Virus record (IMG/VR): IMGVR_UViG_2974506496_000001 | Location: 1 to 64,000 of that record | DNA length: 64,000 bases | Origin: a virus | Lineage: Duplodnaviria; Caudoviricetes | Direction: 5' to 3' (one strand) | Shown here: piece after piece, positions 1 through 64,000 of the stretch | Layout: each line of letters begins with the position of its first letter | Position numbering within the stretch: the stretch's first letter is position 1 | Made by a program: the position numbers and the translations under genes | The notes under the pieces: model-generated | Databases searched by the model: none | Told to the model about the DNA's origin: nothing | Seen by the model: the letters and a program-made list of their open reading frames with translations, nothing else

Positions 1-996
1 ATGGCACATGATCATCAATTCAACGAAGCCTCAGACAGAGGGCTATTCGATTATGATGCTGACTGTAAAGTAAGTTACTTTATTAAGTCCGCACTCAAGA
101 CTCCGTTATTCATTCGACAGCGTACCGGATTGGATAATATCATCCCACCGAAGTTTTATGGTGGCGGGGTCATGGATCAGGTGGAAATCATGCTAGAGTT
201 TCAGATCAAGGAGCATGTATTTCTCGACATTAACAGTAAATCAATTGAGGAGCTACCACCCGAGTACGCCGTGATTGCCAAGGCAATTAATGTAATAAAA
301 GAAAAGCGTGTACGTGAACATGGCAACTATTATGTTGGTCGTGTTGTGTATACCTTTACCAGCGAATATTTTGAGCGCTGTAATGGTCAGTTCTATTTCT
401 CTGTGTTGGATATGGTCTTCTCCGTAAATAGCCCAGATGAGACAGACGAACACCCGTATTGCATTAATGTGTTACAGCAAACCATGGCCGCGAAATTAAA
501 GGACGATTATGCCGGCTTAGTGACCTATGCAGTTAAGCTGGTAGATTCGCAGACGCGACTAGGCCCAAAGTACATCAACATCGCTGGTGATGTCTTTGAA
601 GTCACACCCACCGAAGGGCAAGGGACCGAATCAGCTGACGGCCTCTATCTCATTGGTGATGCACCGATCCGCAGAGGGAAGAAAGAATCTACTGGGCGTA
701 CACGATTTACGCCACTCGACTCGATACTACAAAGCCCTGAGAAGTATGGATTATTTTCTACTATTGGGGAAGCAAAGCATCGGGGAGATAAACAGTTGGA
801 TGCGGCATTTAATGCATTAGACGCAGCTAACGCGAAGGAACGGAAAGCGCAGCAGAAGATCGCTCAGCTGGAGACTCAGCTGGAAGGGTTTAAAGCAAAA
901 GAGAAACAGGACAATGGACTGGTTCTCAACAAAGGGATAACGGAGCTCATCAAACTTATTACTGCCACTATAGGCATTGTTAAACTCTTGAGGTAA
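1..996 (+). CDS. Conserved jumbo-phage protein upstream of nvRNAP beta-N, with C-terminal coiled coil and hydrophobic tail
   Basis: 331-aa ORF abutting the RNAP gene; AANAKERKAQQKIAQLETQLE coiled coil; position fits recalled phiKZ-like synteny. Confidence 0.6.
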   Translation: MAHDHQFNEASDRGLFDYDADCKVSYFIKSALKTPLFIRQRTGLDNIIPPKFYGGGVMDQVEIMLEFQIKEHVFLDINSKSIEELPPEYAVIAKAINVIKEKRVREHGNYYVGRVVYTFTSEYFERCNGQFYFSVLDMVFSVNSPDETDEHPYCINVLQQTMAAKLKDDYAGLVTYAVKLVDSQTRLGPKYINIAGDVFEVTPTEGQGTESADGLYLIGDAPIRRGKKESTGRTRFTPLDSILQSPEKYGLFSTIGEAKHRGDKQLDAAFNALDAANAKERKAQQKIAQLETQLEGFKAKEKQDNGLVLNKGITELIKLITATIGIVKLLR

Positions 997-1000
997 CTCA

Positions 1001-2689
1001 ATGGACCCGTTGCTCGAAACAGCTATAAAAAATACCATACCAAAAATGAATCCAGATATCTCTAATGGATTTGTAAAGCGAGAGCTAGACAAAGCACTTG
1101 AATATCTCAACAACGTCTTTGCCAGCGCCTTTGGTAGTTTGGGTTCCAACATTAAGTACATCGGGTATCAGCGTTGTCGTCCCGATGAAGAGTACCGTTT
1201 CAGTTTAAAGCGTAATGGCGGAGCAACAGCTTCGAAGGCACGTTATGAGCTGGCCCGGTCGGATGTGTTTCTCACCAAGTTCAACTTCACGGTCGATGGA
1301 AAAGCAACCAAGCCATTGCTGCTCTATGTACCGTACTGTGATGACACTGGACTGATGCACCTGCGTGGGACAGCACACACCATCTCGCCTGTCTTGGAAG
1401 ATCCAGGGATCTCTGTGACACGGGATGGTTGTTTCTTTCGCGTGACCTGTGACAAGATCGTGGTGAAACGTACTGGCCATACGGTCTGTCGTGACATCAT
1501 GGACATCACACAAAAGCGTAAACGTGTGCAGAAGCACATCAACGTGCCGTGGGCGAAGATCTACCGTGCTAAGCAACAGAAAGCGAACTCAGCGAAGACC
1601 GCACCGGTTACCTCGCTGCCGCACTATCTGTTTGCGAAGTATGGCGTCACGCACACCTTTAAGAAGTATGCCGGTATGGATGTGGTGTTCGGGACTGAGT
1701 TGGATATCACACCTCAGAACTACCCTGACAATGAGTGGACACGGTTCTATTCCGCTAAACAAACCCATCCTAACAACAAGCGTCCGTCCCAAGAGTGGGT
1801 GCCAACGGCTGCAGCGTTAGCTGTCAGAACCACCGCACCGTCTCAGTTGGTGGATATCTTGGTAGCTGGCTACTTCTATGTCGCTGACTGTTATACCCAT
1901 GAATTCAATCCGATTCACTCTGATGAGCCAGATCATTGGCGTCTGATGATGGGTAAGATGGTCTTTAACAAGACGGTCAAGTATGTGCAGATGACAGAAT
2001 ACCTGGCACCGCACTTTGCCTCACTTGATACGTACCTGGACGACATCGCCAAAGAGAACCTGGCCGAAGAAGGGGTGTTGTGTGAAGACGTGTATGAGCT
2101 GATGACTTACATCATTGCGAACCTGGATCACATGATCAACACTGTGAACCTGGCTAGCATGTACAACAAGAAACTCGTTGTATTGCCGTATGTGTTATCA
2201 CCGATCATTCACGGGATCTTCTATACCAAGTTTAACCTGATGCAACAATGCAAGAAGCGTGCTGTTGATACCACCACTGGTGAAGAGATCATGGTGTTCA
2301 CGGAAGACACGTTATTTGATGTTCTTGGACGTAACCTGAAGCCGGAAGCGATTAACAAAGTGAAAGGGCCAGACCATGGCATGATTAGCTCTGTTGCAGC
2401 CCCAGGCGACAATAAGATGTTTAAGATAAATAACAAGATTACACTACAGCAAAATGCAACGCAATCAGGTGGGCGTCGTAATGAATCACCGATGACCGAT
2501 GATTCGAAAGGACTGGATGTCAGTATTGCAGACTGTGCATCGTATCTCCACATTACGAAACCCGATCCGACTGGCCGCTCTTTATTTAACCCCTTTAAGT
2601 TATTGGTACGTGATAAACTGCTTCCGTCCGTTAAATATGAAAAACTGTTTAGCGTAACGCAGGCGATTATCTATCGTCGCAATATTTAG
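1001..2689 (+). CDS. Non-virion RNA polymerase beta subunit, N-terminal part (phiKZ gp123-like)
   Basis: 562 aa; beta-N-like LYVPY..GLMHLRG..ISPVL segment, terminal SYLHITKPDPTGRSLFNPF; GAGG RBS; synteny. Confidence 0.8.
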   Translation: MDPLLETAIKNTIPKMNPDISNGFVKRELDKALEYLNNVFASAFGSLGSNIKYIGYQRCRPDEEYRFSLKRNGGATASKARYELARSDVFLTKFNFTVDGKATKPLLLYVPYCDDTGLMHLRGTAHTISPVLEDPGISVTRDGCFFRVTCDKIVVKRTGHTVCRDIMDITQKRKRVQKHINVPWAKIYRAKQQKANSAKTAPVTSLPHYLFAKYGVTHTFKKYAGMDVVFGTELDITPQNYPDNEWTRFYSAKQTHPNNKRPSQEWVPTAAALAVRTTAPSQLVDILVAGYFYVADCYTHEFNPIHSDEPDHWRLMMGKMVFNKTVKYVQMTEYLAPHFASLDTYLDDIAKENLAEEGVLCEDVYELMTYIIANLDHMINTVNLASMYNKKLVVLPYVLSPIIHGIFYTKFNLMQQCKKRAVDTTTGEEIMVFTEDTLFDVLGRNLKPEAINKVKGPDHGMISSVAAPGDNKMFKINNKITLQQNATQSGGRRNESPMTDDSKGLDVSIADCASYLHITKPDPTGRSLFNPFKLLVRDKLLPSVKYEKLFSVTQAIIYRRNI

Positions 2690-2701
2690 TGAGCCTACAT
2701 C

Positions 2702-2878
2702 ATGAAACAGAACGCTGAGATCGATTCGTCTATTATTTCTACCGGTAATATCTTCCAGGCACACAAACCAGCCCCAGTTGGTCGTTGTGATCTGTCGGGT
2801 GAATCACAGAAACGCTCACAGAGCATGACAGAAGAAGATAAGGCGGCAGTAGCCAAACGTTTTGGTTTGACTAAATAA
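2702..2878 (+). CDS. Small 58-aa hypothetical protein (MKQNAEIDSS...RFGLTK), absent from ORF track
   Basis: Manually translated ORF filling the gap between two co-directional genes. Confidence 0.55.
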   Translation: MKQNAEIDSSIISTGNIFQAHKPAPVGRCDLSGESQKRSQSMTEEDKAAVAKRFGLTK

Positions 2879-2925
2879 TTAACTTTTTGTAAGCAGATTG
2901 TTTTAGTCTGCAAAAGGAAACCGTT

Positions 2926-5409
2926 ATGAGCAATATGTACCCACCGCAGATGATGATGGCCCAAGGAGGGTTGTATCCTCAGCAAGGGATGTATCCGCAG
3001 CAGCAGATGATGCAACCCCCAATGATGATGCAGCAACAAGCTCCACAAATCGATAAGCAAGCTTTAGCACAGGCTTTTGCAAAGTTTATCGATCAGGCGG
3101 CCACGCAGAACCAGAACCAGCTGACTGCCTATATCCACATGCGTTACACACAGAACCAGTATCAGAACCAGCAGTTCCAAACTGCGGTGAACACGGTGCT
3201 GGCGATGTACATGTTGGCGCTGCAGACAGCCCCTGGTATGCCACCGCATCAACTGCAGGGTCAAGCGGTGGTTGATGCATACGAAATCCACGCCATTCTG
3301 GAGTTGCAGCAGAACCCCCAGATGGTGCAGGCTTTGGCGCCGAATATCATTCAGGCGCTTGTGCAGAACATCCCGCGCTTACAGCAGCAGTTAAATCAAA
3401 GCTTCCCGCAGCTGCAGTTGCAAGTACCACAGCTTAATGTTCCGGGTTATCAGCTGCAGAATACCATGCAGCCGCAGCAGCACATGTTGCCTGGTTATAA
3501 TGCCATGATGCCACCGATGCAGGGTTATGCACCGGTACCGCAGCAGGGGATGTATCAGAACAGCATGATGCCTGGTCAGCCGTACAATGGTTATAACGCG
3601 CAGACTAATGATAACCTTGGCATGAGTGATGCCCGTGCTCAGTTACCTGCACCGCCAGCCGATGGTAAGTATTACGGTCCAGCGAGCATCGGTAACAACA
3701 CCGACAACAAACCAGCCAACACCGTGCAGCCTATTGCGGTCGCCGGCTTTGAAGTCAGTGAAGCGCGTGTACCAATGCATGCGGTGGGTGTGCTGGAAGA
3801 GTACAGCACACCTAACCTGCAACAAGCGATGCAACAGCAGCAAGACATACCAATGCCGAGTAACATCGACTTTGACAGTGTGATGTCGCTGGAAGAGGAA
3901 GAGAACGAAGAACCGATGTTCAACATCCCGATGGCGGATGAAGAGCAACTGGTGCTGAATGCGGGTACAGATGCTAGCACAGATGACGAACCGTATCAGA
4001 GTCCGTTCCCGTCATTCTCTCAGATCTTCGGTCAGCCTGCCTCAGGTGCTAACATCAGTGCAGCAGCAGAAGCGGCGATGACACCACCTCCTGCTGAAGC
4101 GTTACTGTCTCAGCCGGTTGCAAACAAACCGACGGTGGTGGTAACCAAAGCTGCTGAAGTGTCACCAGACGGTCTGCCAGATGGCTGGATGTTCACTGAG
4201 TCGCTGGAAGCCGGTGAGTTCCTGAAGCTGATCCGTGCTGCTAAACGCAATCGTAAGAATCCACTGCCGATTCATTACGACCGTACTTTCATGACCCGCT
4301 TGTATCGCTATAACCAAGATGGTGCGATTGAGCAACGTATCGTAGGAGAAACCATGGACAGACTTCGTCACGACCTATCCTCACTGGACGAGGTAGATAA
4401 CCAAGGGGCACGTGAGCAAGCAGCACTGTTCGCGCCACTGACCACTGCTACTATTGATGAAGTCAATAAGGTAGTGAAGGAAGCAGAGAAAGACAGCGGG
4501 AAAGTGACTGAGAAGCTGAAAGAGAAAGACATCGTCGTTCTTAGCAAGCCAGTGACTGTATCGTGCCGTCAAGAAGCGGCTATCCTGGTGGCAGCCAAAG
4601 CTGGCGAGATTCAGAAACTCAACAGCAACAAACACGGTTATGAGTACTACTACCGTGAAGCGATGGTGCTGCAAACCACCAAGAACGTGGCAGCGTTGTT
4701 GGAGAACCCAACTGTCAAAGCGTTGTCTCAGCGTTCACAGGTGAACAACCTGGTTGAGCTGGCAGAAGCAATCCGTGCAGCGCGTGCAGAAGGTGCGTTA
4801 AGTCCACAGGCACTGACCAAGCTGACTGACCACATGATGGAAGTGTTTAACGACATGCTCACTCATGATTACGGTTATGCGGGCGAACTGGTGTTGACCG
4901 GTAGCGATGAAGACGGTAACAAAACCCAGCTGGAAGATGAGCTGATGGACTTCGTGGTCTACATGGACAGTAATGAAGATCATCGTGAAGTGCTCGATCT
5001 GATTCATAAGCGTTGGATTCCGCTGCGTGAGCGTCTGTGCATTATCTTAACGGATGGTGCCTTAACCTCTGCACAACGTATTCTGGCCAAACGTTACGGT
5101 TCAGACGATGACATGGATGCGATGGTTGATGCGACCAGTAACATGCTGATTGCAATGACCTCGGTTAGCGTAACCAACCTCAACAAAACCAGCCGTGAGC
5201 TGAAGCTTGATGACAAGGACCGTATCTTCGCTGTAAACGCGTCTGACAGCCCGTATCTGTACAGTGTGTTGAAAGGTATCACCGAGCGCACTAAACAGCA
5301 CACATCGCGTTACACGAAGCATCGCGTGGTAACTGCAGATGGTCGCTTCCTGAACTTCCGTCTCGGCGGATTAGGAGACGGCAGTGTCTTCATTGCCAAC
5401 TTTGAGTAA
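2926..5409 (+). CDS. Conserved protein with Gln/Pro/Met-rich low-complexity N-terminus and acidic linker
   Basis: 827 aa; MYPQQ/QQMMQ repeats; AAGGA RBS; synteny after RNAP beta-N. Confidence 0.7.
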   Translation: MSNMYPPQMMMAQGGLYPQQGMYPQQQMMQPPMMMQQQAPQIDKQALAQAFAKFIDQAATQNQNQLTAYIHMRYTQNQYQNQQFQTAVNTVLAMYMLALQTAPGMPPHQLQGQAVVDAYEIHAILELQQNPQMVQALAPNIIQALVQNIPRLQQQLNQSFPQLQLQVPQLNVPGYQLQNTMQPQQHMLPGYNAMMPPMQGYAPVPQQGMYQNSMMPGQPYNGYNAQTNDNLGMSDARAQLPAPPADGKYYGPASIGNNTDNKPANTVQPIAVAGFEVSEARVPMHAVGVLEEYSTPNLQQAMQQQQDIPMPSNIDFDSVMSLEEEENEEPMFNIPMADEEQLVLNAGTDASTDDEPYQSPFPSFSQIFGQPASGANISAAAEAAMTPPPAEALLSQPVANKPTVVVTKAAEVSPDGLPDGWMFTESLEAGEFLKLIRAAKRNRKNPLPIHYDRTFMTRLYRYNQDGAIEQRIVGETMDRLRHDLSSLDEVDNQGAREQAALFAPLTTATIDEVNKVVKEAEKDSGKVTEKLKEKDIVVLSKPVTVSCRQEAAILVAAKAGEIQKLNSNKHGYEYYYREAMVLQTTKNVAALLENPTVKALSQRSQVNNLVELAEAIRAARAEGALSPQALTKLTDHMMEVFNDMLTHDYGYAGELVLTGSDEDGNKTQLEDELMDFVVYMDSNEDHREVLDLIHKRWIPLRERLCIILTDGALTSAQRILAKRYGSDDDMDAMVDATSNMLIAMTSVSVTNLNKTSRELKLDDKDRIFAVNASDSPYLYSVLKGITERTKQHTSRYTKHRVVTADGRFLNFRLGGLGDGSVFIANFE

Positions 5410-5418
5410 CCCATAACA

Positions 5419-5445
5419 GGAGAGCTTCGGCTCTCCTTTATGCCG
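5419..5445 (+). terminator. Hairpin-TTATGCCG element
   Basis: GGAGAGC-TTCG-GCTCTCC followed by TTTATGCCG, 9 nt after a stop codon. Confidence 0.75.
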
Positions 5446-5681
5446 GCCAGGTTTTCCACCCATCTCCTCTATCGGACAACAGATATAGATAGCGTCTGAT
5501 CAACGTCATTGATTACACCTTATTCTACGACCCCAACGTAACCTGTCGACATTCATAAGGGAATGCCACACCGTTGTTTATGCCTGTTCTTATAAAAGAA
5601 GCGACCAAGCAAAAGACCAATAATCCGCAAGCCTTCTTTAAACTAAACCTGTTCTCTTTTCTTATTAATCTGGAGTGTTGT

Positions 5682-6014
5682 ATGGATTTCTCATTTCTAC
5701 TTGATCAAAACCCGTTGAGCTATTACAAAAACGAGTTACCGGCCTTAGTCCGTGAACTTAATCGCTCGATGGAAGATGATGCCCGTGTTTCCTGTGAAGA
5801 CGCACTGAATGCGCTGGTGCATCTCTTTGCAACACCGGGCGAGCTCATCAGCCTTACTATTCAGCGCCACTGTAGCATCGCTGAGCAGAAGCTTCGCTAT
5901 ACGGCAAAGTTCATCAATGACACAGTGGCTACAGTCGAAGGACCTGAGCCAATGGATCTGCGCTATGTGCTAGGGACTGCAGTATTTAACGCCATCACCA
6001 TTCCTATCAAATAA
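5682..6014 (+). CDS. Hypothetical protein (110 aa; start moved from 5574)
   Basis: TGGAG RBS before ATG 5682. Confidence 0.6.
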   Translation: MDFSFLLDQNPLSYYKNELPALVRELNRSMEDDARVSCEDALNALVHLFATPGELISLTIQRHCSIAEQKLRYTAKFINDTVATVEGPEPMDLRYVLGTAVFNAITIPIK

Positions 6015-6016
6015 AT

Positions 6017-6056
6017 CGGCATAAGAGGAGAGGCATTTGCCTCTCCTCTGTTATGC
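6017..6056. terminator. Bidirectional hairpin-TTATGC element between convergent genes
   Basis: CGGCATAA-GAGGAGAGGC-ATTT-GCCTCTCCTC-TG-TTATGC, then an 11-T run. Confidence 0.8.
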
Positions 6057-6076
6057 TACTTCTTTTTTTTTTTGGT

Positions 6077-8932
6077 TTAGAACGTGAACTTCGGGTTTTT
6101 CGAGTCGTCGTCGTTGAAGTCGTCATCCGTCGGATCTTCAAGACTCGGATCAGCGGCATCATCATCCGGATTAGTGGTATCGTCCGGGTTCTGTGTGTCA
6201 TCCGGGTTCTGTTCATCTACCGGAGGTTCGTCACCATCGGTCGGTGGTGTCGGCATGGCAAACGGGTCAGCTTCACCCTCATCCGGTGCGGCATTCGGAT
6301 TAGCGGCAGTATCACCCAGCTGCTCATCTTCCTTCAGCTTATCGTATTTACTCTGCAGCTTCTCTTCGACTTTCTTCTTATCTTTCAGATACGTGAGAAT
6401 GCCTTCCCAGACATTTTCGTTATAGCTGATGATTTCAGAAAGCAGGGCAGCGGTAGCGTTAGTGTCTTCACCCAGATCATTCAGGATTGCGTATTGCTGC
6501 GCATTACCGGAATCATCCATCCACTTACGCATGTACATTGCCACCAGAGACTGACGCCAGGTTTCCAGATCCTCTTCAGAACCATCCAGGAACTTGCCCA
6601 CCACGGCATCTGGGAAGCGGTCATTGATGACAGCCTCGGTGTGTTCACGACGTGTCTGGTAGGCACGGGTGATCTCTTCCAGGTCGGTGGTTTCAGGTTC
6701 AGGTAGGGTGACGATGATTGAGTTAATGAAGTTGGTCAGCAAACGGGCTGCAATCGCACCTTCATCCTTAGCAACATCCGGGTTATTGGCTTTGAAGTCC
6801 TCAAACATCTTCTTGCCTTTAGCCGAAGACGGACTCCAGAGCTTCTTGTTGTTATGAATGATGTCGTACAACTCATTCATCAAGTTACCGGACTTGGCGG
6901 TCAGTTTACGCACCAGGTCAGAGGCATGACCACACACCACACGTTGTGACACGGTGATCTCTTGCGAGTACAGCGCATCGTTGTTGATGTGTTCGATGGC
7001 AAACTTAATGTCGTTCTGCGACGAGATGAGTTCAGGACGAATCCCCCACATCTGTGACAAGAACTCCATCAAGCGGTCATTCCACTCTGGATCAGGTGGA
7101 GTGATGTCACGCTTGCCGTGAGAGATATCTGCATCAATCGACGGGTAGTGATCGTTACCACTGGTCTTTACAATCACGCTGGCACTGTCAAGGATGTTAC
7201 ACACATCACGCGGGTTCTTGGCACCGATGATCGAGGAGAGACCAAGGGTGGAGTTCAAGTGCGTGGTGATCACATCTTCGATGGTGTTTTCTGGCTCTGG
7301 GTCATCCTCATCCAGCGGGATGTTCAGGGTGGTGATGTTCACCGAGTTCGCGACGTTAGCAAGCGTAGTCGCAATGATGTTGGTCATCGCCATCGACGCA
7401 TACAGACGTGAGCGGTCTAACAGAGAACGACCAATACCAAACCGGTTGTAGTCGAAAGCGAAGTAGGTCATCGCTTCTTCTGGCAGGTACAGGATACGGG
7501 TCTGCAGGTTACGGCAAGTACGGGCAAACATGATACGCATGACTTCGTTGGTTAACCCTACGGTCATGGTCTGGCCATAAGTGCCATTAGCCAGGCGCTG
7601 CACCAGATCTTTCTCCACTTCTTCGACATACTTGTTGTAGAAGGCAGACGTATCAAAGGTACATTTATTACCCGACTTCATCTCCGCAGCCATGGCAATG
7701 ATGCCTTTGGTGCTGTCGATGGCGCTGTTGGTATCCTGACGGTTCTTCATCTGATCTTGATAGAACTGATCATTCTGCGCCGTACGCACTGGGTTGCCGT
7801 GTTCATCCAACAGAACGAAGTAGCCAACGCGGTGTTTAAAGTCACCCGGGACGTGCACCGGGATCACACACTCTGAAGGCAGGTGCATCAGTAATGGCTG
7901 GCCAACGTTTTCTTTAGACAGCTCGTCGTCACGTCCAACCGTGATGTTATTGGTCGCTACGTAATCACGCTGTTTAAAGAGGTCGTTGTAGACATTGCTG
8001 TACTGCTCATCTGTTAACACCGGTGTCTGGGCAACTTTGCTGTCTTTGTCCTTACCGCCTTTTGCTTTCGCCCCACCTTTGTCTTCCAGTGCCTCCATAC
8101 CGGCACGGCGCAGACCTAACGGGATACGGTTCTTCTTCGACAGGTTGTGTCGCGCTAACGCCAGCTTAAAGCGCGGCAGACTTAACACCGCGTCGTTATC
8201 GGTGATGGTCAGCCCCAACTCATTTTTATTATCACCATTCAGATGGTGCATGGTCATAATAGGCGTTTCGCCACTCATCAACGATTCGAGTGACGCGGTC
8301 ATCAGCATATTAGAACTACCTGGGTTACCCAGATAGCCACGAGAGCGGAACTGTTGGGAGTGTGCGTCGTAGTCATCAGCAATCGCTTCCATACCAGAGC
8401 CACGGGTATAGCCGTTAATCACGTTATCCAGTGACGACTGGGAAAGCACTGCCCAGGCTGAAGAACCGGTCTTAAATAACATGTCCGGAACGATGTCAGC
8501 AAGTTTGTCAGTAATTTTATAGTTCTTTTCTATGTACTCCCGCACTGCGCTGATCAAAAGACTGTTAAGCTCTGTGTTCTTACCCTCATACGCTTCTGTG
8601 GTATAAGTCAGGGAGACCGTGCGTAAGTTACGCGGAGAGAGAATAGACGCCGTAAGGATCTTACACGCCTTTAAGGCTCCGGGTACACTTTCCATCAATT
8701 CGGTATTCGAGTCGATACTGGTACTGGTCAGTTTGGAGATGTTTTGGAGCATCCCTGCAGAAGGACCACCATCCCGGTTGGAACGTCCTGTACGTTTGGA
8801 CGTATCCCGCGGTTTGTTGTCCTTCGGAACCAGTATGTCAATGATCGCTTTTGTCGCAGGATCTTTATTGAGTAAATTCAGTTTTGGCGTAGCAGCACGG
8901 CTGTTACCTGCCAAGCGATTCGATTCGGCCAT
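6077..8932 (-). CDS. Putative portal protein (phiKZ gp129-like)
   Basis: About 950 aa; PSECVIPVHVPG..HRVGYFVLLDEHGNP motif and acidic tail; AAGGAG RBS before ATG 8932; divergent from a baseplate-like gene as recalled for phiKZ-like phages. Confidence 0.7.
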   Translation of the reverse strand: MAESNRLAGNSRAATPKLNLLNKDPATKAIIDILVPKDNKPRDTSKRTGRSNRDGGPSAGMLQNISKLTSTSIDSNTELMESVPGALKACKILTASILSPRNLRTVSLTYTTEAYEGKNTELNSLLISAVREYIEKNYKITDKLADIVPDMLFKTGSSAWAVLSQSSLDNVINGYTRGSGMEAIADDYDAHSQQFRSRGYLGNPGSSNMLMTASLESLMSGETPIMTMHHLNGDNKNELGLTITDNDAVLSLPRFKLALARHNLSKKNRIPLGLRRAGMEALEDKGGAKAKGGKDKDSKVAQTPVLTDEQYSNVYNDLFKQRDYVATNNITVGRDDELSKENVGQPLLMHLPSECVIPVHVPGDFKHRVGYFVLLDEHGNPVRTAQNDQFYQDQMKNRQDTNSAIDSTKGIIAMAAEMKSGNKCTFDTSAFYNKYVEEVEKDLVQRLANGTYGQTMTVGLTNEVMRIMFARTCRNLQTRILYLPEEAMTYFAFDYNRFGIGRSLLDRSRLYASMAMTNIIATTLANVANSVNITTLNIPLDEDDPEPENTIEDVITTHLNSTLGLSSIIGAKNPRDVCNILDSASVIVKTSGNDHYPSIDADISHGKRDITPPDPEWNDRLMEFLSQMWGIRPELISSQNDIKFAIEHINNDALYSQEITVSQRVVCGHASDLVRKLTAKSGNLMNELYDIIHNNKKLWSPSSAKGKKMFEDFKANNPDVAKDEGAIAARLLTNFINSIIVTLPEPETTDLEEITRAYQTRREHTEAVINDRFPDAVVGKFLDGSEEDLETWRQSLVAMYMRKWMDDSGNAQQYAILNDLGEDTNATAALLSEIISYNENVWEGILTYLKDKKKVEEKLQSKYDKLKEDEQLGDTAANPNAAPDEGEADPFAMPTPPTDGDEPPVDEQNPDDTQNPDDTTNPDDDAADPSLEDPTDDDFNDDDSKNPKFTF

Positions 8933-8964
8933 TTTAAAGAGGCTCCTTGCAGTGGGAGAATAGC

Positions 8965-11340
8965 ATGAATTTAAATGTGGACTATACAATTTACGTGGAT
9001 AACACCAAGAAGCTTATCCGCACAATGGTCATTAATTCGGCTCAATCAGCTAATATAATTAACGGCCGTATGGATGGCTTGGGGTACGGTCGTGACATCT
9101 ACGACAAGAGTACCTGGAAGTACTACATGAACATGGCCGGGATCTACCATCCGTCCAATGACCGGATGCAGGTGAAGTCACTCGATAACGGTCAGCTCAT
9201 CGACTTTACCCGTGAGAACATGGAGATCCATGTCAGCACCAAACGCAGCTACCAGTACGGCACCGACTATTATAAAGCCCTGGTTGCGCAGTACCCGTAT
9301 CAGATTGCGTTGATCAAAGGGATCTTAAACCCAATTGATCTCAGTGTCTCAACCACCGCCGAGGACTGGCAGATCCTCTATTACGATAAGACGCTGGTAG
9401 AAGACGGTGAAGAGAACCTGATCCCCCGTTTCCAGGAATGGGTCAACACCCTGATCACCCAGACCTATCTGCCGGACTATGTCTACATCACCGAAGATCT
9501 GATGCACCACTTCTATCTTTCCTTAATTGGTGGTTTTGGTCCTGGTGTGATCCTGGGGATTCGCTTAGAGAACATCAAGACCAACCGGGCACACAGTTTC
9601 CACATCTGGTCGCACATTCTGTCGCATGCTGATATTGAGCAGTATCGTCCGTACCTGAACCGCAAACAGATCCTCTATCTGTATCGTAACATTGTGTGGC
9701 ATACCCGCAACCCAGGTGCGCAATACTCCTTCCAGAAGATGATCGATGCCTTCTTAACGGAACGCCGCATCCCATTACAGTCGTACAACGCCCAGCACAA
9801 CACCTCGAGCATTCTGACCAAGATTAAACCCGAGGTGGAGTTCAAGCGTGAACTGCTGAACATGCAAGATGCGATCGCCAATGTGAACTATGTGCGCAGT
9901 ACCCGTGAGATCCTGGAAGATGAAGTGCCGCTGGCGAAGAACAACGCCGACGTGTACGAAGACCGGATCGGGGAAGTCATTCAGGATGTCGGGACCAACC
10001 GCAACAGTAACCTGCCGACCAAAGTGCTGGAATCCAACATGCGGGATCTGTCTGACTCGCTGCCGTTCTCACACTCCCTGACATTACTGAACGAATGGGT
10101 GCGGTTGTCCTCTACGGGCATGTATACCGCGGTGATCACCACCACCAACCCCAACACCGGGCTGACCATGACCATGACAGTAAAGGAAGCGTTTATCCTT
10201 TACCTGTACGGTGTCTGGCAAAGTCACGGGGTTAACCTGGAGACGATCCCGACCTTCCGTGCCAATATGGTAATGAAGATCCCTCGGCCGCAGTTTGCGT
10301 TCTTAAAAGCACAATACGGCTCGCAGCATGTCACCGACGAGTTCATCAAGTACGCCCTGAATCTCTGTCCGGATATCCCGGCGATCATCTCGACAGAAAC
10401 CTTCTATGCGAAGACACTTGAGATTAATGCCGCGACTCAATTGCACCGGGATCTGTACAGTTACCGTAACCATTATCATGCGCGGGCAGAATTCGAAGCC
10501 CTGGCCTTTGGTTTCTACCAGGATCAGGATTGCGACATCAACTCCGGCATGACCTATAAGGAGTTCTTCAAACAGAAGGGGTGGGACTTCACTGACTTAC
10601 CGCCGGAAGAGTGGGTGGTGTTCGCCAACAAGGTCTCCTCCATTGCCACCGGGTTGGATACGGCTAACCAGCAGAAGCTTGCGGATATTCAGCAAGCCAT
10701 GTTGGGCCTGACCATGCAACTGTCCAGTTACACCATCCAAGTGATCAGGAAGATCAATGAAGAAGCGGTGGTGATGCTCGACTGGCCAACCTTGCGTGGG
10801 GGTGACATGCACATGAAGGTCTATCAGCAGTGGCACTTGGTGGATAACCCTGTGCGACCGATTGATACCCACATGCGTGAGAAGAAGACCTACAACCTGA
10901 TCCACGACTTCCCGAAAGGCCATAACTCGGTAGAGCGCAGCTGGCGCTTCTATATCGACACCGCCCGCCAGTTAAGTAGTCAGGGAATCAACTCCCGTTA
11001 CAACTATTTAAACGGTGCACGTATGCGGCTGTGGACGGCTGACGATGCGGCTGGTACCGAGAACGAGTTTGACCAACAGATGACCGTGAAAGATCTGCAA
11101 GGTCTCTGGATTGACCCGTACGGTGATGCCCGTCCACCGGCTGACTTCAGTGCAGAAGTGTTGAACGGATTGTGGACTGATCCGTTACCCGGGATTGCAC
11201 CAATCGTCAGTAGCTTGGGTGGGTTGTGGATCGACGGTCCAAAGAGCAGTGGTTTTGATGAGGATCTCAACGGACTGCATACTGAAGTCCCTGCGGCATT
11301 ACAAGCCTTGCGCAATACCCCGCCTGATAGCACCACGTAA
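8965..11340 (+). CDS. Virion structural protein, baseplate wedge-like (phiKZ gp128-like)
   Basis: TWKYYMNMAGIYH motif; GGGAGA RBS; C-terminal LxGLW repeats. Confidence 0.65.
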   Translation: MNLNVDYTIYVDNTKKLIRTMVINSAQSANIINGRMDGLGYGRDIYDKSTWKYYMNMAGIYHPSNDRMQVKSLDNGQLIDFTRENMEIHVSTKRSYQYGTDYYKALVAQYPYQIALIKGILNPIDLSVSTTAEDWQILYYDKTLVEDGEENLIPRFQEWVNTLITQTYLPDYVYITEDLMHHFYLSLIGGFGPGVILGIRLENIKTNRAHSFHIWSHILSHADIEQYRPYLNRKQILYLYRNIVWHTRNPGAQYSFQKMIDAFLTERRIPLQSYNAQHNTSSILTKIKPEVEFKRELLNMQDAIANVNYVRSTREILEDEVPLAKNNADVYEDRIGEVIQDVGTNRNSNLPTKVLESNMRDLSDSLPFSHSLTLLNEWVRLSSTGMYTAVITTTNPNTGLTMTMTVKEAFILYLYGVWQSHGVNLETIPTFRANMVMKIPRPQFAFLKAQYGSQHVTDEFIKYALNLCPDIPAIISTETFYAKTLEINAATQLHRDLYSYRNHYHARAEFEALAFGFYQDQDCDINSGMTYKEFFKQKGWDFTDLPPEEWVVFANKVSSIATGLDTANQQKLADIQQAMLGLTMQLSSYTIQVIRKINEEAVVMLDWPTLRGGDMHMKVYQQWHLVDNPVRPIDTHMREKKTYNLIHDFPKGHNSVERSWRFYIDTARQLSSQGINSRYNYLNGARMRLWTADDAAGTENEFDQQMTVKDLQGLWIDPYGDARPPADFSAEVLNGLWTDPLPGIAPIVSSLGGLWIDGPKSSGFDEDLNGLHTEVPAALQALRNTPPDSTT

Positions 11341-11341
11341 C

Positions 11342-11373
11342 CGGCATAATGAGGGGTCGTCACTGACCCCTCA
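11342..11373 (-). terminator. Hairpin-TTATGCCG element on the minus strand
   Basis: Plus strand reads CGGCATAA-TGAGGGGTC-GTCACT-GACCCCTCA. Confidence 0.6.
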
Positions 11374-11378
11374 AAAGT

Positions 11379-11387
11379 AATCCTATG
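11379..11387 (+). promoter_or_regulatory. Candidate late promoter (AATCCTATG)
   Basis: TATG core as in phiKZ late promoters; same AATYMTATG pattern at 18198 and 39919; precedes a structural operon. Confidence 0.4.
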
Positions 11388-11419
11388 TTTACACCACCTC
11401 TACGCCTAAGGAGAACCAC

Positions 11420-12295
11420 GTGCCTGCTAATCAGCCGATTCACGGTGAGGGTGACTATGTTGTAGACGTCGCATTGAGCTCTGCTGAGTTAGTGTATGGT
11501 TTGATTAACCATGACAACAACACAGACTACACCTCATTGACGTTACGGTTAGGAACCCCGACTGTAAATACCAATGCACAGCACGATCGTAATACCCGTA
11601 TCTTTGCCCAAACTCGTCCAGGCGCGCCGAAGCAGGGGTCAACGTATTTCTATTATGATCGTATTTCGCTGGCCTACTACCTGCAAAACTACCCTGACCT
11701 GGAAGTCGACATCACCGATGACATGCTCACCATGCGTGATCTGATTCCGTGGATGAACCAGACCTTTGGATTAGGGTTGGTTGCTGAAGACGTCCGGGCC
11801 GATTTAATTGACCGTAGCCCGAACGCTGAAAACCGCTTTGCGATGTCAGCTGCCTCGCTGGCCTGGCAGGATTCGATCGTCTTAAAGATCAACATCCCAC
11901 CGGTGGATATTGCCACCTTGACCGGTGACTCGGTCTTTGATGCCATCGAAGTGGTGTCAGAACACCCACACACTTACGGCCAGTTGTACGGCTACCAGGT
12001 TGACACCTCTGGTATGGCAGCGTTACTGACCGGCCTGCCAATTGGTAAGCTGAGTAATCTCAATGGTGAGAACCTCACGCAAGCATTGTCCACTGCTACT
12101 TCTGACTATTGGGCTTTCGATGCAACTCCAGTTGTCCGTAACCTCTATGGTGCTACTGTGCGCTTTAATGGTCGCAGTACTGACCAGGCCTTGTACCCCA
12201 CTAAACCAGACAACGCGTACATGGTAATCGTGGATATTGTTGAGAGCGAATGCCTGGAGTTCGAAGGCCCGTTGGTTCTCTACTACACCCGTTAA
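11420..12295 (+). CDS. Virion structural protein, paralog family A
   Basis: YDRISL and LYGATVRFNG motifs shared with 12311 and 14041. Confidence 0.65.
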   Translation: MPANQPIHGEGDYVVDVALSSAELVYGLINHDNNTDYTSLTLRLGTPTVNTNAQHDRNTRIFAQTRPGAPKQGSTYFYYDRISLAYYLQNYPDLEVDITDDMLTMRDLIPWMNQTFGLGLVAEDVRADLIDRSPNAENRFAMSAASLAWQDSIVLKINIPPVDIATLTGDSVFDAIEVVSEHPHTYGQLYGYQVDTSGMAALLTGLPIGKLSNLNGENLTQALSTATSDYWAFDATPVVRNLYGATVRFNGRSTDQALYPTKPDNAYMVIVDIVESECLEFEGPLVLYYTR

Positions 12296-12310
12296 CCGAG
12301 GAATCGCATT

Positions 12311-13129
12311 ATGTTACAACGCATTCTGCAAAAGACGGCTAACGAGATTATCGTTGAACCGTTTAACCTGGCTTTTAACACCAACTTAAAAGCTGCCAAT
12401 TTTGAGCTGAAGGATGTCGGCCCTGCAACCGGTGGAAAAGATACCCAAGCCACCTTGTCGGTGATCGACACCACCTCCGGGTATAAAGGTGAGCGTCCGT
12501 TCACCTATGACCGTCTGGATGCCACAGAACTCTTTTACGGTGTGCCGAAGTTCTTCCCAATGGGTTCGGCTGACATTGATGAATACTCTGTCGTTGGGAT
12601 GCTGGCCTTACGTTATGGTCTGAAGCTTGACATCAACCATATCGCTAACGTCGCCATCACTGCCGGTAAAGCCGTGGTGACTTTCGCAGATTCATCCCCG
12701 ATCATCAAAGGCAGTGTGCAGTTTGACTTCTACGATGAAGCCATCGACTTGGAAGAACTGATTGCTGATCCAGAAATCGGTGTGCTGGAGATGCCAGAGC
12801 GTACTGAGAAGCCGAACGTGACGTATTACAGTTACGCGCACGACATGACGTACTGCAAAGCGTTTGTTCCGGGTATGGCGGTGGGTTCACTGGCAACACA
12901 GGAACTGGCCGATGCAGTAGCGAGCATCACCGGTGATCCGTGGGTGCTGGCAGACGGTACGACCACTGAATACAACCTGGCCGGTGCTGAGCTCGTCTAC
13001 AACGGCAACACCACCACTGCGAATGCCCAGGGCTATCCCGTCAATGACGAATACGCCATGGTGGCTTTGTTTAAATTAACAGATTCATGTAATAATTTTA
13101 GTGGTCTGCTAATGGTTAACATGAACTAA
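12311..13129 (+). CDS. Virion structural protein, paralog family A
   Basis: YDRLDA and LAGAELVYNG motifs. Confidence 0.65.
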   Translation: MLQRILQKTANEIIVEPFNLAFNTNLKAANFELKDVGPATGGKDTQATLSVIDTTSGYKGERPFTYDRLDATELFYGVPKFFPMGSADIDEYSVVGMLALRYGLKLDINHIANVAITAGKAVVTFADSSPIIKGSVQFDFYDEAIDLEELIADPEIGVLEMPERTEKPNVTYYSYAHDMTYCKAFVPGMAVGSLATQELADAVASITGDPWVLADGTTTEYNLAGAELVYNGNTTTANAQGYPVNDEYAMVALFKLTDSCNNFSGLLMVNMN

Positions 13130-13149
13130 TCTGTTGAAAAGGAACAATA

Positions 13150-14025
13150 ATGAAACGTAATGTCAGATCGCATGCAGGGAACATGTTGCAGGTCGCCCAG
13201 ATGTTGGGGATTGCACATGTGGTTCAGGAGCACACCACGCTGAATGAAAAGTTCAATGTGCTGCCTGATCAGATCCCGCAGACCGGTCGCCCTAACATGC
13301 AGTACTTCTGCATTGGCTTTGGCGGACACAAAGGTATTCTCGGTAAGAACAATACCTTCCTGTCCACATCGATCGACCACTACCCGGATCATGCGGCGCT
13401 CTATAAACACATCCCGTTTGTGTTGCGTGAGATCGGTAATGACCTCACTGCAGATCAGCGCGCGAAGTATCGTCTGCGCAGCATCATCACGCTGGATGAC
13501 GGCAGTCGCTATATCGCCTACTACCTAAAGAAGATCGAACTCAGTAATGTGGTGGTGCGTTCTCAAAAGAACACACGCGATGAAGCCGGTTTAATCGCCA
13601 CCTCTGACTACGTGCCGGATGCCTCGGTACTGAACCCACAACAACCTGAACTCAACACCAACAACATCGACCAGGTAGTCACCTCCACGACCTTCTTGTC
13701 AGCCAACGCTGAACTGGATCTGTCGCTGAATGAGCTTGACTGTTCAGAGCTGCTCGATGTCGCCCGCATCCTTTATAAAGATGAAGCGTATGCCCTGGTG
13801 TCGGAGTACGGTTTGGTGGCGGGTATCGATGTCCCTGCCCAGGGTTCAACCGGTGCTGGCGGAACCATTCAGTATACTGAAGTGGTGGCGGCACAGATCG
13901 TGGACTTCATGACCAACCGTGGCTCAGGTGCGGATGATGACGATAAAGGCATCACCTGTCTGGTCAACTACGGTGCTACTGAGCCGCTGTTAGCTGACAG
14001 TGGTGCAAACGCAACAACCGTCTAA
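13150..14025 (+). CDS. Conserved virion (baseplate/tail) protein
   Basis: TTLNEKF, YFCIGFGGH, IPFVLR, YIAYYLKKI motifs typical of phiKZ-like structural proteins. Confidence 0.6.
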   Translation: MKRNVRSHAGNMLQVAQMLGIAHVVQEHTTLNEKFNVLPDQIPQTGRPNMQYFCIGFGGHKGILGKNNTFLSTSIDHYPDHAALYKHIPFVLREIGNDLTADQRAKYRLRSIITLDDGSRYIAYYLKKIELSNVVVRSQKNTRDEAGLIATSDYVPDASVLNPQQPELNTNNIDQVVTSTTFLSANAELDLSLNELDCSELLDVARILYKDEAYALVSEYGLVAGIDVPAQGSTGAGGTIQYTEVVAAQIVDFMTNRGSGADDDDKGITCLVNYGATEPLLADSGANATTV

Positions 14026-14040
14026 TGACACGGGGGTGAC

Positions 14041-14910
14041 ATGAACATTCTGGGTAAAGATCCACAACAGTTGATCAAAGAACTCGCTGCCGGTCACAAC
14101 AATGTCACGTTGGTGCCAGGGGCGACGAAAGTGGTTAACTTTCAAAACCTGGCTGGTACGGTTGGTATTGACGCACAGGCGGATATTGTCCCGGCTGACC
14201 CGACCGTCTATTACCGTAAGAAGACCATCCAGTTTGGCAAGATCGATCTGTCCAAGCATTGGCTGAATCAGCGTCTGACGATCCCACTGCAGGCGAACTC
14301 AACCAGCCACAGCATCTTACCACAGCTGATCAAACGTTATGGTCTGAAACTGTCCACCGACGATCTGGTGTTGACCACGGTAAATACCAGTAAAGATATC
14401 TGGGAATTACCGATTCGGGTGAAAGCCACCTCGTGGGTCTTTAAGAACACGCTGGACAACATTATCGTCTACGCCACCGATGTCAGCACTGATCTGCAGT
14501 ATGTGATCAAACGCCCATCGTTGACTGGGCTGGCGTATCCTTCTGCCGATACCACCAAGATGCAAGGCCCGCTGTTAAGCTACGGTATGCATTACAGTGT
14601 GTATACCGGACAGAACGAAGCTCTCCGCAATGCGAAGGTCGGTTACAAGATGATTGTGGCCTCTGACGATGACTGGGCGATTGCGGATCTGCTGTCGGAC
14701 TATACGGGTCTGGCATGGTCGTTTAAACAGACTGGACCAAGCCTGTACAATGCCGAAGTGATGTATAATGGTGTTGCAACGAATGTACCGAGCACCTATT
14801 CCCATCTTGATCGCAATAGCGCCACGAACTTCTTAATTCTGAAGCTCAGTGGTGTTGGTGATGTGGGCGGGTATGTTGCTATTGGTTATACGATCGAAGT
14901 TGATCCGTAG
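14041..14910 (+). CDS. Virion structural protein, paralog family A
   Basis: FGKIDL and LYNAEVMYNG motifs. Confidence 0.65.
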   Translation: MNILGKDPQQLIKELAAGHNNVTLVPGATKVVNFQNLAGTVGIDAQADIVPADPTVYYRKKTIQFGKIDLSKHWLNQRLTIPLQANSTSHSILPQLIKRYGLKLSTDDLVLTTVNTSKDIWELPIRVKATSWVFKNTLDNIIVYATDVSTDLQYVIKRPSLTGLAYPSADTTKMQGPLLSYGMHYSVYTGQNEALRNAKVGYKMIVASDDDWAIADLLSDYTGLAWSFKQTGPSLYNAEVMYNGVATNVPSTYSHLDRNSATNFLILKLSGVGDVGGYVAIGYTIEVDP

Positions 14911-14923
14911 CAGTGTATAAATG

Positions 14924-14949
14924 AAGGGTGGGGCTTCGGCTCTGCCCTT
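14924..14949 (+). terminator. GC-rich UUCG hairpin between structural genes and ruvC
   Basis: AAGGGTGGGGC-TTCG-GCTCTGCCCTT; no U-tract. Confidence 0.45.
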
Positions 14950-14959
14950 AGGGAGTCTT

Positions 14960-15565
14960 ATGATGGTGTTGCAAGATGGACGCCCGGTGGAAGAGTTACT
15001 GCAGGTCTCCATTGACCCCGGAACTGATACCGTCGGTGTTACGTTATTGGGATTGCATCCGATCACCCTTGAGATGACCTGGAAGGAATCCTTTACGTTG
15101 TATGGATCATTGCTTAATTACCGCTCAGAGCTCGTGTTCCAGGAAGACCGGAATCGTGATGCACGTTTAAAGGGCCTCACTGATGCCCTGTTGCGTTATC
15201 TCTGTACGGTGCGGCCTCACGTAGTGGTGTTTGAAGATAACTTCTTACGTCACTCCCCACAGGCCTTTAAAGCACTGATCGAATCGGTGGAAGCCATTAA
15301 GCGCGCAGTCTGGGGATATAACCCATACTTACCGTTCTATGAGATCTCTCCGATGCAGGCGAAAGGTGCCGTGAATGCGATTGCTCCTCGCGGACAAAAA
15401 CATGATAAGGAGCTAGTGCGTAAGGGACTGATGAACTATCCACGTTTACAAATCCCTCATGCTATTTTGCAGACACTCTCTGAGCACGCAGTTGACTCCG
15501 TCGCCATCGGCATCTACGGCCTGGAACAATTGTCGCTCGCATTGAGTGCTGCTCATTGGAGATAA
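14960..15565 (+). CDS. ruvC: RuvC-like Holliday junction resolvase
   Basis: SIDPGTDTVG, VVFED, QAKGAV, HAVDSVAIG match the RuvC acidic motifs; GGGAG RBS before ATG 14960. Confidence 0.8.
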   Translation: MMVLQDGRPVEELLQVSIDPGTDTVGVTLLGLHPITLEMTWKESFTLYGSLLNYRSELVFQEDRNRDARLKGLTDALLRYLCTVRPHVVVFEDNFLRHSPQAFKALIESVEAIKRAVWGYNPYLPFYEISPMQAKGAVNAIAPRGQKHDKELVRKGLMNYPRLQIPHAILQTLSEHAVDSVAIGIYGLEQLSLALSAAHWR

Positions 15566-15566
15566 A

Positions 15567-16076
15567 ATGACTACGCAGGCTACTGAAGAAGAGAAGGTGG
15601 AAGTGCCGGCATCGAGTCTGGTTGAACCAGTGATCGAGTCGGTACACCCGCCGGTTGTCCGGGCAATGAACTTTGCCGGGGTATTGGCTGTCCTCACCAC
15701 CTGTTTGTGTGCCATTGCTTTCTTTGCCAACATGTCAATCCATGTCTGGCGAAACGGGTCATGGCCGCCGAACGTGGGGGCGGTGATCGTGGCAGTGGTG
15801 TTGATCGGTCCTGTCTTAACCGCCTGGCAGTTCATGGGTGTGCGCAAAATCCTAACCTCATTACTTTCAAACGAGAATGGCCTGGGGTTAGGCGGAATTG
15901 CGAAAGAGGTCGTGGCACGGCGTATGGGGTTTCAATACCAGCCGACCCAGCCAATGACCAGCCAGCAGGTGCAGCAAAACTACCCGTCACATCAACCGCC
16001 GGTGGAATACCCCACGCCACCCGAGGGTTATGCACAGAACGTCCCGCCCGTACCACCCGGTGAGAATGCACGATGA
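15567..16076 (+). CDS. Two-TM membrane protein with Pro/Gln-rich tail; holin candidate
   Basis: Two hydrophobic segments; converges on the spanin genes. Confidence 0.45.
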   Translation: MTTQATEEEKVEVPASSLVEPVIESVHPPVVRAMNFAGVLAVLTTCLCAIAFFANMSIHVWRNGSWPPNVGAVIVAVVLIGPVLTAWQFMGVRKILTSLLSNENGLGLGGIAKEVVARRMGFQYQPTQPMTSQQVQQNYPSHQPPVEYPTPPEGYAQNVPPVPPGENAR

Positions 16077-16097
16077 ATAGCACCGAACTGATTTAAT

Positions 16098-16150
16098 CAG
16101 CATAAAGACAGAGAGCTTCCTTGCGGAGGCCCTCTGTCTTGTTTATGCCG
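16098..16150. terminator. Bidirectional hairpin-TTATGC element between convergent genes
   Basis: CAGCATAA-AGACAGAG..CTCTGTCTT-GTTTATGCCG. Confidence 0.75.
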
Positions 16151-16157
16151 GTTAAGG

Positions 16158-16661
16158 TTATTTCGTCGATCCGGTAGGGGGATTGACTTTCAGGTTGTTC
16201 AACTGTTTTATTGCAGTGAGCAGACCGGTGGTGTACTCCTGGAGTTTGGTCAGACGACGAGCAGTGTCATCCGCTTCTGCCCCAATATTGATTAAGAACT
16301 GACTGTCTTCAGGTGGAAAGTACAGGTACTCATCATCTTCGAGCACACTGGTGACTTTATAGTTTACATCAGGCAAAGGTGCAATCGCTGCCGTTGAGGT
16401 AGCTGGAGCGCCCGCTGGAACACCTACAGTTGCAGGCACGTCAGCATCACTCGTACTACCAAAGCGGTCAATGATTCGCTTTTGCACCGTCGGAGCCGCG
16501 GGTCGCATCAGGGGAGCTGGCGGCTCCTGGACTTGCAATACCGTTTGCTCCAGCAACGTTCCGGTAAGGGATGGTGACAGGGGCGCTTGGTTTCTTGATC
16601 CGCAACCGGAAAGAACCATCACTAACAGCCCCAAGCAAGTTCCCAGTAGTAGCTTGCGCAT
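16158..16661 (-). CDS. o-spanin (Rz1-like outer-membrane lipoprotein)
   Basis: MRKLLLGTCLGLLVMVLSG-C lipobox; Pro-rich; starts inside the i-spanin gene in another frame. Confidence 0.7.
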   Translation of the reverse strand: MRKLLLGTCLGLLVMVLSGCGSRNQAPLSPSLTGTLLEQTVLQVQEPPAPLMRPAAPTVQKRIIDRFGSTSDADVPATVGVPAGAPATSTAAIAPLPDVNYKVTSVLEDDEYLYFPPEDSQFLINIGAEADDTARRLTKLQEYTTGLLTAIKQLNNLKVNPPTGSTK

Positions 16662-16932
16662 CCTGTGACTCCTTATCATATTCAGAACTGATTCGTTGAG
16701 TCAGCGCCATCTGTTGTTGCTGGATGTCTCTCGTCTGCTCCCCGAGGACCTTTAGTTGATTAACAGATTCGCCTATCGATTCAATCTGTTTCGACATTTG
16801 TTTCTGTTGTTCACCAAGCGTGGCAACCGACGTCGCTGTTGACCACAGAAAATAGACAACGAAGCCTACCACTGCGATGACAAGTACGACTTTGAAGTTT
16901 TTAAGAAATAGTTCTTTCAGCAGAATCCACAT
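16468..16932 (-). CDS. i-spanin (Rz-like inner-membrane protein)
   Basis: N-terminal TM, coiled coil, Rz-like GSFRLRIK segment. Confidence 0.7.
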   Translation of the reverse strand: MWILLKELFLKNFKVVLVIAVVGFVVYFLWSTATSVATLGEQQKQMSKQIESIGESVNQLKVLGEQTRDIQQQQMALTQRISSEYDKESQDAQATTGNLLGAVSDGSFRLRIKKPSAPVTIPYRNVAGANGIASPGAASSPDATRGSDGAKANH

Positions 16933-16941
16933 AAGTCGACC

Positions 16942-18171
16942 TTAATAGGTAGAGATCTTCAACCACCAGGCTTTGGCAAAGACCCAGGGTTTGGGCATCA
17001 GCCCATAGTCTGTGACAATGTCCTCGTTACGGTACTGGATGGTTGTGTTAAGGGCGAATCGCCGACGATGGTGTAAGGTAAGTAACCGAGAGCGTCCCTC
17101 GCCCGGGCGTAGCAAAGGCTCCGCCATCACCCCGTTGTTCAGCTGAATGGGGATACGAGTGTTATCGGGCACGGTGAACATACCAGGCCATTTATGTGTC
17201 TCCAGGGGAATCTGCTCCACTTCTAAGAGCGGATTGTCAAACACCACCCAAAAACTGGTAGATAAGAGCAGCCAGGCTTTATAGAAGTCATCCTTCTGGT
17301 AATCACCCTTGCTCATGATCCGAGGCGAGTCAGGATTGATATTGGCCGGAATGCTAGATAGGTCTATGAATTCGCGGTCATAGAAATAGCGATCAACCCA
17401 GTCAATATACACCGTTGACAAACTGACCAGGCCTTCTCCGAGGATAGAGATGACTTCATCCTGCCAATAGAAGATCCCACCGATCACAATCCCGACGGAT
17501 TTACCCTGGGTGCTAAACGGCGGCGACATCAAGATCTTCTGCCGATAGGGGTTCAGTTCATCTGAAGGCTGGAGCTGGTCCGCGGTGATGGAGTAACACT
17601 TCAGGGTGCTGACATTATGAAAGCTCAATACGCCTGATTTCACATCGTTGCTGACTTTGGCATTTTTACACGCATCTAACAGATAGATGCCGTCATCGGA
17701 TAGCGAGCTGCGGTGCAGGTAGCCGTTCACGGTAAACAATGCACAGTTAAATAATGTCGGGTAGTCCACTCCTTCTTTCATTAAGATGACATCATTAGCG
17801 TCCGCATAGCTAAAGTCACGTTTCAGGGATGAGGTGATGTTGGTCGGCTTTTGGGTAAACCACCATTCATTGAGATTGTTAAATAGCGCAGACTTCTTGG
17901 TGAGATTAGGTAGCGTCGTTGAGGTGGTCAACGCCCGGTTACCGAGCGAGGCTAACCACTGCACCAACGTACCGTTGAAAGCACTCACTTCATTATAATA
18001 ATCCTGCAGAACCAGACAGACGTTCTTCTTTAGAAAGGGTGACGATAATATGACCCGGTTTTCAGAATAGGTCTGCAACACCGTTTTGAGCTGCATGGAT
18101 GAAATATCGTCAGCAACTAACTTCGGGCGCTTGCCCACGGTTTTGGAAATACAGGCAACGTAGTTATACAT
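16942..18171 (-). CDS. Conserved virion structural protein
   Basis: 409 aa; WLASLGNRAL and LFTVNGYLH motifs seen in phiKZ-like virion proteins. Confidence 0.55.
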   Translation of the reverse strand: MYNYVACISKTVGKRPKLVADDISSMQLKTVLQTYSENRVILSSPFLKKNVCLVLQDYYNEVSAFNGTLVQWLASLGNRALTTSTTLPNLTKKSALFNNLNEWWFTQKPTNITSSLKRDFSYADANDVILMKEGVDYPTLFNCALFTVNGYLHRSSLSDDGIYLLDACKNAKVSNDVKSGVLSFHNVSTLKCYSITADQLQPSDELNPYRQKILMSPPFSTQGKSVGIVIGGIFYWQDEVISILGEGLVSLSTVYIDWVDRYFYDREFIDLSSIPANINPDSPRIMSKGDYQKDDFYKAWLLLSTSFWVVFDNPLLEVEQIPLETHKWPGMFTVPDNTRIPIQLNNGVMAEPLLRPGEGRSRLLTLHHRRRFALNTTIQYRNEDIVTDYGLMPKPWVFAKAWWLKISTY

Positions 18172-18197
18172 GCGCTCCGCCCTTAGTTTGAAAAATC

Positions 18198-18206
18198 AAT
18201 CATATG
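18198..18206. promoter_or_regulatory. Candidate late promoter(s), AATCATATG; palindromic CATATG gives TATG on both strands
   Basis: Lies in the 85-bp gap between divergent virion genes. Confidence 0.4.
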
Positions 18207-18256
18207 TGCTCGTTACTTAAACATACCTAAGCTATAAAATTACTTTGGAGACCGAC

Positions 18257-19231
18257 ATGGCTCAGCAGATCAGCGTGAACGACGTAGTTTATCCGTTCAA
18301 CCCCCTTAATACCGTGGCCGGTGCCAAAGGCATTGTGGAGTCCCATACACTTACGCCAGCCAACGGTGTGAACTATGTGACTTTCGTTCCACGCGCAGCC
18401 CCTTTCTTTCGCCGCACCTTAGTACTCAAGAACAAAGCCAACAACCAGGTGTTAGTCGAAGGCCAGCATTATACTCTGGCGTATTTCTTTGCCCCATTCA
18501 CCCAGCTGGTCTATAAAGGTGTCTACGGCGGTATTACAGTCAATGAACTGGATGCGCCAATTGAAGTCGAAGTGACCTATGATACCATCGGCGGGGATTT
18601 TGTTCTGGACAGCACTGGTTATGCACAGCTGGCTGCTAACCTGGTGAACAACCCGCGTGAACTGGACTGGACACAGATCGCTGATACCCCAGATACGTAC
18701 CCACCGATCGACCATACCCATCCGGCTGACCAAACCCTGAACTACATGGATTACGTTGAGCAACTGCAGGCCATGCAGGCACTGGTCGCCAGCGCCATCG
18801 GCGGGTATGTGACCTCCCTCAACACCCACATCGACACCCAAGGTAATGCCCATGGCATGAAGCCGATCGATATCGGACTGGGTAATGTGATGAACTGGGC
18901 ACCGGCTACGACCGAAGATATCCCAGGGGGCGGGACAACGCTGTATACTTCACTGGCGATTGTGAAACAAGCCTTCCAGTACATGTACGGCGGCTTAACC
19001 ACCCCGGCATTGAAGAGTGCGATTCTCAATGACTACCTGTCAGCAGAATCCGTGGTCCGTACCTTAACGGTATTGAATGAAGGCGCGTTACTGAACACCG
19101 ATGAAGTGGCGAACTTTGGTTTGTGGAAAACCTACCGGGCACAGATGTTGATCAAAGCATCAACCGGCAATACCACCGTGCTCACTCCGCCAGCGGTAAA
19201 CGGAGCGTTCTCACGACTGTTAGGAGTCTAA
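18257..19231 (+). CDS. Baseplate/tail-fibre-associated protein, family B
   Basis: N-terminal domain (P..APFF, Y.TIGG, P.TYPP..H.H) shared with 19233 and 20549. Confidence 0.6.
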   Translation: MAQQISVNDVVYPFNPLNTVAGAKGIVESHTLTPANGVNYVTFVPRAAPFFRRTLVLKNKANNQVLVEGQHYTLAYFFAPFTQLVYKGVYGGITVNELDAPIEVEVTYDTIGGDFVLDSTGYAQLAANLVNNPRELDWTQIADTPDTYPPIDHTHPADQTLNYMDYVEQLQAMQALVASAIGGYVTSLNTHIDTQGNAHGMKPIDIGLGNVMNWAPATTEDIPGGGTTLYTSLAIVKQAFQYMYGGLTTPALKSAILNDYLSAESVVRTLTVLNEGALLNTDEVANFGLWKTYRAQMLIKASTGNTTVLTPPAVNGAFSRLLGV

Positions 19232-19232
19232 C

Positions 19233-20495
19233 ATGAGCAGTACTTTATTTCCTGATGTACGTCGGTTGGAGTTTGACCGCTCAGGCATTAGCGCTGACAA
19301 TCACATCACGGACGATTACATTGATCTGCCTGTAGCGGGATCAAACCGGGCGATCGTGTTAAAGCATGGTGCGTTCTATACCGACTCATTGATATTGAAA
19401 GATGACAGCGGCAATATTCTGGAGAAATGGGTGGATTACCAACCTGTCTATCCTTATAACCGCCCTGAGCTCAATATCACTGAGATGACCGGCAAGGACA
19501 ACGCAGCGTTTATCATGATCCTCAATGCCAGTCTGACTGGGCGGGTGATCGCTGATTATCAGGCAGTGGGGATTCCAAGCGGGATCGCTAACCGGGACTT
19601 GATCGATATCCTGGATGCGATTGCCAAAGATGCGCGTAAGTATTACTGGGATGATATCTTTGATAAGCCCGATAAGTTCCCGCCATCTCCACACCCATTG
19701 GATATCAAAGACACCTACAACTGGGCGCCGATGACAGAAGCCATGGCACGGTTCGTGGATTGTTTGAAACACCTTGATCGTCTGCCAACCATCCAGGACT
19801 ACATCGATCAGATCGACACGGTGTATAAGGACACGTTACCAAAACTCAATGCAGTTTATAGCGCGTTCCTCACCCACCGTCGGAACTACAGTAATCCGCA
19901 TCTTGATGTGAAGACCACGGTAGTTAATCTGAACAATGTGGATGATTTTGATATGGCGTCCTTGGCAGAGGTCATTGCCGGCACATCCAGTGTTAAGTTC
20001 ATGTCACCGTACACCGGCTCGCAAGCGGCTTACAATACCCTGCTGAAGAATGACACCTCGTTAGTGCACGTTAACCGTGTGCCGATGGTGCAGTTCGGGG
20101 ACCTGAGCACCACTGCGATTCCGTATACGATCGCAGGTTTCGTACTGACCATCACGGCGGACGTGCCGGCGATGTTGGCGTCACGGGAGTTCACCCTGAA
20201 GAAAGGGGCGATCGACCTGACCAAGTTTGTCAGTACACCGGCGAACAAGACCCTCTTCCTCTATGTGCGTATCCGTAATGGACAAGCGAGCTATGAGGTC
20301 GCGAGTGCAGCATCACCTGAGACCACCACGTATATCAACGTAGGACGCATTGTAACCGGTGCATCTGCTATCACGTCTGTTACGATCAATAAGATCTCCG
20401 GACTCGGTACCGTGCGCGTCAGTGAGGCCCAGATTGGTTCTGCGATTGCAGTGACATCTGGACTGCCATCCCAATCGGCGAATTTGAACTGGTAA
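19233..20495 (+). CDS. Tail-fibre-associated protein, family B (short form)
   Basis: Family-B N-terminus, HxxxxxNPH motif and shared C-terminal module. Confidence 0.6.
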   Translation: MSSTLFPDVRRLEFDRSGISADNHITDDYIDLPVAGSNRAIVLKHGAFYTDSLILKDDSGNILEKWVDYQPVYPYNRPELNITEMTGKDNAAFIMILNASLTGRVIADYQAVGIPSGIANRDLIDILDAIAKDARKYYWDDIFDKPDKFPPSPHPLDIKDTYNWAPMTEAMARFVDCLKHLDRLPTIQDYIDQIDTVYKDTLPKLNAVYSAFLTHRRNYSNPHLDVKTTVVNLNNVDDFDMASLAEVIAGTSSVKFMSPYTGSQAAYNTLLKNDTSLVHVNRVPMVQFGDLSTTAIPYTIAGFVLTITADVPAMLASREFTLKKGAIDLTKFVSTPANKTLFLYVRIRNGQASYEVASAASPETTTYINVGRIVTGASAITSVTINKISGLGTVRVSEAQIGSAIAVTSGLPSQSANLNW

Positions 20496-20520
20496 GGGTG
20501 AGTGGGTGACCCCCTCACCC
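20496..20520 (+). terminator. Intergenic GC-rich hairpin
   Basis: GGGTGAG..CTCACCC directly after the stop codon. Confidence 0.4.
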
Positions 20521-20548
20521 ACTTCCCTATGACCCAGGAGAGGTTTCG

Positions 20549-23500
20549 ATGAACACCCCGATTTTAACGAAGTATAAATTTGACCCCACGGGGAAAGATC
20601 CCGAGAACCTGATTGGTGGCGAACGCCACACTGTTGCGGCGGGCCCAAAGAACAAAATCATCGCCGTGTTTGAAGGTCCCTTTTTCTCAGCCAGTGCCAA
20701 AGTGCGCTTGCTTGACGGCAGCTACCTGGAACCCTGGGTAGACTTCCAACCCGTGCACCATTTCCCTGAAGCCTCCAAACGCACCGGGAAGTCCTGTACG
20801 TGCTTTATCAAGATCCTCAATGAATCGGTCAATGGGGATGTCTTTATTGAGTACCAGGTGGTGGGGGGTGAGTTCACCTTCAACAGTATCACGCTTGAGA
20901 ACCTGTTATGGGCGATCATTAATGATGAGCGTTCGGTCCTGTGGGATAACATCAACAACCGTCCCGCTACGTACCCGCCATCGTATCACACCCATGATAT
21001 CTTCAATGACACGTATGGCTGGGATGATCGTATCGCTTTCAGTAACTGGATCTCGGATTACCTGATCCTCGGTGGCGAGCGCTTGAACTACGAAGGCTTT
21101 ACCAACAAGGTCAATGTGGTACTGGATGAGATCACCACCATTCAGGCGAACATCTTAGCCCAAGTTGCTGAGCATGAAGCCGATCACACCAATCCGCATG
21201 CCGATACGGCAAAGACCTTGGGTTACAACAAACTGCAGAACCTGGCCACCGCGAACGAAGTGCAGGCGCTGGAAGGGCAACGTACCGATCTGCGTCTTAC
21301 CGTGAAGACGGCTGAAAGCATTCTGGCGGATGCAGTAAAAGGCTATTCGGTCAACCTGATTCACCAGGGGATTATTCCGGTCAGTCGCTTTGGTAACCTG
21401 AACTTCTTACAACCAGGGATCATCGGGTCGTTTGAAGGGGCGTCGATGGTTGAAGCAGAAGATCACTACGCCCAGAACGTTGAGAATGACGGCACATACA
21501 TTCGTTTACGTCCAGGGACCAACGGTGAATCTATTGCGTTGTATTACGACTATGTCACCAACATCCACAACAACATTAATACATTCACCGTCACCAACAC
21601 CAATAACAAATACACACCTGCCAGTTTGGATCAGGCGTATATTCCGGCGCGCTTATTTGACTGTCAAGGTGATGTAATTGCCGGGATCATGTACAACAAG
21701 GCCGCATTGCCGAGCACTGCTGATTATAAGTACTGGGTGGCGCTGACCAACGGCACACTGGACAGCACCAAACATAACTGCGCGGTTATCAACAATGCCT
21801 ATTTTACCATGGATGACGGCACAACCCAAGACTTTCGTACCGCCTGGACCCAGTTTTGTTTGATAGGTTCTCGGATTTACATCATCCATCAGAATCCAAA
21901 CATCGCTACTACGATGGAGGCCGGTGGTTCAATCTCTGTCAACGCAATTCCCCAATTCTATCTCGGGTATATTAACGTTGCCGATGTAGTGGCCGGCGGT
22001 CCGGTGAATGTGACTCAACTTACGGGTTGGGCAACAACGCTGTTAGGTCAGACCCGTACAGCAGCTCGCAGTATGCAAATCTGTGATCAGGTGATTGGTC
22101 GCTCTAATCAGCACGTTCTGGTGCGTTATGACGGAAATCAATACGTCAAAGCACAATACCGCTCATGGCCAGGTGGTTATGGTAAATTGGTTGCCAACAC
22201 CGACGGTACGTTAACCATGTTGGTTGACTTCACCCTCAACGTTGATGGTCGCAACAATTCCAACATCTCAATGTTCCCAATCCGTTTCATTGTGGACTTA
22301 AATGCCAAGACTGTGCGGTCACCCGAAACGATGAACCCGTTTGTGATTATCGACGCCCCTAACAGTAACCTGACCATGACGGTGAATACCAACGGGTCTA
22401 ACCTGAACATGTTCAAACTACGCGGGGTAAATGATGGCGGGACGGCACTGACCGGTGATTACCACGGCAGTCGGATGATCACGAAGAAAGGGTATTCAAT
22501 CTGCACCCATCGCCAACAATCCACCAACCTCGGTTTGCGGGTTGATGTCCAACAGATCCCGAACTTTACGAACATCGATGCCTACTGGCGCAATCCAGCC
22601 GGGTACAGTAATGTACTGTATCGTTCAGTAGGAGATGACACCTCCTACGGTTCTGAGGCCAAAGGTAACTTACGCTGCCCAATCCTCTTCCCGAACAACC
22701 GTTTAGGTTTCTACACTCTGGACTCTAGCGGTACGCATTTTGTGTCACAGCCGCTCATTGGCAATGGTGATTTCGTTTATAAACTGATCGGACTTGGAAC
22801 AGTGCAGGGTTTCCAGCCCTCGAACGACCGTGTGAAGGCTGTGATTAAGTACCCTACCCGTGAGATCATCACTGAGATCAACGGCGGGTCTGTGGTCACA
22901 CATTGCCGTTCAATCTCTGACGATGCACCCGCGGGACCAGCTAACATTGATTACTTGCTCAATGAATCGGGTAGTATCAGTACCGATGTGAACTATCTGC
23001 GGTCGCAGGGTCAGCGTGTGTTAACTCAACTCGGTATTACGGCAGCTAAGTTCAGATGTATTTTGTTTGTACCGACCGATGGCGGGATGTCATTGATGTT
23101 GAAGGTTGTGGGGTATACTCCCCCGCAAGCTAACGGCATTACTAACACCATCACTGCAATCGCAACTGTGACGTATGGCGGTGCACGTGATGGTGTGTTA
23201 GTTGGCTGGACTGCCAATGTGGATGATATCATTAGCAAACCGGAAGTGGTCGGTACGTCAGATATCTCCCGCATCCAAACGACTTTTGGTTTATTGACAT
23301 ATAAGGTAGGGAATGAATACATCGTTGCGATGGGTGGGTTCTATTGCCCTTACACAGTAGGTCCGGCTAACAATTTACCATTAGTGTACTTAAAAATGAC
23401 TAATGGTCGGATTGCCGGCAATCCATCTAACCAGTACTTTGTTTCGCCGTACGTCGACTTGCTGTCTAACACACCGTTTGCACTGCCGGGCAAGGGTTTG

Positions 23501-24040
23501 TTTGTAACTTACTCAGACGGGAACTACACCACTCCTGTAACGCCTGATGCGGCGGCTGCGGTAGGTCCGTGCGCGATTGTGGTTGCGGGTCAGGGCGAGG
23601 ATTTCGAGAAAGTACGGCAATGGACTATTCCAGGCAACTCTACGATGGTGCTGTTGTCACAAACAGTAGAACAAGGCTGGATCTTGTACTTTGCTGAAGA
23701 GATCCCGGTGATTCTGAATGGGCGGGAGTACGCCTTACCGATCACCAGTATCGACCTGCGTAATGTGAAAGCTAACCCGGCGAGCACCACCTTCTTTGTC
23801 TACATTGAAGCTGTGGATGCAACTACTGCGAAGTACACCATCTCAGCCACGGAGTTGGCGGCTGCGACCACACGGATGTTCATTGGCACGGTAGCAACCA
23901 ATACGTCACAGATCAACACGATCAACGTGACCAAGCGATCGGGTCTGAATAAGTACCAGATCTCTGCGGTGAAAGCCGGATCGTCTATTCCGGTGTCAAC
24001 CGGCTTGCCGTTCCAACGCGGTAACTGGAGTCAGGAATAA
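20549..24040 (+). CDS. Large tail fibre/baseplate protein, family B
   Basis: 1163 aa, beta-rich; DPTG..PENLI N-terminus; paralog of 24089. Confidence 0.65.
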   Translation: MNTPILTKYKFDPTGKDPENLIGGERHTVAAGPKNKIIAVFEGPFFSASAKVRLLDGSYLEPWVDFQPVHHFPEASKRTGKSCTCFIKILNESVNGDVFIEYQVVGGEFTFNSITLENLLWAIINDERSVLWDNINNRPATYPPSYHTHDIFNDTYGWDDRIAFSNWISDYLILGGERLNYEGFTNKVNVVLDEITTIQANILAQVAEHEADHTNPHADTAKTLGYNKLQNLATANEVQALEGQRTDLRLTVKTAESILADAVKGYSVNLIHQGIIPVSRFGNLNFLQPGIIGSFEGASMVEAEDHYAQNVENDGTYIRLRPGTNGESIALYYDYVTNIHNNINTFTVTNTNNKYTPASLDQAYIPARLFDCQGDVIAGIMYNKAALPSTADYKYWVALTNGTLDSTKHNCAVINNAYFTMDDGTTQDFRTAWTQFCLIGSRIYIIHQNPNIATTMEAGGSISVNAIPQFYLGYINVADVVAGGPVNVTQLTGWATTLLGQTRTAARSMQICDQVIGRSNQHVLVRYDGNQYVKAQYRSWPGGYGKLVANTDGTLTMLVDFTLNVDGRNNSNISMFPIRFIVDLNAKTVRSPETMNPFVIIDAPNSNLTMTVNTNGSNLNMFKLRGVNDGGTALTGDYHGSRMITKKGYSICTHRQQSTNLGLRVDVQQIPNFTNIDAYWRNPAGYSNVLYRSVGDDTSYGSEAKGNLRCPILFPNNRLGFYTLDSSGTHFVSQPLIGNGDFVYKLIGLGTVQGFQPSNDRVKAVIKYPTREIITEINGGSVVTHCRSISDDAPAGPANIDYLLNESGSISTDVNYLRSQGQRVLTQLGITAAKFRCILFVPTDGGMSLMLKVVGYTPPQANGITNTITAIATVTYGGARDGVLVGWTANVDDIISKPEVVGTSDISRIQTTFGLLTYKVGNEYIVAMGGFYCPYTVGPANNLPLVYLKMTNGRIAGNPSNQYFVSPYVDLLSNTPFALPGKGLFVTYSDGNYTTPVTPDAAAAVGPCAIVVAGQGEDFEKVRQWTIPGNSTMVLLSQTVEQGWILYFAEEIPVILNGREYALPITSIDLRNVKANPASTTFFVYIEAVDATTAKYTISATELAAATTRMFIGTVATNTSQINTINVTKRSGLNKYQISAVKAGSSIPVSTGLPFQRGNWSQE

Positions 24041-24047
24041 CCAGCAC

Positions 24048-24072
24048 GGGGGAGGTGACTCCCCCTTTCTTT
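24048..24072 (+). terminator. Intrinsic terminator-like hairpin
   Basis: GGGGGAG-GTGA-CTCCCCC followed by TTTCTTT. Confidence 0.55.
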
Positions 24073-24088
24073 ATTGAAAGGAGTTGCC

Positions 24089-27000
24089 ATGAGCAGCAAC
24101 CTTGTGGTCGAGCCAGGCAGTTGGGGTGAGTTCTATGCCTCGATTGAAGCTTTGACCTGGAAGTTACAAAACTCACGTTATTCTCAGTATGATCTGGCTT
24201 CCACGGTGATGGTCAACTTTGAAAACGATGTTGATGATCTGGTAACCAGTGCACAGACCCTTTTAGCCAGTCATCAGGCACGTCGGGATAATGTCCATCA
24301 GGTGAACGCCGAGCAGTTGGGGTTTGGCTTAGTCGATAACTTTAAAACTGCAACCGTAGCACAAGCCGGCGAAGGCGGATACCCCAATCTCTTTGTTACC
24401 CCACAGGGGTTTAATGCCCTGGCGAGTAAAGTGTTTGCAGATTTCGGTTCATCACTTCATCATCAAGGGATCAACCCAATCTCGTCGTTTGGTTCGCTGT
24501 CTTTCCTCCCCCCTGACGTCTCCGGTTCTTTTGAAGGTTCAGGTCAGGTATCGGGAAACTCAGCCAGTCCAATGATCATTGAAGACGATGGAACATTAGT
24601 GGGGTTGCGCTACGGTACCACAGGCACCACCGAAGGATTGTACTACTTCTACTTACCAACCGCTGAAGACCGTATTGATAACGCGTCTGTTATTCGCACC
24701 AACTTTAAGTATGCACCTGCAAACTTACCGGCGGGGGCTTATTGCACCGATGTTTACAATACCGAGTCGGATGTGCTGCTGGGGAATATCAAAGGGTCAT
24801 CGAGCTACAATTGGTTTATCTCCATTACCAACGGGACGTTTGACGCCACCAAACACAACACCGCTTACTTCACTATCAACGGTGATTCGGACCTTGCTTA
24901 CCTGGGTAAGTATTCCACGGCGCTGGTTGTCAATGGCTATGTTTATATTTTCGGCATGTTGGATGACGGCTTTACCACCAACCGACCTATTGGTGGTGAG
25001 TTGAAAAACACCCAACCCATTGACATGGTGGTGTGGCGCGTTGCAGTAAGCAGTATCATTAATAACAATGCGGTGACTCTTGAAAAGATCAGTACTTGGT
25101 CTACCAAAGATATCTGGGGTGACACAACCAGCAATCCCCGTATTCAGCTCAGTAAAATCGCGATCAGTGAGAATGCAGCTGACAAACCGTATGTGCAGGT
25201 GAATGGCACGCTGGTGCGCTCAGTAATCGTTCGTAATGCCCAGCGTCGTCTGTTTGCCGTGGTTGACCCAAGCAACCCTAACCGTATTCGGTTGGCTGTT
25301 AATCACACCTTTTATGCGCAGCTCTCAACCGGCAGCAGTTATAACGGCAGTTGTGCGTTGAGCCTGTTGCTGGATCTGACTGCAAAGACCGCAGTGGTGG
25401 AAGATAACGCCAACCGTATCCTGGTCGGTGTAAGTGGCCAGACGGTTACTGTGTCCGGCAATACCCTACTGACTGATAATCTGTTAACAGGCTCGGCACT
25501 AGGGGGTAACTGGCATCCAAACGTCACGTTGACCTCACGCGGGTATCTGTTCTGTCGCACCTCAGGTAACCAGCCAGATGAGAACCCACGGTTCAGTAAA
25601 GGACTGATCACCAACTTTACTACCCGGTTTGAAGCGATGCGGATTCGGTCACGTCAAGTGCGCCAGATAACCCTGGTTACCGACCCACTGGTTACCGGTA
25701 CGGCACTGACCAACAACTTCATGAAGCCACAGTACTTGGCCGGTAATGCGTTGTTGCTCACCAGTAACCCGTACAAGACGCCCGGGTATTACGCTTACGG
25801 TACGACTAAACGGGTATTGCTTACCGGGTCACCTACCTTTAACTACACGCTGAACTCCGGTGTGACGTTACAGGGCTGGGCGCCTAACAGCAACCGTTAT
25901 GAGATCACCGATGCCAACAACCCACCCCGCAATCGCTTTTACCACATCATCACCCAGGTTGACAGTGCCGGTAATGTGACCTCCAGTCCGTCAGTGTTGT
26001 CAGATGGTAGTTCTGCACAAGTGGGCACTTCCATTGACGCTAACCTGAACATCACCGGCTCGATCACTTTTAACCAGGCTGAACTGAACACCGTGGCGAA
26101 AGCGGCGTGTCAGACTGCCTTGGGGGCTGCGCCGTCGTTGTGGCGTGGTTTGATCTATGTCCCGCAGGATACCGCGGTGCCGTTGATCATGGTGTGTACC
26201 GGTGAAGTACTGCGCAGTGACGGTAACGGTTATCGGGTGAATCACTCGTTGGTTGAGTTAACGTACACCGGTGCGCGTTCAGGGAACATTACTGGCTATA
26301 CCGTGAAGCGGGTACTCAACTCACAGCTCAATGACCAGCAACCAACCGGCGTGCCGTTAGAGCTGGCGTGTAACGGTGGGTTGAACATCTACAAAACAGC
26401 GGCCGGCGATTATCTGCTGGGGATTGGCGAACCTACCTTCCATCAGACCTACGGTGGGATCTACGGTTATGTCTGGTATGCGGCGATCAAAGCAGGCACA
26501 GGCACCATTGAAGACAGTTCGTTAAAAACCTTTAACCATGGCTATTATCCGACGTCCGTTAACCCAACCCCGGTTGTGGTGCCGGGTTATGGTTTGTGTG
26601 TAATGGATTATCAGACGCAGCAGGCTAACGCCAACGCCTTGATGATCGTGGATGTGATGGCGGCAACCTACGCCGAGTTTGTTGCCTGGACGTCCAAGCG
26701 TAAGCTGGTCTTAACCGCACAACAGGTAGAGCAAGGGTATCTCGTTTACTTCACGGCACCCACTCAGGTGTTCATGGCTGGTAACGAATACACCCTGCCT
26801 GCGGGTAACATTGACCTGCGTACCATCACTGCCAATCCTGCCAGTAAGACGTTCTATGTTTACGTGCAGTTAGTCGACGAGCAGGTACAATACCTGATCA
26901 CCCTCGATCAGCTTGCTCCAACCATAACGTTGATGTACATTGGCAAGATTACCACCAACACCACGCAAATCAGTAGCATTGCTGTTGATAAACGTATCCG

Positions 27001-27544
27001 CATCGAAACCTTCGAACTGTCAGCTACCCATATCGGGTCGGGTATTCCGATCACGACAGGTGTGCCGTCAACCGCGGGTAACTTTGCATGGCGTAATGGT
27101 TACTTGAAACTGATGAGCTTTGCAATGCAGCTGGACTATAGTGGTATTGTGACAGTGAATCTGAGAACGGGTGCGGTAACCATTGAAATGAGTGTCTCTG
27201 GTACACCACCAGATTCTGTGAGCAGAACAAGAACACAGACTGTCTGGTCTACTGGTGAGACCTGGGTGCCTGGTCTGGTGACGGTGGGGACCGAAGCATC
27301 AGGGGCAAGCGATGCATTCAATACGTACGCGAGTACATCGAAAACCTTCCCAGCTCTGGCGAGGTCAGATATCGCAAACAGTACTGGGCTTGCAGTTATG
27401 ATGGGTAACGAAAGTAACCCAACTAACAAAGGCGTCTTTACTCAGCAGCCAAGTGCAGCCAATGACTATACCCTTAAGTGGAAAGTCACTGATACACCGG
27501 GTGGCGCTGGCGAATACACCTTTGATCTGTATGTGAAATACTAA
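24089..27544 (+). CDS. Large tail fibre protein, family B, with extra C-terminal domain
   Basis: Collinear with 20549 (HQGI.P.S.FG.L.FL.P...GSFEG); AAAGGAG RBS. Confidence 0.65.
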   Translation: MSSNLVVEPGSWGEFYASIEALTWKLQNSRYSQYDLASTVMVNFENDVDDLVTSAQTLLASHQARRDNVHQVNAEQLGFGLVDNFKTATVAQAGEGGYPNLFVTPQGFNALASKVFADFGSSLHHQGINPISSFGSLSFLPPDVSGSFEGSGQVSGNSASPMIIEDDGTLVGLRYGTTGTTEGLYYFYLPTAEDRIDNASVIRTNFKYAPANLPAGAYCTDVYNTESDVLLGNIKGSSSYNWFISITNGTFDATKHNTAYFTINGDSDLAYLGKYSTALVVNGYVYIFGMLDDGFTTNRPIGGELKNTQPIDMVVWRVAVSSIINNNAVTLEKISTWSTKDIWGDTTSNPRIQLSKIAISENAADKPYVQVNGTLVRSVIVRNAQRRLFAVVDPSNPNRIRLAVNHTFYAQLSTGSSYNGSCALSLLLDLTAKTAVVEDNANRILVGVSGQTVTVSGNTLLTDNLLTGSALGGNWHPNVTLTSRGYLFCRTSGNQPDENPRFSKGLITNFTTRFEAMRIRSRQVRQITLVTDPLVTGTALTNNFMKPQYLAGNALLLTSNPYKTPGYYAYGTTKRVLLTGSPTFNYTLNSGVTLQGWAPNSNRYEITDANNPPRNRFYHIITQVDSAGNVTSSPSVLSDGSSAQVGTSIDANLNITGSITFNQAELNTVAKAACQTALGAAPSLWRGLIYVPQDTAVPLIMVCTGEVLRSDGNGYRVNHSLVELTYTGARSGNITGYTVKRVLNSQLNDQQPTGVPLELACNGGLNIYKTAAGDYLLGIGEPTFHQTYGGIYGYVWYAAIKAGTGTIEDSSLKTFNHGYYPTSVNPTPVVVPGYGLCVMDYQTQQANANALMIVDVMAATYAEFVAWTSKRKLVLTAQQVEQGYLVYFTAPTQVFMAGNEYTLPAGNIDLRTITANPASKTFYVYVQLVDEQVQYLITLDQLAPTITLMYIGKITTNTTQISSIAVDKRIRIETFELSATHIGSGIPITTGVPSTAGNFAWRNGYLKLMSFAMQLDYSGIVTVNLRTGAVTIEMSVSGTPPDSVSRTRTQTVWSTGETWVPGLVTVGTEASGASDAFNTYASTSKTFPALARSDIANSTGLAVMMGNESNPTNKGVFTQQPSAANDYTLKWKVTDTPGGAGEYTFDLYVKY

Positions 27545-27595
27545 ATCGGCATAGAGGGAGAGGTGTTAGCCTCTCCCTCGTGCTTTATGCCGATT
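27544..27595. terminator. Bidirectional hairpin-TATGCCG element between convergent genes
   Basis: AATCGGCATA-GAGGGAGAGG-TGTTAG-CCTCTCCCTC-GTGCTT-TATGCCGATT. Confidence 0.8.
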
Positions 27596-28532
27596 AAACA
27601 GGACCACCAGTTTCTGAACCGCCTTTCTGTACCCCACCGTGCAGGTGACCGGTTAGTGAGATACCGGCTGCGACAACATCCGCTGGGGTGTTTAAACCAC
27701 CAGAGGTCTCAATGTGACCATTATGGTCGATGTCACCAATCATACTGATCCCACCTGGAGAGTTAATCGTGGTTTTATTAGTAATAAGCTCGAAGGATTC
27801 ATTAGCCGTGATCTTCATGGTTTTGCACAACATGGAAATCAGTTCTTGGGCAGTGAGATTGAAGTTCTCTTGCGCAATGATTTCAATGTTCTTTTTGCTC
27901 ATGGTGATCAGGCACTTGTCGGTATTGGTGATCTGCCATAACGCCTCAAGCGAGTTCAGGACCAAGTTGTTGTCCAGGTCATCCGCCAATGAGAAGATCG
28001 CTTCACCGTAATCCGCCTTGATGACATACTGGACTTGTTCGCCATTCATCTTCGAGTTGGACATCATGAAGTGTTTTTTATGAGAGGACCATTCAATGAA
28101 GTACCAGTCTCCTTCACCGATGTTCTTATCTTCAGTGGTGGCCGGCGACCCACTCAAGGCAATGATGATGGTCTCTAAACGTCGCAGGTCATCATCCAGA
28201 CCCGTTTCCGTCCAGTAGTACTTGTCCTCGTCACCAATCTGCCAGATCACGACACGTTCACCTTTGACTACATCGGGGGCGGTGACGCGGTTAGAACGGA
28301 ATGGGAACCAGATTGCTGCGATGGTGGAGTCCGTTACCACTTTGTCTTGGGTACTGTCACCCGACGAGGTCTTGCCATTATGGGTGATGACCTGTGGGTT
28401 CACTTCAGCTTCACCCGACATCATCGGTGCAGTTTCACGGGGAATAACTTGAATCTCTTTGCTGTTGGTGCTCTTGACTGCAGCCACCACACCCATAGAG
28501 TAAAATTTAAGAACCGATACGTTACTGGCCAT
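27594..28532 (-). CDS. Baseplate central spike (gpV/gp5-like)
   Basis: OB-fold-like N-terminus, beta-helix-like repeats, C-terminal GISLTGHLHGGV iron-binding HxH apex. Confidence 0.75.
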   Translation of the reverse strand: MASNVSVLKFYSMGVVAAVKSTNSKEIQVIPRETAPMMSGEAEVNPQVITHNGKTSSGDSTQDKVVTDSTIAAIWFPFRSNRVTAPDVVKGERVVIWQIGDEDKYYWTETGLDDDLRRLETIIIALSGSPATTEDKNIGEGDWYFIEWSSHKKHFMMSNSKMNGEQVQYVIKADYGEAIFSLADDLDNNLVLNSLEALWQITNTDKCLITMSKKNIEIIAQENFNLTAQELISMLCKTMKITANESFELITNKTTINSPGGISMIGDIDHNGHIETSGGLNTPADVVAAGISLTGHLHGGVQKGGSETGGPV

Positions 28533-28605
28533 AGCTAACCCTAATGTTATTTTTTACGTAACCCGACCATTCTATAAACCAGATCGAATTAATAGGAATC
28601 GATAA

Positions 28606-28797
28606 ATGAACCAAGTCTTCTTTATTGAGGCAGCGCCTCAGCGTTTACCGCAGTGGCTCAACCAAGCGATTCTTGACGGCCGTGTTCTTGTGCGCGGTGA
28701 CTCCGTAGTAGACTACCCGTTTTATGTGGTCGACGGACAGGTCGCAACAGTCGGCCAGAGCCTGGTCTTTGACGGACAAACCATCACCATCAACTAG
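28606..28797 (+). CDS. Small hypothetical protein
   Basis: AGGA RBS; directly upstream of sbcC. Confidence 0.55.
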   Translation: MNQVFFIEAAPQRLPQWLNQAILDGRVLVRGDSVVDYPFYVVDGQVATVGQSLVFDGQTITIN

Positions 28798-28808
28798 CGG
28801 CGCATATC

Positions 28809-31301
28809 ATGCTGATTAAATTTATTGAGCTATACAATTATCAGCGATTGAAGAACAAAGGCATCAATCGCATCACCATGACCTTCAGTGAAGTGGTGCA
28901 AGTTATTCTGGGTAAGAACGGCAGTGGTAAGTCATCGCTGATTCGCGAGCTCTCACCACTGCCACCTGCGAATGACGAGTATGATAAAGACGGTTACAAA
29001 CATATCGTCATCGAACACAAAGGCGCAGAGTATGAGCTGTACTCCCAGCCTGGCTCGCCGTCACGCCATACCTTTAAGCGTAATGGCGAAGACCTGAACG
29101 AAAGCATGACCATGAATGCGCAGAAGATCTTGGTGAAAGAACACTTTGGGTATACTGCTGAAATCCATGAAGTCTTACTGGGAATGGTGAATGGGGTTTC
29201 CTTTACTTCCATGACACCACAGAAACGCCGTGAGTGGTTCACCTTACTCCACCCAACTGACCTGTCGTATGTCATTGAATTGCATCAGGTGTTAAAGGTG
29301 ATGTTGCGTGATGCCAAAGGCGGGATCAAAACCAGTAACCAGCACTTGACGGACCTGTATGGTCAGCGTCAGGAAGGGGTCACGGTTGAAGCACAGCAAA
29401 GTCAATTGGATGATATCCAACACCGACGTGATCGCATTGCACGGTTTATCTCGGATGAGTTAGCCGGGAAGAACTTCAAGCAAGAGCTCGATAACGACAT
29501 GTACCGGTTGAAAGATATCGGTGAACGTTTCCAAGCCAACCCGCCATTACTGTCACGCAACTACCGGTCGCGGGAAGAGATCTTAACCGAGCTGGAGAAC
29601 TGCCGGGCTGAACTGGGTAAGCTGGAGTATGCCCATAAGACCCACAGCAACGAACTGGCTGAGCTTTCAAAGAACGAGATCTTTACCAGTGGTGATGCTG
29701 AGAAAGACAAAGCGGAACTGGAAGCCTCTAAGCTTGCCATTGCTGAGCATCTTGAACAAAGCCGGGCGGCCCATGCGGATGCGATGAACCGTTTAGGGGA
29801 TAACCCTTTATGGCAAAAAATGTACAGTATGCCGTTTGAGCAGGTACGGGTGGTGTTATCGCAGGTGGAGAACCTGATCGATCACCTGTTGCGTATGGTG
29901 CCGATGGATGAGCGCAAGAACACCTTGATGTTCTATGACCGTGCCCGTCGCAGTCAGTATGATCTGCAGGTGATGATTGAAGGGTTAGAGCAAGAAGACA
30001 AGAAGTACAGTCATCAGCTCTCCCATTTCAATTCCGCCGATAAGACCGAGTGCCCGTCGTGTCACCATCGCTGGGTACCGGGGGTATCTGAGCGGCAGAT
30101 GGAAGAAGTCAAGCAGAAGCACAATGCGGTGAACGTGGAACTCACCACAGCCCGGGAGCGACTGGGTCGGTGTAATGCCTACCTTGAAGCCAATGAGACC
30201 TGGTATCAGGCCGCCAGTGCGTATATCCGCTATACCGAAACCATGCCAGAGTGTCGGGATGTGTTTGAGTGGATGCTGGCGAATGATGTCCTCTATATGG
30301 CTAACCGGGAATTCGCGGCGATTCTGCCGACCATCAAGCACGGTATCTTAAGTCGTGAAGCGTTGGCGAATGACGAGCAGCGTCTGGTGCAGATTGACAA
30401 TAAGCTGAAGCTCTTTACCAACGATGCCATTGAGTGGCACACCCGCCGTTACAATGAGCATGAGACGGCCTTGAGTCAGGTAATCAGTCAGACCCAAGCA
30501 ATCAATCACACCATGGCGGTGCTAAAGAAAGATCTGCGTCTGGTCGATGACAGTCTGATGATGGCAGAAGTCGCACGGGTCTCAATGGAAGGGGTGCGGG
30601 TCAATACCGGTAACCTGGCTAAGCAAGCGATTGCCAATACGGCCAATGACGAATACCGGATGTTGGGGGATCAGCACAAATCCATCACTGCAGGGCTCTA
30701 TAACGCACGCTCACTGGAGTCAACCATTCTCAGCACTGAATCCCATGTGCAGTCAATGAAAGCCTCTAAGGACGCGCTGGAGCTCTTGGTGAAGGCCACC
30801 TCACCAACCGAAGGCATTCCGGCTGAACAGTTGTCTGAGTTCATTGAAACCTTTGTCGGTAACATGAACGCGATCATCTCCGATATTTGGGGTGACAATC
30901 TGCAGATCAAACCGTGTAACATGGAAAACGGTGATCTCTCCTTTAAGTTCCCGTTAATCTCAGGTGACTTTGAAGGCGGAGCGAAAGATGTCTCTGACTC
31001 CTCAACTGGGGAAGCACAGATCATCAACTACGTCTTCCGGTTAGTGGTGATGCAGTACCTGGGCTTTGAGCAGTATCCGTTGGTCATGGATGAAGCGGGC
31101 GCTAACTTCGATGAAGCACACCGTCCGGCATTAATGAACTACATCAAACGTGCCTCAGAGTCTGGGGTCTATTCGCAGATCTTTTTGATCTCTCACTATA
31201 TCGCACAGCACGGTGTATTAACCCATGCAGAAGTCTGCGCCTTGTCTAACGACGGTGTCGCACTGCCTGAGACATACAACGACCATGTTGTTATCGAGTA
31301 A
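28809..31301 (+). CDS. sbcC: SbcC/Rad50-like SMC-family ATPase
   Basis: Walker A GKNGSGKS, coiled coils, CPSC zinc hook, SSTGE signature, LVMDE Walker B, ISH switch. Confidence 0.9.
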   Translation: MLIKFIELYNYQRLKNKGINRITMTFSEVVQVILGKNGSGKSSLIRELSPLPPANDEYDKDGYKHIVIEHKGAEYELYSQPGSPSRHTFKRNGEDLNESMTMNAQKILVKEHFGYTAEIHEVLLGMVNGVSFTSMTPQKRREWFTLLHPTDLSYVIELHQVLKVMLRDAKGGIKTSNQHLTDLYGQRQEGVTVEAQQSQLDDIQHRRDRIARFISDELAGKNFKQELDNDMYRLKDIGERFQANPPLLSRNYRSREEILTELENCRAELGKLEYAHKTHSNELAELSKNEIFTSGDAEKDKAELEASKLAIAEHLEQSRAAHADAMNRLGDNPLWQKMYSMPFEQVRVVLSQVENLIDHLLRMVPMDERKNTLMFYDRARRSQYDLQVMIEGLEQEDKKYSHQLSHFNSADKTECPSCHHRWVPGVSERQMEEVKQKHNAVNVELTTARERLGRCNAYLEANETWYQAASAYIRYTETMPECRDVFEWMLANDVLYMANREFAAILPTIKHGILSREALANDEQRLVQIDNKLKLFTNDAIEWHTRRYNEHETALSQVISQTQAINHTMAVLKKDLRLVDDSLMMAEVARVSMEGVRVNTGNLAKQAIANTANDEYRMLGDQHKSITAGLYNARSLESTILSTESHVQSMKASKDALELLVKATSPTEGIPAEQLSEFIETFVGNMNAIISDIWGDNLQIKPCNMENGDLSFKFPLISGDFEGGAKDVSDSSTGEAQIINYVFRLVVMQYLGFEQYPLVMDEAGANFDEAHRPALMNYIKRASESGVYSQIFLISHYIAQHGVLTHAEVCALSNDGVALPETYNDHVVIE

Positions 31302-31321
31302 CTAGGCTTAAGGAGTCTATT

Positions 31322-32722
31322 GTGTCGGCTATTCCTGCTAATCTGTATTACGGTCCTGAGGTTCCGGTCGACGCATTGCCTGGTGCAGTGTTTAACGACG
31401 GCACATGTTTGTATCGCGGAGGTGAACACGGTTGGTTGTATATGTGTCATCTCCACACTGTTTTAAACACTCTCGATTCACCTTTGGCGGCGTATGCTGC
31501 TGAACCGAACAACGGCACGATCGCTGAGCTTAATGAACCGTTCGCGGTTTACCATCAAGGTAACTGGTTGGAGTTGGACAAAGACGCTGCACCAGACTTG
31601 AATGCGACCGTGGTCTTCAAAGATGAAGATGTGCGCGCAATCGCCGCCGACAGCAATAGAACCTGTTTAGTGTTTATGGACGGCAGCAACGACGCACAGG
31701 TGGCTTTCAAGGTAACACTGTACCTTTGCCATAAAGGCGAAGTGGTGGGGCTTGGTGACTACGACTACGTTAGCGCCGATAATCTACCGCTGCTGCAGAG
31801 AATGATGTTCGGTAACCGGGGAGGGGGTATGGTTGAATACATGGAACTAGACATCACATCACGGTTTATCGTGAACAAAGGGCATTTACCGGAAGTGGGC
31901 GATACCTGGATCGATAACGAGTTCAACGAATACGTGTACAGTCCGACACGGCTGTGGGATCGTATTGGTAAGCTTGCCTTTGTGTATAAAGGCAGTCTGG
32001 CTTCCGGTATCGATGCCTTGCGTCACCCCGGGCCGCATAACACCGGCGACACGTACTTGGTTGACAATTTTGCGTATGTCTATAACAAAATTGTCAACCG
32101 CTTTGTGGTGTTGCAAGTTGATCCGGGTAACGATAACACACCGTTTGATCTCTATCCTGATGGTGCACTCGAACCCATTCCAATGCAGGGGATCTATCGC
32201 CGCAGTACTGACGCCTTGCCTAGTGAACCCAATGGCTGTGGGTATGTCGTGATTGAGCAAGATGGCAGTCATGTCATCTACAATCAGTACGGATTGCGTA
32301 TCGACTGCGATGTGGTGGAAACCACCGAGCGCACCGAGTCCCGCACACCGATGGTGGTGATCGGCGATAACGCGTTGCTGAGGCTTTATTACGAAGCCAA
32401 CGACATGGACCCTTGTGAAGGGGATGTCTGGGTAAATGATAAACAGCTCATGACCTTCTTTGCTGGCGAATGGACGTTATTGCCCGTGGGTCGCCTCTAC
32501 ACGGAACGACACCAGCCGCTGCGTGATAAAGTTCAGGCATTGCGTGAACTGATTGACAGTGGTCGGTTCAAAAGTGTGATCGATAAAGCCCGAGAGCAGG
32601 AGTTTGAACGCGAGCTGGCCGAATACGACGCTGTCCTCAAACAACCCCAGCTAGAACAAGAACCCAAAGACACTTCTTTCTTTGCACCGATCAAAGCCTT
32701 CTTTAAGCGTTTGATACAGTAA
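31322..32722 (+). CDS. Hypothetical protein with GD(T/V)(W/Y) beta-repeats
   Basis: EVGDTW, NTGDTY, CEGDVW repeats; amphipathic C-terminal helix. Confidence 0.55.
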   Translation: MSAIPANLYYGPEVPVDALPGAVFNDGTCLYRGGEHGWLYMCHLHTVLNTLDSPLAAYAAEPNNGTIAELNEPFAVYHQGNWLELDKDAAPDLNATVVFKDEDVRAIAADSNRTCLVFMDGSNDAQVAFKVTLYLCHKGEVVGLGDYDYVSADNLPLLQRMMFGNRGGGMVEYMELDITSRFIVNKGHLPEVGDTWIDNEFNEYVYSPTRLWDRIGKLAFVYKGSLASGIDALRHPGPHNTGDTYLVDNFAYVYNKIVNRFVVLQVDPGNDNTPFDLYPDGALEPIPMQGIYRRSTDALPSEPNGCGYVVIEQDGSHVIYNQYGLRIDCDVVETTERTESRTPMVVIGDNALLRLYYEANDMDPCEGDVWVNDKQLMTFFAGEWTLLPVGRLYTERHQPLRDKVQALRELIDSGRFKSVIDKAREQEFERELAEYDAVLKQPQLEQEPKDTSFFAPIKAFFKRLIQ

Positions 32723-32742
32723 AGATCGTAGATCATTTTATT

Positions 32743-32752
32743 CCTACATTAC
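32743..32752 (+). promoter_or_regulatory. Candidate early (vRNAP) promoter CCTACATTAC
   Basis: Close to the phiKZ early consensus TATATTAC; recurs at 40043 and 57510. Confidence 0.55.
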
Positions 32753-32779
32753 CAGATTGGTATAGTCATCGAGGTCATC

Positions 32780-33124
32780 ATGTTAGTGATACTACCCCTC
32801 GGTAATTTGGCCGCACGGATTGATCGTGCGCTCCAGGTTACTGATTACGTGTTCTCTGCTGAAGAGATTGCTGAAGCTGCGGTTCATTACATCAACGGAG
32901 ATGTGGACTGTGCGCTGGATCAGCTCTTTCGCAAGATCAACGCTTTAGATGAGACTTTTGTTGACTTGCCGTATAACACCCCTTCTGACCAAGTACTGAA
33001 AAAAGTGATTGGTCAGGTAGGGCGTGAAATCAATACCAATCTATTTAACCTCTATCACGACGTCTGTATCCCGCACTTTGTAAGCGCAGGAGAACATCAA
33101 GTCGTGCTAACTGTCGATATGTAG
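32780..33124 (+). CDS. Hypothetical protein
   Basis: GAGG RBS; first of a tight four-gene cluster. Confidence 0.6.
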   Translation: MLVILPLGNLAARIDRALQVTDYVFSAEEIAEAAVHYINGDVDCALDQLFRKINALDETFVDLPYNTPSDQVLKKVIGQVGREINTNLFNLYHDVCIPHFVSAGEHQVVLTVDM

Positions 33125-33133
33125 GAGTTACCC

Positions 33134-33622
33134 ATGAGCAGTATTCATCGCGTCTTTTCCACGGACTTACAAACTATCAAAGACACTCCCGCACCGGAGC
33201 TCGAAGATAGTGTTACGGTCGCCCGGAGGATTGCCATGCAGCAACAGCATCAAACGAGTTTCCTGATACTTTTCAAAGAGCGTGCACGTCAATGCACCGA
33301 TGGCTTTGATAAGTGGCGGATGGATAAAACCAACAACCCTCTGTTTGAACAGACGGCACGCCAGCGCTTAGCGGGCATCGCCATCAACATCTACCAGGAA
33401 GTCACCGGTGAAGTGGTCAGCAGCGACACCAGGCACCAGTTGATTAAATGGGCCGAAGACAACAAAGTGATCATCATCAACCATGTGGTCGGCATGCAGC
33501 TGTGGCACCGCATGGTAAACAACACCCCGGCTGAAACCCAGCTGCAGGTGTTCAGTGGTGGTCGGCAAGCCCTGATGTTCTCTTTCAAAATCCCCGGGGC
33601 GAAGCATCCTTATCTTATATAA
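33134..33622 (+). CDS. Hypothetical protein
   Basis: AGGAG RBS. Confidence 0.6.
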   Translation: MSSIHRVFSTDLQTIKDTPAPELEDSVTVARRIAMQQQHQTSFLILFKERARQCTDGFDKWRMDKTNNPLFEQTARQRLAGIAINIYQEVTGEVVSSDTRHQLIKWAEDNKVIIINHVVGMQLWHRMVNNTPAETQLQVFSGGRQALMFSFKIPGAKHPYLI

Positions 33623-33628
33623 GGTGTC

Positions 33629-33961
33629 GTGATGAAGCTGCAATATCATGCTATCATCCCTATCCCCTCTATGCCGGCTATTTGTCAACAGTACGGTATT
33701 TCGCGTGAAGGGCTCGTGCGAATGGTATTGGAATACCTGGAGGGGAATGAGTATCAGATGATGAGACGCATCCAAGAACTGCCTGCTGTGACTGACCCTG
33801 ACATGACTGAAGCGGTCGTAGCCGCCGTTTCACGTGCCATGTTGGAGTTCCTGGATTCGTTACCTGAGGTTAGTACAGGCCAACATATTCGGGATATCTA
33901 TTTGATAGCAGCCCATTCATTAACCGCCCATGTCGGATTCGCTGTGTGCGATGACGAGTAG
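33629..33961 (+). CDS. Hypothetical protein
   Basis: AAGG RBS; tight spacing. Confidence 0.6.
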   Translation: MMKLQYHAIIPIPSMPAICQQYGISREGLVRMVLEYLEGNEYQMMRRIQELPAVTDPDMTEAVVAAVSRAMLEFLDSLPEVSTGQHIRDIYLIAAHSLTAHVGFAVCDDE

Positions 33962-33967
33962 ATTCCC

Positions 33968-34378
33968 ATGACCCTTTATAAAGAACATGTGGTGTTGTGT
34001 ATTGTCCAATCTGATGCAGCCACCGAAGCCTGGGCCGAGCTATCGCAGCTAGTTTTCGATAACCCGACTTTGATGTTTGATCAGGAAGACTTTACCCGCC
34101 TCCTTAATTTAGCGTTGGCCGATGACCGGGATGAGATGATCAAATACATCCGCACCGCCCTCACGGTCGACCTAAATATTGAGCTCATTAATTGGCTCAC
34201 AGACAGCATGCTTGACATCGCCTATGCTCTTCGCAAATCGTTACCGGTGTTAACACCCACACAACCCGGAGTTGTGGCCAAGTGTGAGTACCTGTCCCAT
34301 TGCAGGCGCAACGTCGTACTAAAAGCTACCATCCTCGAACCTTTACCTAAGGAGCATTTGACAGTTATTCACTTCTGA
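33968..34378 (+). CDS. Hypothetical protein
   Basis: Tight co-directional spacing. Confidence 0.6.
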   Translation: MTLYKEHVVLCIVQSDAATEAWAELSQLVFDNPTLMFDQEDFTRLLNLALADDRDEMIKYIRTALTVDLNIELINWLTDSMLDIAYALRKSLPVLTPTQPGVVAKCEYLSHCRRNVVLKATILEPLPKEHLTVIHF

Positions 34379-34452
34379 CTTTGGGAGAAGTGACCAAGGC
34401 CGTGGGGGTATAAGCCTCCACTTAAAGAACCACGACTTCGGTAAAAACCAAA

Positions 34453-35220
34453 ATGAAAACGATCAACGCGATCCTTCACACCCTCGTGCTGTTTGCACTT
34501 GTCTTCGTTGCACAATCCTCACTGGTCCACGCCTCGACATCAACTGGAAAAGCTGCCGTCCAGTTTAATCAAGCAGGGTGGGATAAATACAAATCCACAT
34601 TAACCCGAGCCTCGTTAGCATCCGGTGTACCGGTCACTGAGCTCGTGATCTTTACCTCTATTGAGTCTGACTTCGAAGCCAAGGCCCGCAACACAGCCGG
34701 GAGCAATGCAGGCGGACTGACCCAATTCATTCCAAGTACTTGGCGATCGATGGTGCGAACCCACCACAAAAAGTACGGGTTAAGTAAAAACGTGTCTCGT
34801 TTTAATGCCTATGCCAACGCGGCTATGACCGCAGAGTATATTAAGCAGAACAGGAGCCTTCTACAACAGGCACTAAAACGGGAGATCACCACTACCGATG
34901 TCTATATGGCTCACTTCCTTGGTCCGGGTACTGCAATTCAAGTCCTGAAGGCCAAAGGTAACCGCTCGATCACATCTGTTGTAAAGGCGACAAAAGGAAA
35001 TGCCCGCTTGTTTTACAACAAAGGTCGACCATTAACGGTTGCTCAGTTTAAAGCCAATATGGCCCGCAAAGTGGCTAACCACCGCCAGGTCTATAAACCC
35101 GTTGCCGTAAAGTACGCTGTACGCTACGAGGAAAACCAACGTCTCGATGCGCTTATCGCCAAAGTCAATGATAAGCCAGTACGCGTCGGGTTTAGCACCG
35201 CATACGTCAGGGAAATGTAA
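34453..35220 (+). CDS. Lytic transglycosylase/endolysin (phiKZ gp144-like catalytic domain) with N-terminal signal peptide
   Basis: IESDF catalytic Glu, GLTQFIPSTW, YMAHFLGPG; hydrophobic N-terminus ending VHA-S. Confidence 0.85.
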   Translation: MKTINAILHTLVLFALVFVAQSSLVHASTSTGKAAVQFNQAGWDKYKSTLTRASLASGVPVTELVIFTSIESDFEAKARNTAGSNAGGLTQFIPSTWRSMVRTHHKKYGLSKNVSRFNAYANAAMTAEYIKQNRSLLQQALKREITTTDVYMAHFLGPGTAIQVLKAKGNRSITSVVKATKGNARLFYNKGRPLTVAQFKANMARKVANHRQVYKPVAVKYAVRYEENQRLDALIAKVNDKPVRVGFSTAYVREM

Positions 35221-35251
35221 AAGTTAACATACCTGCACGATAATATACATT

Positions 35252-35283
35252 GGGAGGGGCGCAGGTCTCTCCCTTTTATGCCG
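35252..35283 (+). terminator. Hairpin-TTATGCCG element
   Basis: GGGAGGG..CTCTCCC followed by TTTTATGCCG. Confidence 0.75.
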
Positions 35284-35315
35284 TTTGAATTTATTAACCC
35301 CCAAGGAGGTTGTGT

Positions 35316-35729
35316 ATGCCTGCATTATTGCGTGCCGCCAATACCAGTTGTAACACCATTGGTCATGAGTATCACTCCCCGTTAAACGAACAGGTCATCA
35401 TGATCAGCGATAACCAAATGAAAATGTTAATAGCCCTGCCTGCGAGCAAACTGAATCTATTAACACGTAATCCGGTCTACGCTGACAATGGCATTGAATC
35501 TGTGTTCGTCCATCCCTTGTTTATTGAGATAGCTGGCCTGATCCAGTTAAGTGCCTATGCCAAAGACCCCGCATGGCAGCAGCATGACCTCAGTAGCATG
35601 ATGGTCTACCTCGGGATGGTCGGGCGTAACAATGTTCGTCTGGTTGAAGTAAATGCCCACCTGGCCAGTTGCGGTATGCTCACGTTGCGCCGTAGTGCCC
35701 TTGAGTTTGCCAAACCCGTTATGTCTTAA
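35316..35729 (+). CDS. Hypothetical protein
   Basis: AAGGAGG RBS before ATG 35316. Confidence 0.6.
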   Translation: MPALLRAANTSCNTIGHEYHSPLNEQVIMISDNQMKMLIALPASKLNLLTRNPVYADNGIESVFVHPLFIEIAGLIQLSAYAKDPAWQQHDLSSMMVYLGMVGRNNVRLVEVNAHLASCGMLTLRRSALEFAKPVMS

Positions 35730-35774
35730 TGGACAAACACTTACTATTATCTGTTAATTAATCTGGAGTGCCTT

Positions 35775-36221
35775 ATGATTCAACCTATTAACGTTCCCGG
35801 GATGGTGATCAACCCCGAAGTCTCCCGTGAAGTGATCTTAATGACCAGTGAACAGCTGGACCGTTTCTCGATTGCTGCCTTCGACATGCTGGCGTTGGGT
35901 AATACCGTATTCAGTGGTGAGTTCGGCAGTTATGTCACACCATCGCGTGACGAGTTCATGCAGGCTTACCTGCGTCCATTGCAAGCCCCTGACTCGGTAA
36001 GGCGCTACAATGAGATCGATCAAACCCAAGTCGCCTGTCTGGTCGATTCAATTACCCGTAACGAAAAAGGTGATCTGATTGGGCGGGTGATCCCACATGG
36101 TCCGAATGGCCCGAAACTTGAAAAGCTGTTTAAAGAAAAGAAACAGAAGTTCAAAGTCTTTCCACGCCTCAAGTGGGAAAACGGCTGGAAGTTCGTGGCG
36201 TTTGATGTGGGGTATAAGTAA
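35775..36221 (+). CDS. Prohead-protease-fold (T4 gp21/S80-like) protein, apparently inactive
   Basis: GEFG, EID..QVAC, G.V.PHGPNG..L, FPR, FVAFDV in the family order; catalytic His and Ser not evident. Confidence 0.45.
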   Translation: MIQPINVPGMVINPEVSREVILMTSEQLDRFSIAAFDMLALGNTVFSGEFGSYVTPSRDEFMQAYLRPLQAPDSVRRYNEIDQTQVACLVDSITRNEKGDLIGRVIPHGPNGPKLEKLFKEKKQKFKVFPRLKWENGWKFVAFDVGYK

Positions 36222-36542
36222 ATGGTACGCGCCGATACAACCATCGCAACAAAAGGAAAGGTTGTGCGCTTGAGTGTCACCGGTTACGGGGTGATGAGCA
36301 TGGATGGGGTTATGGTAGATGATCCTAAGCAGCGCGTGAACATGCGCACCGCCCACCCCAGCCAAAGTTGTTACCCACTACCGGGTGAAAAGAAATGGTA
36401 CGAAGTTAAACGGGTAGAGCAGACAGCCAATGGTTGGTGTTATCCGGTGGTCGGGTTATTTAAGTATCCCGGTGATGCCACAAACTTTATTCAATCCCTT
36501 ATTCAGAAATACAAACTCGATCAGGAAAAACCTCATGAGTGA
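36222..36542 (+). CDS. Hypothetical protein
   Basis: Abuts the upstream stop codon. Confidence 0.55.
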   Translation: MVRADTTIATKGKVVRLSVTGYGVMSMDGVMVDDPKQRVNMRTAHPSQSCYPLPGEKKWYEVKRVEQTANGWCYPVVGLFKYPGDATNFIQSLIQKYKLDQEKPHE

Positions 36543-37014
36543 AATTACCGTAAAAGTTGTTGGTCCAATTCAAGCGGGTAAAACTGCAATCGCCTCTTTA
36601 TTGGACAATGCCCTGCGTGCCAATGGTATCATAGCAAAGATCCAGTCCGACTCAGCGCTGTCCTATCTGCGTGAAGCCAAGAACCACGTCCCAACCAATG
36701 TCAGTGTCACGATCATTGACGGTACCGCTGACGGGGTGCGTGAATTTGGTAACAGCGATGATGTCATTCCAATCCGCGGTCGCATCATGGGTATCGAAGT
36801 CCAACCGGTCAAATACACTCCCGCTGAAGCGACAGTGGTTGCGCTGGCCGATGCTAACGCCTTTGCCGTGTATCGCCGTGAATGGCTGAACAATGCGTCG
36901 CTGGCCGTCTGGGTGGGTGACTTCCACGTTGAGAGCGATGCCATTGACTGCGCCAACACCCTGGCTGAGAAATACGGCACCGCCGCTGACTTCCTTTATA
37001 AGGCAGGTTTGTAA
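36535..37014 (+). CDS. Small protein with N-terminal P-loop (GPIQAGKT)
   Basis: AGGA RBS before ATG 36535; N-terminus similar to 45729. Confidence 0.55.
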   Translation: MSEITVKVVGPIQAGKTAIASLLDNALRANGIIAKIQSDSALSYLREAKNHVPTNVSVTIIDGTADGVREFGNSDDVIPIRGRIMGIEVQPVKYTPAEATVVALADANAFAVYRREWLNNASLAVWVGDFHVESDAIDCANTLAEKYGTAADFLYKAGL

Positions 37015-37016
37015 CC

Positions 37017-37286
37017 ATGCATCAGTTTACTCCTGAGATGAAAGAAACGTTAAACGAACTCGAGCGTGAGTTAGCCCACATTCGTTTAACGCAACCGAAC
37101 CGGATTAACACACTGATCAAAACCAAGTGTTTTAGCCTGGCCCGGAAAACAAAGTCACCGCACGTCAAACGGGTTCTGCAGTCAATTACCGCTACCCCGT
37201 TGTCGGTTGTAAAGTTAGAAGAAGTTCTGAAGCTTTACCATGAAGTGGATAGTGGTGAAGTGGAACTCTCTATTCAGCAGGTTTGA
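37017..37286 (+). CDS. Hypothetical protein
   Basis: Tight co-directional spacing. Confidence 0.55.
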   Translation: MHQFTPEMKETLNELERELAHIRLTQPNRINTLIKTKCFSLARKTKSPHVKRVLQSITATPLSVVKLEEVLKLYHEVDSGEVELSIQQV

Positions 37287-37759
37287 GGGGGGTAGAATGG
37301 CGTTGGCTTTCGATTCTTAACGAGTCGGACTTCAACGCAATGACCTTCCTCGCGGTGAAACAATACCACGCTCAGTCTATCTACTGGAAACGACTGGGTG
37401 TGGATTGGAACACCCCTAAGCCTGAGACTGTCCACAAGTTTATGGCCACCTATGTGAAGAATGCCCCGATCAAACTGATGATCCGTAACGCGGATGCGGT
37501 GATGATTGGGTTTGCACTACTCAGTACCGAACGCACGGATAAAGGACTTGTCTGTCACATCGACGAGGTGTTTATCGACGAACCCTATCGTAATAAGGGC
37601 ATTGGTAAGAAAACGCTTATTAGGATTAAACGGCACGCCGAAAAACAGAAGATCGCTGCATTGACCTTGAACGTCAGTGCTGCCAATCCCGTTCGCGCAC
37701 TTTATGAACGTATGGGGTTTGAACCAGTGCAGGTGAAATACCAGATGCGGCTGGGTTGA
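37283..37759 (+). CDS. GNAT-family N-acetyltransferase
   Basis: IDEVFIDEPYRNKGIGK (motif A) and NPVRALYERMGF (motif B); exact start uncertain. Confidence 0.85.
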   Translation: MRGVEWRWLSILNESDFNAMTFLAVKQYHAQSIYWKRLGVDWNTPKPETVHKFMATYVKNAPIKLMIRNADAVMIGFALLSTERTDKGLVCHIDEVFIDEPYRNKGIGKKTLIRIKRHAEKQKIAALTLNVSAANPVRALYERMGFEPVQVKYQMRLG

Positions 37760-37777
37760 CCTAGTGAGGAGTTTGTC

Positions 37778-38332
37778 GTGTCTATCTATCGCATTGAAAT
37801 CCACCCGAACGCCACCAGTGGTCTTACGGTACTTGTCAGCACGGCTGAAGGTATACGGCGGCTGGCATTAGTGGAAGGGTGTTCGGAACAGGGAGCGTTT
37901 GTAGTTATACGGGATAAGGTTATACGGTTCTATCATTGGGATGTACGACGGGAAGAAGACCGGGCGTTGTTCAATGCAGACGGTTTGGCACGGAACACAC
38001 TGGTTGGGATCGAAGCCTTGTTGTGCAAGAACAAAGATTGGGGGTTTGGTGGGACACGCTTCCTGGCGTTTATGACAGGGTGCTTAAAACACCGCTGGAA
38101 CGAGTACAGCAACACGCGGGGGTTTATCCGAGCAGAACATCATCATTTGGTGCACACTCGCGTAGATCGCCGTGAGGAGCGTGTATTCGTGACATTAGGG
38201 GATTGGGCGCAACACGCACCGTGGAACTTACGCCTGGACCGTAAAACCCCCTATTCAACGAAATTCAGAGAGGTGGTTGAACGCCTCGTCCGTCAGGAGT
38301 TCGACTTACCGGCGGTCTTTGACATTAATTAA
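37778..38332 (+). CDS. Hypothetical protein
   Basis: GAGGAG RBS, GTG start. Confidence 0.6.
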   Translation: MSIYRIEIHPNATSGLTVLVSTAEGIRRLALVEGCSEQGAFVVIRDKVIRFYHWDVRREEDRALFNADGLARNTLVGIEALLCKNKDWGFGGTRFLAFMTGCLKHRWNEYSNTRGFIRAEHHHLVHTRVDRREERVFVTLGDWAQHAPWNLRLDRKTPYSTKFREVVERLVRQEFDLPAVFDIN

Positions 38333-38346
38333 CCTAAGGTGCTTTC

Positions 38347-38844
38347 ATGGACATTCAACAGTACCAACCCTCTGCACAGATCCTGCATCTCGCTAATCTG
38401 TTCTGCGACTACTTCAACCAATCGCCGAATTATTATAACTTGGATTTGGGTAACCGGATCTTTGTCGAGACCAGCATCTATCCCATCACCGGGGTTGTTG
38501 ATATAACACCACAGCGGATCGAACGCCTGCAAGCGTCGCACATGACAGGTCAGCTGGCCGCTGTGGTCGATGAGCTGTTAAAACTATTTCCTAACATGCG
38601 CTATGTATCAGATGAGTGTGATGGGTTGTTGTCTTTACTGTGTAACGGACGGGCAATTGAGATGACAACTGTCAAGGGTCTCTGTCGGGGCATTGTCACC
38701 TTACGGGGTCTGGTCTGGTTAGATCGCTTTGATCACGACTACCTTAATCCTGATGCGGCGCATTATGAAGAGATGGCCAGGTTGATCAATATCCATCTGG
38801 GGATGATTAAATTCCAAGGCACCATCCTAAAAAGATTTCTTTAA
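38347..38844 (+). CDS. Hypothetical protein
   Basis: AAGG RBS. Confidence 0.6.
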   Translation: MDIQQYQPSAQILHLANLFCDYFNQSPNYYNLDLGNRIFVETSIYPITGVVDITPQRIERLQASHMTGQLAAVVDELLKLFPNMRYVSDECDGLLSLLCNGRAIEMTTVKGLCRGIVTLRGLVWLDRFDHDYLNPDAAHYEEMARLINIHLGMIKFQGTILKRFL

Positions 38845-38870
38845 CACAAGTATACGTAGCGAGGTCATGA

Positions 38871-39455
38871 ATGAACTACATCTACCGGGCAAACGGCCAT
38901 TTATTTGTGTTGCTCTACCACATTCCAGTTCTTGATGTCGATCCAAATAAAATGACCCATTGGGAACGGGTATTGCATTACCGTCCCTTAACGATTGCCC
39001 TCGGGGCTGAAGAAACAGCGGCGGTCGCATTCATGCCCGTTCATCTCGAACTGAGTGGCTGGTCAATGACAACCGATGAAGGTGAGTTCTACGACGGCAT
39101 CTATGTGATCTGGGAGGGTAAACTCTATCTAACACAGAACGATGAAATGTGTTTGATAGAAGAAATCCCTGCCCTGTTTCACAACCTGATGCCAAGTGCT
39201 TATCATCAGCAAATGGTGCGTTACACTCAACCGTTTGAGTTCATCAACGGGCTCGACCATCGTAAGTTACGCTCGCTAAAAGCGACAGCCGAAACCGCCA
39301 ACAGTTTCCTGCGTATGATGGATCGGTTTGAACAAGCGGTTGAGTGCCATTACATCAATGAACGCACCAACCTCATGGCGTCCACCGAGATGCCCTTGAG
39401 CTTTATTCCGCGCCAACGTGGCGCTGCTATTAACGAACCTATCGTCTTACATTAA
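38871..39455 (+). CDS. Hypothetical protein
   Basis: GAGG RBS. Confidence 0.6.
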   Translation: MNYIYRANGHLFVLLYHIPVLDVDPNKMTHWERVLHYRPLTIALGAEETAAVAFMPVHLELSGWSMTTDEGEFYDGIYVIWEGKLYLTQNDEMCLIEEIPALFHNLMPSAYHQQMVRYTQPFEFINGLDHRKLRSLKATAETANSFLRMMDRFEQAVECHYINERTNLMASTEMPLSFIPRQRGAAINEPIVLH

Positions 39456-39466
39456 CGGAGCCAGTC

Positions 39467-39919
39467 ATGTCAGAACAAAAACCCCTTATCCCGTTTCTCC
39501 ACTTCCAGATCGATGCATTCCGTAATTACCTGGTCGCTAATGATCTGACCCCGTACGCCGTCTTTACCTTACCTAAAGGTCTGGACCCGGTACTGGATCG
39601 CTACGCCGATCCTGCCAGTGGTCAGCTGATCCTTAACCTCAGCCCTAACTCCTGTGGTCACTACGAGATCACTGATGATGGTTATATGGTTCTGCATCAG
39701 CGTTTCTCGGGTAAAGCCCACGAAGCGTTCCTGCCGGTCCAACACCTGCTGGCCATGTATGCGCGTGAACGTCAAGACCAGGCCATGGTCTTTGCCGACA
39801 TCGAGCACACCTGCGATGATGATGTGAAATTTGTTGAAGATGAGACTGTACCGGAAGTGGATGACACTAACGTAACAGCCCTGCCCTTCAAGAAACCCAC
39901 ATTAACGGTAGTCAAGTAA
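39467..39919 (+). CDS. sspB: Stringent starvation protein B (ClpXP adaptor) homolog
   Basis: NDLTPY, GQLILNLSP, RFSG, LLAMYARE; acidic linker; C-terminal PTLTVVK resembles the E. coli ClpX-binding PALRVVK. Confidence 0.85.
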   Translation: MSEQKPLIPFLHFQIDAFRNYLVANDLTPYAVFTLPKGLDPVLDRYADPASGQLILNLSPNSCGHYEITDDGYMVLHQRFSGKAHEAFLPVQHLLAMYARERQDQAMVFADIEHTCDDDVKFVEDETVPEVDDTNVTALPFKKPTLTVVK

Positions 39920-39926
39920 ATTCTAT

Positions 39927-40003
39927 GACTGCGGTTGCGTTCGGTGAGCTTGCCTTTGTACGGTATTGAAGTTCAGCAGTCGGGTGGCATTTGCCACCCT
40001 TCT
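39927..40003 (+). ncRNA. Candidate small structured RNA
   Basis: Starts at the G of AATTCTATG; GACTGC/GCAGTC stem stacked on TGAGCTT/AAGTTCA; ends in GGGTGGC-ATTT-GCCACCC hairpin. Confidence 0.35.
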
Positions 40004-40037
40004 ATACACAGCTTCTTTATTTTTTGTCGAAAAATAA

Positions 40038-40054
40038 TCAGACCTACATTACGT
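40038..40054 (+). promoter_or_regulatory. Candidate early promoter TCAGACCTACATTACGT
   Basis: 15/17 identical to 57505-57521; A/T-rich upstream. Confidence 0.6.
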
Positions 40055-40105
40055 ATAGGCTACAGCTAGTCTGTTGTAATTCGCATCACTAAGGCTAGGT
40101 TTACT

Positions 40106-40402
40106 ATGTCACTCATTTGCGTTGATCATCTTGTGGCGGCTTGCGCTACATTTGTTCTGCTGTTGGTGCTGGAGCGCATCATTCACAGAGACGAACCCGA
40201 CCACACCCTGATTGAACTGCTTCTTACCGCCTTCGGCATTTCAATCAGCATTCCCATCACTGTCGGTATGATTATGCTGACTTACGTGATTCTGTTGATC
40301 CGTAAGCAACCCAACGCCTTAACCAGGGCGAGCTATTTCCCGGTGGAGATCCTGCGTCTTATTACCCGCAATCGCTTCAGGCGAAAACCCTCTATTCTCT
40401 AA
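40106..40402 (+). CDS. Small two-TM membrane protein
   Basis: Two hydrophobic segments and a basic C-terminus. Confidence 0.6.
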   Translation: MSLICVDHLVAACATFVLLLVLERIIHRDEPDHTLIELLLTAFGISISIPITVGMIMLTYVILLIRKQPNALTRASYFPVEILRLITRNRFRRKPSIL

Positions 40403-40412
40403 CTTACTTCTG

Positions 40413-40441
40413 GGGTGAGTGAAAACTCACCCTTTATGCCG
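40413..40441 (+). terminator. Hairpin-TTATGCCG element
   Basis: GGGTGAGT-GAAA-ACTCACCC followed by TTTATGCCG. Confidence 0.75.
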
Positions 40442-40503
40442 GCGTGTTTAAAACAACTAAACTGCGCCATTATTTAGACACCGTTAATTAAAGGAATACT
40501 GTT

Positions 40504-41055
40504 ATGTCTGTTGTCGACAAATTCAAGAACTGGAAAGCGAACAAGCGCATCGCGTTGCTCGAAGAACTGCTGGAGGTTCACTACTCAATCGGCGATGTGG
40601 TGAGTTACCCAGATCCACCGGCGTTCGAAGTCTGCTGGCATGACACACCGGACTCGATTCACCGGGCACGCTGGACAGGTGTGGCTGAAGCCACCGGCAT
40701 GACGTATGACGATTTCTTCAAAGCCACGCGCGTAGGTCAGCTGCACGATACCTCAAACGTTGAAATCACCGGTGAACAAGAAGTCACGGATATGCAAACC
40801 CAGGGTTGCTATGCCTTCTGTAACTGGCTGACGAATGAGATCCACATCTGGCTGGGTGATCTGCCGTATGATGACCCGCGCACGGAAGAGATCCTGCACA
40901 CCATGATCGCCAGTGAGATCGCGCACCTCACCCCCAACCGCCATCGTAATGAACAGCTGGAAATGTACCGGGCGATGCAGTATGCCGTGGTAGCGCGTTC
41001 TGCCAAAGCGGTATTGGTTGATGCACTGGGCCTGCTGAAAGGAAAACAGGTATGA
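40504..41055 (+). CDS. Zincin-like protein with degenerate HExxH (SEIAH)
   Basis: GCYAFC..EIHIWL..EEILHTMIASEIAHL. Confidence 0.5.
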   Translation: MSVVDKFKNWKANKRIALLEELLEVHYSIGDVVSYPDPPAFEVCWHDTPDSIHRARWTGVAEATGMTYDDFFKATRVGQLHDTSNVEITGEQEVTDMQTQGCYAFCNWLTNEIHIWLGDLPYDDPRTEEILHTMIASEIAHLTPNRHRNEQLEMYRAMQYAVVARSAKAVLVDALGLLKGKQV

Positions 41056-41369
41056 AGAAGGAGCTCTTCACGGTTGTTACCATTGCAGGCGAAGTTAAAA
41101 CCCCGATCACGGTGTTTGTTCCGGAGCACGACTACGACATCAATCAACGGGTAGATCTGGTGGCTGCGTGTTATGACCGTCGCCACAAACAAACACCCAT
41201 CAGCAAAGAACACAAAGCATTGGTTACTGACTTACTGGCGCAGATGCGCGAGAAGCTTAACACCGCGATTACACTCGGGGAAGATGTTGTGCTGGTCTCA
41301 GGCGATGTCTCATTGAAGTACCGGGTTTACCTCAGTACTTTTAAAGGGACGACCTATGTTGAGACATGA
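41052..41369 (+). CDS. Hypothetical protein, paralog of 41356
   Basis: Collinear similarity over full length. Confidence 0.6.
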   Translation: MKKELFTVVTIAGEVKTPITVFVPEHDYDINQRVDLVAACYDRRHKQTPISKEHKALVTDLLAQMREKLNTAITLGEDVVLVSGDVSLKYRVYLSTFKGTTYVET

Positions 41370-41670
41370 GTTGATTACTTCAGTAGCAGTCAACGGCAAG
41401 GAGTATTCGCCGATTGTCTGCCCACTGGCTAAAGGACCGGATTACAGCCGGGCGTTTGGTGCGTTGCATAAAGCGTATCGGGATGCTGCGACTTACGGCA
41501 GTCAGATCATCACGGAGCCGTATGTCAAAACCATTTGCGGGTTGATCGATCAAATCCAAACTGATCTGGCTGCAGGTGTCGATTTCACCGAGACCCGTAA
41601 AGTCAGTGACGGTGAAGTGGCAATCAGTTATCACATCACTGTTCGTACGCTCCCGCGCCACGGCAGTTAA
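41356..41670 (+). CDS. Hypothetical protein, paralog of 41052
   Basis: Collinear similarity over full length. Confidence 0.6.
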   Translation: MLRHELITSVAVNGKEYSPIVCPLAKGPDYSRAFGALHKAYRDAATYGSQIITEPYVKTICGLIDQIQTDLAAGVDFTETRKVSDGEVAISYHITVRTLPRHGS

Positions 41671-41677
41671 TGACCTC

Positions 41678-41711
41678 ACCCAATCAGTGCAGCCGCTGGT
41701 TGGGTTTTCTT
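41678..41711 (+). terminator. Intrinsic terminator-like hairpin
   Basis: ACCCAATCAGTG-CAGC-CGCTGGTTGGGT followed by TTTCTT. Confidence 0.55.
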
Positions 41712-41736
41712 ACGCTTCATTATAAAGGAAGACATC

Positions 41737-42366
41737 ATGGGTTGGTTTAATAAACAGAAAGCTACACCGGTAGCTGAAGACACTCCCACGACAGACAAGC
41801 AAGACAGTGCCGACTACCCGTGGGGTGCAACGTATCGCCAACGGCTAATGACACATGCTCGTTCACTATTGACCGTTGATGAACAACAACCCCTGCGTTC
41901 TGGCGAAGCCGGTAAGTTGATCGTTTTTAACGGCGTGGGTTTCTTGATTCGGGGTGAATCGGCCAACATTCCTGATTTGGCTTACATGCACTATCTGGAA
42001 GAAATGTGGAACTGGTTGTTGCGCTGTAATGGAATCGAGCAAAAGCACGGGGGTGTCGTGCCTCGGGCTGAGGTGATTCGCCGTTACGATATCGGCGGGG
42101 TAGCTGAAGGGTGTGGCTATACCGTTGGGTCGCTGGAACCAATCGTACCGGCCTATACTGCCAGTAGCCTGCGTCACCGTAATGCTGCAGACGGTCTGCA
42201 TTTACTCAAAACCCTGCAGGACGTGATTCCGGTCACGGACATGCTGATGATTAGTGAACATGAGAAAGAGCTGATCCGCAATATAGAGAACTTGGGGATG
42301 AAACTGGTTTCAACACCACTCAGTCACGCCGGTCAGATATTTAGCCGAATCCGCTTTAAGGACTGA
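41737..42366 (+). CDS. Hypothetical protein
   Basis: AAGGA RBS. Confidence 0.6.
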   Translation: MGWFNKQKATPVAEDTPTTDKQDSADYPWGATYRQRLMTHARSLLTVDEQQPLRSGEAGKLIVFNGVGFLIRGESANIPDLAYMHYLEEMWNWLLRCNGIEQKHGGVVPRAEVIRRYDIGGVAEGCGYTVGSLEPIVPAYTASSLRHRNAADGLHLLKTLQDVIPVTDMLMISEHEKELIRNIENLGMKLVSTPLSHAGQIFSRIRFKD

Positions 42367-42371
42367 CACCG

Positions 42372-43481
42372 ATGATCTATCTGGTCTGGATTCTGATCCC
42401 CTCCTTACTACTGGTACTGCTATCCAAAGCCGTGTTCCCGCATCACATCACCTTTAAAGAGTGGTCGCTGCAGGGCGTGGCAGTTGTAGTGGGGACGGCG
42501 TTGTCTGTCTTGATACTCTATATCACTACAACGGGGATGAGTATCGATCATGAAGTCTGGAATGGCTCTGTGATCTCCAAAGCGCCGGTGCGGGTCTCCT
42601 GTACGCACGAACACCAATGTGGCGAGACGTGCTCTACCGACAGCAAGGGTAAGAAACACTGCACGCCGATCTATTGTCCGGATCATGCCTTTGATGTTGA
42701 TTGGGATGTCAAGACAACGGTCGGAATGTTTACCATTGATCGCGTAGCGTTTGATCGTCAGGGATTACGGGAACCTAAACGCTTCACTGCAGTGCAGATT
42801 GGCGAACCGGCCGCAGCGGAGAAGTACACCCGCAATTACCTGTTGCTGGACAGTGATCGCTTCAAGGCTTCAGAAGGGGTGATGGAGAAGTACAAAGGAC
42901 GGATACCGGATTATCCCTCCACGTATGACTATTACCGTTTTAACCGGGTAGTCAACACCACCAAGGATGATTTCAATTACATCAACGATTACCTGAATAA
43001 GGAACTGATTACACTCGGCGCACAAAAACAACTCAACATTGTCGTGGTAATAACCGACAAGAGTAAAGACTTCTATGAAGCCCTCCGTGAATCCTGGGAC
43101 GGTGCCCGTAAGAACGATGTGATACTCGTCTACGGCATTGACAAGGAACATCATGTGAACTGGTTTAAAGCCGATGCGTTTGCAGACGGGCAGTCAAATA
43201 TGTCGATGATCAAAACACTGAACTCGACAGCCCTTGACCGCACCCTTGATGCTGACCTCGTGCATGAACAACTTCACGTGATCCAGGAGCGTTTTACTAG
43301 ACTGCCTAATAAAACCTTCGAATACCTCAATGAAGATTTCACCCCACCGATGTGGGCAATCATCATGACGGTGCTCATTAACCTGCTACTCAATATTGGC
43401 GTGACCTGGTTCATGGTAAAAAATGAAATGGGTGAATACGCATTCATGAATGATAAAGGAAGAAGAAATGCAAGATGGTAA
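42372..43481 (+). CDS. Membrane protein with Cys/His-rich segment and TPM-like domain
   Basis: Two N-terminal TMs and one C-terminal TM; CTHEHQC..C..C..YCPDH; NIVVVIT..W.G..KNDVILV. Confidence 0.6.
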   Translation: MIYLVWILIPSLLLVLLSKAVFPHHITFKEWSLQGVAVVVGTALSVLILYITTTGMSIDHEVWNGSVISKAPVRVSCTHEHQCGETCSTDSKGKKHCTPIYCPDHAFDVDWDVKTTVGMFTIDRVAFDRQGLREPKRFTAVQIGEPAAAEKYTRNYLLLDSDRFKASEGVMEKYKGRIPDYPSTYDYYRFNRVVNTTKDDFNYINDYLNKELITLGAQKQLNIVVVITDKSKDFYEALRESWDGARKNDVILVYGIDKEHHVNWFKADAFADGQSNMSMIKTLNSTALDRTLDADLVHEQLHVIQERFTRLPNKTFEYLNEDFTPPMWAIIMTVLINLLLNIGVTWFMVKNEMGEYAFMNDKGRRNARW

Positions 43482-44061
43482 CAAGAAAGGGTTGTCTACT
43501 GGCGCTATTGTGGGCGTCGTCGTTGCTGGTTTCCTGGTACTGGTCGTGGCCATAGCGGGCAGTCTGTTCATGGGTTATGTCTCTGCCTCTAATGGCGGCG
43601 TGCAAGCTGAGTCACGTATTGAACAGCTGAACAAAGACTCCGAGAACGTGCTGTCGACCTCAACGATCAAGATCAAGAACATGGCTCAGATTCCGGGCAT
43701 GTATGTGAAAGATCTTAAAGAGGTGATCCGTGCGACCTTTGAAGGCCGTTATGGTAAAGACGGATCGAAAGCCGTGGTGCAGTTTATTCAGGAACAAAAC
43801 CAGCAGGTCGATTCCAAACTGTACCTGAACATTCAAAATGAGATGGCGGCTGGTCAGGATGAGTTTCGTATTGCGCAGAGCAACAAGCTTGCAGCATGTC
43901 GTAATTATGAAAACAGCCTGGGTTATTTCTGGAAAGGTATGTTCTTGAAGTGGGCGGGCTATCCGAAGAAAGACCTGAGCAAACTCTGCCAGGTGGTATC
44001 GGATGATCAGACACAGGAAGCGTTTAAGACCGGCAAGCAAAAGACCATCGAGCTGAACTAA
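43468..44061 (+). CDS. LemA-like single-TM coiled-coil membrane protein
   Basis: N-terminal TM, helical bundle, YENSLGYFWKGMFLKWAGY resembling the LemA C-terminal motif. Confidence 0.5.
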   Translation: MQDGNKKGLSTGAIVGVVVAGFLVLVVAIAGSLFMGYVSASNGGVQAESRIEQLNKDSENVLSTSTIKIKNMAQIPGMYVKDLKEVIRATFEGRYGKDGSKAVVQFIQEQNQQVDSKLYLNIQNEMAAGQDEFRIAQSNKLAACRNYENSLGYFWKGMFLKWAGYPKKDLSKLCQVVSDDQTQEAFKTGKQKTIELN

Positions 44062-44101
44062 CTCACCATCGGACAGGGATGTTCTTTTAATGGAGGTCGT
44101 C

Positions 44102-44446
44102 ATGCCTTTTATTCGATTCAAAGCAAAAGAGATTAAACATACTGCGGACGCCGTAACAAGTCTGAAGCGGTTCTTTGGTCTGATTGATAAAAATATCGAT
44201 GCGGTCAAGATCGTTGCAGCGTTTCAAACCGTAGATACCCACAACGAACCCCTGCTGGAAAACTCGTTGTTGATTATCACACGGATGCCAGACGGGACGA
44301 AACGTTTCACCAGTATCTGGAACGCGAAGTTTAAAGAAGAACTTGCTGCATTTAAACCTGAACTCGTTGGTGAAGTCCGATCGTTCAGACTCGATAATCA
44401 GTTGTATATGGACGGCAATGAGGATAACCCACTTAAAAGGTTTTAG
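44102..44446 (+). CDS. Hypothetical protein
   Basis: GGAGG RBS before ATG 44102. Confidence 0.55.
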   Translation: MPFIRFKAKEIKHTADAVTSLKRFFGLIDKNIDAVKIVAAFQTVDTHNEPLLENSLLIITRMPDGTKRFTSIWNAKFKEELAAFKPELVGEVRSFRLDNQLYMDGNEDNPLKRF

Positions 44447-44487
44447 TTACCCCAGTTAACCGTGCCGTTTTTATAAAGGTCGTTATC

Positions 44488-45726
44488 ATGTCAAACATTA
44501 TTGAATTAGAAGGCAAGCAGGTTCCCATCAAGATGTGGACGAAGTTTGTTCCAGTGGAAGAACGTGCCCAACAGCAATTACTAAACTTGAGTGAGTTACC
44601 TTTCATCTTCAAACATCTCGCCGTGATGCCTGATGTACACTGGGGAATGGGCGCGACCATTGGTTCGGTTATTGCGACTAAAGGTGCGATTATTCCTGCT
44701 GCAGTGGGTGTTGATATTGGTTGTGGGATGATTGCCCAACAAACCTCGCTGGTTGCTGCTGACCTGCCAGATAACCTCGGTGCTTTGCGCAGTCGTATTG
44801 AAGCAGGCATCCCGCATGGACGTACCGATAACGGCGGTGCAAACGATCGCGGTGCCTGGGGTGATGAGTTCGCCATGGGCTTAGACGATGTGCACCGTGA
44901 AGCATTGCTGGTTCTTCAGCAACGTTTAGTGGCTATTGTGGCTAAGCACCCGAAGCTCACCAAAGCAGCAGGTAAGTTCACCAAACATACTGGCACACTG
45001 GGTAGTGGTAACCACTTCGTTGAAATCTGTTTAGACGAAGAGCAACGCGTTTGGGTAATGCTGCATTCAGGTTCACGTGGTATCGGTAACACCATCGGTA
45101 AATACTTCATCGAGAAAGCCAAAGAAGAGATGAACCGTTTCTTCGTCCATTTAGTTGACCAAGATCTGGCGTATCTCCCAGAAGGCTCTCAGTATTACGA
45201 TGACTACTTGCAAGCGGTGCAATGGGCACAAGACTTTGCAGCGCTCAATCGTGCGGTGATGCTGAGTGCGACACTGAAGGCATTGCACAGTACCGTGGCT
45301 AAGCCATTCACTGAAAGCACTATTGCGGTTAACTGTCACCACAACTATGTCGCAATGGAAAACCATTTTGATACCAATGTCCTGGTCACCCGTAAAGGTG
45401 CAGTGCGGGCGCGTGTAGGTGATCTGGCGATTATCCCGGGTAGTATGGGCGCGAAGTCGTTTATTGTCGAAGGGTTGGGTAACCAGGAAAGCTTCTGTTC
45501 GTGTTCGCATGGTGCTGGTCGTTTACTGTCGCGCTCAGCAGCAGTGAAACAATTCAGTCTGGAAGACCATATCCGTGATACCGAGGGTGTGGAATGCCGT
45601 AAAGATAAAGACGTCCTTGATGAAACACCGAAGGCGTATAAGTCGATTGAAGACGTGATGCGTTCACAAGACGATTTGGTGAAAATCAAATATACCCTGA
45701 AACAGATCCTTTGTGTAAAAGGTTAA
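44488..45726 (+). CDS. rtcB: RtcB RNA ligase
   Basis: MPDVH.G, GVDIGCG, GTLGSGNHF, LHSGSRG, HHNY, PGSMG, SHGAGR, DE.P.AYK. Confidence 0.95.
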   Translation: MSNIIELEGKQVPIKMWTKFVPVEERAQQQLLNLSELPFIFKHLAVMPDVHWGMGATIGSVIATKGAIIPAAVGVDIGCGMIAQQTSLVAADLPDNLGALRSRIEAGIPHGRTDNGGANDRGAWGDEFAMGLDDVHREALLVLQQRLVAIVAKHPKLTKAAGKFTKHTGTLGSGNHFVEICLDEEQRVWVMLHSGSRGIGNTIGKYFIEKAKEEMNRFFVHLVDQDLAYLPEGSQYYDDYLQAVQWAQDFAALNRAVMLSATLKALHSTVAKPFTESTIAVNCHHNYVAMENHFDTNVLVTRKGAVRARVGDLAIIPGSMGAKSFIVEGLGNQESFCSCSHGAGRLLSRSAAVKQFSLEDHIRDTEGVECRKDKDVLDETPKAYKSIEDVMRSQDDLVKIKYTLKQILCVKG

Positions 45727-45728
45727 TT

Positions 45729-46049
45729 ATGAACAAGAAAAAGCAAGTTACGATCTTTGTGGCAGGTGATGTCAATTCAGCTAAGACCACGGTCATTGCC
45801 ATTATTGAAAAGGCGCTGAAAGAAGCGGGTCTGGACACCACACTGCTTGCGCATGCAGCGGCGGATGCGGAATATTTCGTCGGTGAGAAATTAACACCAG
45901 AGCATATCTCTGCGATCAATGAGAAGGTTGAGATTTCCATTGAAGAACTCACCCGCCCAGCACCGACCAATGATGATGGCTCGCGCCCTGAGAGTTATGT
46001 GGCGATCGTACATAGCGCCGGTATTAAGATCCTTCCCCGTAACAGCTAA
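45729..46049 (+). CDS. Small protein with degenerate P-loop (GDVNSAKT)
   Basis: N-terminus similar to 36535. Confidence 0.55.
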   Translation: MNKKKQVTIFVAGDVNSAKTTVIAIIEKALKEAGLDTTLLAHAAADAEYFVGEKLTPEHISAINEKVEISIEELTRPAPTNDDGSRPESYVAIVHSAGIKILPRNS

Positions 46050-46054
46050 CTCCT

Positions 46055-46082
46055 AAGAGGACTTCGGTCCTCTTTTATGCCC
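46055..46082 (+). terminator. Hairpin-TTATGCC element
   Basis: AAGAGGAC-TTCG-GTCCTCTT followed by TTATGCCC. Confidence 0.75.
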
Positions 46083-46127
46083 GGTTTAATTGTATATAGA
46101 CACAGTACACATCAACCGAGGGCCATC

Positions 46128-47066
46128 ATGTTAGAGTTGCTGATGTTAGGACACACCACCCAAAGCGCGGGGGGTAAGCAGGAAGACATCAAGACTGACG
46201 TCTCGGGACTCATTGCAAAATATAGCAATGCAGGATCTATCAGCGCCTTAAATATCACCGTTGGCGCCAGCGCCGGACTTGCGGTATATGACAACCAATT
46301 AATCCTCATTAATCCGGGTTCGATGAGCTATTATGACATCAACACCTTTGCATTAAAGAAGAGCACAACCAACAACGTCAGTATCAGCGTTAGCTATAAT
46401 AGTGTCGCACACCAGTCAGGCAAACATTGGTGGTTTGGTCAGGATCGTGCTACCGCAGTAATTTACCATGCGGATTTAGAAACTGGGGTCATTACCAAAT
46501 ACCCTACGCCGCCGGTTAAGAAAGGTATGTTCTTTGCTTATAACGGCAGGCTCTGGTTATTAGGTGGTTGGGTAGGTACCACCAGTAATACCACGACCAT
46601 CTACAGCATCGACTACAACAATCCCGTGAGCTGGAGTAGTCAGCCTTTAAACACCCCATTACCTCGTCAGTTAGCGGGTGCATCAGCCTATTTCACCACA
46701 AATGGTTTAGTGGCGTTTGTCGGTGGCGGGGCGGTAGGTAGTTCCGGAGAGACTGATGGTACAGGTTATACCAGCGTCATGCTCTTCAATCCCGATACGT
46801 TAACCTTCACAGGCAAGACGATCTCCACACCAATGGGTGGCGGATACCACAACCCGAACTTTGTCTTCAATGATACCGCGTACCAATTTAAATACACCAA
46901 CACCGGACAGCGTTGGTCGTTAGGCGATGTCAGTCGGGAATCTAGCCTCAGTCCCGCACCGATAATTGGCGGTTACCATAACGCATTCACCATTGCAGGT
47001 CGCGTTGCTTTCTACGGGAACAGTTACTCTACCAGTCCTGTTTATCTCTACGTTTTACCAGATTAA
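46128..47066 (+). CDS. Kelch-like beta-propeller protein
   Basis: GRLWLLGGW and VAFVGGG Kelch-type GG motifs; GAGGG RBS before ATG 46128. Confidence 0.6.
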   Translation: MLELLMLGHTTQSAGGKQEDIKTDVSGLIAKYSNAGSISALNITVGASAGLAVYDNQLILINPGSMSYYDINTFALKKSTTNNVSISVSYNSVAHQSGKHWWFGQDRATAVIYHADLETGVITKYPTPPVKKGMFFAYNGRLWLLGGWVGTTSNTTTIYSIDYNNPVSWSSQPLNTPLPRQLAGASAYFTTNGLVAFVGGGAVGSSGETDGTGYTSVMLFNPDTLTFTGKTISTPMGGGYHNPNFVFNDTAYQFKYTNTGQRWSLGDVSRESSLSPAPIIGGYHNAFTIAGRVAFYGNSYSTSPVYLYVLPD

Positions 47067-47071
47067 GAACC

Positions 47072-47101
47072 GGAGAGGCGCATAGCCTCTCTCTTATGCC
47101 G
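47072..47101 (+). terminator. Hairpin-TTATGCCG element
   Basis: GGAGAGGC-GCATA-GCCTCTCT followed by CTTATGCCG. Confidence 0.75.
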
Positions 47102-47118
47102 TCAAAAGGAAATTAACC

Positions 47119-47529
47119 ATGCGTACACTTGTTGTTGTTTTAACTGAACCGGCTGAGAACCAATCGATTGCTCTGACTATCCGCGACCCGTATCACGAGC
47201 TTACCTTTGACAAGATCGCAGGCTGGATCGAGTCGGCTACGGGCGATAGTGTATTTCGTGACAAATTCGATTTATTGTGTAACGAACACACCCTGGAAGT
47301 TTTGGTCGATGTAGTTGATGACGGTGACACACCAACGGTGCACTTCGTCTACAGCAACACCCAGTGGAAAGATTGGGTAAAGTCAGTGGCAAAAGCTTTT
47401 GTTTACAATGACCCGCATTCTCGTAACTTCTGCACGGTGAAGGCCGCAGCCGCTTTACTGACCCGTGCGAAACCAACCCTTAGTGACCAACACAGCGATC
47501 TGCGTGGCATTGCCTACGTCGAGGAGTAA
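47119..47529 (+). CDS. Hypothetical protein
   Basis: AAGGA RBS; possible distant paralog of 47532. Confidence 0.6.
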   Translation: MRTLVVVLTEPAENQSIALTIRDPYHELTFDKIAGWIESATGDSVFRDKFDLLCNEHTLEVLVDVVDDGDTPTVHFVYSNTQWKDWVKSVAKAFVYNDPHSRNFCTVKAAAALLTRAKPTLSDQHSDLRGIAYVEE

Positions 47530-47531
47530 TC

Positions 47532-47963
47532 ATGGACAACAAGATTCAAGTCGTTATCTTATCGGATGATTCGTATCAGCAACGCTTCCTGTTCCTGGAA
47601 GTCCCTGTGCTCGTGAGCAACATTGATACCGACATCACCGTCCGTAAGCTTATTAATGAAGCGACAGCAAAAGGCCGCCCTGATTTTAACGTCTCTCTGA
47701 TCAGTGCAGGGATCGGTATGATTGCCGGTTCTAATAACGTTACCATGGAATACCAGATCAAAGCGAACTGCTCAGGTGCCGCCGGTGAGATCGCTGAGTA
47801 TATCCGCACCGTAGGTAACTACGAGCGGGTACAGGTAGCAACCAAACCCCACATCGCCCTGGCGATGCTGCATAACGAAGATTGGGTAGGTAAGCAAACC
47901 ATCGATCTGATGGATGCAACCCCGTTCCTGACCATTACTCCTCTTACTGAAGAGACCTGCTAA
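47532..47963 (+). CDS. Hypothetical protein
   Basis: GAGGAG RBS. Confidence 0.6.
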   Translation: MDNKIQVVILSDDSYQQRFLFLEVPVLVSNIDTDITVRKLINEATAKGRPDFNVSLISAGIGMIAGSNNVTMEYQIKANCSGAAGEIAEYIRTVGNYERVQVATKPHIALAMLHNEDWVGKQTIDLMDATPFLTITPLTEETC

Positions 47964-47964
47964 C

Positions 47965-48921
47965 ATGGCTGAAGTCATTAAACGCTTGCCGGGGATGAAT
48001 CACCATCCGGCATACCCTGGTATCTGGGTACCCTTCAAAGGTTATCGTCTGAAGGATTACTACGACATCAAACTGAAAACCGGTGAGGTGTATAAGTGCT
48101 GGTACCCGAACGCCACCGCCTGGTCACCCCGGGGTGAGTTAGTGGAAGGTCAGCCGGGCCGGGTAGAGGATGATGATGTGGTGGAGATCCGCCTGTTACC
48201 CGATGAAGAGATCACTGACCGTTATTGGTTCAAAGGCGAAGATCGTCTGAAGCGCAATATCGATTTCTTTGGCGATGTGTTACCGGAAGTGATTACCGCA
48301 GAAGATGGCACGGTAACCTTTAAACCGATCACCCGGCGCGTGTTTGATGAGTTGGTAACCAGTAGCTGGGATGGTGAGAAAGCGATCTGGCTACGGGAGG
48401 ATGAGTTATCCGTCGAGGAGCTCAAGACCAGGCTCTGGAGTGAGAAGGGTGATATCGATCCTGATTCGATACTGGGTCAGTCATTCACCACTTATCTGAC
48501 GCTACTCTGCACCCAAGCCAAATACGAGCTTGAGTTGCTGGAAGTACCGTGGAAGGGCAGCACATTCTACATGAACCTGATGAGCCCCACTGACTATCAG
48601 CGTGAAGCATGTCTGAATGCAGTGGTCAAGCTTGAAGAACTGGCGGCGCAGAAGCAAGCTGAAGAGCGTTTGCCTTCCACACCTTATCGTGGCGTCACGG
48701 CAGCAGGTCGTGCAGCACAACGCGCCGTGGTCACGGCAGCGGCGCATACATTGGTATCTGCCTTGGATCGTAAAGCGATAGCTGGCGCCAAGCACATGAA
48801 AGGTGATCGCTTTGTTACTAAAGGCGAAGCACGGGTAGTCGATGGTCAGAAACTGACCGGGAAGCAATTACGTAAACTGCAGAAGAAACAACGGAGGGCT
48901 GAACGTGGAACAGTCGAATGA
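47965..48921 (+). CDS. Hypothetical protein with basic C-terminal tail
   Basis: 318-aa ORF ending KQLRKLQKKQRR. Confidence 0.6.
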   Translation: MAEVIKRLPGMNHHPAYPGIWVPFKGYRLKDYYDIKLKTGEVYKCWYPNATAWSPRGELVEGQPGRVEDDDVVEIRLLPDEEITDRYWFKGEDRLKRNIDFFGDVLPEVITAEDGTVTFKPITRRVFDELVTSSWDGEKAIWLREDELSVEELKTRLWSEKGDIDPDSILGQSFTTYLTLLCTQAKYELELLEVPWKGSTFYMNLMSPTDYQREACLNAVVKLEELAAQKQAEERLPSTPYRGVTAAGRAAQRAVVTAAAHTLVSALDRKAIAGAKHMKGDRFVTKGEARVVDGQKLTGKQLRKLQKKQRRAERGTVE

Positions 48922-49213
48922 AGAAATCAAACTAATCAGTGGTGATGAAGAACGTGGCGAAGCTTCGTATTTAGTCGAAAGTGAATACGAAGCCCGTGAC
49001 GCGTATCAGCATTTCATTGAGCACTATACTGGCGATTCAATCACCGATGGCGAAGATCAGTGGCATACGGTTGCCAGTGAAGGATTCCTCAGTGACCTTG
49101 ACTATCCGGTGATTGTGATCTTCTACATCAACTGGGATCATGCTGACCGTCACGAAGTGAAGTCCGTTCCCGTCAATGGTTTGAGTGCGCTTGCGCCTCA
49201 TCTGTTCAAATAA
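48905..49213 (+). CDS. Acidic hypothetical protein
   Basis: GGAGG RBS, GTG start. Confidence 0.55.
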   Translation: MEQSNEEIKLISGDEERGEASYLVESEYEARDAYQHFIEHYTGDSITDGEDQWHTVASEGFLSDLDYPVIVIFYINWDHADRHEVKSVPVNGLSALAPHLFK

Positions 49214-49238
49214 GTTCCATTAACCCAAAGAGGTAATT

Positions 49239-49532
49239 ATGTCGTTCACACTGTCAAAGAAACTCGTTCCTGTTCTGCTCACCGCAAAAGACGGCCGTAA
49301 GTACGCCGTTGTTAATGGCGGTAACCGCGCCAAGCTGACCCTCGGCTTTGATGACGGGATCAGTCAGGAGGTTGCTGTGCCTTCTGAGCAGATTCCTGAA
49401 GAAGCGCGCACCAACGGCACTAAACTGTATTTCGATGCAGAAGGTGCGGTGACGGGCTGGGATGCAGCACCGGGTGGAAAGACGAAGTCAAGCACGACTG
49501 CCGGATCAATGACCATGCGTCGTCCTGGCTAA
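49239..49532 (+). CDS. Hypothetical protein
   Basis: GAGG RBS. Confidence 0.6.
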   Translation: MSFTLSKKLVPVLLTAKDGRKYAVVNGGNRAKLTLGFDDGISQEVAVPSEQIPEEARTNGTKLYFDAEGAVTGWDAAPGGKTKSSTTAGSMTMRRPG

Positions 49533-49540
49533 ACCATCAG

Positions 49541-49566
49541 GGGGAGGGAAACCTCCCCTTATGCCG
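49541..49566 (+). terminator. Hairpin-TTATGCCG element
   Basis: GGGGAGG-GAAA-CCTCCCC followed by TTATGCCG. Confidence 0.75.
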
Positions 49567-49578
49567 TATGGAGGGGTT

Positions 49579-50109
49579 ATGAGTTTATTGATCTACACTG
49601 ACGGGTTGTTAATCGGGGATCGTCGGGGAACACGTAATGCAGAGCATGAGCGATTCATCCGTGACATGAAGAAGACCCATGTTTCGAAATGCAAGCGCTT
49701 AGCGTTAGGGGTGGTAGGGGAAGAGATTCATCCAACAGATCTGCCAAAGGTGATGACCTTCTTTATTAACTCGCTGACCGATCACTATCATCGTGAACAC
49801 GACGTGGGCTATACCCACAGCTATAGCGAAGAAGAGTCATTGGTAGCCGGTCTTGAGAATCGTCGTTTTATCCTGATGACAGCTGACCGGGCTTTTATCA
49901 TTAACTTCGGCTCTTTGACTGAGATCACTCACGAGCCCTGGTATTGCTCAGGTAACGGGATGGTGATGGCCGATGTCTTTCTGACTGCAGGGATGTCGCC
50001 AGGGAAAGTAATTGAAGCGGTGGCTAAACTTAACCTGGAAGTGGGGCATTCATTTACCCGTGTCGAACAGTCTCGCTTAAAACCCTTGATTAAGAAGGTG
50101 GAAGAATGA
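49579..50109 (+). CDS. Ntn-hydrolase/proteasome-beta (HslV-like) fold protein
   Basis: MSLLIYTDGLLIGDRR N-terminus; CSGNG..A...L.AG.S....EAV.K. Confidence 0.55.
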   Translation: MSLLIYTDGLLIGDRRGTRNAEHERFIRDMKKTHVSKCKRLALGVVGEEIHPTDLPKVMTFFINSLTDHYHREHDVGYTHSYSEEESLVAGLENRRFILMTADRAFIINFGSLTEITHEPWYCSGNGMVMADVFLTAGMSPGKVIEAVAKLNLEVGHSFTRVEQSRLKPLIKKVEE

Positions 50110-50618
50110 GTGGCATATTCGCAGCCCAAGGGCGTAACCTGGTGTTTCCTACTCAGCTGGAGAAAAGGAGTGGGCTTTACTACACCCCGCCTCCTGAAGC
50201 GTGCTGGATGCCTTGGGGGCGTTACTTCCCGCTGTCAGCAACCAGCTTCAATATCCTCGAGCATTTCATGACCGGAGAAGATCTGCCACGGGAGAGTTCA
50301 TACTCGACGCATGTGCTCGGTATTCTGGTCACACCAAACGGACTGATCTACGAATACATCAATACCGTTGAAGGGATTAGACGGCGGGTTGTTCCTTTGG
50401 GTAAAGGCGCAGTGTATTGTCGCTCCGATGATCCATTGCTGGAAGAAGCTATGACGGCAGCGATGGTAGTGCATGATCAGCTGGTCGATGCCATTACGTT
50501 AGTGAGTAAGTCACGCAAACTGATGACCCATCAGTACAAATATACAACACTGGACAAAGTATATGCGGAAATAAAGGAACGTAAACTTGTCCTGCAGCCG
50601 CCCACGAGGAACCACTAA
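50106..50618 (+). CDS. Possible divergent Ntn-hydrolase-like protein
   Basis: MSGIFAA start; AMTAAM....VDAI.LVSK; 4-bp overlap with the previous gene. Confidence 0.4.
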   Translation: MSGIFAAQGRNLVFPTQLEKRSGLYYTPPPEACWMPWGRYFPLSATSFNILEHFMTGEDLPRESSYSTHVLGILVTPNGLIYEYINTVEGIRRRVVPLGKGAVYCRSDDPLLEEAMTAAMVVHDQLVDAITLVSKSRKLMTHQYKYTTLDKVYAEIKERKLVLQPPTRNH

Positions 50619-50648
50619 TTTAACCCCTGTTTATATAGAAAGGAAAAT

Positions 50649-51095
50649 ATGAACAACTTTATTAACGATGCTTTAGATATCATTGAACTTAACGAAAGTA
50701 GTGCACGTACTGAACTCTGCCGCAAGCAGGAAGCTTCGTTACCGGCCTATATTCTCAAACTGGCGACTAGACTTGCCAAGAAGATTACCTATGCAGTTCG
50801 CTTAATGGAGAGACGCGATGAAGGGTATGTTCGTCTTGGTACTTATAGCGATCGCTGGTTACTCTGTTTTGGTGACCGCATCAGCCGTTATGGCATGCAT
50901 ACGTCGGGTAAACATGCGCTCTATCTTACCTTGGATTGGGCTACTTTTATCCGTGACCATAAGTTATTTGACGTGGCAAATCACCTACTTCAATTGGCTC
51001 TGGGCAAGTTGCTTCCTGGGCATTGTGTGTTACTGGGCGGTGAAACACCCAAACACGAATTCGAGTTCGTGATCTGCAAACAAACAACAAAATAA
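50649..51095 (+). CDS. Hypothetical protein, paralog of 51107
   Basis: Shared L...F.....L..........L......VLLG C-terminal pattern. Confidence 0.6.
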   Translation: MNNFINDALDIIELNESSARTELCRKQEASLPAYILKLATRLAKKITYAVRLMERRDEGYVRLGTYSDRWLLCFGDRISRYGMHTSGKHALYLTLDWATFIRDHKLFDVANHLLQLALGKLLPGHCVLLGGETPKHEFEFVICKQTTK

Positions 51096-51106
51096 GAGAG
51101 GGCATC

Positions 51107-51526
51107 ATGCCACAGCGTGGTACAGCACCGAACTTTGCAGAATTCACACAGCAAGAACTGGCAGAGAAGGTAATCCCGATACTGCCAGATTACTGTAACC
51201 GTCTTTGTGGGGTCATGATCAGTACATGCTTTGCGCATCGCGTTGGACTTACTGACAAATCTGTACTGCGTTTTGCTGAGTATCACTTCAACCCCACGCC
51301 CGACCTAGCGCGACAAACAGACTGGTCGGTGGAAGTGCGAAGTGAGCAGTGTGTGGTTTATGAACTCAACATCCCCAAGTTTGTCCACGAGGCTGGATTG
51401 GTAAAGCAGTTTTTAGATATCCTCTCCAGTCATCTTGAACTTTATTTCACTGACAGTAAGGTACTCCTCGGCCATGTACTCCCGCCGTGCTTCCTTACTA
51501 TCCGCATTGAGAAAACAACACCATGA
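51107..51526 (+). CDS. Hypothetical protein, paralog of 50649
   Basis: Shared C-terminal pattern; GAGGG RBS. Confidence 0.6.
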   Translation: MPQRGTAPNFAEFTQQELAEKVIPILPDYCNRLCGVMISTCFAHRVGLTDKSVLRFAEYHFNPTPDLARQTDWSVEVRSEQCVVYELNIPKFVHEAGLVKQFLDILSSHLELYFTDSKVLLGHVLPPCFLTIRIEKTTP

Positions 51527-52290
51527 ATCTTTATCTCGTCTCTGACAGTCGTTATACCCCACCGGGTGATTTCTACAACAACTGGTTAGTCCACGCTAAT
51601 AGTCGTGACAGTGCCGCGATGTTGTGTAATTCACGTTGTCTGGTTGATACCTTTGAGATTGGTAGCCTGAACTACAACAACGGCGAACTGATCATGATGC
51701 ACAAGACCGTCCAGCACACGGATGAACCGCGTCTGAAGCAGAAGGTTGGGGATGCACTGTATTATCCTTTAACGGTATCACCTGACAGCAGTGCCTTTGA
51801 CCGTATCATTGGTGAGATCGTGAACAAAGCCGCCTCTCCGTTACCGGAAGGTGTCTCTGTCGATCGCCTTCTCATCAATGCTGACAGTCCTGAAGCGCTG
51901 TTCTTTATCTCGCGCCATGACTTTGGTGCATCACGTTGTTACTACAAGATCCCCAGTGAACTCGACAGCCAAATCTCTAAACTGCTGGACTTCAATAAAG
52001 GTGAGCGTATTCCCCGTACGTCTCACGAACCGGTTGTGCTCTCCTGGCGTAGTCGTCTCTCCCTCATGATCGCGCGTCAGCATGATGATGCGTACAACCA
52101 TGAGAAGCTGGAGATCTACCGTAAAATGGCATTTGATCTGGTAGCTACCGCTACCGTCGAGGATAGCGCCACGCCTGTTGCCCTCGACCCTGATCAACCG
52201 GACTTCAAAGTCTGGATGCCGGGAATTGATGAAGAGAAGATCCATCAAGCGCTGGATACGTTAGGTGCGCCACGTCAGTTAGGGGAATAG
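51523..52290 (+). CDS. Hypothetical protein
   Basis: 255-aa ORF with 4-bp overlap. Confidence 0.6.
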   Translation: MNLYLVSDSRYTPPGDFYNNWLVHANSRDSAAMLCNSRCLVDTFEIGSLNYNNGELIMMHKTVQHTDEPRLKQKVGDALYYPLTVSPDSSAFDRIIGEIVNKAASPLPEGVSVDRLLINADSPEALFFISRHDFGASRCYYKIPSELDSQISKLLDFNKGERIPRTSHEPVVLSWRSRLSLMIARQHDDAYNHEKLEIYRKMAFDLVATATVEDSATPVALDPDQPDFKVWMPGIDEEKIHQALDTLGAPRQLGE

Positions 52291-52339
52291 CCTATTATAT
52301 AGGTTGTAACTCAATGGGATGGTGATCTTTTATCTTCCG

Positions 52340-52425
52340 CGGGTGAGGGTTAGAACCCGGCTGTGGCCGCATAGCCAAAGTCGGTTAATCAAAGTCGACG
52401 GATTTGGATTACCCGGCGTGACTTG
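52340..52425 (+). ncRNA. Candidate four-way-junction structured RNA
   Basis: CGGGTGA/TTACCCG closing stem enclosing three hairpins, in a 190-bp gap that ends at a hairpin-TTATGCCG element. Confidence 0.4.
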
Positions 52426-52478
52426 TCATTGTTTCACTTTGTTCTACTACACAAACAGCTCAACTCTCTCATAATTCA

Positions 52479-52508
52479 AGGGGTGGGGTAACTCACCCCT
52501 TTATGCCG
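52479..52508 (+). terminator. Hairpin-TTATGCCG element
   Basis: AGGGGTGGG-GTAA-CTCACCCCT followed by TTATGCCG. Confidence 0.75.
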
Positions 52509-52523
52509 CAAGGATCTATTATC

Positions 52524-52856
52524 ATGCAGGAATTCTTCAAAAGCTACGGCACGTACTTCTTTGATGTACTCATGTTTATCATGGTGTTCGCCTGGTGTTT
52601 CTGTGGCAGTGGCGGTACACGTCATGACAAAAACAAATGGTTGCGTTACGGCGCACCTGTTGCATTTGGTCTTTTTGTTGTGCTGGTCGTCCACGGGTTT
52701 GGTGCATTTGATCGTTATCTGGAAAGGAATAAGTGCGCTGACTTACCAATAGGTGTCGGTGTAATGATTGAAGACCGCTGCTACAAGCGCGTTGATGGAC
52801 CCGTGTACATATCCGCCGACAGTACCGTGTACAAGGAGAGCAATGTACATGACTGA
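52524..52856 (+). CDS. Small two-TM membrane protein
   Basis: Two TMs; AAGGA RBS before ATG 52524. Confidence 0.6.
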   Translation: MQEFFKSYGTYFFDVLMFIMVFAWCFCGSGGTRHDKNKWLRYGAPVAFGLFVVLVVHGFGAFDRYLERNKCADLPIGVGVMIEDRCYKRVDGPVYISADSTVYKESNVHD

Positions 52857-53052
52857 TTTGTGGTTGTACATTGCAATCTTTCTGCTCTGTTATATCTGGG
52901 CATTCTTCGGTCTTCCACCTACCGGTAATAAAAGAAAGCTTTATCTGTATCCGGGAATCGTTGCAGTAGCGTTCTGTTTAGGTGTAATGGCGATTAAGAA
53001 CTGCAGTGATTCAACCACACAATATCAACCGCTGTACAACGTGCATCAATAA
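52843..53052 (+). CDS. Small two-TM membrane protein, likely paralog of 52524
   Basis: AAGGAG RBS; W.F.G....K.K...Y pattern shared. Confidence 0.55.
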   Translation: MYMTDLWLYIAIFLLCYIWAFFGLPPTGNKRKLYLYPGIVAVAFCLGVMAIKNCSDSTTQYQPLYNVHQ

Positions 53053-53055
53053 CGG

Positions 53056-53083
53056 GAGGAGGCTTTGGCCTCCTCTTATGCCG
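53056..53083 (+). terminator. Hairpin-TTATGCCG element
   Basis: GAGGAGGC-TTTG-GCCTCCTC followed by TTATGCCG. Confidence 0.75.
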
Positions 53084-53153
53084 ACTATTCTTTTTTGGTT
53101 ATTTCCTACATCTACCCGCAAATCATTTAGCCCATTATACACTGGAGTTATTC

Positions 53154-53705
53154 ATGGAAAAGATTACGAGCGATACGATCCTTGCTAAGTTACGTGAGGT
53201 GGCAGAAACAAACAAAGAAAACCAACATCATAAACTCCGCTCAATAAGCCAAACCATGGCGTACAACATTGAAGCGATCGTCGAGCTGATTGCGTTATCG
53301 GGTGAGATGCACCTTGACCTGCTTGATCGACACAAGGTTGATGCGATCATAGAGCCGCATTACAAAGGCAATCAACGGGCTTATAGTCGATTGAGCCATA
53401 CCGCCTCTATTCATACGGGCATGGAATACCTTGCCGGCAACGCACACATCTATACCAACGACGACGGTAAAGAAGCGGTACGAATCATCTGCACCTTTAA
53501 ATTTAAGCGCGACTTCCTGCAACCTAGCTTATTACCTAAGGTACTTCACTACTGCCTGCGGGAGCTTAAGCCGCAACTTGCTGACAGTGGTGCTGTCCTC
53601 TTCCACACACAGGGTGAGCTGGAAGACCCTCGTCTTAAAGGCATTCCGGGCTGGCACGTCGACGCCAACGTCCGTGATAACTCCATTGTCATTACTTTAC
53701 GTTAA
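53154..53705 (+). CDS. Hypothetical protein
   Basis: TGGAG RBS. Confidence 0.6.
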   Translation: MEKITSDTILAKLREVAETNKENQHHKLRSISQTMAYNIEAIVELIALSGEMHLDLLDRHKVDAIIEPHYKGNQRAYSRLSHTASIHTGMEYLAGNAHIYTNDDGKEAVRIICTFKFKRDFLQPSLLPKVLHYCLRELKPQLADSGAVLFHTQGELEDPRLKGIPGWHVDANVRDNSIVITLR

Positions 53706-53715
53706 GGAATCATAC

Positions 53716-54426
53716 ATGATCGTTGTTGTTGTTGATACTGAATCGACTGCCTTGGATGAACTCGCGGGTATTCTTAGTTTGTCCGCTATTCGCACTAACG
53801 TGGCTGACATGAGTTGCATCAAGCACCTGATCGGTGTGCACCAAGCCGGCAAGACGCATGACGACATCTTCCATGCCGTATTAAACCTCAATGAACAATA
53901 CGTGATGGGTCGTACCTTCTTGCAAAGCACGCAGGATTGGTGGATGAAGAAAACCACCCCGGCGGCGAAGGCTTCAGTAACCGGACCAACGCAGTCTGCA
54001 AAAGATGCTTTGACAGCATTTGTGGCTTTCATCGAAAAGGCCATTGAGGCGACGATTAACGAACGCGGGGAGAAAGCGAAGGTCCAGCTGTACTACCGTG
54101 GCGACTTCGATGCTAAAGCCATTGCGTCCCTGGCAAAAGCGGTGGGTGTTGAACTCCCGTATATCTTCAATCAGAACAAAGAGATCCGCACATATATCGA
54201 TGCCAAGCTGGACACGGATATCGGTTATATCCCGTGGCTCGGTTACCCAGAAGGACTGGGGCGTCATAGCTCACTCGATGATGTTCTAATCGATGGCTTC
54301 GAGATGGCGGTGGCCTATCGCATCAATCACCTCGAAAAGTTCGATAAAAAGTCGGTGCCGGGCGAGATCGCCAAACTGAAAGAAACGTACCCTGTTCCGG
54401 AGAAAACCCATGCAAAATCTAAATGA
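53716..54426 (+). CDS. DEDDh-family 3'-5' exonuclease
   Basis: VVDTEST (ExoI), RGDFD (ExoII), HSSLDD (ExoIII); AAGGA RBS before ATG 53716. Confidence 0.8.
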   Translation: MIVVVVDTESTALDELAGILSLSAIRTNVADMSCIKHLIGVHQAGKTHDDIFHAVLNLNEQYVMGRTFLQSTQDWWMKKTTPAAKASVTGPTQSAKDALTAFVAFIEKAIEATINERGEKAKVQLYYRGDFDAKAIASLAKAVGVELPYIFNQNKEIRTYIDAKLDTDIGYIPWLGYPEGLGRHSSLDDVLIDGFEMAVAYRINHLEKFDKKSVPGEIAKLKETYPVPEKTHAKSK

Positions 54427-55132
54427 CCGTATCTTTGCCAATTATGATGGTTACATTGAAGCTATTGATGCGCATTTTAAACCTACCTATCAACTGCAGC
54501 TGGCTGAGCAAGTCATCCCGGGTGAGCAGATGGATAAGCTTGTAACCTGGATGGACCACAACGCCCATGTCAAGGGTGCAACCGTCTACCTGATGGAGTT
54601 GGTGCCTGATCTCGATAAACCGCATCCTGCACAATCAGAGATGCGTGTGTTTATTGCACTCGGTATGTTTAATCGTGAAGTCAACCCTGATTTGCCTTAC
54701 TGGTGTCATGTACATCGCCATTACCCGGTTAACCTCGCTGTCGACTTGATTGTTACTGACCTGCAAGGCGTTCCTGTAACCCATGCCGTTCTGACTGCGT
54801 TTAAGTCATTTGATCGAGCGCGTACCTACAGGGATAATCTCGGCGGTAAAGGCGGGCATCAACCGCATCACGAAATCCATACTGGCATTATTGACCAAAG
54901 TGGTAAGGTGATCTTCGAAGCCTACGGGAATATCAACTGGCATACCAAGAATGCCATTCGTCTGCTGGCCGAACGACAGATCCTGCAGGAAGATACCGAG
55001 TTGTCAGCGGTGTGGTTACTGGCGGGTTTAAAAGCAGGTGTCAACTGGAAAGTCGAAGACCATGTTGACATCATGAAAGCAATTGATACTTTCCGTCCGA
55101 GGAATACCCATGATTTTAACGGCTATGTTTAA
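54410..55132 (+). CDS. Hypothetical protein
   Basis: GGAG RBS; 240 aa. Confidence 0.6.
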   Translation: MQNLNDRIFANYDGYIEAIDAHFKPTYQLQLAEQVIPGEQMDKLVTWMDHNAHVKGATVYLMELVPDLDKPHPAQSEMRVFIALGMFNREVNPDLPYWCHVHRHYPVNLAVDLIVTDLQGVPVTHAVLTAFKSFDRARTYRDNLGGKGGHQPHHEIHTGIIDQSGKVIFEAYGNINWHTKNAIRLLAERQILQEDTELSAVWLLAGLKAGVNWKVEDHVDIMKAIDTFRPRNTHDFNGYV

Positions 55133-55874
55133 GAAGTGCTTTGGTGCTTCATCTGTCTATAAAGAAGATGACGGCAGCACGCGTATTACCGCCGACCAGT
55201 ATGAGCTTACGCTGGGGCGATCCTACAACCCTAAGCTTAAGCGTAAGGTAGGTCGGGGATTTGGCTTCTATGTCGAAAATGGTGAGAAGCTCGAGTTCGT
55301 CCTGCGGGGTTACTGGTTTGTGTTGATTGCCTGGAGCAAGAAGCGCAAATCACTCAAGTGGGACGAAGTGGAGAATGCACCGACCTACGGCTTCAATGTT
55401 GTCGACTCTGACTTAGCGATCTATCTGGGCAACGAATCCGCTAAGTCAGACAAACACATCAGCATGCGTAGTCGCAGCAAATACATCCCCCTGCCTTGGG
55501 CCTGGGTCTTCCATAAGCGTGAAGTGTTAACCACCCGTGACACCTGGGCTGATGTCAAAGAAGGTGCGCTGTCTCAAGAGTGGTCGTTCCCCGCCACATA
55601 CATCACCAAGCACAATGAAGTGCAAGAGTTGATGGTCGAAGCGAAGATGGAGCGCATGAGTTGGCGCCTGGCATGGCTGCCTTGGTTCGCGCCGGTTAGC
55701 AAGAAAGACCGCTCGGTAAGTTACAAGTACCACGGGAACGGCGGTAACGGAGTTGGTCACGATGCCAGTGGGTGGAAAGGCGGGGTCATCGGCGGTGGCA
55801 TTATCATGCGGGACAATGAACACAACCCGAAAGAAACATTCGACCGTTTAATTAAAGAGCAGCATTACGGCTAA
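55110..55874 (+). CDS. Hypothetical phage protein
   Basis: GAGGA RBS; Trp-rich, GWKGG motif. Confidence 0.55.
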   Translation: MILTAMFKKCFGASSVYKEDDGSTRITADQYELTLGRSYNPKLKRKVGRGFGFYVENGEKLEFVLRGYWFVLIAWSKKRKSLKWDEVENAPTYGFNVVDSDLAIYLGNESAKSDKHISMRSRSKYIPLPWAWVFHKREVLTTRDTWADVKEGALSQEWSFPATYITKHNEVQELMVEAKMERMSWRLAWLPWFAPVSKKDRSVSYKYHGNGGNGVGHDASGWKGGVIGGGIIMRDNEHNPKETFDRLIKEQHYG

Positions 55875-55886
55875 GAAGGAAAGCAC

Positions 55887-57038
55887 ATGCGTCAGTATTT
55901 GGATGGGATTCGTTACATCTTTGAGAACGGGTCACAACGAGGGGATCGCACCGGGGTAGGTACGTTGTCGGTGTTCTCGATGAAGCAGACTTATGATCTG
56001 CGTCTGGGATTCCCACTGGTCACCAGTAAGAAAGTGCGTATCGATTTTATTATCGAAGAGCTCATCTCTTTCCTGTCGGGTAATCCCGATATGCCGGGTG
56101 TGGGTATCTGGGATGATTGGCGTGTCAAAGACGAAGTCTCTCGTGAAGTCCCGTTAGAGAACCACGAGCGTTTAAAACTCTGGGTTGAGAAGTCGGACCT
56201 GAAGTATAACGTTGCTTACCTTCAACTCAATGCGATGGGTTCTGTCGAAGCGGGTCATCGTTTCCTGGATGAGCAAGGGATTCCACGTAACAGAAAAGAA
56301 GTACTGGTAGCAGAAGGTGCACTCAATGCACCCTATGGGCCAGCGTGGCGTGCGTGGAAAGGTCGTCAGGGCGAAGTGCATGATCAGATCAGTTATCTGC
56401 TCAAGCTGCTTAAAAACAATCCTACGAGCCGTCGTATGCTATTGTCTGCCTGGGACCCGGCGAATATGCCGGATGAGTCTATCAGTCCGCAGGATAACAT
56501 CATTGATGGCAAGCCACCTCTGACTCCGTGTCATTGGGCGTTTGAGCTGTACACTGACGAAATCCTGGCAGAGGAACGCCTTGATTGGGTCGAAGCTAAT
56601 GCACCTAGTCTCTGGGAAGACTACAATGATCGTTCAGGACGTGGTCAGTGGTTAGGCGACACAGACAGTAAGCGCCTTCATGAATTCCTGGACGAAGCCG
56701 GCGTACCGAAGTATTACCTGGATCTGAAGTATCACCAACGTTCCTGTGACTATATGGTTGGCGTGCCGTATAACATCGCCAGCTATGCGGTGTTGCAGCA
56801 CATGTTCGCCGCCACCTGTAACATGATCCCGCGGATACTGGAAGCGGATATGACTAACATCCATATCTACAACTTCCACAAAACCAATGCGGTCATGCAG
56901 GCCAGTCGCAGCCCACGCGCACTACCCACTCTGAAGGTACTCGCCGCTCACGATAAGTTGGAAGACTATACGTTGGAAGACTTTGAACTCGAAGGTTATG
57001 ATCCGCATCCTTTTATTAAATATGAAAGAGCGGTCTGA
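55887..57038 (+). CDS. thyA: Thymidylate synthase with two insertions
   Basis: DRTGVGT, PTSRR, LTPCH catalytic Cys, QRSCD..GVPYNIASY with the dUMP-specific Asn, HIY. Confidence 0.93.
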   Translation: MRQYLDGIRYIFENGSQRGDRTGVGTLSVFSMKQTYDLRLGFPLVTSKKVRIDFIIEELISFLSGNPDMPGVGIWDDWRVKDEVSREVPLENHERLKLWVEKSDLKYNVAYLQLNAMGSVEAGHRFLDEQGIPRNRKEVLVAEGALNAPYGPAWRAWKGRQGEVHDQISYLLKLLKNNPTSRRMLLSAWDPANMPDESISPQDNIIDGKPPLTPCHWAFELYTDEILAEERLDWVEANAPSLWEDYNDRSGRGQWLGDTDSKRLHEFLDEAGVPKYYLDLKYHQRSCDYMVGVPYNIASYAVLQHMFAATCNMIPRILEADMTNIHIYNFHKTNAVMQASRSPRALPTLKVLAAHDKLEDYTLEDFELEGYDPHPFIKYERAV

Positions 57039-57070
57039 TCCACTGGTGCGTTGAAGGGAGCACAACGGTA

Positions 57071-57436
57071 ATGAAGAGAGAGTCCAGTTACACCCTGGTC
57101 TTTGGGGAAGGTAGTACTGAAGAAGATGTCAACACCCTGCGTGAGATGGTGTCACACATGCGGGGGTTGACTGGGTTGTCGCAGCTGGGGGCGTTTGAGG
57201 TGTTCGTTACCCATTATGAATTGCAACGTAAAGACGCAGGGCTAATCACCAGTAATCTTCCGGTGAATGCACAGTCGTTGTTTGATGTCAGTGATCGACA
57301 GAACTGGCTGACACCGCTGTTCACTTCCCGGGGGTTAGTGGCGTGTGATTTGTTGTTGTTACTGAAGCAAGGCAAATGGACCGGAGAACACCTCAAGGTG
57401 ACCTTTCGGGTAAAGGGTATCAGGGCGAAAGCATAA
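57071..57436 (+). CDS. Hypothetical protein
   Basis: GGGAG RBS. Confidence 0.55.
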   Translation: MKRESSYTLVFGEGSTEEDVNTLREMVSHMRGLTGLSQLGAFEVFVTHYELQRKDAGLITSNLPVNAQSLFDVSDRQNWLTPLFTSRGLVACDLLLLLKQGKWTGEHLKVTFRVKGIRAKA

Positions 57437-57442
57437 CGCATA

Positions 57443-57470
57443 CGGAGGGGTCATTCCCTCCGCTATGCCG
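57443..57470 (+). terminator. Hairpin-TATGCCG element
   Basis: CGGAGGG-GTCATT-CCCTCCG followed by CTATGCCG. Confidence 0.7.
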
Positions 57471-57504
57471 ATTAAGTTTTTAACAAAGTTTACTGCAGAT
57501 CTTT

Positions 57505-57521
57505 TCAGACCTATATCACGT
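57505..57521 (+). promoter_or_regulatory. Candidate early promoter TCAGACCTATATCACGT
   Basis: Near-identical to 40038-40054; TATATTAC-like core. Confidence 0.6.
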
Positions 57522-57568
57522 CGGTGAATAACCTTTCACTAATTAACCAATCCGTAAGGAGTTTTATC

Positions 57569-58945
57569 ATGGCTGCATTAAAATCTAAAGTTGAACTGTT
57601 TCACTGGTATCAGGAACTGAAAACTGAATTTAAAACCGGCAAGATTACCGTGTTCGAATTTGAGCGGCAAGTGCTCAGCGAAATTCTTTCCCTGACCGAT
57701 ACTGGTAAAACACCATCTACTGCCAAAATCAGTCTGGTAGTGGACATCCTTAATTCTGTGGTTTTTGATCATGTGTTTACCGCAGACGGTATCATTGACC
57801 TGGACAACATGCTCGCTCGTGAACACGTACGCAACATTTCGGAATTGACGGCAGCACGCAATAACTTTATTACCATACAAGCCCAGGCCCGTCTGAACAA
57901 AGAAAAGGAACAGACTGCGAAACCAGCAGAGCAGAAGGCGTTTGCCAAGTTTCCAACGAAAGAAGAGCTCGAATATTGGGTTAATGCCAGAAAGCTATTC
58001 CGTTATGGTAACCCCAATACGCTCGGCACTGAAGCATACCAGGAGGTTGTCAAATACTGGCATCTGGTCGATAAATATCTGGGTACATTAAAACTGGAAC
58101 TGGATCACACCGACCCTAACTACGTCGATAACATCCTGTTGATTGACTACTTTGTATCGTTGGTCGCCAAGCAAGAGGTTCCTGAGGAAGAACGCAGGCA
58201 TCTGAAAGACACACTTAGCAGTCTATATGCGTGCCCCATTAAAACCCCACACATCGATGCATTTGTCGAACGTGACCAACACCCCCTTCCAGTTAAGCCA
58301 AAACAACCACCCATCGCGCAACAAGCCATCGACCGCGCTATTGCCTGGCGTGAAGAGGAAACCAAAACAAACCATCAGCAAAAAGACATATTACGAGAAT
58401 TCGCCGATCAATACTGTCCGGTAATGGTGGCCAAGCAACATGCCACTCAGCAGTTGTTTGATTTCGTTGCTCGTGCGGTGAAACGTGTCTTGACCGCCAT
58501 TGCTCAGCCAAACAACCCGGAAGACGCCGAGATGCTGGCAAAAGGTCATGCCATCAACATTCTCAATGTTAAGCATGGTGTAATTGGTGTCAGTACCACG
58601 ATTACCAGAAACGGTCTGGTCAAGTTACGCATCTTCGCTGAACGTGAACTATGTAACGAGGACTACGGTATTCCGACTCTGTCGTATAATCAAGTCCGTC
58701 AATCACCTCATGCAACGTTCAGCATACCAATGCCGGCGCTGATAGATGGGTTCATTAACATGTGGGATATCCCTAATCAGGCCCCTCGCCATATGCATAA
58801 TAGCGTAGGCGGTATGTTGGGTAATCCCTATCCGTTACAGCAGCTTGATGGTTTGATGTCAGCTATTGCAAGAGAAGCAGCCGAGTACGGCGTTACGCCT
58901 ACTTATGGCATGATCGAAGACAGCCTTATCGTTGTGCTGCATTAA
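57569..58945 (+). CDS. Multi-domain hypothetical protein with a duplicated helical (SHOCT-like) domain
   Basis: AAGGAG RBS before ATG 57569; N-terminus similar to 59009. Confidence 0.6.
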   Translation: MAALKSKVELFHWYQELKTEFKTGKITVFEFERQVLSEILSLTDTGKTPSTAKISLVVDILNSVVFDHVFTADGIIDLDNMLAREHVRNISELTAARNNFITIQAQARLNKEKEQTAKPAEQKAFAKFPTKEELEYWVNARKLFRYGNPNTLGTEAYQEVVKYWHLVDKYLGTLKLELDHTDPNYVDNILLIDYFVSLVAKQEVPEEERRHLKDTLSSLYACPIKTPHIDAFVERDQHPLPVKPKQPPIAQQAIDRAIAWREEETKTNHQQKDILREFADQYCPVMVAKQHATQQLFDFVARAVKRVLTAIAQPNNPEDAEMLAKGHAINILNVKHGVIGVSTTITRNGLVKLRIFAERELCNEDYGIPTLSYNQVRQSPHATFSIPMPALIDGFINMWDIPNQAPRHMHNSVGGMLGNPYPLQQLDGLMSAIAREAAEYGVTPTYGMIEDSLIVVLH

Positions 58946-58952
58946 TTCACAC

Positions 58953-58982
58953 GGGGAGGTTTCCCTCCCCCTTTTATTTTTT
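58953..58982 (+). terminator. Intrinsic terminator
   Basis: GGGGAGG-TTTC-CCTCCCC followed by CTTTTATTTTTT. Confidence 0.65.
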
Positions 58983-59008
58983 AATTAACCTACTGTGAGA
59001 ATTTAACC

Positions 59009-59710
59009 ATGAACAAAGAAACTTATACTACCTGGTACAATGGATTAAAAGAAAGATTGGCGACTGGGCACATTAATCAGGAACACTACGAGACACTTAT
59101 TGTTGACAATCTAAGTTCATTGATTACTCATTTCTTCAATAGTCGATACGACGATGGTCATATGTCTCTGGAGGAGCATTTTGCGTTAGTTAATCATTAT
59201 TTCGAACTGGTTGCTGATGCAGAAATATCAGAACGCAGTGCCATGCTCATGGTACGTTCTGTAGCTAGCAGTATTCAAAAGCTACCAGCGGCTAAAGCCT
59301 TCGCAGAGAAACATAACACTCCGGCGCCGTCAATTAAAGAAATTCTTGGTAGTCGACCTGGTTTACTGCGTAAGCATGCTGCCAGCACGACCGAGAAGAT
59401 GATAGGGTGTCCGGTGATCACCCAGGCCAACGAACCTGAGAACGAAGTAACCATTGACTTACCCTGGAAATTGGCATTGCACGTTTACAAAGGGTTCCTG
59501 GTAAAGGCGCTGATGTCAAAGCACGGATATAAATACAGTGATGCGTATAACTACATTACTGATCATCAGAACAAATACGACGAACTCTTGGCAGAAGTCC
59601 TCAACAACATTATTGCTAATGAGGAATCGCATCTGGTGTCGGTAGGTGGCGGCATCACTGCAGCGGGTACTGGTCTGGTGGTAAGCGGGATTATTAAGCC
59701 GGAGGAGTGA
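59009..59710 (+). CDS. Helical N-terminal domain fused to an RNA polymerase beta-prime fragment (switch 2 plus dock), non-catalytic
   Basis: Residues ~105-203 align by eye with beta-prime KSL..[29 protein letters not shown]; no NRxPTLH or NADFDGD. Confidence 0.65.
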   Translation: MNKETYTTWYNGLKERLATGHINQEHYETLIVDNLSSLITHFFNSRYDDGHMSLEEHFALVNHYFELVADAEISERSAMLMVRSVASSIQKLPAAKAFAEKHNTPAPSIKEILGSRPGLLRKHAASTTEKMIGCPVITQANEPENEVTIDLPWKLALHVYKGFLVKALMSKHGYKYSDAYNYITDHQNKYDELLAEVLNNIIANEESHLVSVGGGITAAGTGLVVSGIIKPEE

Positions 59711-60270
59711 TGAAAGGAGAGATAGAGACACGCTTCAGAAGACACTACGGCAACCACATTAAACGGGGTAGTGATATCGCAGTGCCTTTATACCACATTA
59801 GTCTACAGAATGACTTGGAGGGGCTATGGCGACCTAAAGCCCCTGACTCGCCATTTGATATTCCGAAGAAACCCAACATCATTACTGAAATGCCGCTCCC
59901 GCGTATCTGTGTAGCACCATCTATCGAACAGTGCTTCTGGGCAATCTATCCCAATATCTCTAAGCTCTTTGAAGAGGAAGAATACGCAGCGGTTTGTTTT
60001 GCGGTTTATCAACCGATTCTGCATGCCGGTATTGCTGTCGTGGATACCAGTACGTTAACGCAATGCCGACTAGTGCACGATGCACATATTACCGGCGAGC
60101 ATTGGTTACTTAGTGATACCACCATGTGTGTGATCGACTTTATTCAGGTTAATAACACCTCACACGGCGAGTTCGTAAAGTTCCATCCGTTTAATACCCC
60201 GGTTGGTAACGAATGGGAGCTCGCCCCTAAAAATGTTGTTTATCATTCACTTAAATTAACGGAGTTGTAA
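59710..60270 (+). CDS. Putative ADP-ribosyltransferase-fold protein
   Basis: LYHIS, PRICVAPSIEQC, VHDAHITGEHW in ART-like strand order (H, S/T region, E). Confidence 0.45.
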   Translation: MKGEIETRFRRHYGNHIKRGSDIAVPLYHISLQNDLEGLWRPKAPDSPFDIPKKPNIITEMPLPRICVAPSIEQCFWAIYPNISKLFEEEEYAAVCFAVYQPILHAGIAVVDTSTLTQCRLVHDAHITGEHWLLSDTTMCVIDFIQVNNTSHGEFVKFHPFNTPVGNEWELAPKNVVYHSLKLTEL

Positions 60271-60274
60271 ATCC

Positions 60275-60919
60275 ATGGTAACTGCTAGAAAAGCTAATAA
60301 GACCTTAGGTGAGCACGCAGTGGCTCATGAGGCAGTAACACGCTTAGGTAGCAACAAGAAAGTCAAACCAGTTAAACCGCTTTGGACACTGGAGAACATC
60401 GAGGACAATCTGGTTGGTCAAGGCATCCTTGCCTACTTGAAACGCCACACGTCGTTATCGATCCGTGATATCAACACCGCGGCTAACCGCCTGACGAAGA
60501 TTGCTGATTCAGATATAAAGGAAGGGAAAGCGCGTGATTACGTGGCACGAGTTATTGGGTACAACAATTACGACGCTCTCAACGTCACCGTTCGTGCAGC
60601 GGTACCTGTGCGCAATCATGTACAACGTCGTAAAGCAAATCAGCCGGTCACAGAGTTGTTGATAGAAGACGAAGAACTGCCGCCGGTAACACGTACTGAA
60701 ATCAACCCCTTGGTGATGTTAGCCCTACAGCGTGAGATCTCTAAACGCGGCTTTCGTCTACTGGGTAAGAACTACCGGGCTTTCGTTAACAAGGATAACC
60801 CCGAGCACACCTTTACGTTGATGCAGGCGTATAACTACCTTGCCAAACAACTGGGTTATCCGGATTATCACTCTATGCCCCGTCAATACCCAATCATTAA
60901 CTTGCGCTACGTCGATTAA
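60275..60919 (+). CDS. Protein with two copies of a small helical domain
   Basis: ARDYVARVIGYNNYDAL and AYNYLAKQLGYPDYHSM. Confidence 0.55.
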   Translation: MVTARKANKTLGEHAVAHEAVTRLGSNKKVKPVKPLWTLENIEDNLVGQGILAYLKRHTSLSIRDINTAANRLTKIADSDIKEGKARDYVARVIGYNNYDALNVTVRAAVPVRNHVQRRKANQPVTELLIEDEELPPVTRTEINPLVMLALQREISKRGFRLLGKNYRAFVNKDNPEHTFTLMQAYNYLAKQLGYPDYHSMPRQYPIINLRYVD

Positions 60920-60941
60920 CCTATTGTAAGGAATAAAGAAC

Positions 60942-61691
60942 ATGACAACGACTTTCCCGAAAGAGATGAATGCTGCTTTCCATCCTGATAACGAACAAAC
61001 CACCCAGCTGTGCAAAACGATCCAGCAGATCAGCGGGGTGGAGATCAAACGTGTACATGTGGTGATGGCGATCCACCATTACAAACAAAACGATGCGGCA
61101 CATCAGCCTGACCACATGCTGGCGGTCTTAGCAGAAGCAGCCCACATCATCCAGTCGTTTCCTGACCTGGAGAAATGGCGCACCCAGATCATGTTAGGGT
61201 GTCTGTTCCATGACACCCACTGTCACATCGATCGGGATATGCACCACCTGCTAGGCGCCGAACATGCCCAAGAGGCATTACTGGAGTATGCGTGTGGTTA
61301 TGGGATGTCACGTGCGGATGTCTACCTGATCAGTCAGGCCGTACTGGAGCATCGGGCTTCCTGGAAGTACCCGCGTATTAACCCTGTATCCAACGCTGTG
61401 GCGTCTGCAGATCGTGGCTACCCTGATCTAAAGAAATACATCCGTCGTGCTGTACAGTACCGTTACAAGCGCATGGCAGTCATCAACATGAACACCATCA
61501 TCGATGAGTCGATCGAACACATGGTAGAGAAGTTCGGTGATGGCGGTTATGCCTGGGAAAGCTACCCGACGTATGCAGCGGTGATGCACGGTGATGCGAT
61601 TCAACAAGTGAAGCAACAACTGCGCAGTAAAGAAGGAAAGGCACAGCTCAAGGAGTACGCTGAACTCCACTTTGATGAGTGGGTAGAATAA
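60942..61691 (+). CDS. HD-domain phosphohydrolase
   Basis: H...H, LFHD, HH..GA, EH, ADR motifs. Confidence 0.8.
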   Translation: MTTTFPKEMNAAFHPDNEQTTQLCKTIQQISGVEIKRVHVVMAIHHYKQNDAAHQPDHMLAVLAEAAHIIQSFPDLEKWRTQIMLGCLFHDTHCHIDRDMHHLLGAEHAQEALLEYACGYGMSRADVYLISQAVLEHRASWKYPRINPVSNAVASADRGYPDLKKYIRRAVQYRYKRMAVINMNTIIDESIEHMVEKFGDGGYAWESYPTYAAVMHGDAIQQVKQQLRSKEGKAQLKEYAELHFDEWVE

Positions 61692-61699
61692 GCTACGTG

Positions 61700-61728
61700 G
61701 CCGGAGGATTACCTCCGGCTGTTATGCC
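61700..61728 (+). terminator. Hairpin-TTATGCC element
   Basis: GCCGGAGG-ATTA-CCTCCGGC followed by TGTTATGCC. Confidence 0.7.
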
Positions 61729-61851
61729 TGTTCTTTCTTCTTTGTAATTCTCAACACATTCGGTCTTTGTTATACAAAGGCTATAATCTTTGTCCCGAGC
61801 TAAGGGTAACGTGAACAGTTATGCTGGCTTACTTTTTAAAGGTATCTTTTC

Positions 61852-62382
61852 ATGGATGGTTTATTTAATCTCTCCTCATGGCAATCGATTTTACTTGTGG
61901 TAGTTGTACTCCTGCTGTGGGCGTATTACCAACGACTTCAACACCTGCGTCGTAAGTATCATCGCCGTAATGAACGCATGATGGCGCAGAGCGTGGTCAT
62001 GACATCCCGGCTGTTACTGAGTACCTTCTCGGAGATTGTGGAACGCGCTAAAGAGGAGGACATCTACCAGCGTGATCCTAACTCCCCGATTGCGGCAGAC
62101 CGGGCCAGTGCGATGGCCTGCTCCTCCATCTTCAGTGGGTTGTATAACCTGGTTGTGGTGCCCGTCACCACCCTTGATCCGGTGTTCAACGATTTATTGA
62201 TTACCGGTACTGAGCGGGAAGATGTTGAGGAAGGGGTCTTTGTGTCGTTTTATTTGGGTGAACAGCGTAATGATGTGGTTAGGCATTTTATACCCGACCG
62301 GTCGTTACAGGCCTTTATCACCCAAACGCGTGCCTTCAGTGCTTACCTGCGACAGGCTGCGAATACAAAACCACCACAATGA
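61852..62382 (+). CDS. N-terminally membrane-anchored protein, likely paralog of 62391
   Basis: Single TM; L.IT...V......DV pattern shared. Confidence 0.6.
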   Translation: MDGLFNLSSWQSILLVVVVLLLWAYYQRLQHLRRKYHRRNERMMAQSVVMTSRLLLSTFSEIVERAKEEDIYQRDPNSPIAADRASAMACSSIFSGLYNLVVVPVTTLDPVFNDLLITGTEREDVEEGVFVSFYLGEQRNDVVRHFIPDRSLQAFITQTRAFSAYLRQAANTKPPQ

Positions 62383-62390
62383 GGTGACAC

Positions 62391-62921
62391 ATGACCAATT
62401 ATGGTTTTCTGCTGAACACAGTACTTCTGGCTTTTCTTATTTGGTTTGGTTACCGACTGCACACGTTGGTAAACAACAGCGAGAAAGCCACCCTCGCCGC
62501 TGATCATAACGCCAAGCTGCGCTTCCTGACCTATGCAGCCCGGCAGATAATGAGTGACTTGTATACGTCGCTCAATCTTCCGACGCTCACCGGGTGTGCG
62601 AAGATGTATCTACGCGATGACGGCAAGCTTGATAATATTGAAGTCATTATGCGACTCTTCATGAAAACCCATAATGAGATTATTACCAAGCTCTCCGAGG
62701 GATTGGTGTCGGATCATTTGAAGATCACCGATGTTAAAGTTACCCATGATCTGGTGACCAACGAAGTGCTCATCACACTCTTGTATCCGAATAAAGTCAC
62801 TGACATCCTGGTCTTCCATCATAACCACCTGGCGCAGGCGATCTACCAACTGGATCGATTGCAGCATCGGCTCTCAACGTTCCACAAAGCGGTGCCGAAC
62901 CGCGACCTGTACCAACTCTAA
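62391..62921 (+). CDS. N-terminally membrane-anchored protein, likely paralog of 61852
   Basis: Single TM; same length (176 aa). Confidence 0.6.
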   Translation: MTNYGFLLNTVLLAFLIWFGYRLHTLVNNSEKATLAADHNAKLRFLTYAARQIMSDLYTSLNLPTLTGCAKMYLRDDGKLDNIEVIMRLFMKTHNEIITKLSEGLVSDHLKITDVKVTHDLVTNEVLITLLYPNKVTDILVFHHNHLAQAIYQLDRLQHRLSTFHKAVPNRDLYQL

Positions 62922-62924
62922 ACC

Positions 62925-62954
62925 AAGGGAGGGCTTCGGCTCTCCCTTATGCCA
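62925..62954 (+). terminator. Hairpin-TTATGCC element
   Basis: AAGGGAGGGC-TTCG-GCTCTCCCTT followed by ATGCCA. Confidence 0.7.
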
Positions 62955-63041
62955 TCCGTTCTTCTTTTTTGGTTATTACTATGAATTGCAAGATTCACCA
63001 CGTAGTTCGTTTCACTTATTAACCCCTAAAGAGGAATAGTC

Positions 63042-64000
63042 ATGACAGATAGCACTACAGCGCAGAGCCAGACCGTGACGTTAGACCAAGTCATCGCGTC
63101 AGGCGGCCAGATTGTCTTCCTGGACAATGGGCAACTGAAAAGCTTTCCTGTCTCTCAGATCACTGACTTACTGAAAAGCGGCATGTCTACTGACGTGTTG
63201 GGTCAGGCTGATTCTCTGAGTATGTTTGGTCAAGTGGAGTCGTTCGAGGCTCTACGTAAGCTTAAGCCACAGAAAGAAGGTGCACGCATCTCTCTTCGTG
63301 GCTGGAACAAAGGCAGTTGTCTGGGTGGCGGTGAGTTCATTGGTCATCTCGTCACCAAAGATCTTAAAGCCCGTCCAGATGATGGCGGTATGATTGCAGC
63401 CGGTAGCGGGTTCTTCTGGGAACGTGTGTGCTCAGATTGCGGGCAAATGAATGTCACTCACTTCGGTGCGCTTCCTGGCGCCACTGCAGCGACTGATTGC
63501 GTGCCAGCAATGACCGCCATGCTGAACTGGAGTAATGCCAACGCTGTTGGTTTAGGAATTCAATTCCCAGCCGGTACTTTCTTCGCTTCCAGTTTAAAGT
63601 TCACCAAAGAGATCGGGTATTTCCGTATCGCCGGTAACCACATCAACTTTGGTTATTTTGCTAACACGGTATTGGTGAGTGACGCTACTGAAAACTTTAT
63701 GTTGGATGTTGCGGCCCGTCGGGTTGAGTTGGCAAACATCATCTTCCGCGGTGTGAGTACTACTGAGAAGCCGAATAAGAAAGGGATCTTTAATAACATC
63801 GTCATTGGTGGTCAGTACTTCAACATGACCTGTGTGCGGTTTGAGAAAATCGGCGGGACCTGTGTTAATCTGATCGATACTCTCGATACCAAGATGACAC
63901 AATGGTACGCGTCACAATGTACTGGTGATGTGATCGTTAACAAATGGTCCGATCGTCAGGCAGGTGGCTGGAACCATACCACTGCTGTTGAAATGACCAA
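63042..64000 (+). CDS. AmsF/WceF-like tailspike-fold exopolysaccharide-modifying protein (truncated by window end; absent from ORF track)
   Basis: Manual translation: GQVESFEALRKLKP, GGGEFIG, DDGG, FWERV, HFGA, IQFPAGTFF, NFGYF, matching my recollection of Erwinia AmsF; GAGGA RBS. Confidence 0.75.
   Translation, partial: MTDSTTAQSQTVTLDQVIASGGQIVFLDNGQLKSFPVSQITDLLKSGMSTDVLGQADSLSMFGQVESFEALRKLKPQKEGARISLRGWNKGSCLGGGEFIGHLVTKDLKARPDDGGMIAAGSGFFWERVCSDCGQMNVTHFGALPGATAATDCVPAMTAMLNWSNANAVGLGIQFPAGTFFASSLKFTKEIGYFRIAGNHINFGYFANTVLVSDATENFMLDVAARRVELANIIFRGVSTTEKPNKKGIFNNIVIGGQYFNMTCVRFEKIGGTCVNLIDTLDTKMTQWYASQCTGDVIVNKWSDRQAGGWNHTTAVEMT

Follow-up and report, generated by a model that had tools for sequence, protein, structure and literature searches.

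The stretch of DNA analysed here, referred to as the window, comprises the first 64 kb of the 271-kb genome of an Erwinia jumbo phage of the genus Agricanvirus. The genome is phiKZ-like, has a G+C content of 50%, and shows 96–97% identity to Agricanvirus phages. It encodes its own multisubunit RNA polymerase subunit near the start of the window:

1001–2689, plus strand: gene for a non-virion RNA polymerase beta-like subunit, homologue of phiKZ GP123 (tblastn)

This open reading frame is 26% identical to PHIKZ123 over 94% of the query (tblastn). Judged from this homology, the non-virion polymerase would be one enzyme that must read the hairpin and tail signals described below.

Hairpin and tail elements in the window

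An earlier note had listed 15 sites in the window as carrying a hairpin followed by a conserved tail. All 15 contain a GC-rich hairpin and then, within 0–5 nt, (T)TATGCC(G). Three of the sites are two-sided, yielding 18 oriented elements, and the hairpin energies range from −10 to −28 kcal/mol. The elements, with their matches to model R1 where obtained, are the following:

5418–5445, plus strand: hairpin 5418–5437, tail TTATGCCG 5438–5445 (model R1, E=6.7e-5); 8 nt past the stop of an 827-aa gene (2926–5409); present in AH06 and SA002 with an altered stem
6017–6058, two-sided, minus arm: hairpin 6024–6049, tail TTATGCCG 6017–6024 (R1 match)
6017–6058, two-sided, plus arm: hairpin 6024–6049, tail TTATGCTA 6051–6058 (R1 match)
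11342–11373, minus strand: hairpin 11350–11373, tail TTATGCCG 11342–11349 (weak R1 match, E=0.58)
16098–16150, two-sided, minus arm: hairpin 16105–16140, tail TTATGCTG 16098–16105
16098–16150, two-sided, plus arm: hairpin 16105–16140, tail TTATGCCG 16143–16150
27547–27592, two-sided, minus arm: hairpin 27554–27579, tail CTATGCCG 27547–27554 (R1 match)
27547–27592, two-sided, plus arm: hairpin 27554–27579, tail TTATGCCG 27585–27592 (R1 match)
35252–35283, plus strand: hairpin 35252–35273, tail TTATGCCG 35276–35283 (R1, E=0.0017); 31 nt past a transglycosylase gene (34453–35220), the next gene starting 39 nt beyond TATG; SA002 orthologue with identical tail and different stem
40413–40441, plus strand: hairpin 40413–40432, tail TTATGCCG 40434–40441 (R1, E=1.6e-7); about 10 nt past a small gene (40106–40402)
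46055–46082, plus strand: hairpin 46055–46074, variant tail TTATGCCC 46075–46082 (R1, E=0.017); 5 nt past a gene ending at 46049, itself downstream of an RtcB-like ligase gene
47073–47101, plus strand: hairpin 47073–47091, tail TTATGCCG 47094–47101 (R1, E=6.1e-5); 6 nt past a gene ending at 47066, the next start codon 24 nt beyond TATG; AH06 orthologue with identical tail and different stem
49538–49566, plus strand: hairpin 49538–49559, tail TTATGCCG 49559–49566 (R1, E=7.8e-5); 6 nt past a gene ending at 49532, the next start codon 19 nt beyond TATG
52478–52508, plus strand: hairpin 52478–52501, tail TTATGCCG 52501–52508 (R1, E=4.4e-7)
53056–53083, plus strand: hairpin 53056–53075, tail TTATGCCG 53076–53083 (R1, E=5.3e-5); 3 nt past a stop at 53052, followed by a T-run and GGTTA
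57443–57470, plus strand: hairpin 57443–57462, tail CTATGCCG 57463–57470; 6 nt past a gene ending at 57436; AH06 orthologue with identical tail and wholly different stem
61700–61729, plus strand: hairpin 61700–61719, variant tail TTATGCCT 61722–61729; 8 nt past a phosphohydrolase-like gene (60942–61691)
62924–62954, plus strand: hairpin 62924–62947, variant tail TTATGCCA 62947–62954 (R1, E=5.3e-6); 3 nt past a gene ending at 62921, followed by a T-run and GGTTA

The three two-sided elements lie between convergent genes. At 6017–6058, a structural gene (6077–8932, minus strand) precedes the minus tail and the gene 5574–6014 (plus strand) precedes the plus tail. The element at 16098–16150, with a long, imperfect hairpin of about −24 kcal/mol (R1, E=0.0087), is situated between genes ending at 16076 (plus strand) and 16158 (minus strand). 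The third, which is retained in AH06 and SA002, separates an 1151-aa gene ending at 27544 (plus strand) from a baseplate gene (27594–28532, minus strand).

Thirteen of the 15 sites conform to the earlier note's observation that nearly all follow closely upon a stop codon, as judged by our own gene calls and the Desertfox annotation; the exceptions are 11342 (minus strand) and 52478. The element at 52478–52508 ends a 187-nt non-coding stretch behind a gene ending at 52290, and the fold of 52291–52510, which includes it, has a z value of −3.28. The minus-strand element at 11342–11373 occupies the intergenic space separating two structural genes of the plus strand and has no upstream gene on its own strand, which counts against a simple terminator reading of this copy; on the plus strand, its hairpin is without a TTATG tail. 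An Rfam search of the window returned no family match, and a literature search for TTATGCCG retrieved a primer sequence only.

Enrichment, placement and stem covariation

The window contains 21 copies of TATGCCG, compared with 6.95 ± 2.7 in shuffled sequences, and none of 100 shuffles reached 21. A hairpin precedes 13 of these occurrences, while the other eight, all intragenic and without a strong hairpin, represent the chance level. Genome-wide, a perfect GC hairpin precedes 90 of the 1375 TATG tetranucleotides, versus 1.2% of random positions, and CCG follows in 40 of these 90 cases, versus about 2% of the remaining TATG. The enrichment of the tail behind hairpins was confirmed by an unanchored test of 187 strong hairpins, in which TATGC was the top 5-mer (50 observed versus 1.21 expected).

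The whole genome contains 61 hairpin-associated TATG; the three positions behind the tetranucleotide are occupied by C in 50, C in 47 and G in 44 of them, and T precedes it in 50 instances. Fifty-seven of the 61 are intergenic, at 49 loci, and at least 46 of these 57 begin within 40 nt of the stop codon of the upstream gene on the same strand. The G of TATG is positioned 5–7 nt past the last G/C-paired base of the stem in 44 of the 57. As many as 24 of the 57 elements (42%) are directed at the 3′ end of a convergent gene, and their tails are no less conserved than the others, with TATGCYG present in 21 of the 24.

The placement and the ATG of the tail bear on a possible role in translation, with the purine-rich 5′ arm (GGAGAGG) as a hidden ribosome-binding site and the tail ATG as the start codon. 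Three genes of the relative Desertfox, gp50, gp56 and gp61, are indeed annotated as starting at the tail ATG. However, the purine-rich arm, which precedes the ATG by about 20 nt, is sequestered in a stable stem, an open frame is absent behind most tails, 24 elements face convergent genes, and more convincing start codons, each equipped with a ribosome-binding site, exist just downstream, e.g. at 49579 after GGAGGGG. A translation signal is thus extremely improbable.

The earlier note had regarded the T-run as too short for a canonical intrinsic terminator, and the tails indeed contain only 1–4 T and lack the U-tract of this terminator class. A scan for canonical terminators (at least 5 T in 8 nt directly after the stem) missed all eight elements located in the 40–60-kb region. 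In this region, 17 canonical T-rich terminators were found and 16 were expected, i.e. they are not enriched, and the hairpin and tail elements are the main class of strong hairpins.

Variable stems combined with a conserved tail had also been noted, and the comparison with relatives bears this out: at matching sites the stems change and yet still pair, while the tail is retained. The orthologous hairpin regions are 75% (AH06) and 37% (SA002) identical, and the orthologous 8-nt tails 97% and 96%, respectively. Aligning all copies with MAFFT gave a structurally inconsistent result (A2), and the covariance model was built from a seed of fixed geometry (A3). In the resulting alignment of 81 copies, which is model-fitted and therefore favours structure, 96.9% of the cells pair (66.6% in shuffles), 175 double changes are found (44 in shuffles), and all seven stem pairs show changes on both sides. 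Covariation of the stems in spite of sequence drift argues that selection is acting on an RNA structure, not on a DNA site, and that the stem sequence is free to drift.

The same data are relevant for a DNA-level element, i.e. a palindromic repeat that is mobile, a site of recombination or the boundary of a cassette. Near-identical modules of 37–45 nt at unlinked loci, e.g. at 119.2, 154.4 and 251.8 kb, and the location at gene boundaries would fit such an element. The similarity, however, ends at the module edges, the flanks are unrelated, target duplications are absent, the orientation tracks the upstream gene, and the stems retain pairing while their sequences drift. A DNA-level function is therefore highly improbable. 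A mobile repeat was rejected because the similarity is confined to the module, and the proposed cassette or mobile-element boundary is not supported, as the copies have only the module of about 40 nt in common.

Relation to phiKZ-type terminators

The terminator motif of phiKZ, derived from 61 3′ ends mapped by ONT-cappable-seq, consists of a hairpin and TTATKYYGT; the full motif is BCCYCCCCHWWDGGGRRGGBYTTATKYYGT (Putzeys et al. 2024, PMC10914365). It recurs in phage 201phi2-1 as “motif A” (PMC11512511). A hairpin followed by TTATG(Y)(Y)GT was also found directly in the phiKZ DNA, and the top 5-mer after strong hairpins is TTATG or TATGC in this phage, AH06, SA002, Eowyn, phiKZ, RSF1 and Joad, which span 37–52% G+C.

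The elements share several features with the terminators of phiKZ and 201phi2-1: a GC-rich hairpin directly followed by TTAT-G-Y-Y-G(T); an intergenic location after stop codons, co-oriented with the upstream gene and two-sided between convergent genes; dozens of copies per genome; and a chimallivirus with two multisubunit RNA polymerases. They differ in that Y-Y is nearly always C-C here (TTATGCCG) and mostly T-T, T-C or C-T in phiKZ (37% G+C), and in that purines dominate the 5′ arm here (GGAGAGG), in contrast to the mostly pyrimidine-rich arm of phiKZ. In addition, the phiKZ motif is backed by mapped RNA 3′ ends and the 201phi2-1 terminators by reporter assays, whereas the Agricanvirus elements are predicted from sequence. 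On this homology, the elements are very likely transcription terminators, the Agricanvirus version of the conserved terminator of phiKZ-like jumbo phages. Very probably, the element is not new, having been published for relatives, and this phage provides another example of a known terminator. From relatives with a polymerase subunit of about 26% identity, we infer RNA 3′ ends at the elements. Of the earlier note's interpretation, the transcript-end signal thus stands, owing to the homology to the phiKZ motif, while the phage-specific factor, re-initiation and cassette-boundary parts remain hypothetical.

A phage-specific factor had been suggested to read the tail. However, eight 201phi2-1 terminators spanning the motif classes, singly and combined, stopped transcription in reporter assays in uninfected host cells, which speaks against a requirement for such a factor. 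The phage-nucleus RNA-binding protein ChmC was considered as a tail reader and rejected, since published eCLIP data show no motif and binding near start codons.

Like canonical Rho-independent terminators, the elements have a stable GC hairpin downstream of a gene and a weak A/U-rich stretch behind the stem, and copies from a related phage function in uninfected bacteria. Unlike them, the elements have a conserved 8-mer with a G+C-rich distal half in place of the U-tract. Multisubunit polymerases release RNA at hairpin terminators in a zone about 5–10 nt beyond the stem's last G/C pair. A polymerase leaving a gene would transcribe the GC-rich hairpin of 6–14 bp, followed by UUAUGCCG as the tail. 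The first, A/U-rich part of this tail (UUAU) would form a weak RNA–DNA hybrid directly behind the hairpin, and G-C-C-G would fall about 5–10 nt beyond the last G/C pair, within the RNA-release zone; the tail can thus be read as a short, sequence-defined replacement of the U-tract. It would slow or destabilise the polymerase while the hairpin forms, and this role in pausing or release may underlie the conservation of G-Y-Y-G. Between convergent genes, a single palindromic module (GGCATAA-stem-loop-stem-TTATGCC) would serve both strands.

The same arrangement would also be seen if polymerases read through, a nuclease cut the single-stranded UUAUGCCG, and the hairpin shielded the new 3′ end from exonucleases. 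A cleavage site next to a protective 3′ cap would also appear as a conserved single-stranded sequence beside a stable hairpin, and 3′ ends mapped by ONT-cappable-seq do not separate true termination from processing and trimming to the hairpin (PMC10914365). The tight spacing to downstream genes, which start only 19–25 nt past the tail at 47095, 49560 and 52502, would fit polycistronic transcripts that are cut afterwards. By contrast, the 201phi2-1 terminators reduced downstream reporter expression in uninfected cells, ARNold classifies most phiKZ copies as intrinsic terminators (PMC10914365), and the fixed distance of 5–7 nt between the G and the stem agrees with the geometry of RNA release. 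No nuclease of the necessary specificity was identified in this analysis. To our knowledge, none specific for the tail sequence has been described, and we regard RNA processing or stability as an improbable function. Under the terminator interpretation, the 19–25-nt spacing implies either incomplete termination or a new start of transcription at these sites.

The tail TATG and a possible role in transcription initiation

A restart would be provided by a coupled terminator and promoter, with TATG as the late-promoter core of the non-virion polymerase and its G as the first base of the transcript, which is compatible with termination at the same site. In phiKZ, TATG constitutes the late promoter, its G being position +1, and activity in vitro requires all four bases (PMC4666361). 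At late promoters, the beta-like subunit GP123 binds the non-template-strand TATG in a pocket under the beta-lobe (PMC12809450). The GP123 homologue encoded in the window retains the key stacking residues: F151, H331 and Q466 are invariant in 10 of 10 homologues, including those of SPN3US and VP4B, whose hairpins have T-rich tails, while pocket positions beyond these three differ even between phiKZ and this phage. Moreover, only 19–25 nt separate the tail from the start of several downstream genes, too little space for another promoter.

Nevertheless, a promoter would be expected upstream of, and pointing into, an expressed gene, whereas 24 of the 57 elements face the 3′ ends of convergent genes and keep the tail. 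Initiation at these sites would generate antisense RNA only, so that a late-promoter function of TATG is not needed, and the equal conservation of the tail speaks against the earlier proposal of re-initiation at TATG. Conservation here also extends to C-C-G, whereas phiKZ late promoters are not conserved downstream of TATG (PMC4666361) and the model late promoter P119L lacks an upstream hairpin. In PCH45, the tails are often TTGTGCTGT, i.e. GCTGT is retained and TATG is lost. A coupled promoter is thus possible, though rather unlikely. TATG as a free-standing promoter was rejected, because TATG without a hairpin occurs upstream of genes 85 times, compared with about 83 expected.

It is conceivable, albeit doubtful, that the same TATG serves both start and stop, the beta-lobe pocket of the phage polymerase gripping the TATG of the tail during elongation. 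If so, a sequence-specific pause 5–7 nt past the hairpin would take the place of the U-tract, and at co-directional sites the enzyme could stay poised to restart at the G.

As probable terminators, the elements would directly mark where transcription units end in Agricanvirus phages and flag start codons that are probably mis-called at the tail ATG. With a length of about 40 nt, and some of them two-sided, they would also be compact terminators for use in Enterobacterales. The 8-nt tail has hardly changed among phages with polymerase subunits of only about 25–30% identity and G+C contents of 37 to 52%, and this constancy in spite of the divergence suggests that termination in phiKZ-like phages may depend on sequence, beyond the hairpin alone.

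The hairpin–tail element and its enrichment

The genome is a single contig of 271,182 bp, of which the window is the first quarter, and it is 96–97% identical to the Erwinia amylovora jumbo phages Rebecca, Desertfox, Deimos-Minion, and MadMel (genus Agricanvirus). The ORF at 1001–2689 encodes a homologue of PHIKZ123 (GP123), the beta-like subunit of the phiKZ non-virion RNA polymerase (26% identity, 94% of the query covered), showing that the phage is phiKZ-like, with multisubunit polymerases of its own.

At each of the 15 sites listed in the earlier note, a GC-rich hairpin of −10 to −28 kcal/mol is followed after 0–5 nt by (T)TATGCC(G) or a sequence that differs from it by one base. Three of them (6017, 16098, and 27544) are two-sided, giving 18 oriented elements in the window. 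Between convergent genes the two-sided module is palindromic, i.e. GGCATAA–stem–loop–stem–TTATGCC, and one copy serves both strands.

In the window, TATGCCG occurs 21 times (expected 6.95 ± 2.7), and the 13 hairpin-associated copies represent the entire excess. Genome-wide, 90 of the 1375 TATG copies are preceded by a perfect GC hairpin, compared with 1.2% of random positions, and CCG follows in 40 of these 90 versus about 2% of the remaining copies. In an unanchored analysis that presupposed no motif, the 5-mers in the 13 nt following 187 strong hairpins were tallied. The top 5-mer was TATGC (50 observed, 1.21 expected), followed by TTATG (52 observed, 1.31 expected). A covariance model seeded with ten copies yielded 41 genome matches at E ≤ 0.01.

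Placement relative to genes

The genome contains 57 intergenic elements at 49 loci, and at least 46 of them start ≤40 nt past the stop codon of a same-strand gene. Genes were called with a simple codon-usage caller, and the calls were compared with the annotation of the close relative Desertfox within the window only. Of the 11 apparent exceptions, two are explained by small genes that the caller missed and that are annotated in Desertfox. The statement that nearly all sites lie just after a stop codon was borne out, with two true exceptions in the window:

11342–11373, minus strand: antisense element flanked by two plus-strand structural genes, with its tail directly at the stop codon of the opposite-strand upstream gene
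52478: element closing a 187-nt non-coding stretch

The former may serve to stop antisense transcription, or it may be the remnant of a two-sided terminator. The non-coding stretch with its terminator element (52291–52510) folds at −72.5 kcal/mol (z = −3.28; 1 of 200 shuffles equally good), and Desertfox has about 540 additional unannotated bases at this place. A small RNA or a structured leader may be located here.

Three Desertfox genes (gp50, gp56, and gp61) are annotated from a tail ATG, as if the tail held a hidden start codon:

46077: ATG inside the tail 46075–46082
49561: ATG inside the tail 49559–49566
52503: ATG inside the tail 52501–52508

These starts lack a ribosome-binding site and lie within a terminator, and better starts are found slightly downstream, e.g. 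49579 after GGAGGGG. A hidden start codon in the tail is unlikely, and the three starts are probably mis-called.

Conservation of the tail and terminators of related phages

Orthologous sites in AH06 (same genus) and the Salmonella phage SA002 (70% protein identity) were located via the C-terminus of the upstream protein. At these sites (e.g. 5439, 35277, 47095, 57464, 81924, 105886, 143246, and 180316) the stem sequence is rewritten, the pairing is kept, and the tail is still TTATGCCG. Identities in AH06 and SA002 are 75% and 37% for the hairpin region, 62% and 40% for the next 10 nt, and 97% and 96% for the 8-nt tail; as TATGC was demanded in both partners, only three tail positions are free, and these are about 90% identical. 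When 81 copies are aligned by fitting to the model, pairing is seen in 96.9% of cells (66.6% in shuffles), with changes on both sides in 7 of 7 modelled pairs; because the alignment leans towards the covariance model, this is supportive rather than independent evidence.

Copies sharing 37–45 nt have unrelated flanks, making a mobile or recombination element unlikely and speaking against the proposed cassette-boundary signal. Two-sided terminators at genome positions 119161–119187, 154371–154397, and 251763–251789 have the identical 37-nt core GCATAAGGAGAGGGCAAACGCCCTCTCCTCTATG within unrelated flanks, and a second set, with AGAGGAGGAGC stems, is present at 95.9, 171.1, and 270.3 kb. Such shared cores among unlinked terminators could have arisen by convergence on an optimum or by short-patch copying.

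Putzeys et al. mapped phiKZ RNA 3′ ends by ONT-cappable-seq, derived a hairpin plus TTATKYYGT as the terminator motif from 61 mapped terminators, and described terminators acting in both directions where genes converge (PMC10914365). The same motif is found in 59 terminators of 201phi2-1, and for eight terminators of that phage reporter assays with uninfected Pseudomonas chlororaphis showed a stop of transcription (PMC11512511). Homology to these experimentally mapped terminators supports the earlier note's reading as a transcript end; given the function in uninfected cells, a phage-specific factor need not be invoked. Direct inspection of the phiKZ DNA revealed hairpins followed by TTATGTTGT, TTATGTCGT, or TTATGCTGT, and the leading 5-mer behind its strong hairpins is TTATG (61 observed, 3.2 expected).

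TTATG after strong hairpins in further phages (observed; expected)
AH06: 49; 1.5
SA002: 32; 1.4
Klebsiella phage Eowyn: 29; 1.6
Ralstonia phage RSF1: 15; 0.7
Erwinia phage Joad: 8; 0.4

The covariance model trained on the present phage found 34 matches in 140 kb of Eowyn, whose polymerase subunit is just 31% identical. Serratia phage PCH45 has the variant tail TT(G/A)TGCTGT, and hairpins of SPN3US and the Vibrio phage VP4B have T-rich tails (TTATTTT, TTTTT). Not all phiKZ-like phages thus share the conserved tail, which is lineage-tuned; its widest common form is T-T-N-T-G-Y-Y-G. Unlike phiKZ, the present phage has purine-rich 5′ arms and fills the Y-Y positions with C-C.

Possible promoter function and proposed mechanism of termination

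Late promoters of phiKZ consist of TATG, whose G is the +1 base (PMC4666361), and GP123 holds these four non-template bases in a pocket including F151, H185, H331, Y399, and Y406 (PMC12809450). The tail might accordingly double as a promoter for re-initiation, in addition to termination rather than replacing it. F151, H331, and Q466 are invariant in an alignment of 10 homologues including the window ORF, K158 and S334 are almost invariant, and the residues at 185 and 406 are always aromatic; furthermore, some downstream genes start merely 19–25 nt past the tail. However, 24 of the 57 elements face the 3′ end of a convergent gene, and TATGCYG persists in 21 of them. C-C-G is also conserved here, whereas phiKZ late promoters show no conservation past TATG (PMC4666361), and PCH45 tails often lack the A of TATG, yet retain GCTGT. 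Hairpin-less TATG shows no enrichment ahead of genes (85 versus about 83 expected), the model late promoter P119L lacks a hairpin, and the pocket residues do not follow the tail type. The counter-evidence is stronger than the support for a promoter role as the cause of tail conservation, and we regard re-initiation at the tail as unlikely.

Several terminators are followed, within about 10–20 nt, by a run of 5–11 T and then (G)GTTA (window 6062–6080, 53088–53105, and 62960–62978; genome 75.9, 81.3, 105.4, 178.1, and 207.9 kb). Genome-wide, 7 of 15 matches lie in upstream regions, 14–79 nt ahead of a start codon. Situated right after a terminator, the run could be an AT-rich signal resembling an early promoter.

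The hairpin–tail signal most likely acts at the level of transcription, given that its orientation follows the genes, RNA pairing is under selection, and 3′ ends have been mapped in relatives. A canonical T-run is indeed lacking: a canonical scan of 40–60 kb picked none of the eight elements, and T-rich terminators showed no excess there (17 versus 16 expected). Strong intergenic hairpins without a TTATGCC tail are present at 20501–20523, 24046–24067, 39982–39999, 41678–41705, and 58951–58972, some preceding T-rich runs (e.g. the last, followed by TTTTATTTTTT); as putative terminators they make up a second class, with a more canonical appearance.

In 44 of the 57 copies, the G of TATG lies 5–7 nt past the last G/C-paired stem base, so that G-C-C-G covers roughly +5 to +10. 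During intrinsic termination, multisubunit polymerases release the RNA 7–9 nt past the stem. A processing site with a protective hairpin would be compatible with the published 3′-end maps, but the fixed stem-to-G geometry and the reporter assays in uninfected cells favour termination, and we consider processing improbable. For termination, UUAU would provide a weak hybrid adjoining the hairpin, the conserved G-Y-Y-G would slow or destabilise the enzyme at the release point, and jointly they would stand in for the U-tract. The element is of a known kind, published for phiKZ and 201phi2-1, and the present phage is a further example.

Follow-up and report, generated by a model that had tools for sequence, protein, structure and literature searches.

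In this study, we found that a 233-aa gene of a PhiKZ-like jumbo phage almost certainly encodes a partial, non-catalytic paralog of beta'-N, a subunit of the phage's non-virion RNA polymerase (nvRNAP); the product has a helical N-domain of its own and an invariant tail and is kept by purifying selection. The window, that is, the whole stretch of DNA analysed, comprises the opening 64 kb of a virus record 271,182 bp long, and the region is 99% identical to the Erwinia amylovora jumbo phages Desertfox, Deimos-Minion, MadMel and Rebecca of the genus Agricanvirus. It is reported that Agricanvirus-type phages are PhiKZ-like, form a nucleus and carry two multisubunit RNA polymerases each (bioRxiv 10.1101/2023.02.24.529968; PMC7598289). 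A first-pass annotation made from the letters had taken positions 59321-59617, which are aa 105-203 of the protein, for a stand-alone beta-prime fragment comprising switch 2 and the dock. This was confirmed by a PHROG match, by hhalign (99.5%) and by a structural match to PhiKZ gp55 (Z 9.5-10). The features of the locus are as follows.

57510-57519, + strand: early-promoter-like motif CCTATATCAC, about 50 nt upstream of the 458-aa gene and about 1.5 kb upstream of the fragment gene
57569-58945, + strand: gene for a 458-aa protein (phrog_11106), the upstream neighbour, its likely start taken from a four-ortholog alignment
58953-58980, + strand: GC-rich hairpin with a T-run, terminator-like, between the 458-aa gene and the fragment gene
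59009-59710, + strand: beta-prime-fragment gene (P0001; phrog_11276; RAY gp070 type), 233 aa, from the open reading frame and a PHROG match
59009-59338, + strand: N-terminal helical domain, aa 1-110, all helical in the AF2 model (pLDDT about 90)
59339-59623, + strand: beta-prime-derived core, aa 111-205, from sequence and structure matches
59624-59707, + strand: Gly-rich C-terminal tail, aa 206-233, ...SHLVSVGGGITAAGTGLVVSGIIKPEE, delimited by conservation and dN/dS
59701-59712, + strand: Shine-Dalgarno-like GGAGGAG in the last fragment codons (CCG GAG GAG), followed by TGATG, read from the sequence
59710-60270, + strand: gene for a 186-aa protein (phrog_10766) of predicted ADP-ribosyltransferase (ART) fold, from AF2 and structural search
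60275-60919, + strand: gene for a 214-aa protein, 3' of the ART-fold gene
60942-61691, + strand: HD-type phosphohydrolase gene, 249 aa
61703: hairpin with a TTATGCC element, 3' of the 249-aa HD-type gene

The fragment is matched over its full length (positions 1-233/233, E 8.3e-160) by phrog_11276, an Agricanvirus-clade family whose function is not annotated. The true start of the 458-aa gene is likely the ATG at 57569, judging from the alignment of four orthologs. No terminator-like site was seen between the ART-fold gene and the 214-aa and 249-aa genes (60275-61691, + strand). The gene order (thymidylate synthase, a 130-aa gene, a gene of about 460 aa, the fragment, a gene of about 187 aa, and onward) recurs in AH06 as well as in two metagenomic relatives, and the locus belongs to a variable accessory region of the genome.

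The similarity of the fragment to beta-prime is far beyond chance. The profile phrog_2987 ('RNA polymerase beta subunit') matched aa 54-205 with its positions 226-368 of 478 (E 4.1e-17), and phmmer aligned aa 111-204 with residues 292-385 of PhiKZ gp55 (PDB 7ogp_A), ungapped over 94 residues (E 1.6e-5). The profile of the fragment family found gp55 in the PDB at E 6e-10 and AR9 beta' at E 7.7e-5. Comparison of the family with 36 canonical beta'-N proteins by hhalign gave a probability of 99.5% and an E of 9.6e-23. The alignment with the phage's own beta-prime, which had been suggested as a check, placed aa 111-205 on residues 290-385 of its beta'-N. The impression that the fragment is of the PhiKZ type was correct, as it aligns without gaps to gp55 and the (I/L)PW and kY..LL motifs are common to both. 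When the profile was searched against 1.84 billion proteins, 228 matches at E<=1e-3 were obtained; the best 150 of them all matched at the expected beta'-N position (about 260-370 in proteins of roughly 370-570 aa), except the fragment family itself and one protein (P0013) that is discussed below. Seven other short matches were inspected and proved to be truncated pieces of beta'-N.

The predicted structure agreed with these alignments. The dock helices of the AF2 model superposed on gp55 with Z 9.5 (rmsd 1.6 A over 58 residues), and with Z 10.0 over 73 residues; the model also matched AR9 beta' (Z 9.2) and residues 359-474 of bacterial beta' (Z about 7). The structural check that had been foreseen thus succeeded by superposition on gp55, but with Foldseek by itself neither the fragment model nor that of the ART-fold protein had a significant PDB match. 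Compared directly with bacterial beta', the fragment sequence gave no significant match (E 0.16-0.53). The significance of the homology is carried by the phage beta' family. The RNA_pol_Rpb1 domain match expected by the first-pass annotation was not obtained: the Pfam Rpb1 domains did not detect the fragment, and they barely detected the canonical beta'-N gene. On sequence grounds, the parent family is the nvRNAP beta'-N represented by PhiKZ gp55 rather than the virion type.

The fragment is not an enzyme of this family. It ends 28 residues past the dock, NRxPTLH and DFDGD are absent as had been noticed from the sequence, and there is no DxDGD anywhere. Only one Cys is present, so that the four-Cys Zn site is lacking; canonical beta'-N proteins conserve C72, C74, C87 and C90. 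The N-terminal half of the phrog_2987 profile (positions 1-225) is unmatched, the match beginning at 226. Complete beta'-N genes are present elsewhere in the genome, at about 128 kb and 184 kb, and the remark that the fragment lies far from the RNA polymerase genes was accurate:

about 128 kb: complete virion beta'-N gene, with GGDYDGD
183,937-185,424: complete non-virion beta'-N gene, with NADFDGD, directly after chimallin

The absence of the motifs, together with these complete genes, indicates a third, partial and non-catalytic paralog. The idea of a split gene was rejected, since neither the 458-aa nor the 186-aa neighbour corresponds to the missing N- or C-terminal part of beta'-N (hhalign probability 0.2-0.3%); hhalign detected no similarity of the 458-aa protein to beta'-N.

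Three parts can be distinguished in the protein. The N-domain matched only designed helical repeats in the structural search and nothing in the ESM Atlas. A SHOCT-like helical hairpin, with the pattern G.I...E[FY]E, occupies its first ~31-37 aa and is common to the upstream 458-aa protein; hhalign of aa 8-38 against the N-terminus of that protein gave 89% (E 2e-6), or 51% with whole profiles. The Pfam SHOCT family (PF09851) scored E 0.26 and 11.5 bits on this hairpin, below the cut-off of 27. A second proposed copy of the helical module reached 1.3% in hhalign and was dropped, leaving support for the N-terminal ~31 aa only. The helical domain had been called unrelated to beta-prime, and this stands in so far as the hhalign homology starts at aa 111, but the PHROG and AR9 alignments reach weakly back to about aa 53. 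The core consists of the switch-2 motif PGLLRK...G[R/C]PVIT (aa 116-138), a beta-hairpin and the dock helices (aa 151-203). The dock helices are predicted with pLDDT in the 80s, and the switch-2 part with the hairpin (aa 116-150) is conserved in sequence and falls below 50 in isolation.

Constraint on the protein is strongest in the Gly-rich tail, above the beta-prime part. Among 12 sequences, 23 of its 28 positions are invariant and four more are at least 90% conserved, with a dN/dS of 0.007-0.09. Synonymous codons differ in the tail (0.50) to the same degree as in the rest of the gene, so the constraint acts on the protein, and an overlapping DNA or RNA element as the reason for conservation is ruled out by this free synonymous change; of the codons of the tail, just the final three also serve as the downstream Shine-Dalgarno. 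AF2 predicts the tail to be disordered, with pLDDT below 30 and no helix. No second copy of it was found in the genome, and a PDB sequence search with it returned only a chance antibody match. To see whether the protein could be tail-anchored in a membrane by a hydrophobic C-terminal helix, hand calculations were made; they gave a Kyte-Doolittle mean of about 1.7 but, on the biological scale, a membrane insertion energy of about +3 kcal/mol, the latter because 6 Gly stand among the 21 residues counted. The tail was also considered as a remnant of the first DPBB strands, but this was a by-eye pattern only, and hmmalign left the tail unaligned to the DPBB region with NRNPSL. Another idea, that the tail is a portable module, was given up: P0013, which shares the last 48 aa only, is a chimeric gene model on a eukaryote-like contig that carries a decayed phage insertion. 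The conserved sequence and low pLDDT (below 50) of the switch-2 segment and the tail suggest that both may fold on a partner.

The gene is not a pseudogene. Its homologs form 11 clusters of 55-98% identity, all of them stand-alone proteins of 233-270 aa, on contigs reaching 190-288 kb. The frame is intact and the length constant across the 11 clusters down to 55% identity, and the frameshift in relatives that had been named as a possible refutation was not seen in them. Whole-gene dN/dS is 0.12-0.22 and that of the beta-prime part 0.11-0.19, with saturated synonymous change. The fragment was found only in the Agricanvirus clade. It is 21% identical to the beta'-N of its own genome, and its profile gave 18.8 bits with that protein vs 46-50 bits with beta'-N of Noxifer or a Bacillus jumbo phage. 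In a tree of the shared region, the fragment family sits on a stem of 1.84 substitutions per site and its placement is unresolved. A recent duplication of the phage's own beta'-N is not supported, given the 21% identity and the long branch that does not group with the own gene. The fragment would be either an old or fast-evolving duplicate or a transfer from another jumbo phage.

The fragment gene is directly followed by the gene for the 186-aa protein. In the TGATG, the stop codon of the fragment and the ATG of the next gene share the A, and the orthologous loci of AH06 and two metagenomic relatives (L007, L008, L004) show the same abutting or overlapping arrangement. A decayed copy (L009) still has the start and the end of the ART gene beside the tail. 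The 186-aa protein is highly conserved and is modelled by AF2 with pLDDT 87 and pTM 0.83. When 48,161 chains were searched without bias, the ADP-ribosyltransferase superfamily made up most of the 50 top rows, led by TreX (Z 6.1), Scabin (5.8), pertussis S1 (5.7) and Arr (5.2), with NatT, ParT, RES, Tpt1, DarT, MbcT, diphtheria toxin and PARPs among the further neighbours. Foldseek on the model returned the same ART theme, and the ESM Atlas gave Arr-ms at 0.94. No Pfam match and no PDB sequence match were found for this protein, and the ART assignment therefore rests on the predicted fold. We thus describe it as having a predicted ART split beta-sheet fold, at modest Z values (<=6.1). H29, R65, Y100 and E130 are conserved in its homologs down to 35% identity; by eye on the predicted model, H29 lies on the first core strand and E130 just before a strand, and Y100 and E130 are invariant. 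Distant homologs (37-42% identity) occur in other phage contexts, without a beta-prime fragment or a neighbour with a Gly-rich tail, and one of them comes directly after a SNF2 helicase.

The gene had also been placed in a likely early operon, and it does lie downstream of the early-promoter-like motif at 57510. The early-promoter motifs of such phages are reported to be ~10-nt and AT-rich (PMC7598289), and the motif of this genome fits. Its consensus, CCTAYATTAC-N4-GTGA, occurs at 26 places on the + strand and at none on the - strand (<=1 mismatch), and the copy at 181617 precedes chimallin and the nvRNAP beta'-N. It has been documented that nvRNAP genes are early in PhiKZ and AR9 (PMC7598289). 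As the hairpin and T-run at 58953-58980 stand between the 458-aa gene and the fragment, the fragment would be transcribed either by read-through from the putative early promoter or from an unrecognised promoter of its own. A crude-lysate mass spectrometry list (PMC6690015) does not include RAY gp069-gp071, which counts neither way.

Taken together, the data suggest a tentative proposal, which we regard as the leading possibility: the fragment forms a complex with the ART-fold protein and supplies targeting or restraint toward the transcription machinery. Rather than an enzyme, the fragment would be a module for binding, produced at a constant ratio to the ART-fold protein through the stop/start overlap and serving as the regulatory or targeting subunit of the complex. 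Its dock and switch-2 surface, disordered alone, would fold onto a partner that normally touches beta'-N, such as the sigma-like gp68 homolog or the beta or beta'-C subunits, and the invariant tail would contact the ART enzyme or the beta'-N partner. The outcome would be ADP-ribosylation, or restraint of it, aimed at the transcription machinery early in infection. The proposal is based on the TGATG overlap with GGAGGAG, which is the same in relatives, and on the predicted ART fold with its conserved H, Y and E positions; the strict translational coupling suggests that the ART-fold protein is one partner of the fragment. The early timing is drawn from the motif at 57510, the same as that before chimallin and the nv beta'-N. 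In PhiKZ, gp68 is reported to contact gp55 and to pass its linker into the cleft; its C-terminal domain is placed like sigma region 4 (PMC8287921, PMC7618050). This domain is near the RNA exit, where the dock lies, so a dock-bearing fragment could bind a gp68 homolog or beta / beta'-C. T4 ARTs are known to modify RNA polymerase (PMC7824862, PMC9503650). Two observations argue against the complex: the distant ART homologs without such a neighbour indicate that the enzyme does not generally need a fragment partner, and the 21% identity and low score against the own beta'-N mean that the interface residues for the own polymerase may not be preserved. In addition, the whole Agricanvirus clade is syntenic, so that the co-occurrence of fragment and ART is not independent evidence, and the modest Z scores and missing Pfam match of the ART-fold protein weigh on the same side. 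The full form of the proposal, in which a piece of polymerase has become an ART subunit that steers or restrains NAD-dependent modification of the phage or host transcription machinery as an early switch, we consider unlikely.

Part of the same evidence would also fit a fragment that modulates the nvRNAP by itself, the coupling to the ART being incidental; an RNA polymerase assembly or switch modulator had also been suggested by the first-pass annotation. It would occupy the beta'-C, beta or gp68-like surfaces that normally receive the switch-2 and dock of beta'-N, either as a placeholder or chaperone during cytoplasmic synthesis and import into the phage nucleus or as a competitor that delays or tunes assembly. 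The descent from the nvRNAP rather than the virion beta'-N family, the conservation of a switch-2 motif that is disordered alone and the early-promoter-like motif of the kind preceding chimallin and the nv beta'-N agree with this, and the polymerases of jumbo phages are reported to have no alpha and omega assembly subunits, their assembly route being unknown (PMC7598289, PMC8287921). However, the fragment is confined to the Agricanvirus clade and all relatives assemble their polymerase without it, its similarity to the own beta'-N is low, and neither the most constrained, non-beta-prime tail nor the conserved TGATG coupling is explained; we hold this account to be somewhat unlikely. If the beta-prime piece were an inherited scaffold with a function unrelated to transcription, the tail, as the most conserved element, could plug the NAD site of the ART, making the fragment an antitoxin-like inhibitor as in ParS-ParT or Xre-RES; alternatively, the fragment could act with the 458-aa protein on another target through the N-terminal hairpin that both have. 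The gene order and overlap do resemble antitoxin / ART-toxin pairs, and ParT, RES, NatT and MbcT toxins are among the structural neighbours of the ART-fold protein. Against a mere scaffold, the switch-2 and dock residues too are under purifying selection (dN/dS 0.11-0.19), the ungapped 94-residue alignment to gp55 suggests that the beta-prime surface still matters, and the distant ART homologs have no comparable partner. We consider a scaffold improbable.

A host-defence decoy, one of the roles proposed in the first-pass annotation, whose RNA-polymerase-like surface would soak up a host sensor or inhibitor of the phage polymerase, is very unlikely in our view. The variable accessory region behind an early-promoter-like motif and the restriction to one clade would suit such a role, but no defence system has been reported to sense the switch-2/dock region of beta-prime, PADLOC gave no defence-related signal for the fragment or the neighbouring genes, and at 21% identity to the own beta'-N the fragment is a poor mimic. 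That the gene is a functionless, decaying remnant of a duplicated beta'-N gene is hardly credible: it is truncated and without catalytic motifs, and its branch is long (1.84 substitutions per site), but the intact frame and constant length in 11 clusters down to 55% identity, the dN/dS of 0.1-0.2 with saturated synonymous change, and the conserved start, tail and coupling speak for a maintained protein.

The bare homology between gp070 and gp055 is already known from one figure legend, without analysis there: Prichard 2023 gave RAY gp223 and gp070 as homologs of PhiKZ gp055 and Goslar gp188. The AH06 record also labels the fragment ortholog as a beta' subunit. In the reviews of jumbo-phage polymerases and viral NAD systems that were searched, we did not find its status as a partial, non-catalytic fragment under selection, nor its own domains, invariant tail or ART coupling. 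The assembly and regulation of the jumbo-phage multisubunit polymerases, which have no alpha, omega or exchangeable sigma, are an open question, and a conserved non-catalytic derivative at a separate locus with an early-type promoter motif, coupled to a predicted NAD-using enzyme, provides a testable handle on polymerase regulation. Such reuse of an element of the polymerase core as a protein module in its own right would also be unusual. If the ART link is true, the T4 Alt/Mod theme would extend to phages that bring their own polymerases.

Among known proteins, the closest are PhiKZ gp55, RAY gp223 and AR9 beta'-N (phrog_2987; PDB 7OGP, 8QUE, 7S00), which have homologous switch-2 and dock helices and, in the case of gp55, the PG..RK, RxVIT, (I/L)PW and kY..LL motifs in an ungapped alignment. 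The gp55-type proteins are about 480-500 aa long, whereas the fragment has 233 aa, shows no significant similarity upstream of about aa 111, lacks the four-Cys Zn site, DPBB and DFDGD, and has its own N-domain and Gly-rich tail. Naturally split beta-prime subunits, such as the cyanobacterial gamma / beta', the archaeal A'/A'' and the small virion piece gp244 of SPN3US, also present a piece as a separate polypeptide. In those systems the pieces sum to one enzyme, but here neither flanking gene corresponds to a missing part (hhalign <1%).

T4 Alt, ModA and ModB are, like the predicted enzyme of this locus, phage ARTs of an early region, and a link to RNA polymerase may exist here as well. The T4 ARTs act alone on the host RNA polymerase's alpha subunit and belong to the R-S-E class, whereas the 186-aa ART-fold protein has an H..Y..E-like pattern and is coupled to a polymerase-derived partner. 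In ParS-ParT, Xre-RES and NatR-NatT, the gene for a helical protein overlaps the start of an ART-fold gene, as in the present locus; unlike in those pairs, the upstream fragment has no Xre/HTH or DUF2384 domain, and its context is a lytic phage operon.

The motif CCTAYATTAC-N4-GTGA was found to be strand-specific, with 26 copies on the plus strand and none on the minus strand when no more than one mismatch was allowed, and the sequence tgcaga...tcaga often lies 5' of it. The operons downstream of its copies include the one of chimallin together with the N-terminal half of the non-virion RNA polymerase beta-prime subunit. This motif is probably the early promoter of the phage, read by the virion polymerase.

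Window 57510, 32743 and 40043; genome 65037 and 181617; about 20 more; plus strand; CCTAYATTAC-N4-GTGA

A second motif, (T)AATTAACC(TA), is located 0-35 nt 5' of start codons and has seven copies on the plus strand versus one on the minus strand. Near-identical leaders occur at 58982 and 79443 (ATTAACCTACT.GTG.AGA.TT). The motif could be a signal of the 5'-UTR or of translation.

Window 38326, 57540 and 58982; genome 79443, 105006, 263107 and 267185; (T)AATTAACC(TA)

In the gene upstream of the beta'-like fragment, GTG 57524 opens the longest ORF (473 aa), and all four of the four orthologs start at the ATG corresponding to 57569 (MAALKSK...). The product is likely to be 458 aa and not 473 aa. 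Further upstream, thymidylate synthase is a single 383-aa ORF (window 55887-57038), and the AH06 gene (L004:775-2769) is annotated as two pieces with an HNH homing endonuclease gene between them.

The 186-aa product of the gene at 59710-60270, whose start overlaps the stop of the fragment, is predicted from structural modelling to have an ADP-ribosyltransferase (ART) fold, with conserved positions H29, R65, Y100 and E130. No Pfam family was found for this protein. Homologs with 35-42% identity are located on unrelated phage contigs, and in one of the contigs (L010) the homolog gene is directly 3' of an SNF2 helicase.

On a 4.7-Mb eukaryote-like contig whose gene models have introns, a decayed region is collinear with window 59555-61160. 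This region comprises the last 51 codons of the fragment, the ART gene with an internal deletion, the 214-aa gene and the first part of the HD gene, and is interrupted by a reverse-transcriptase/integrase retroelement. An insertion from phage to eukaryote, or one derived from a symbiont, is possible.

L009:9290-10017 and 14830-15076; NCBI GCA_054859325.1; decayed stretch

Part of the fragment's model was matched by the 84-aa viral protein BFVD I1VXK4 (Foldseek probability 1.00, E 0.05), which may represent a further short beta'-like piece, encoded by a different phage; I1VXH8 (478 aa), of the same accession series, appeared lower in the same hit list.

One intergenic element is repeated; in it, (T)TTATGCCG comes directly after a GGAGG...CCTCC hairpin.

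Window 49543, 53055, 57444 and 61703; genome 64992, 81905, 83641, 189656 and 270272; hairpin with (T)TTATGCCG

The hairpin 5' of the fragment gene (58955) is without this tail and carries a T-run in its place. The TATG of the element resembles the core of the PhiKZ late promoter.
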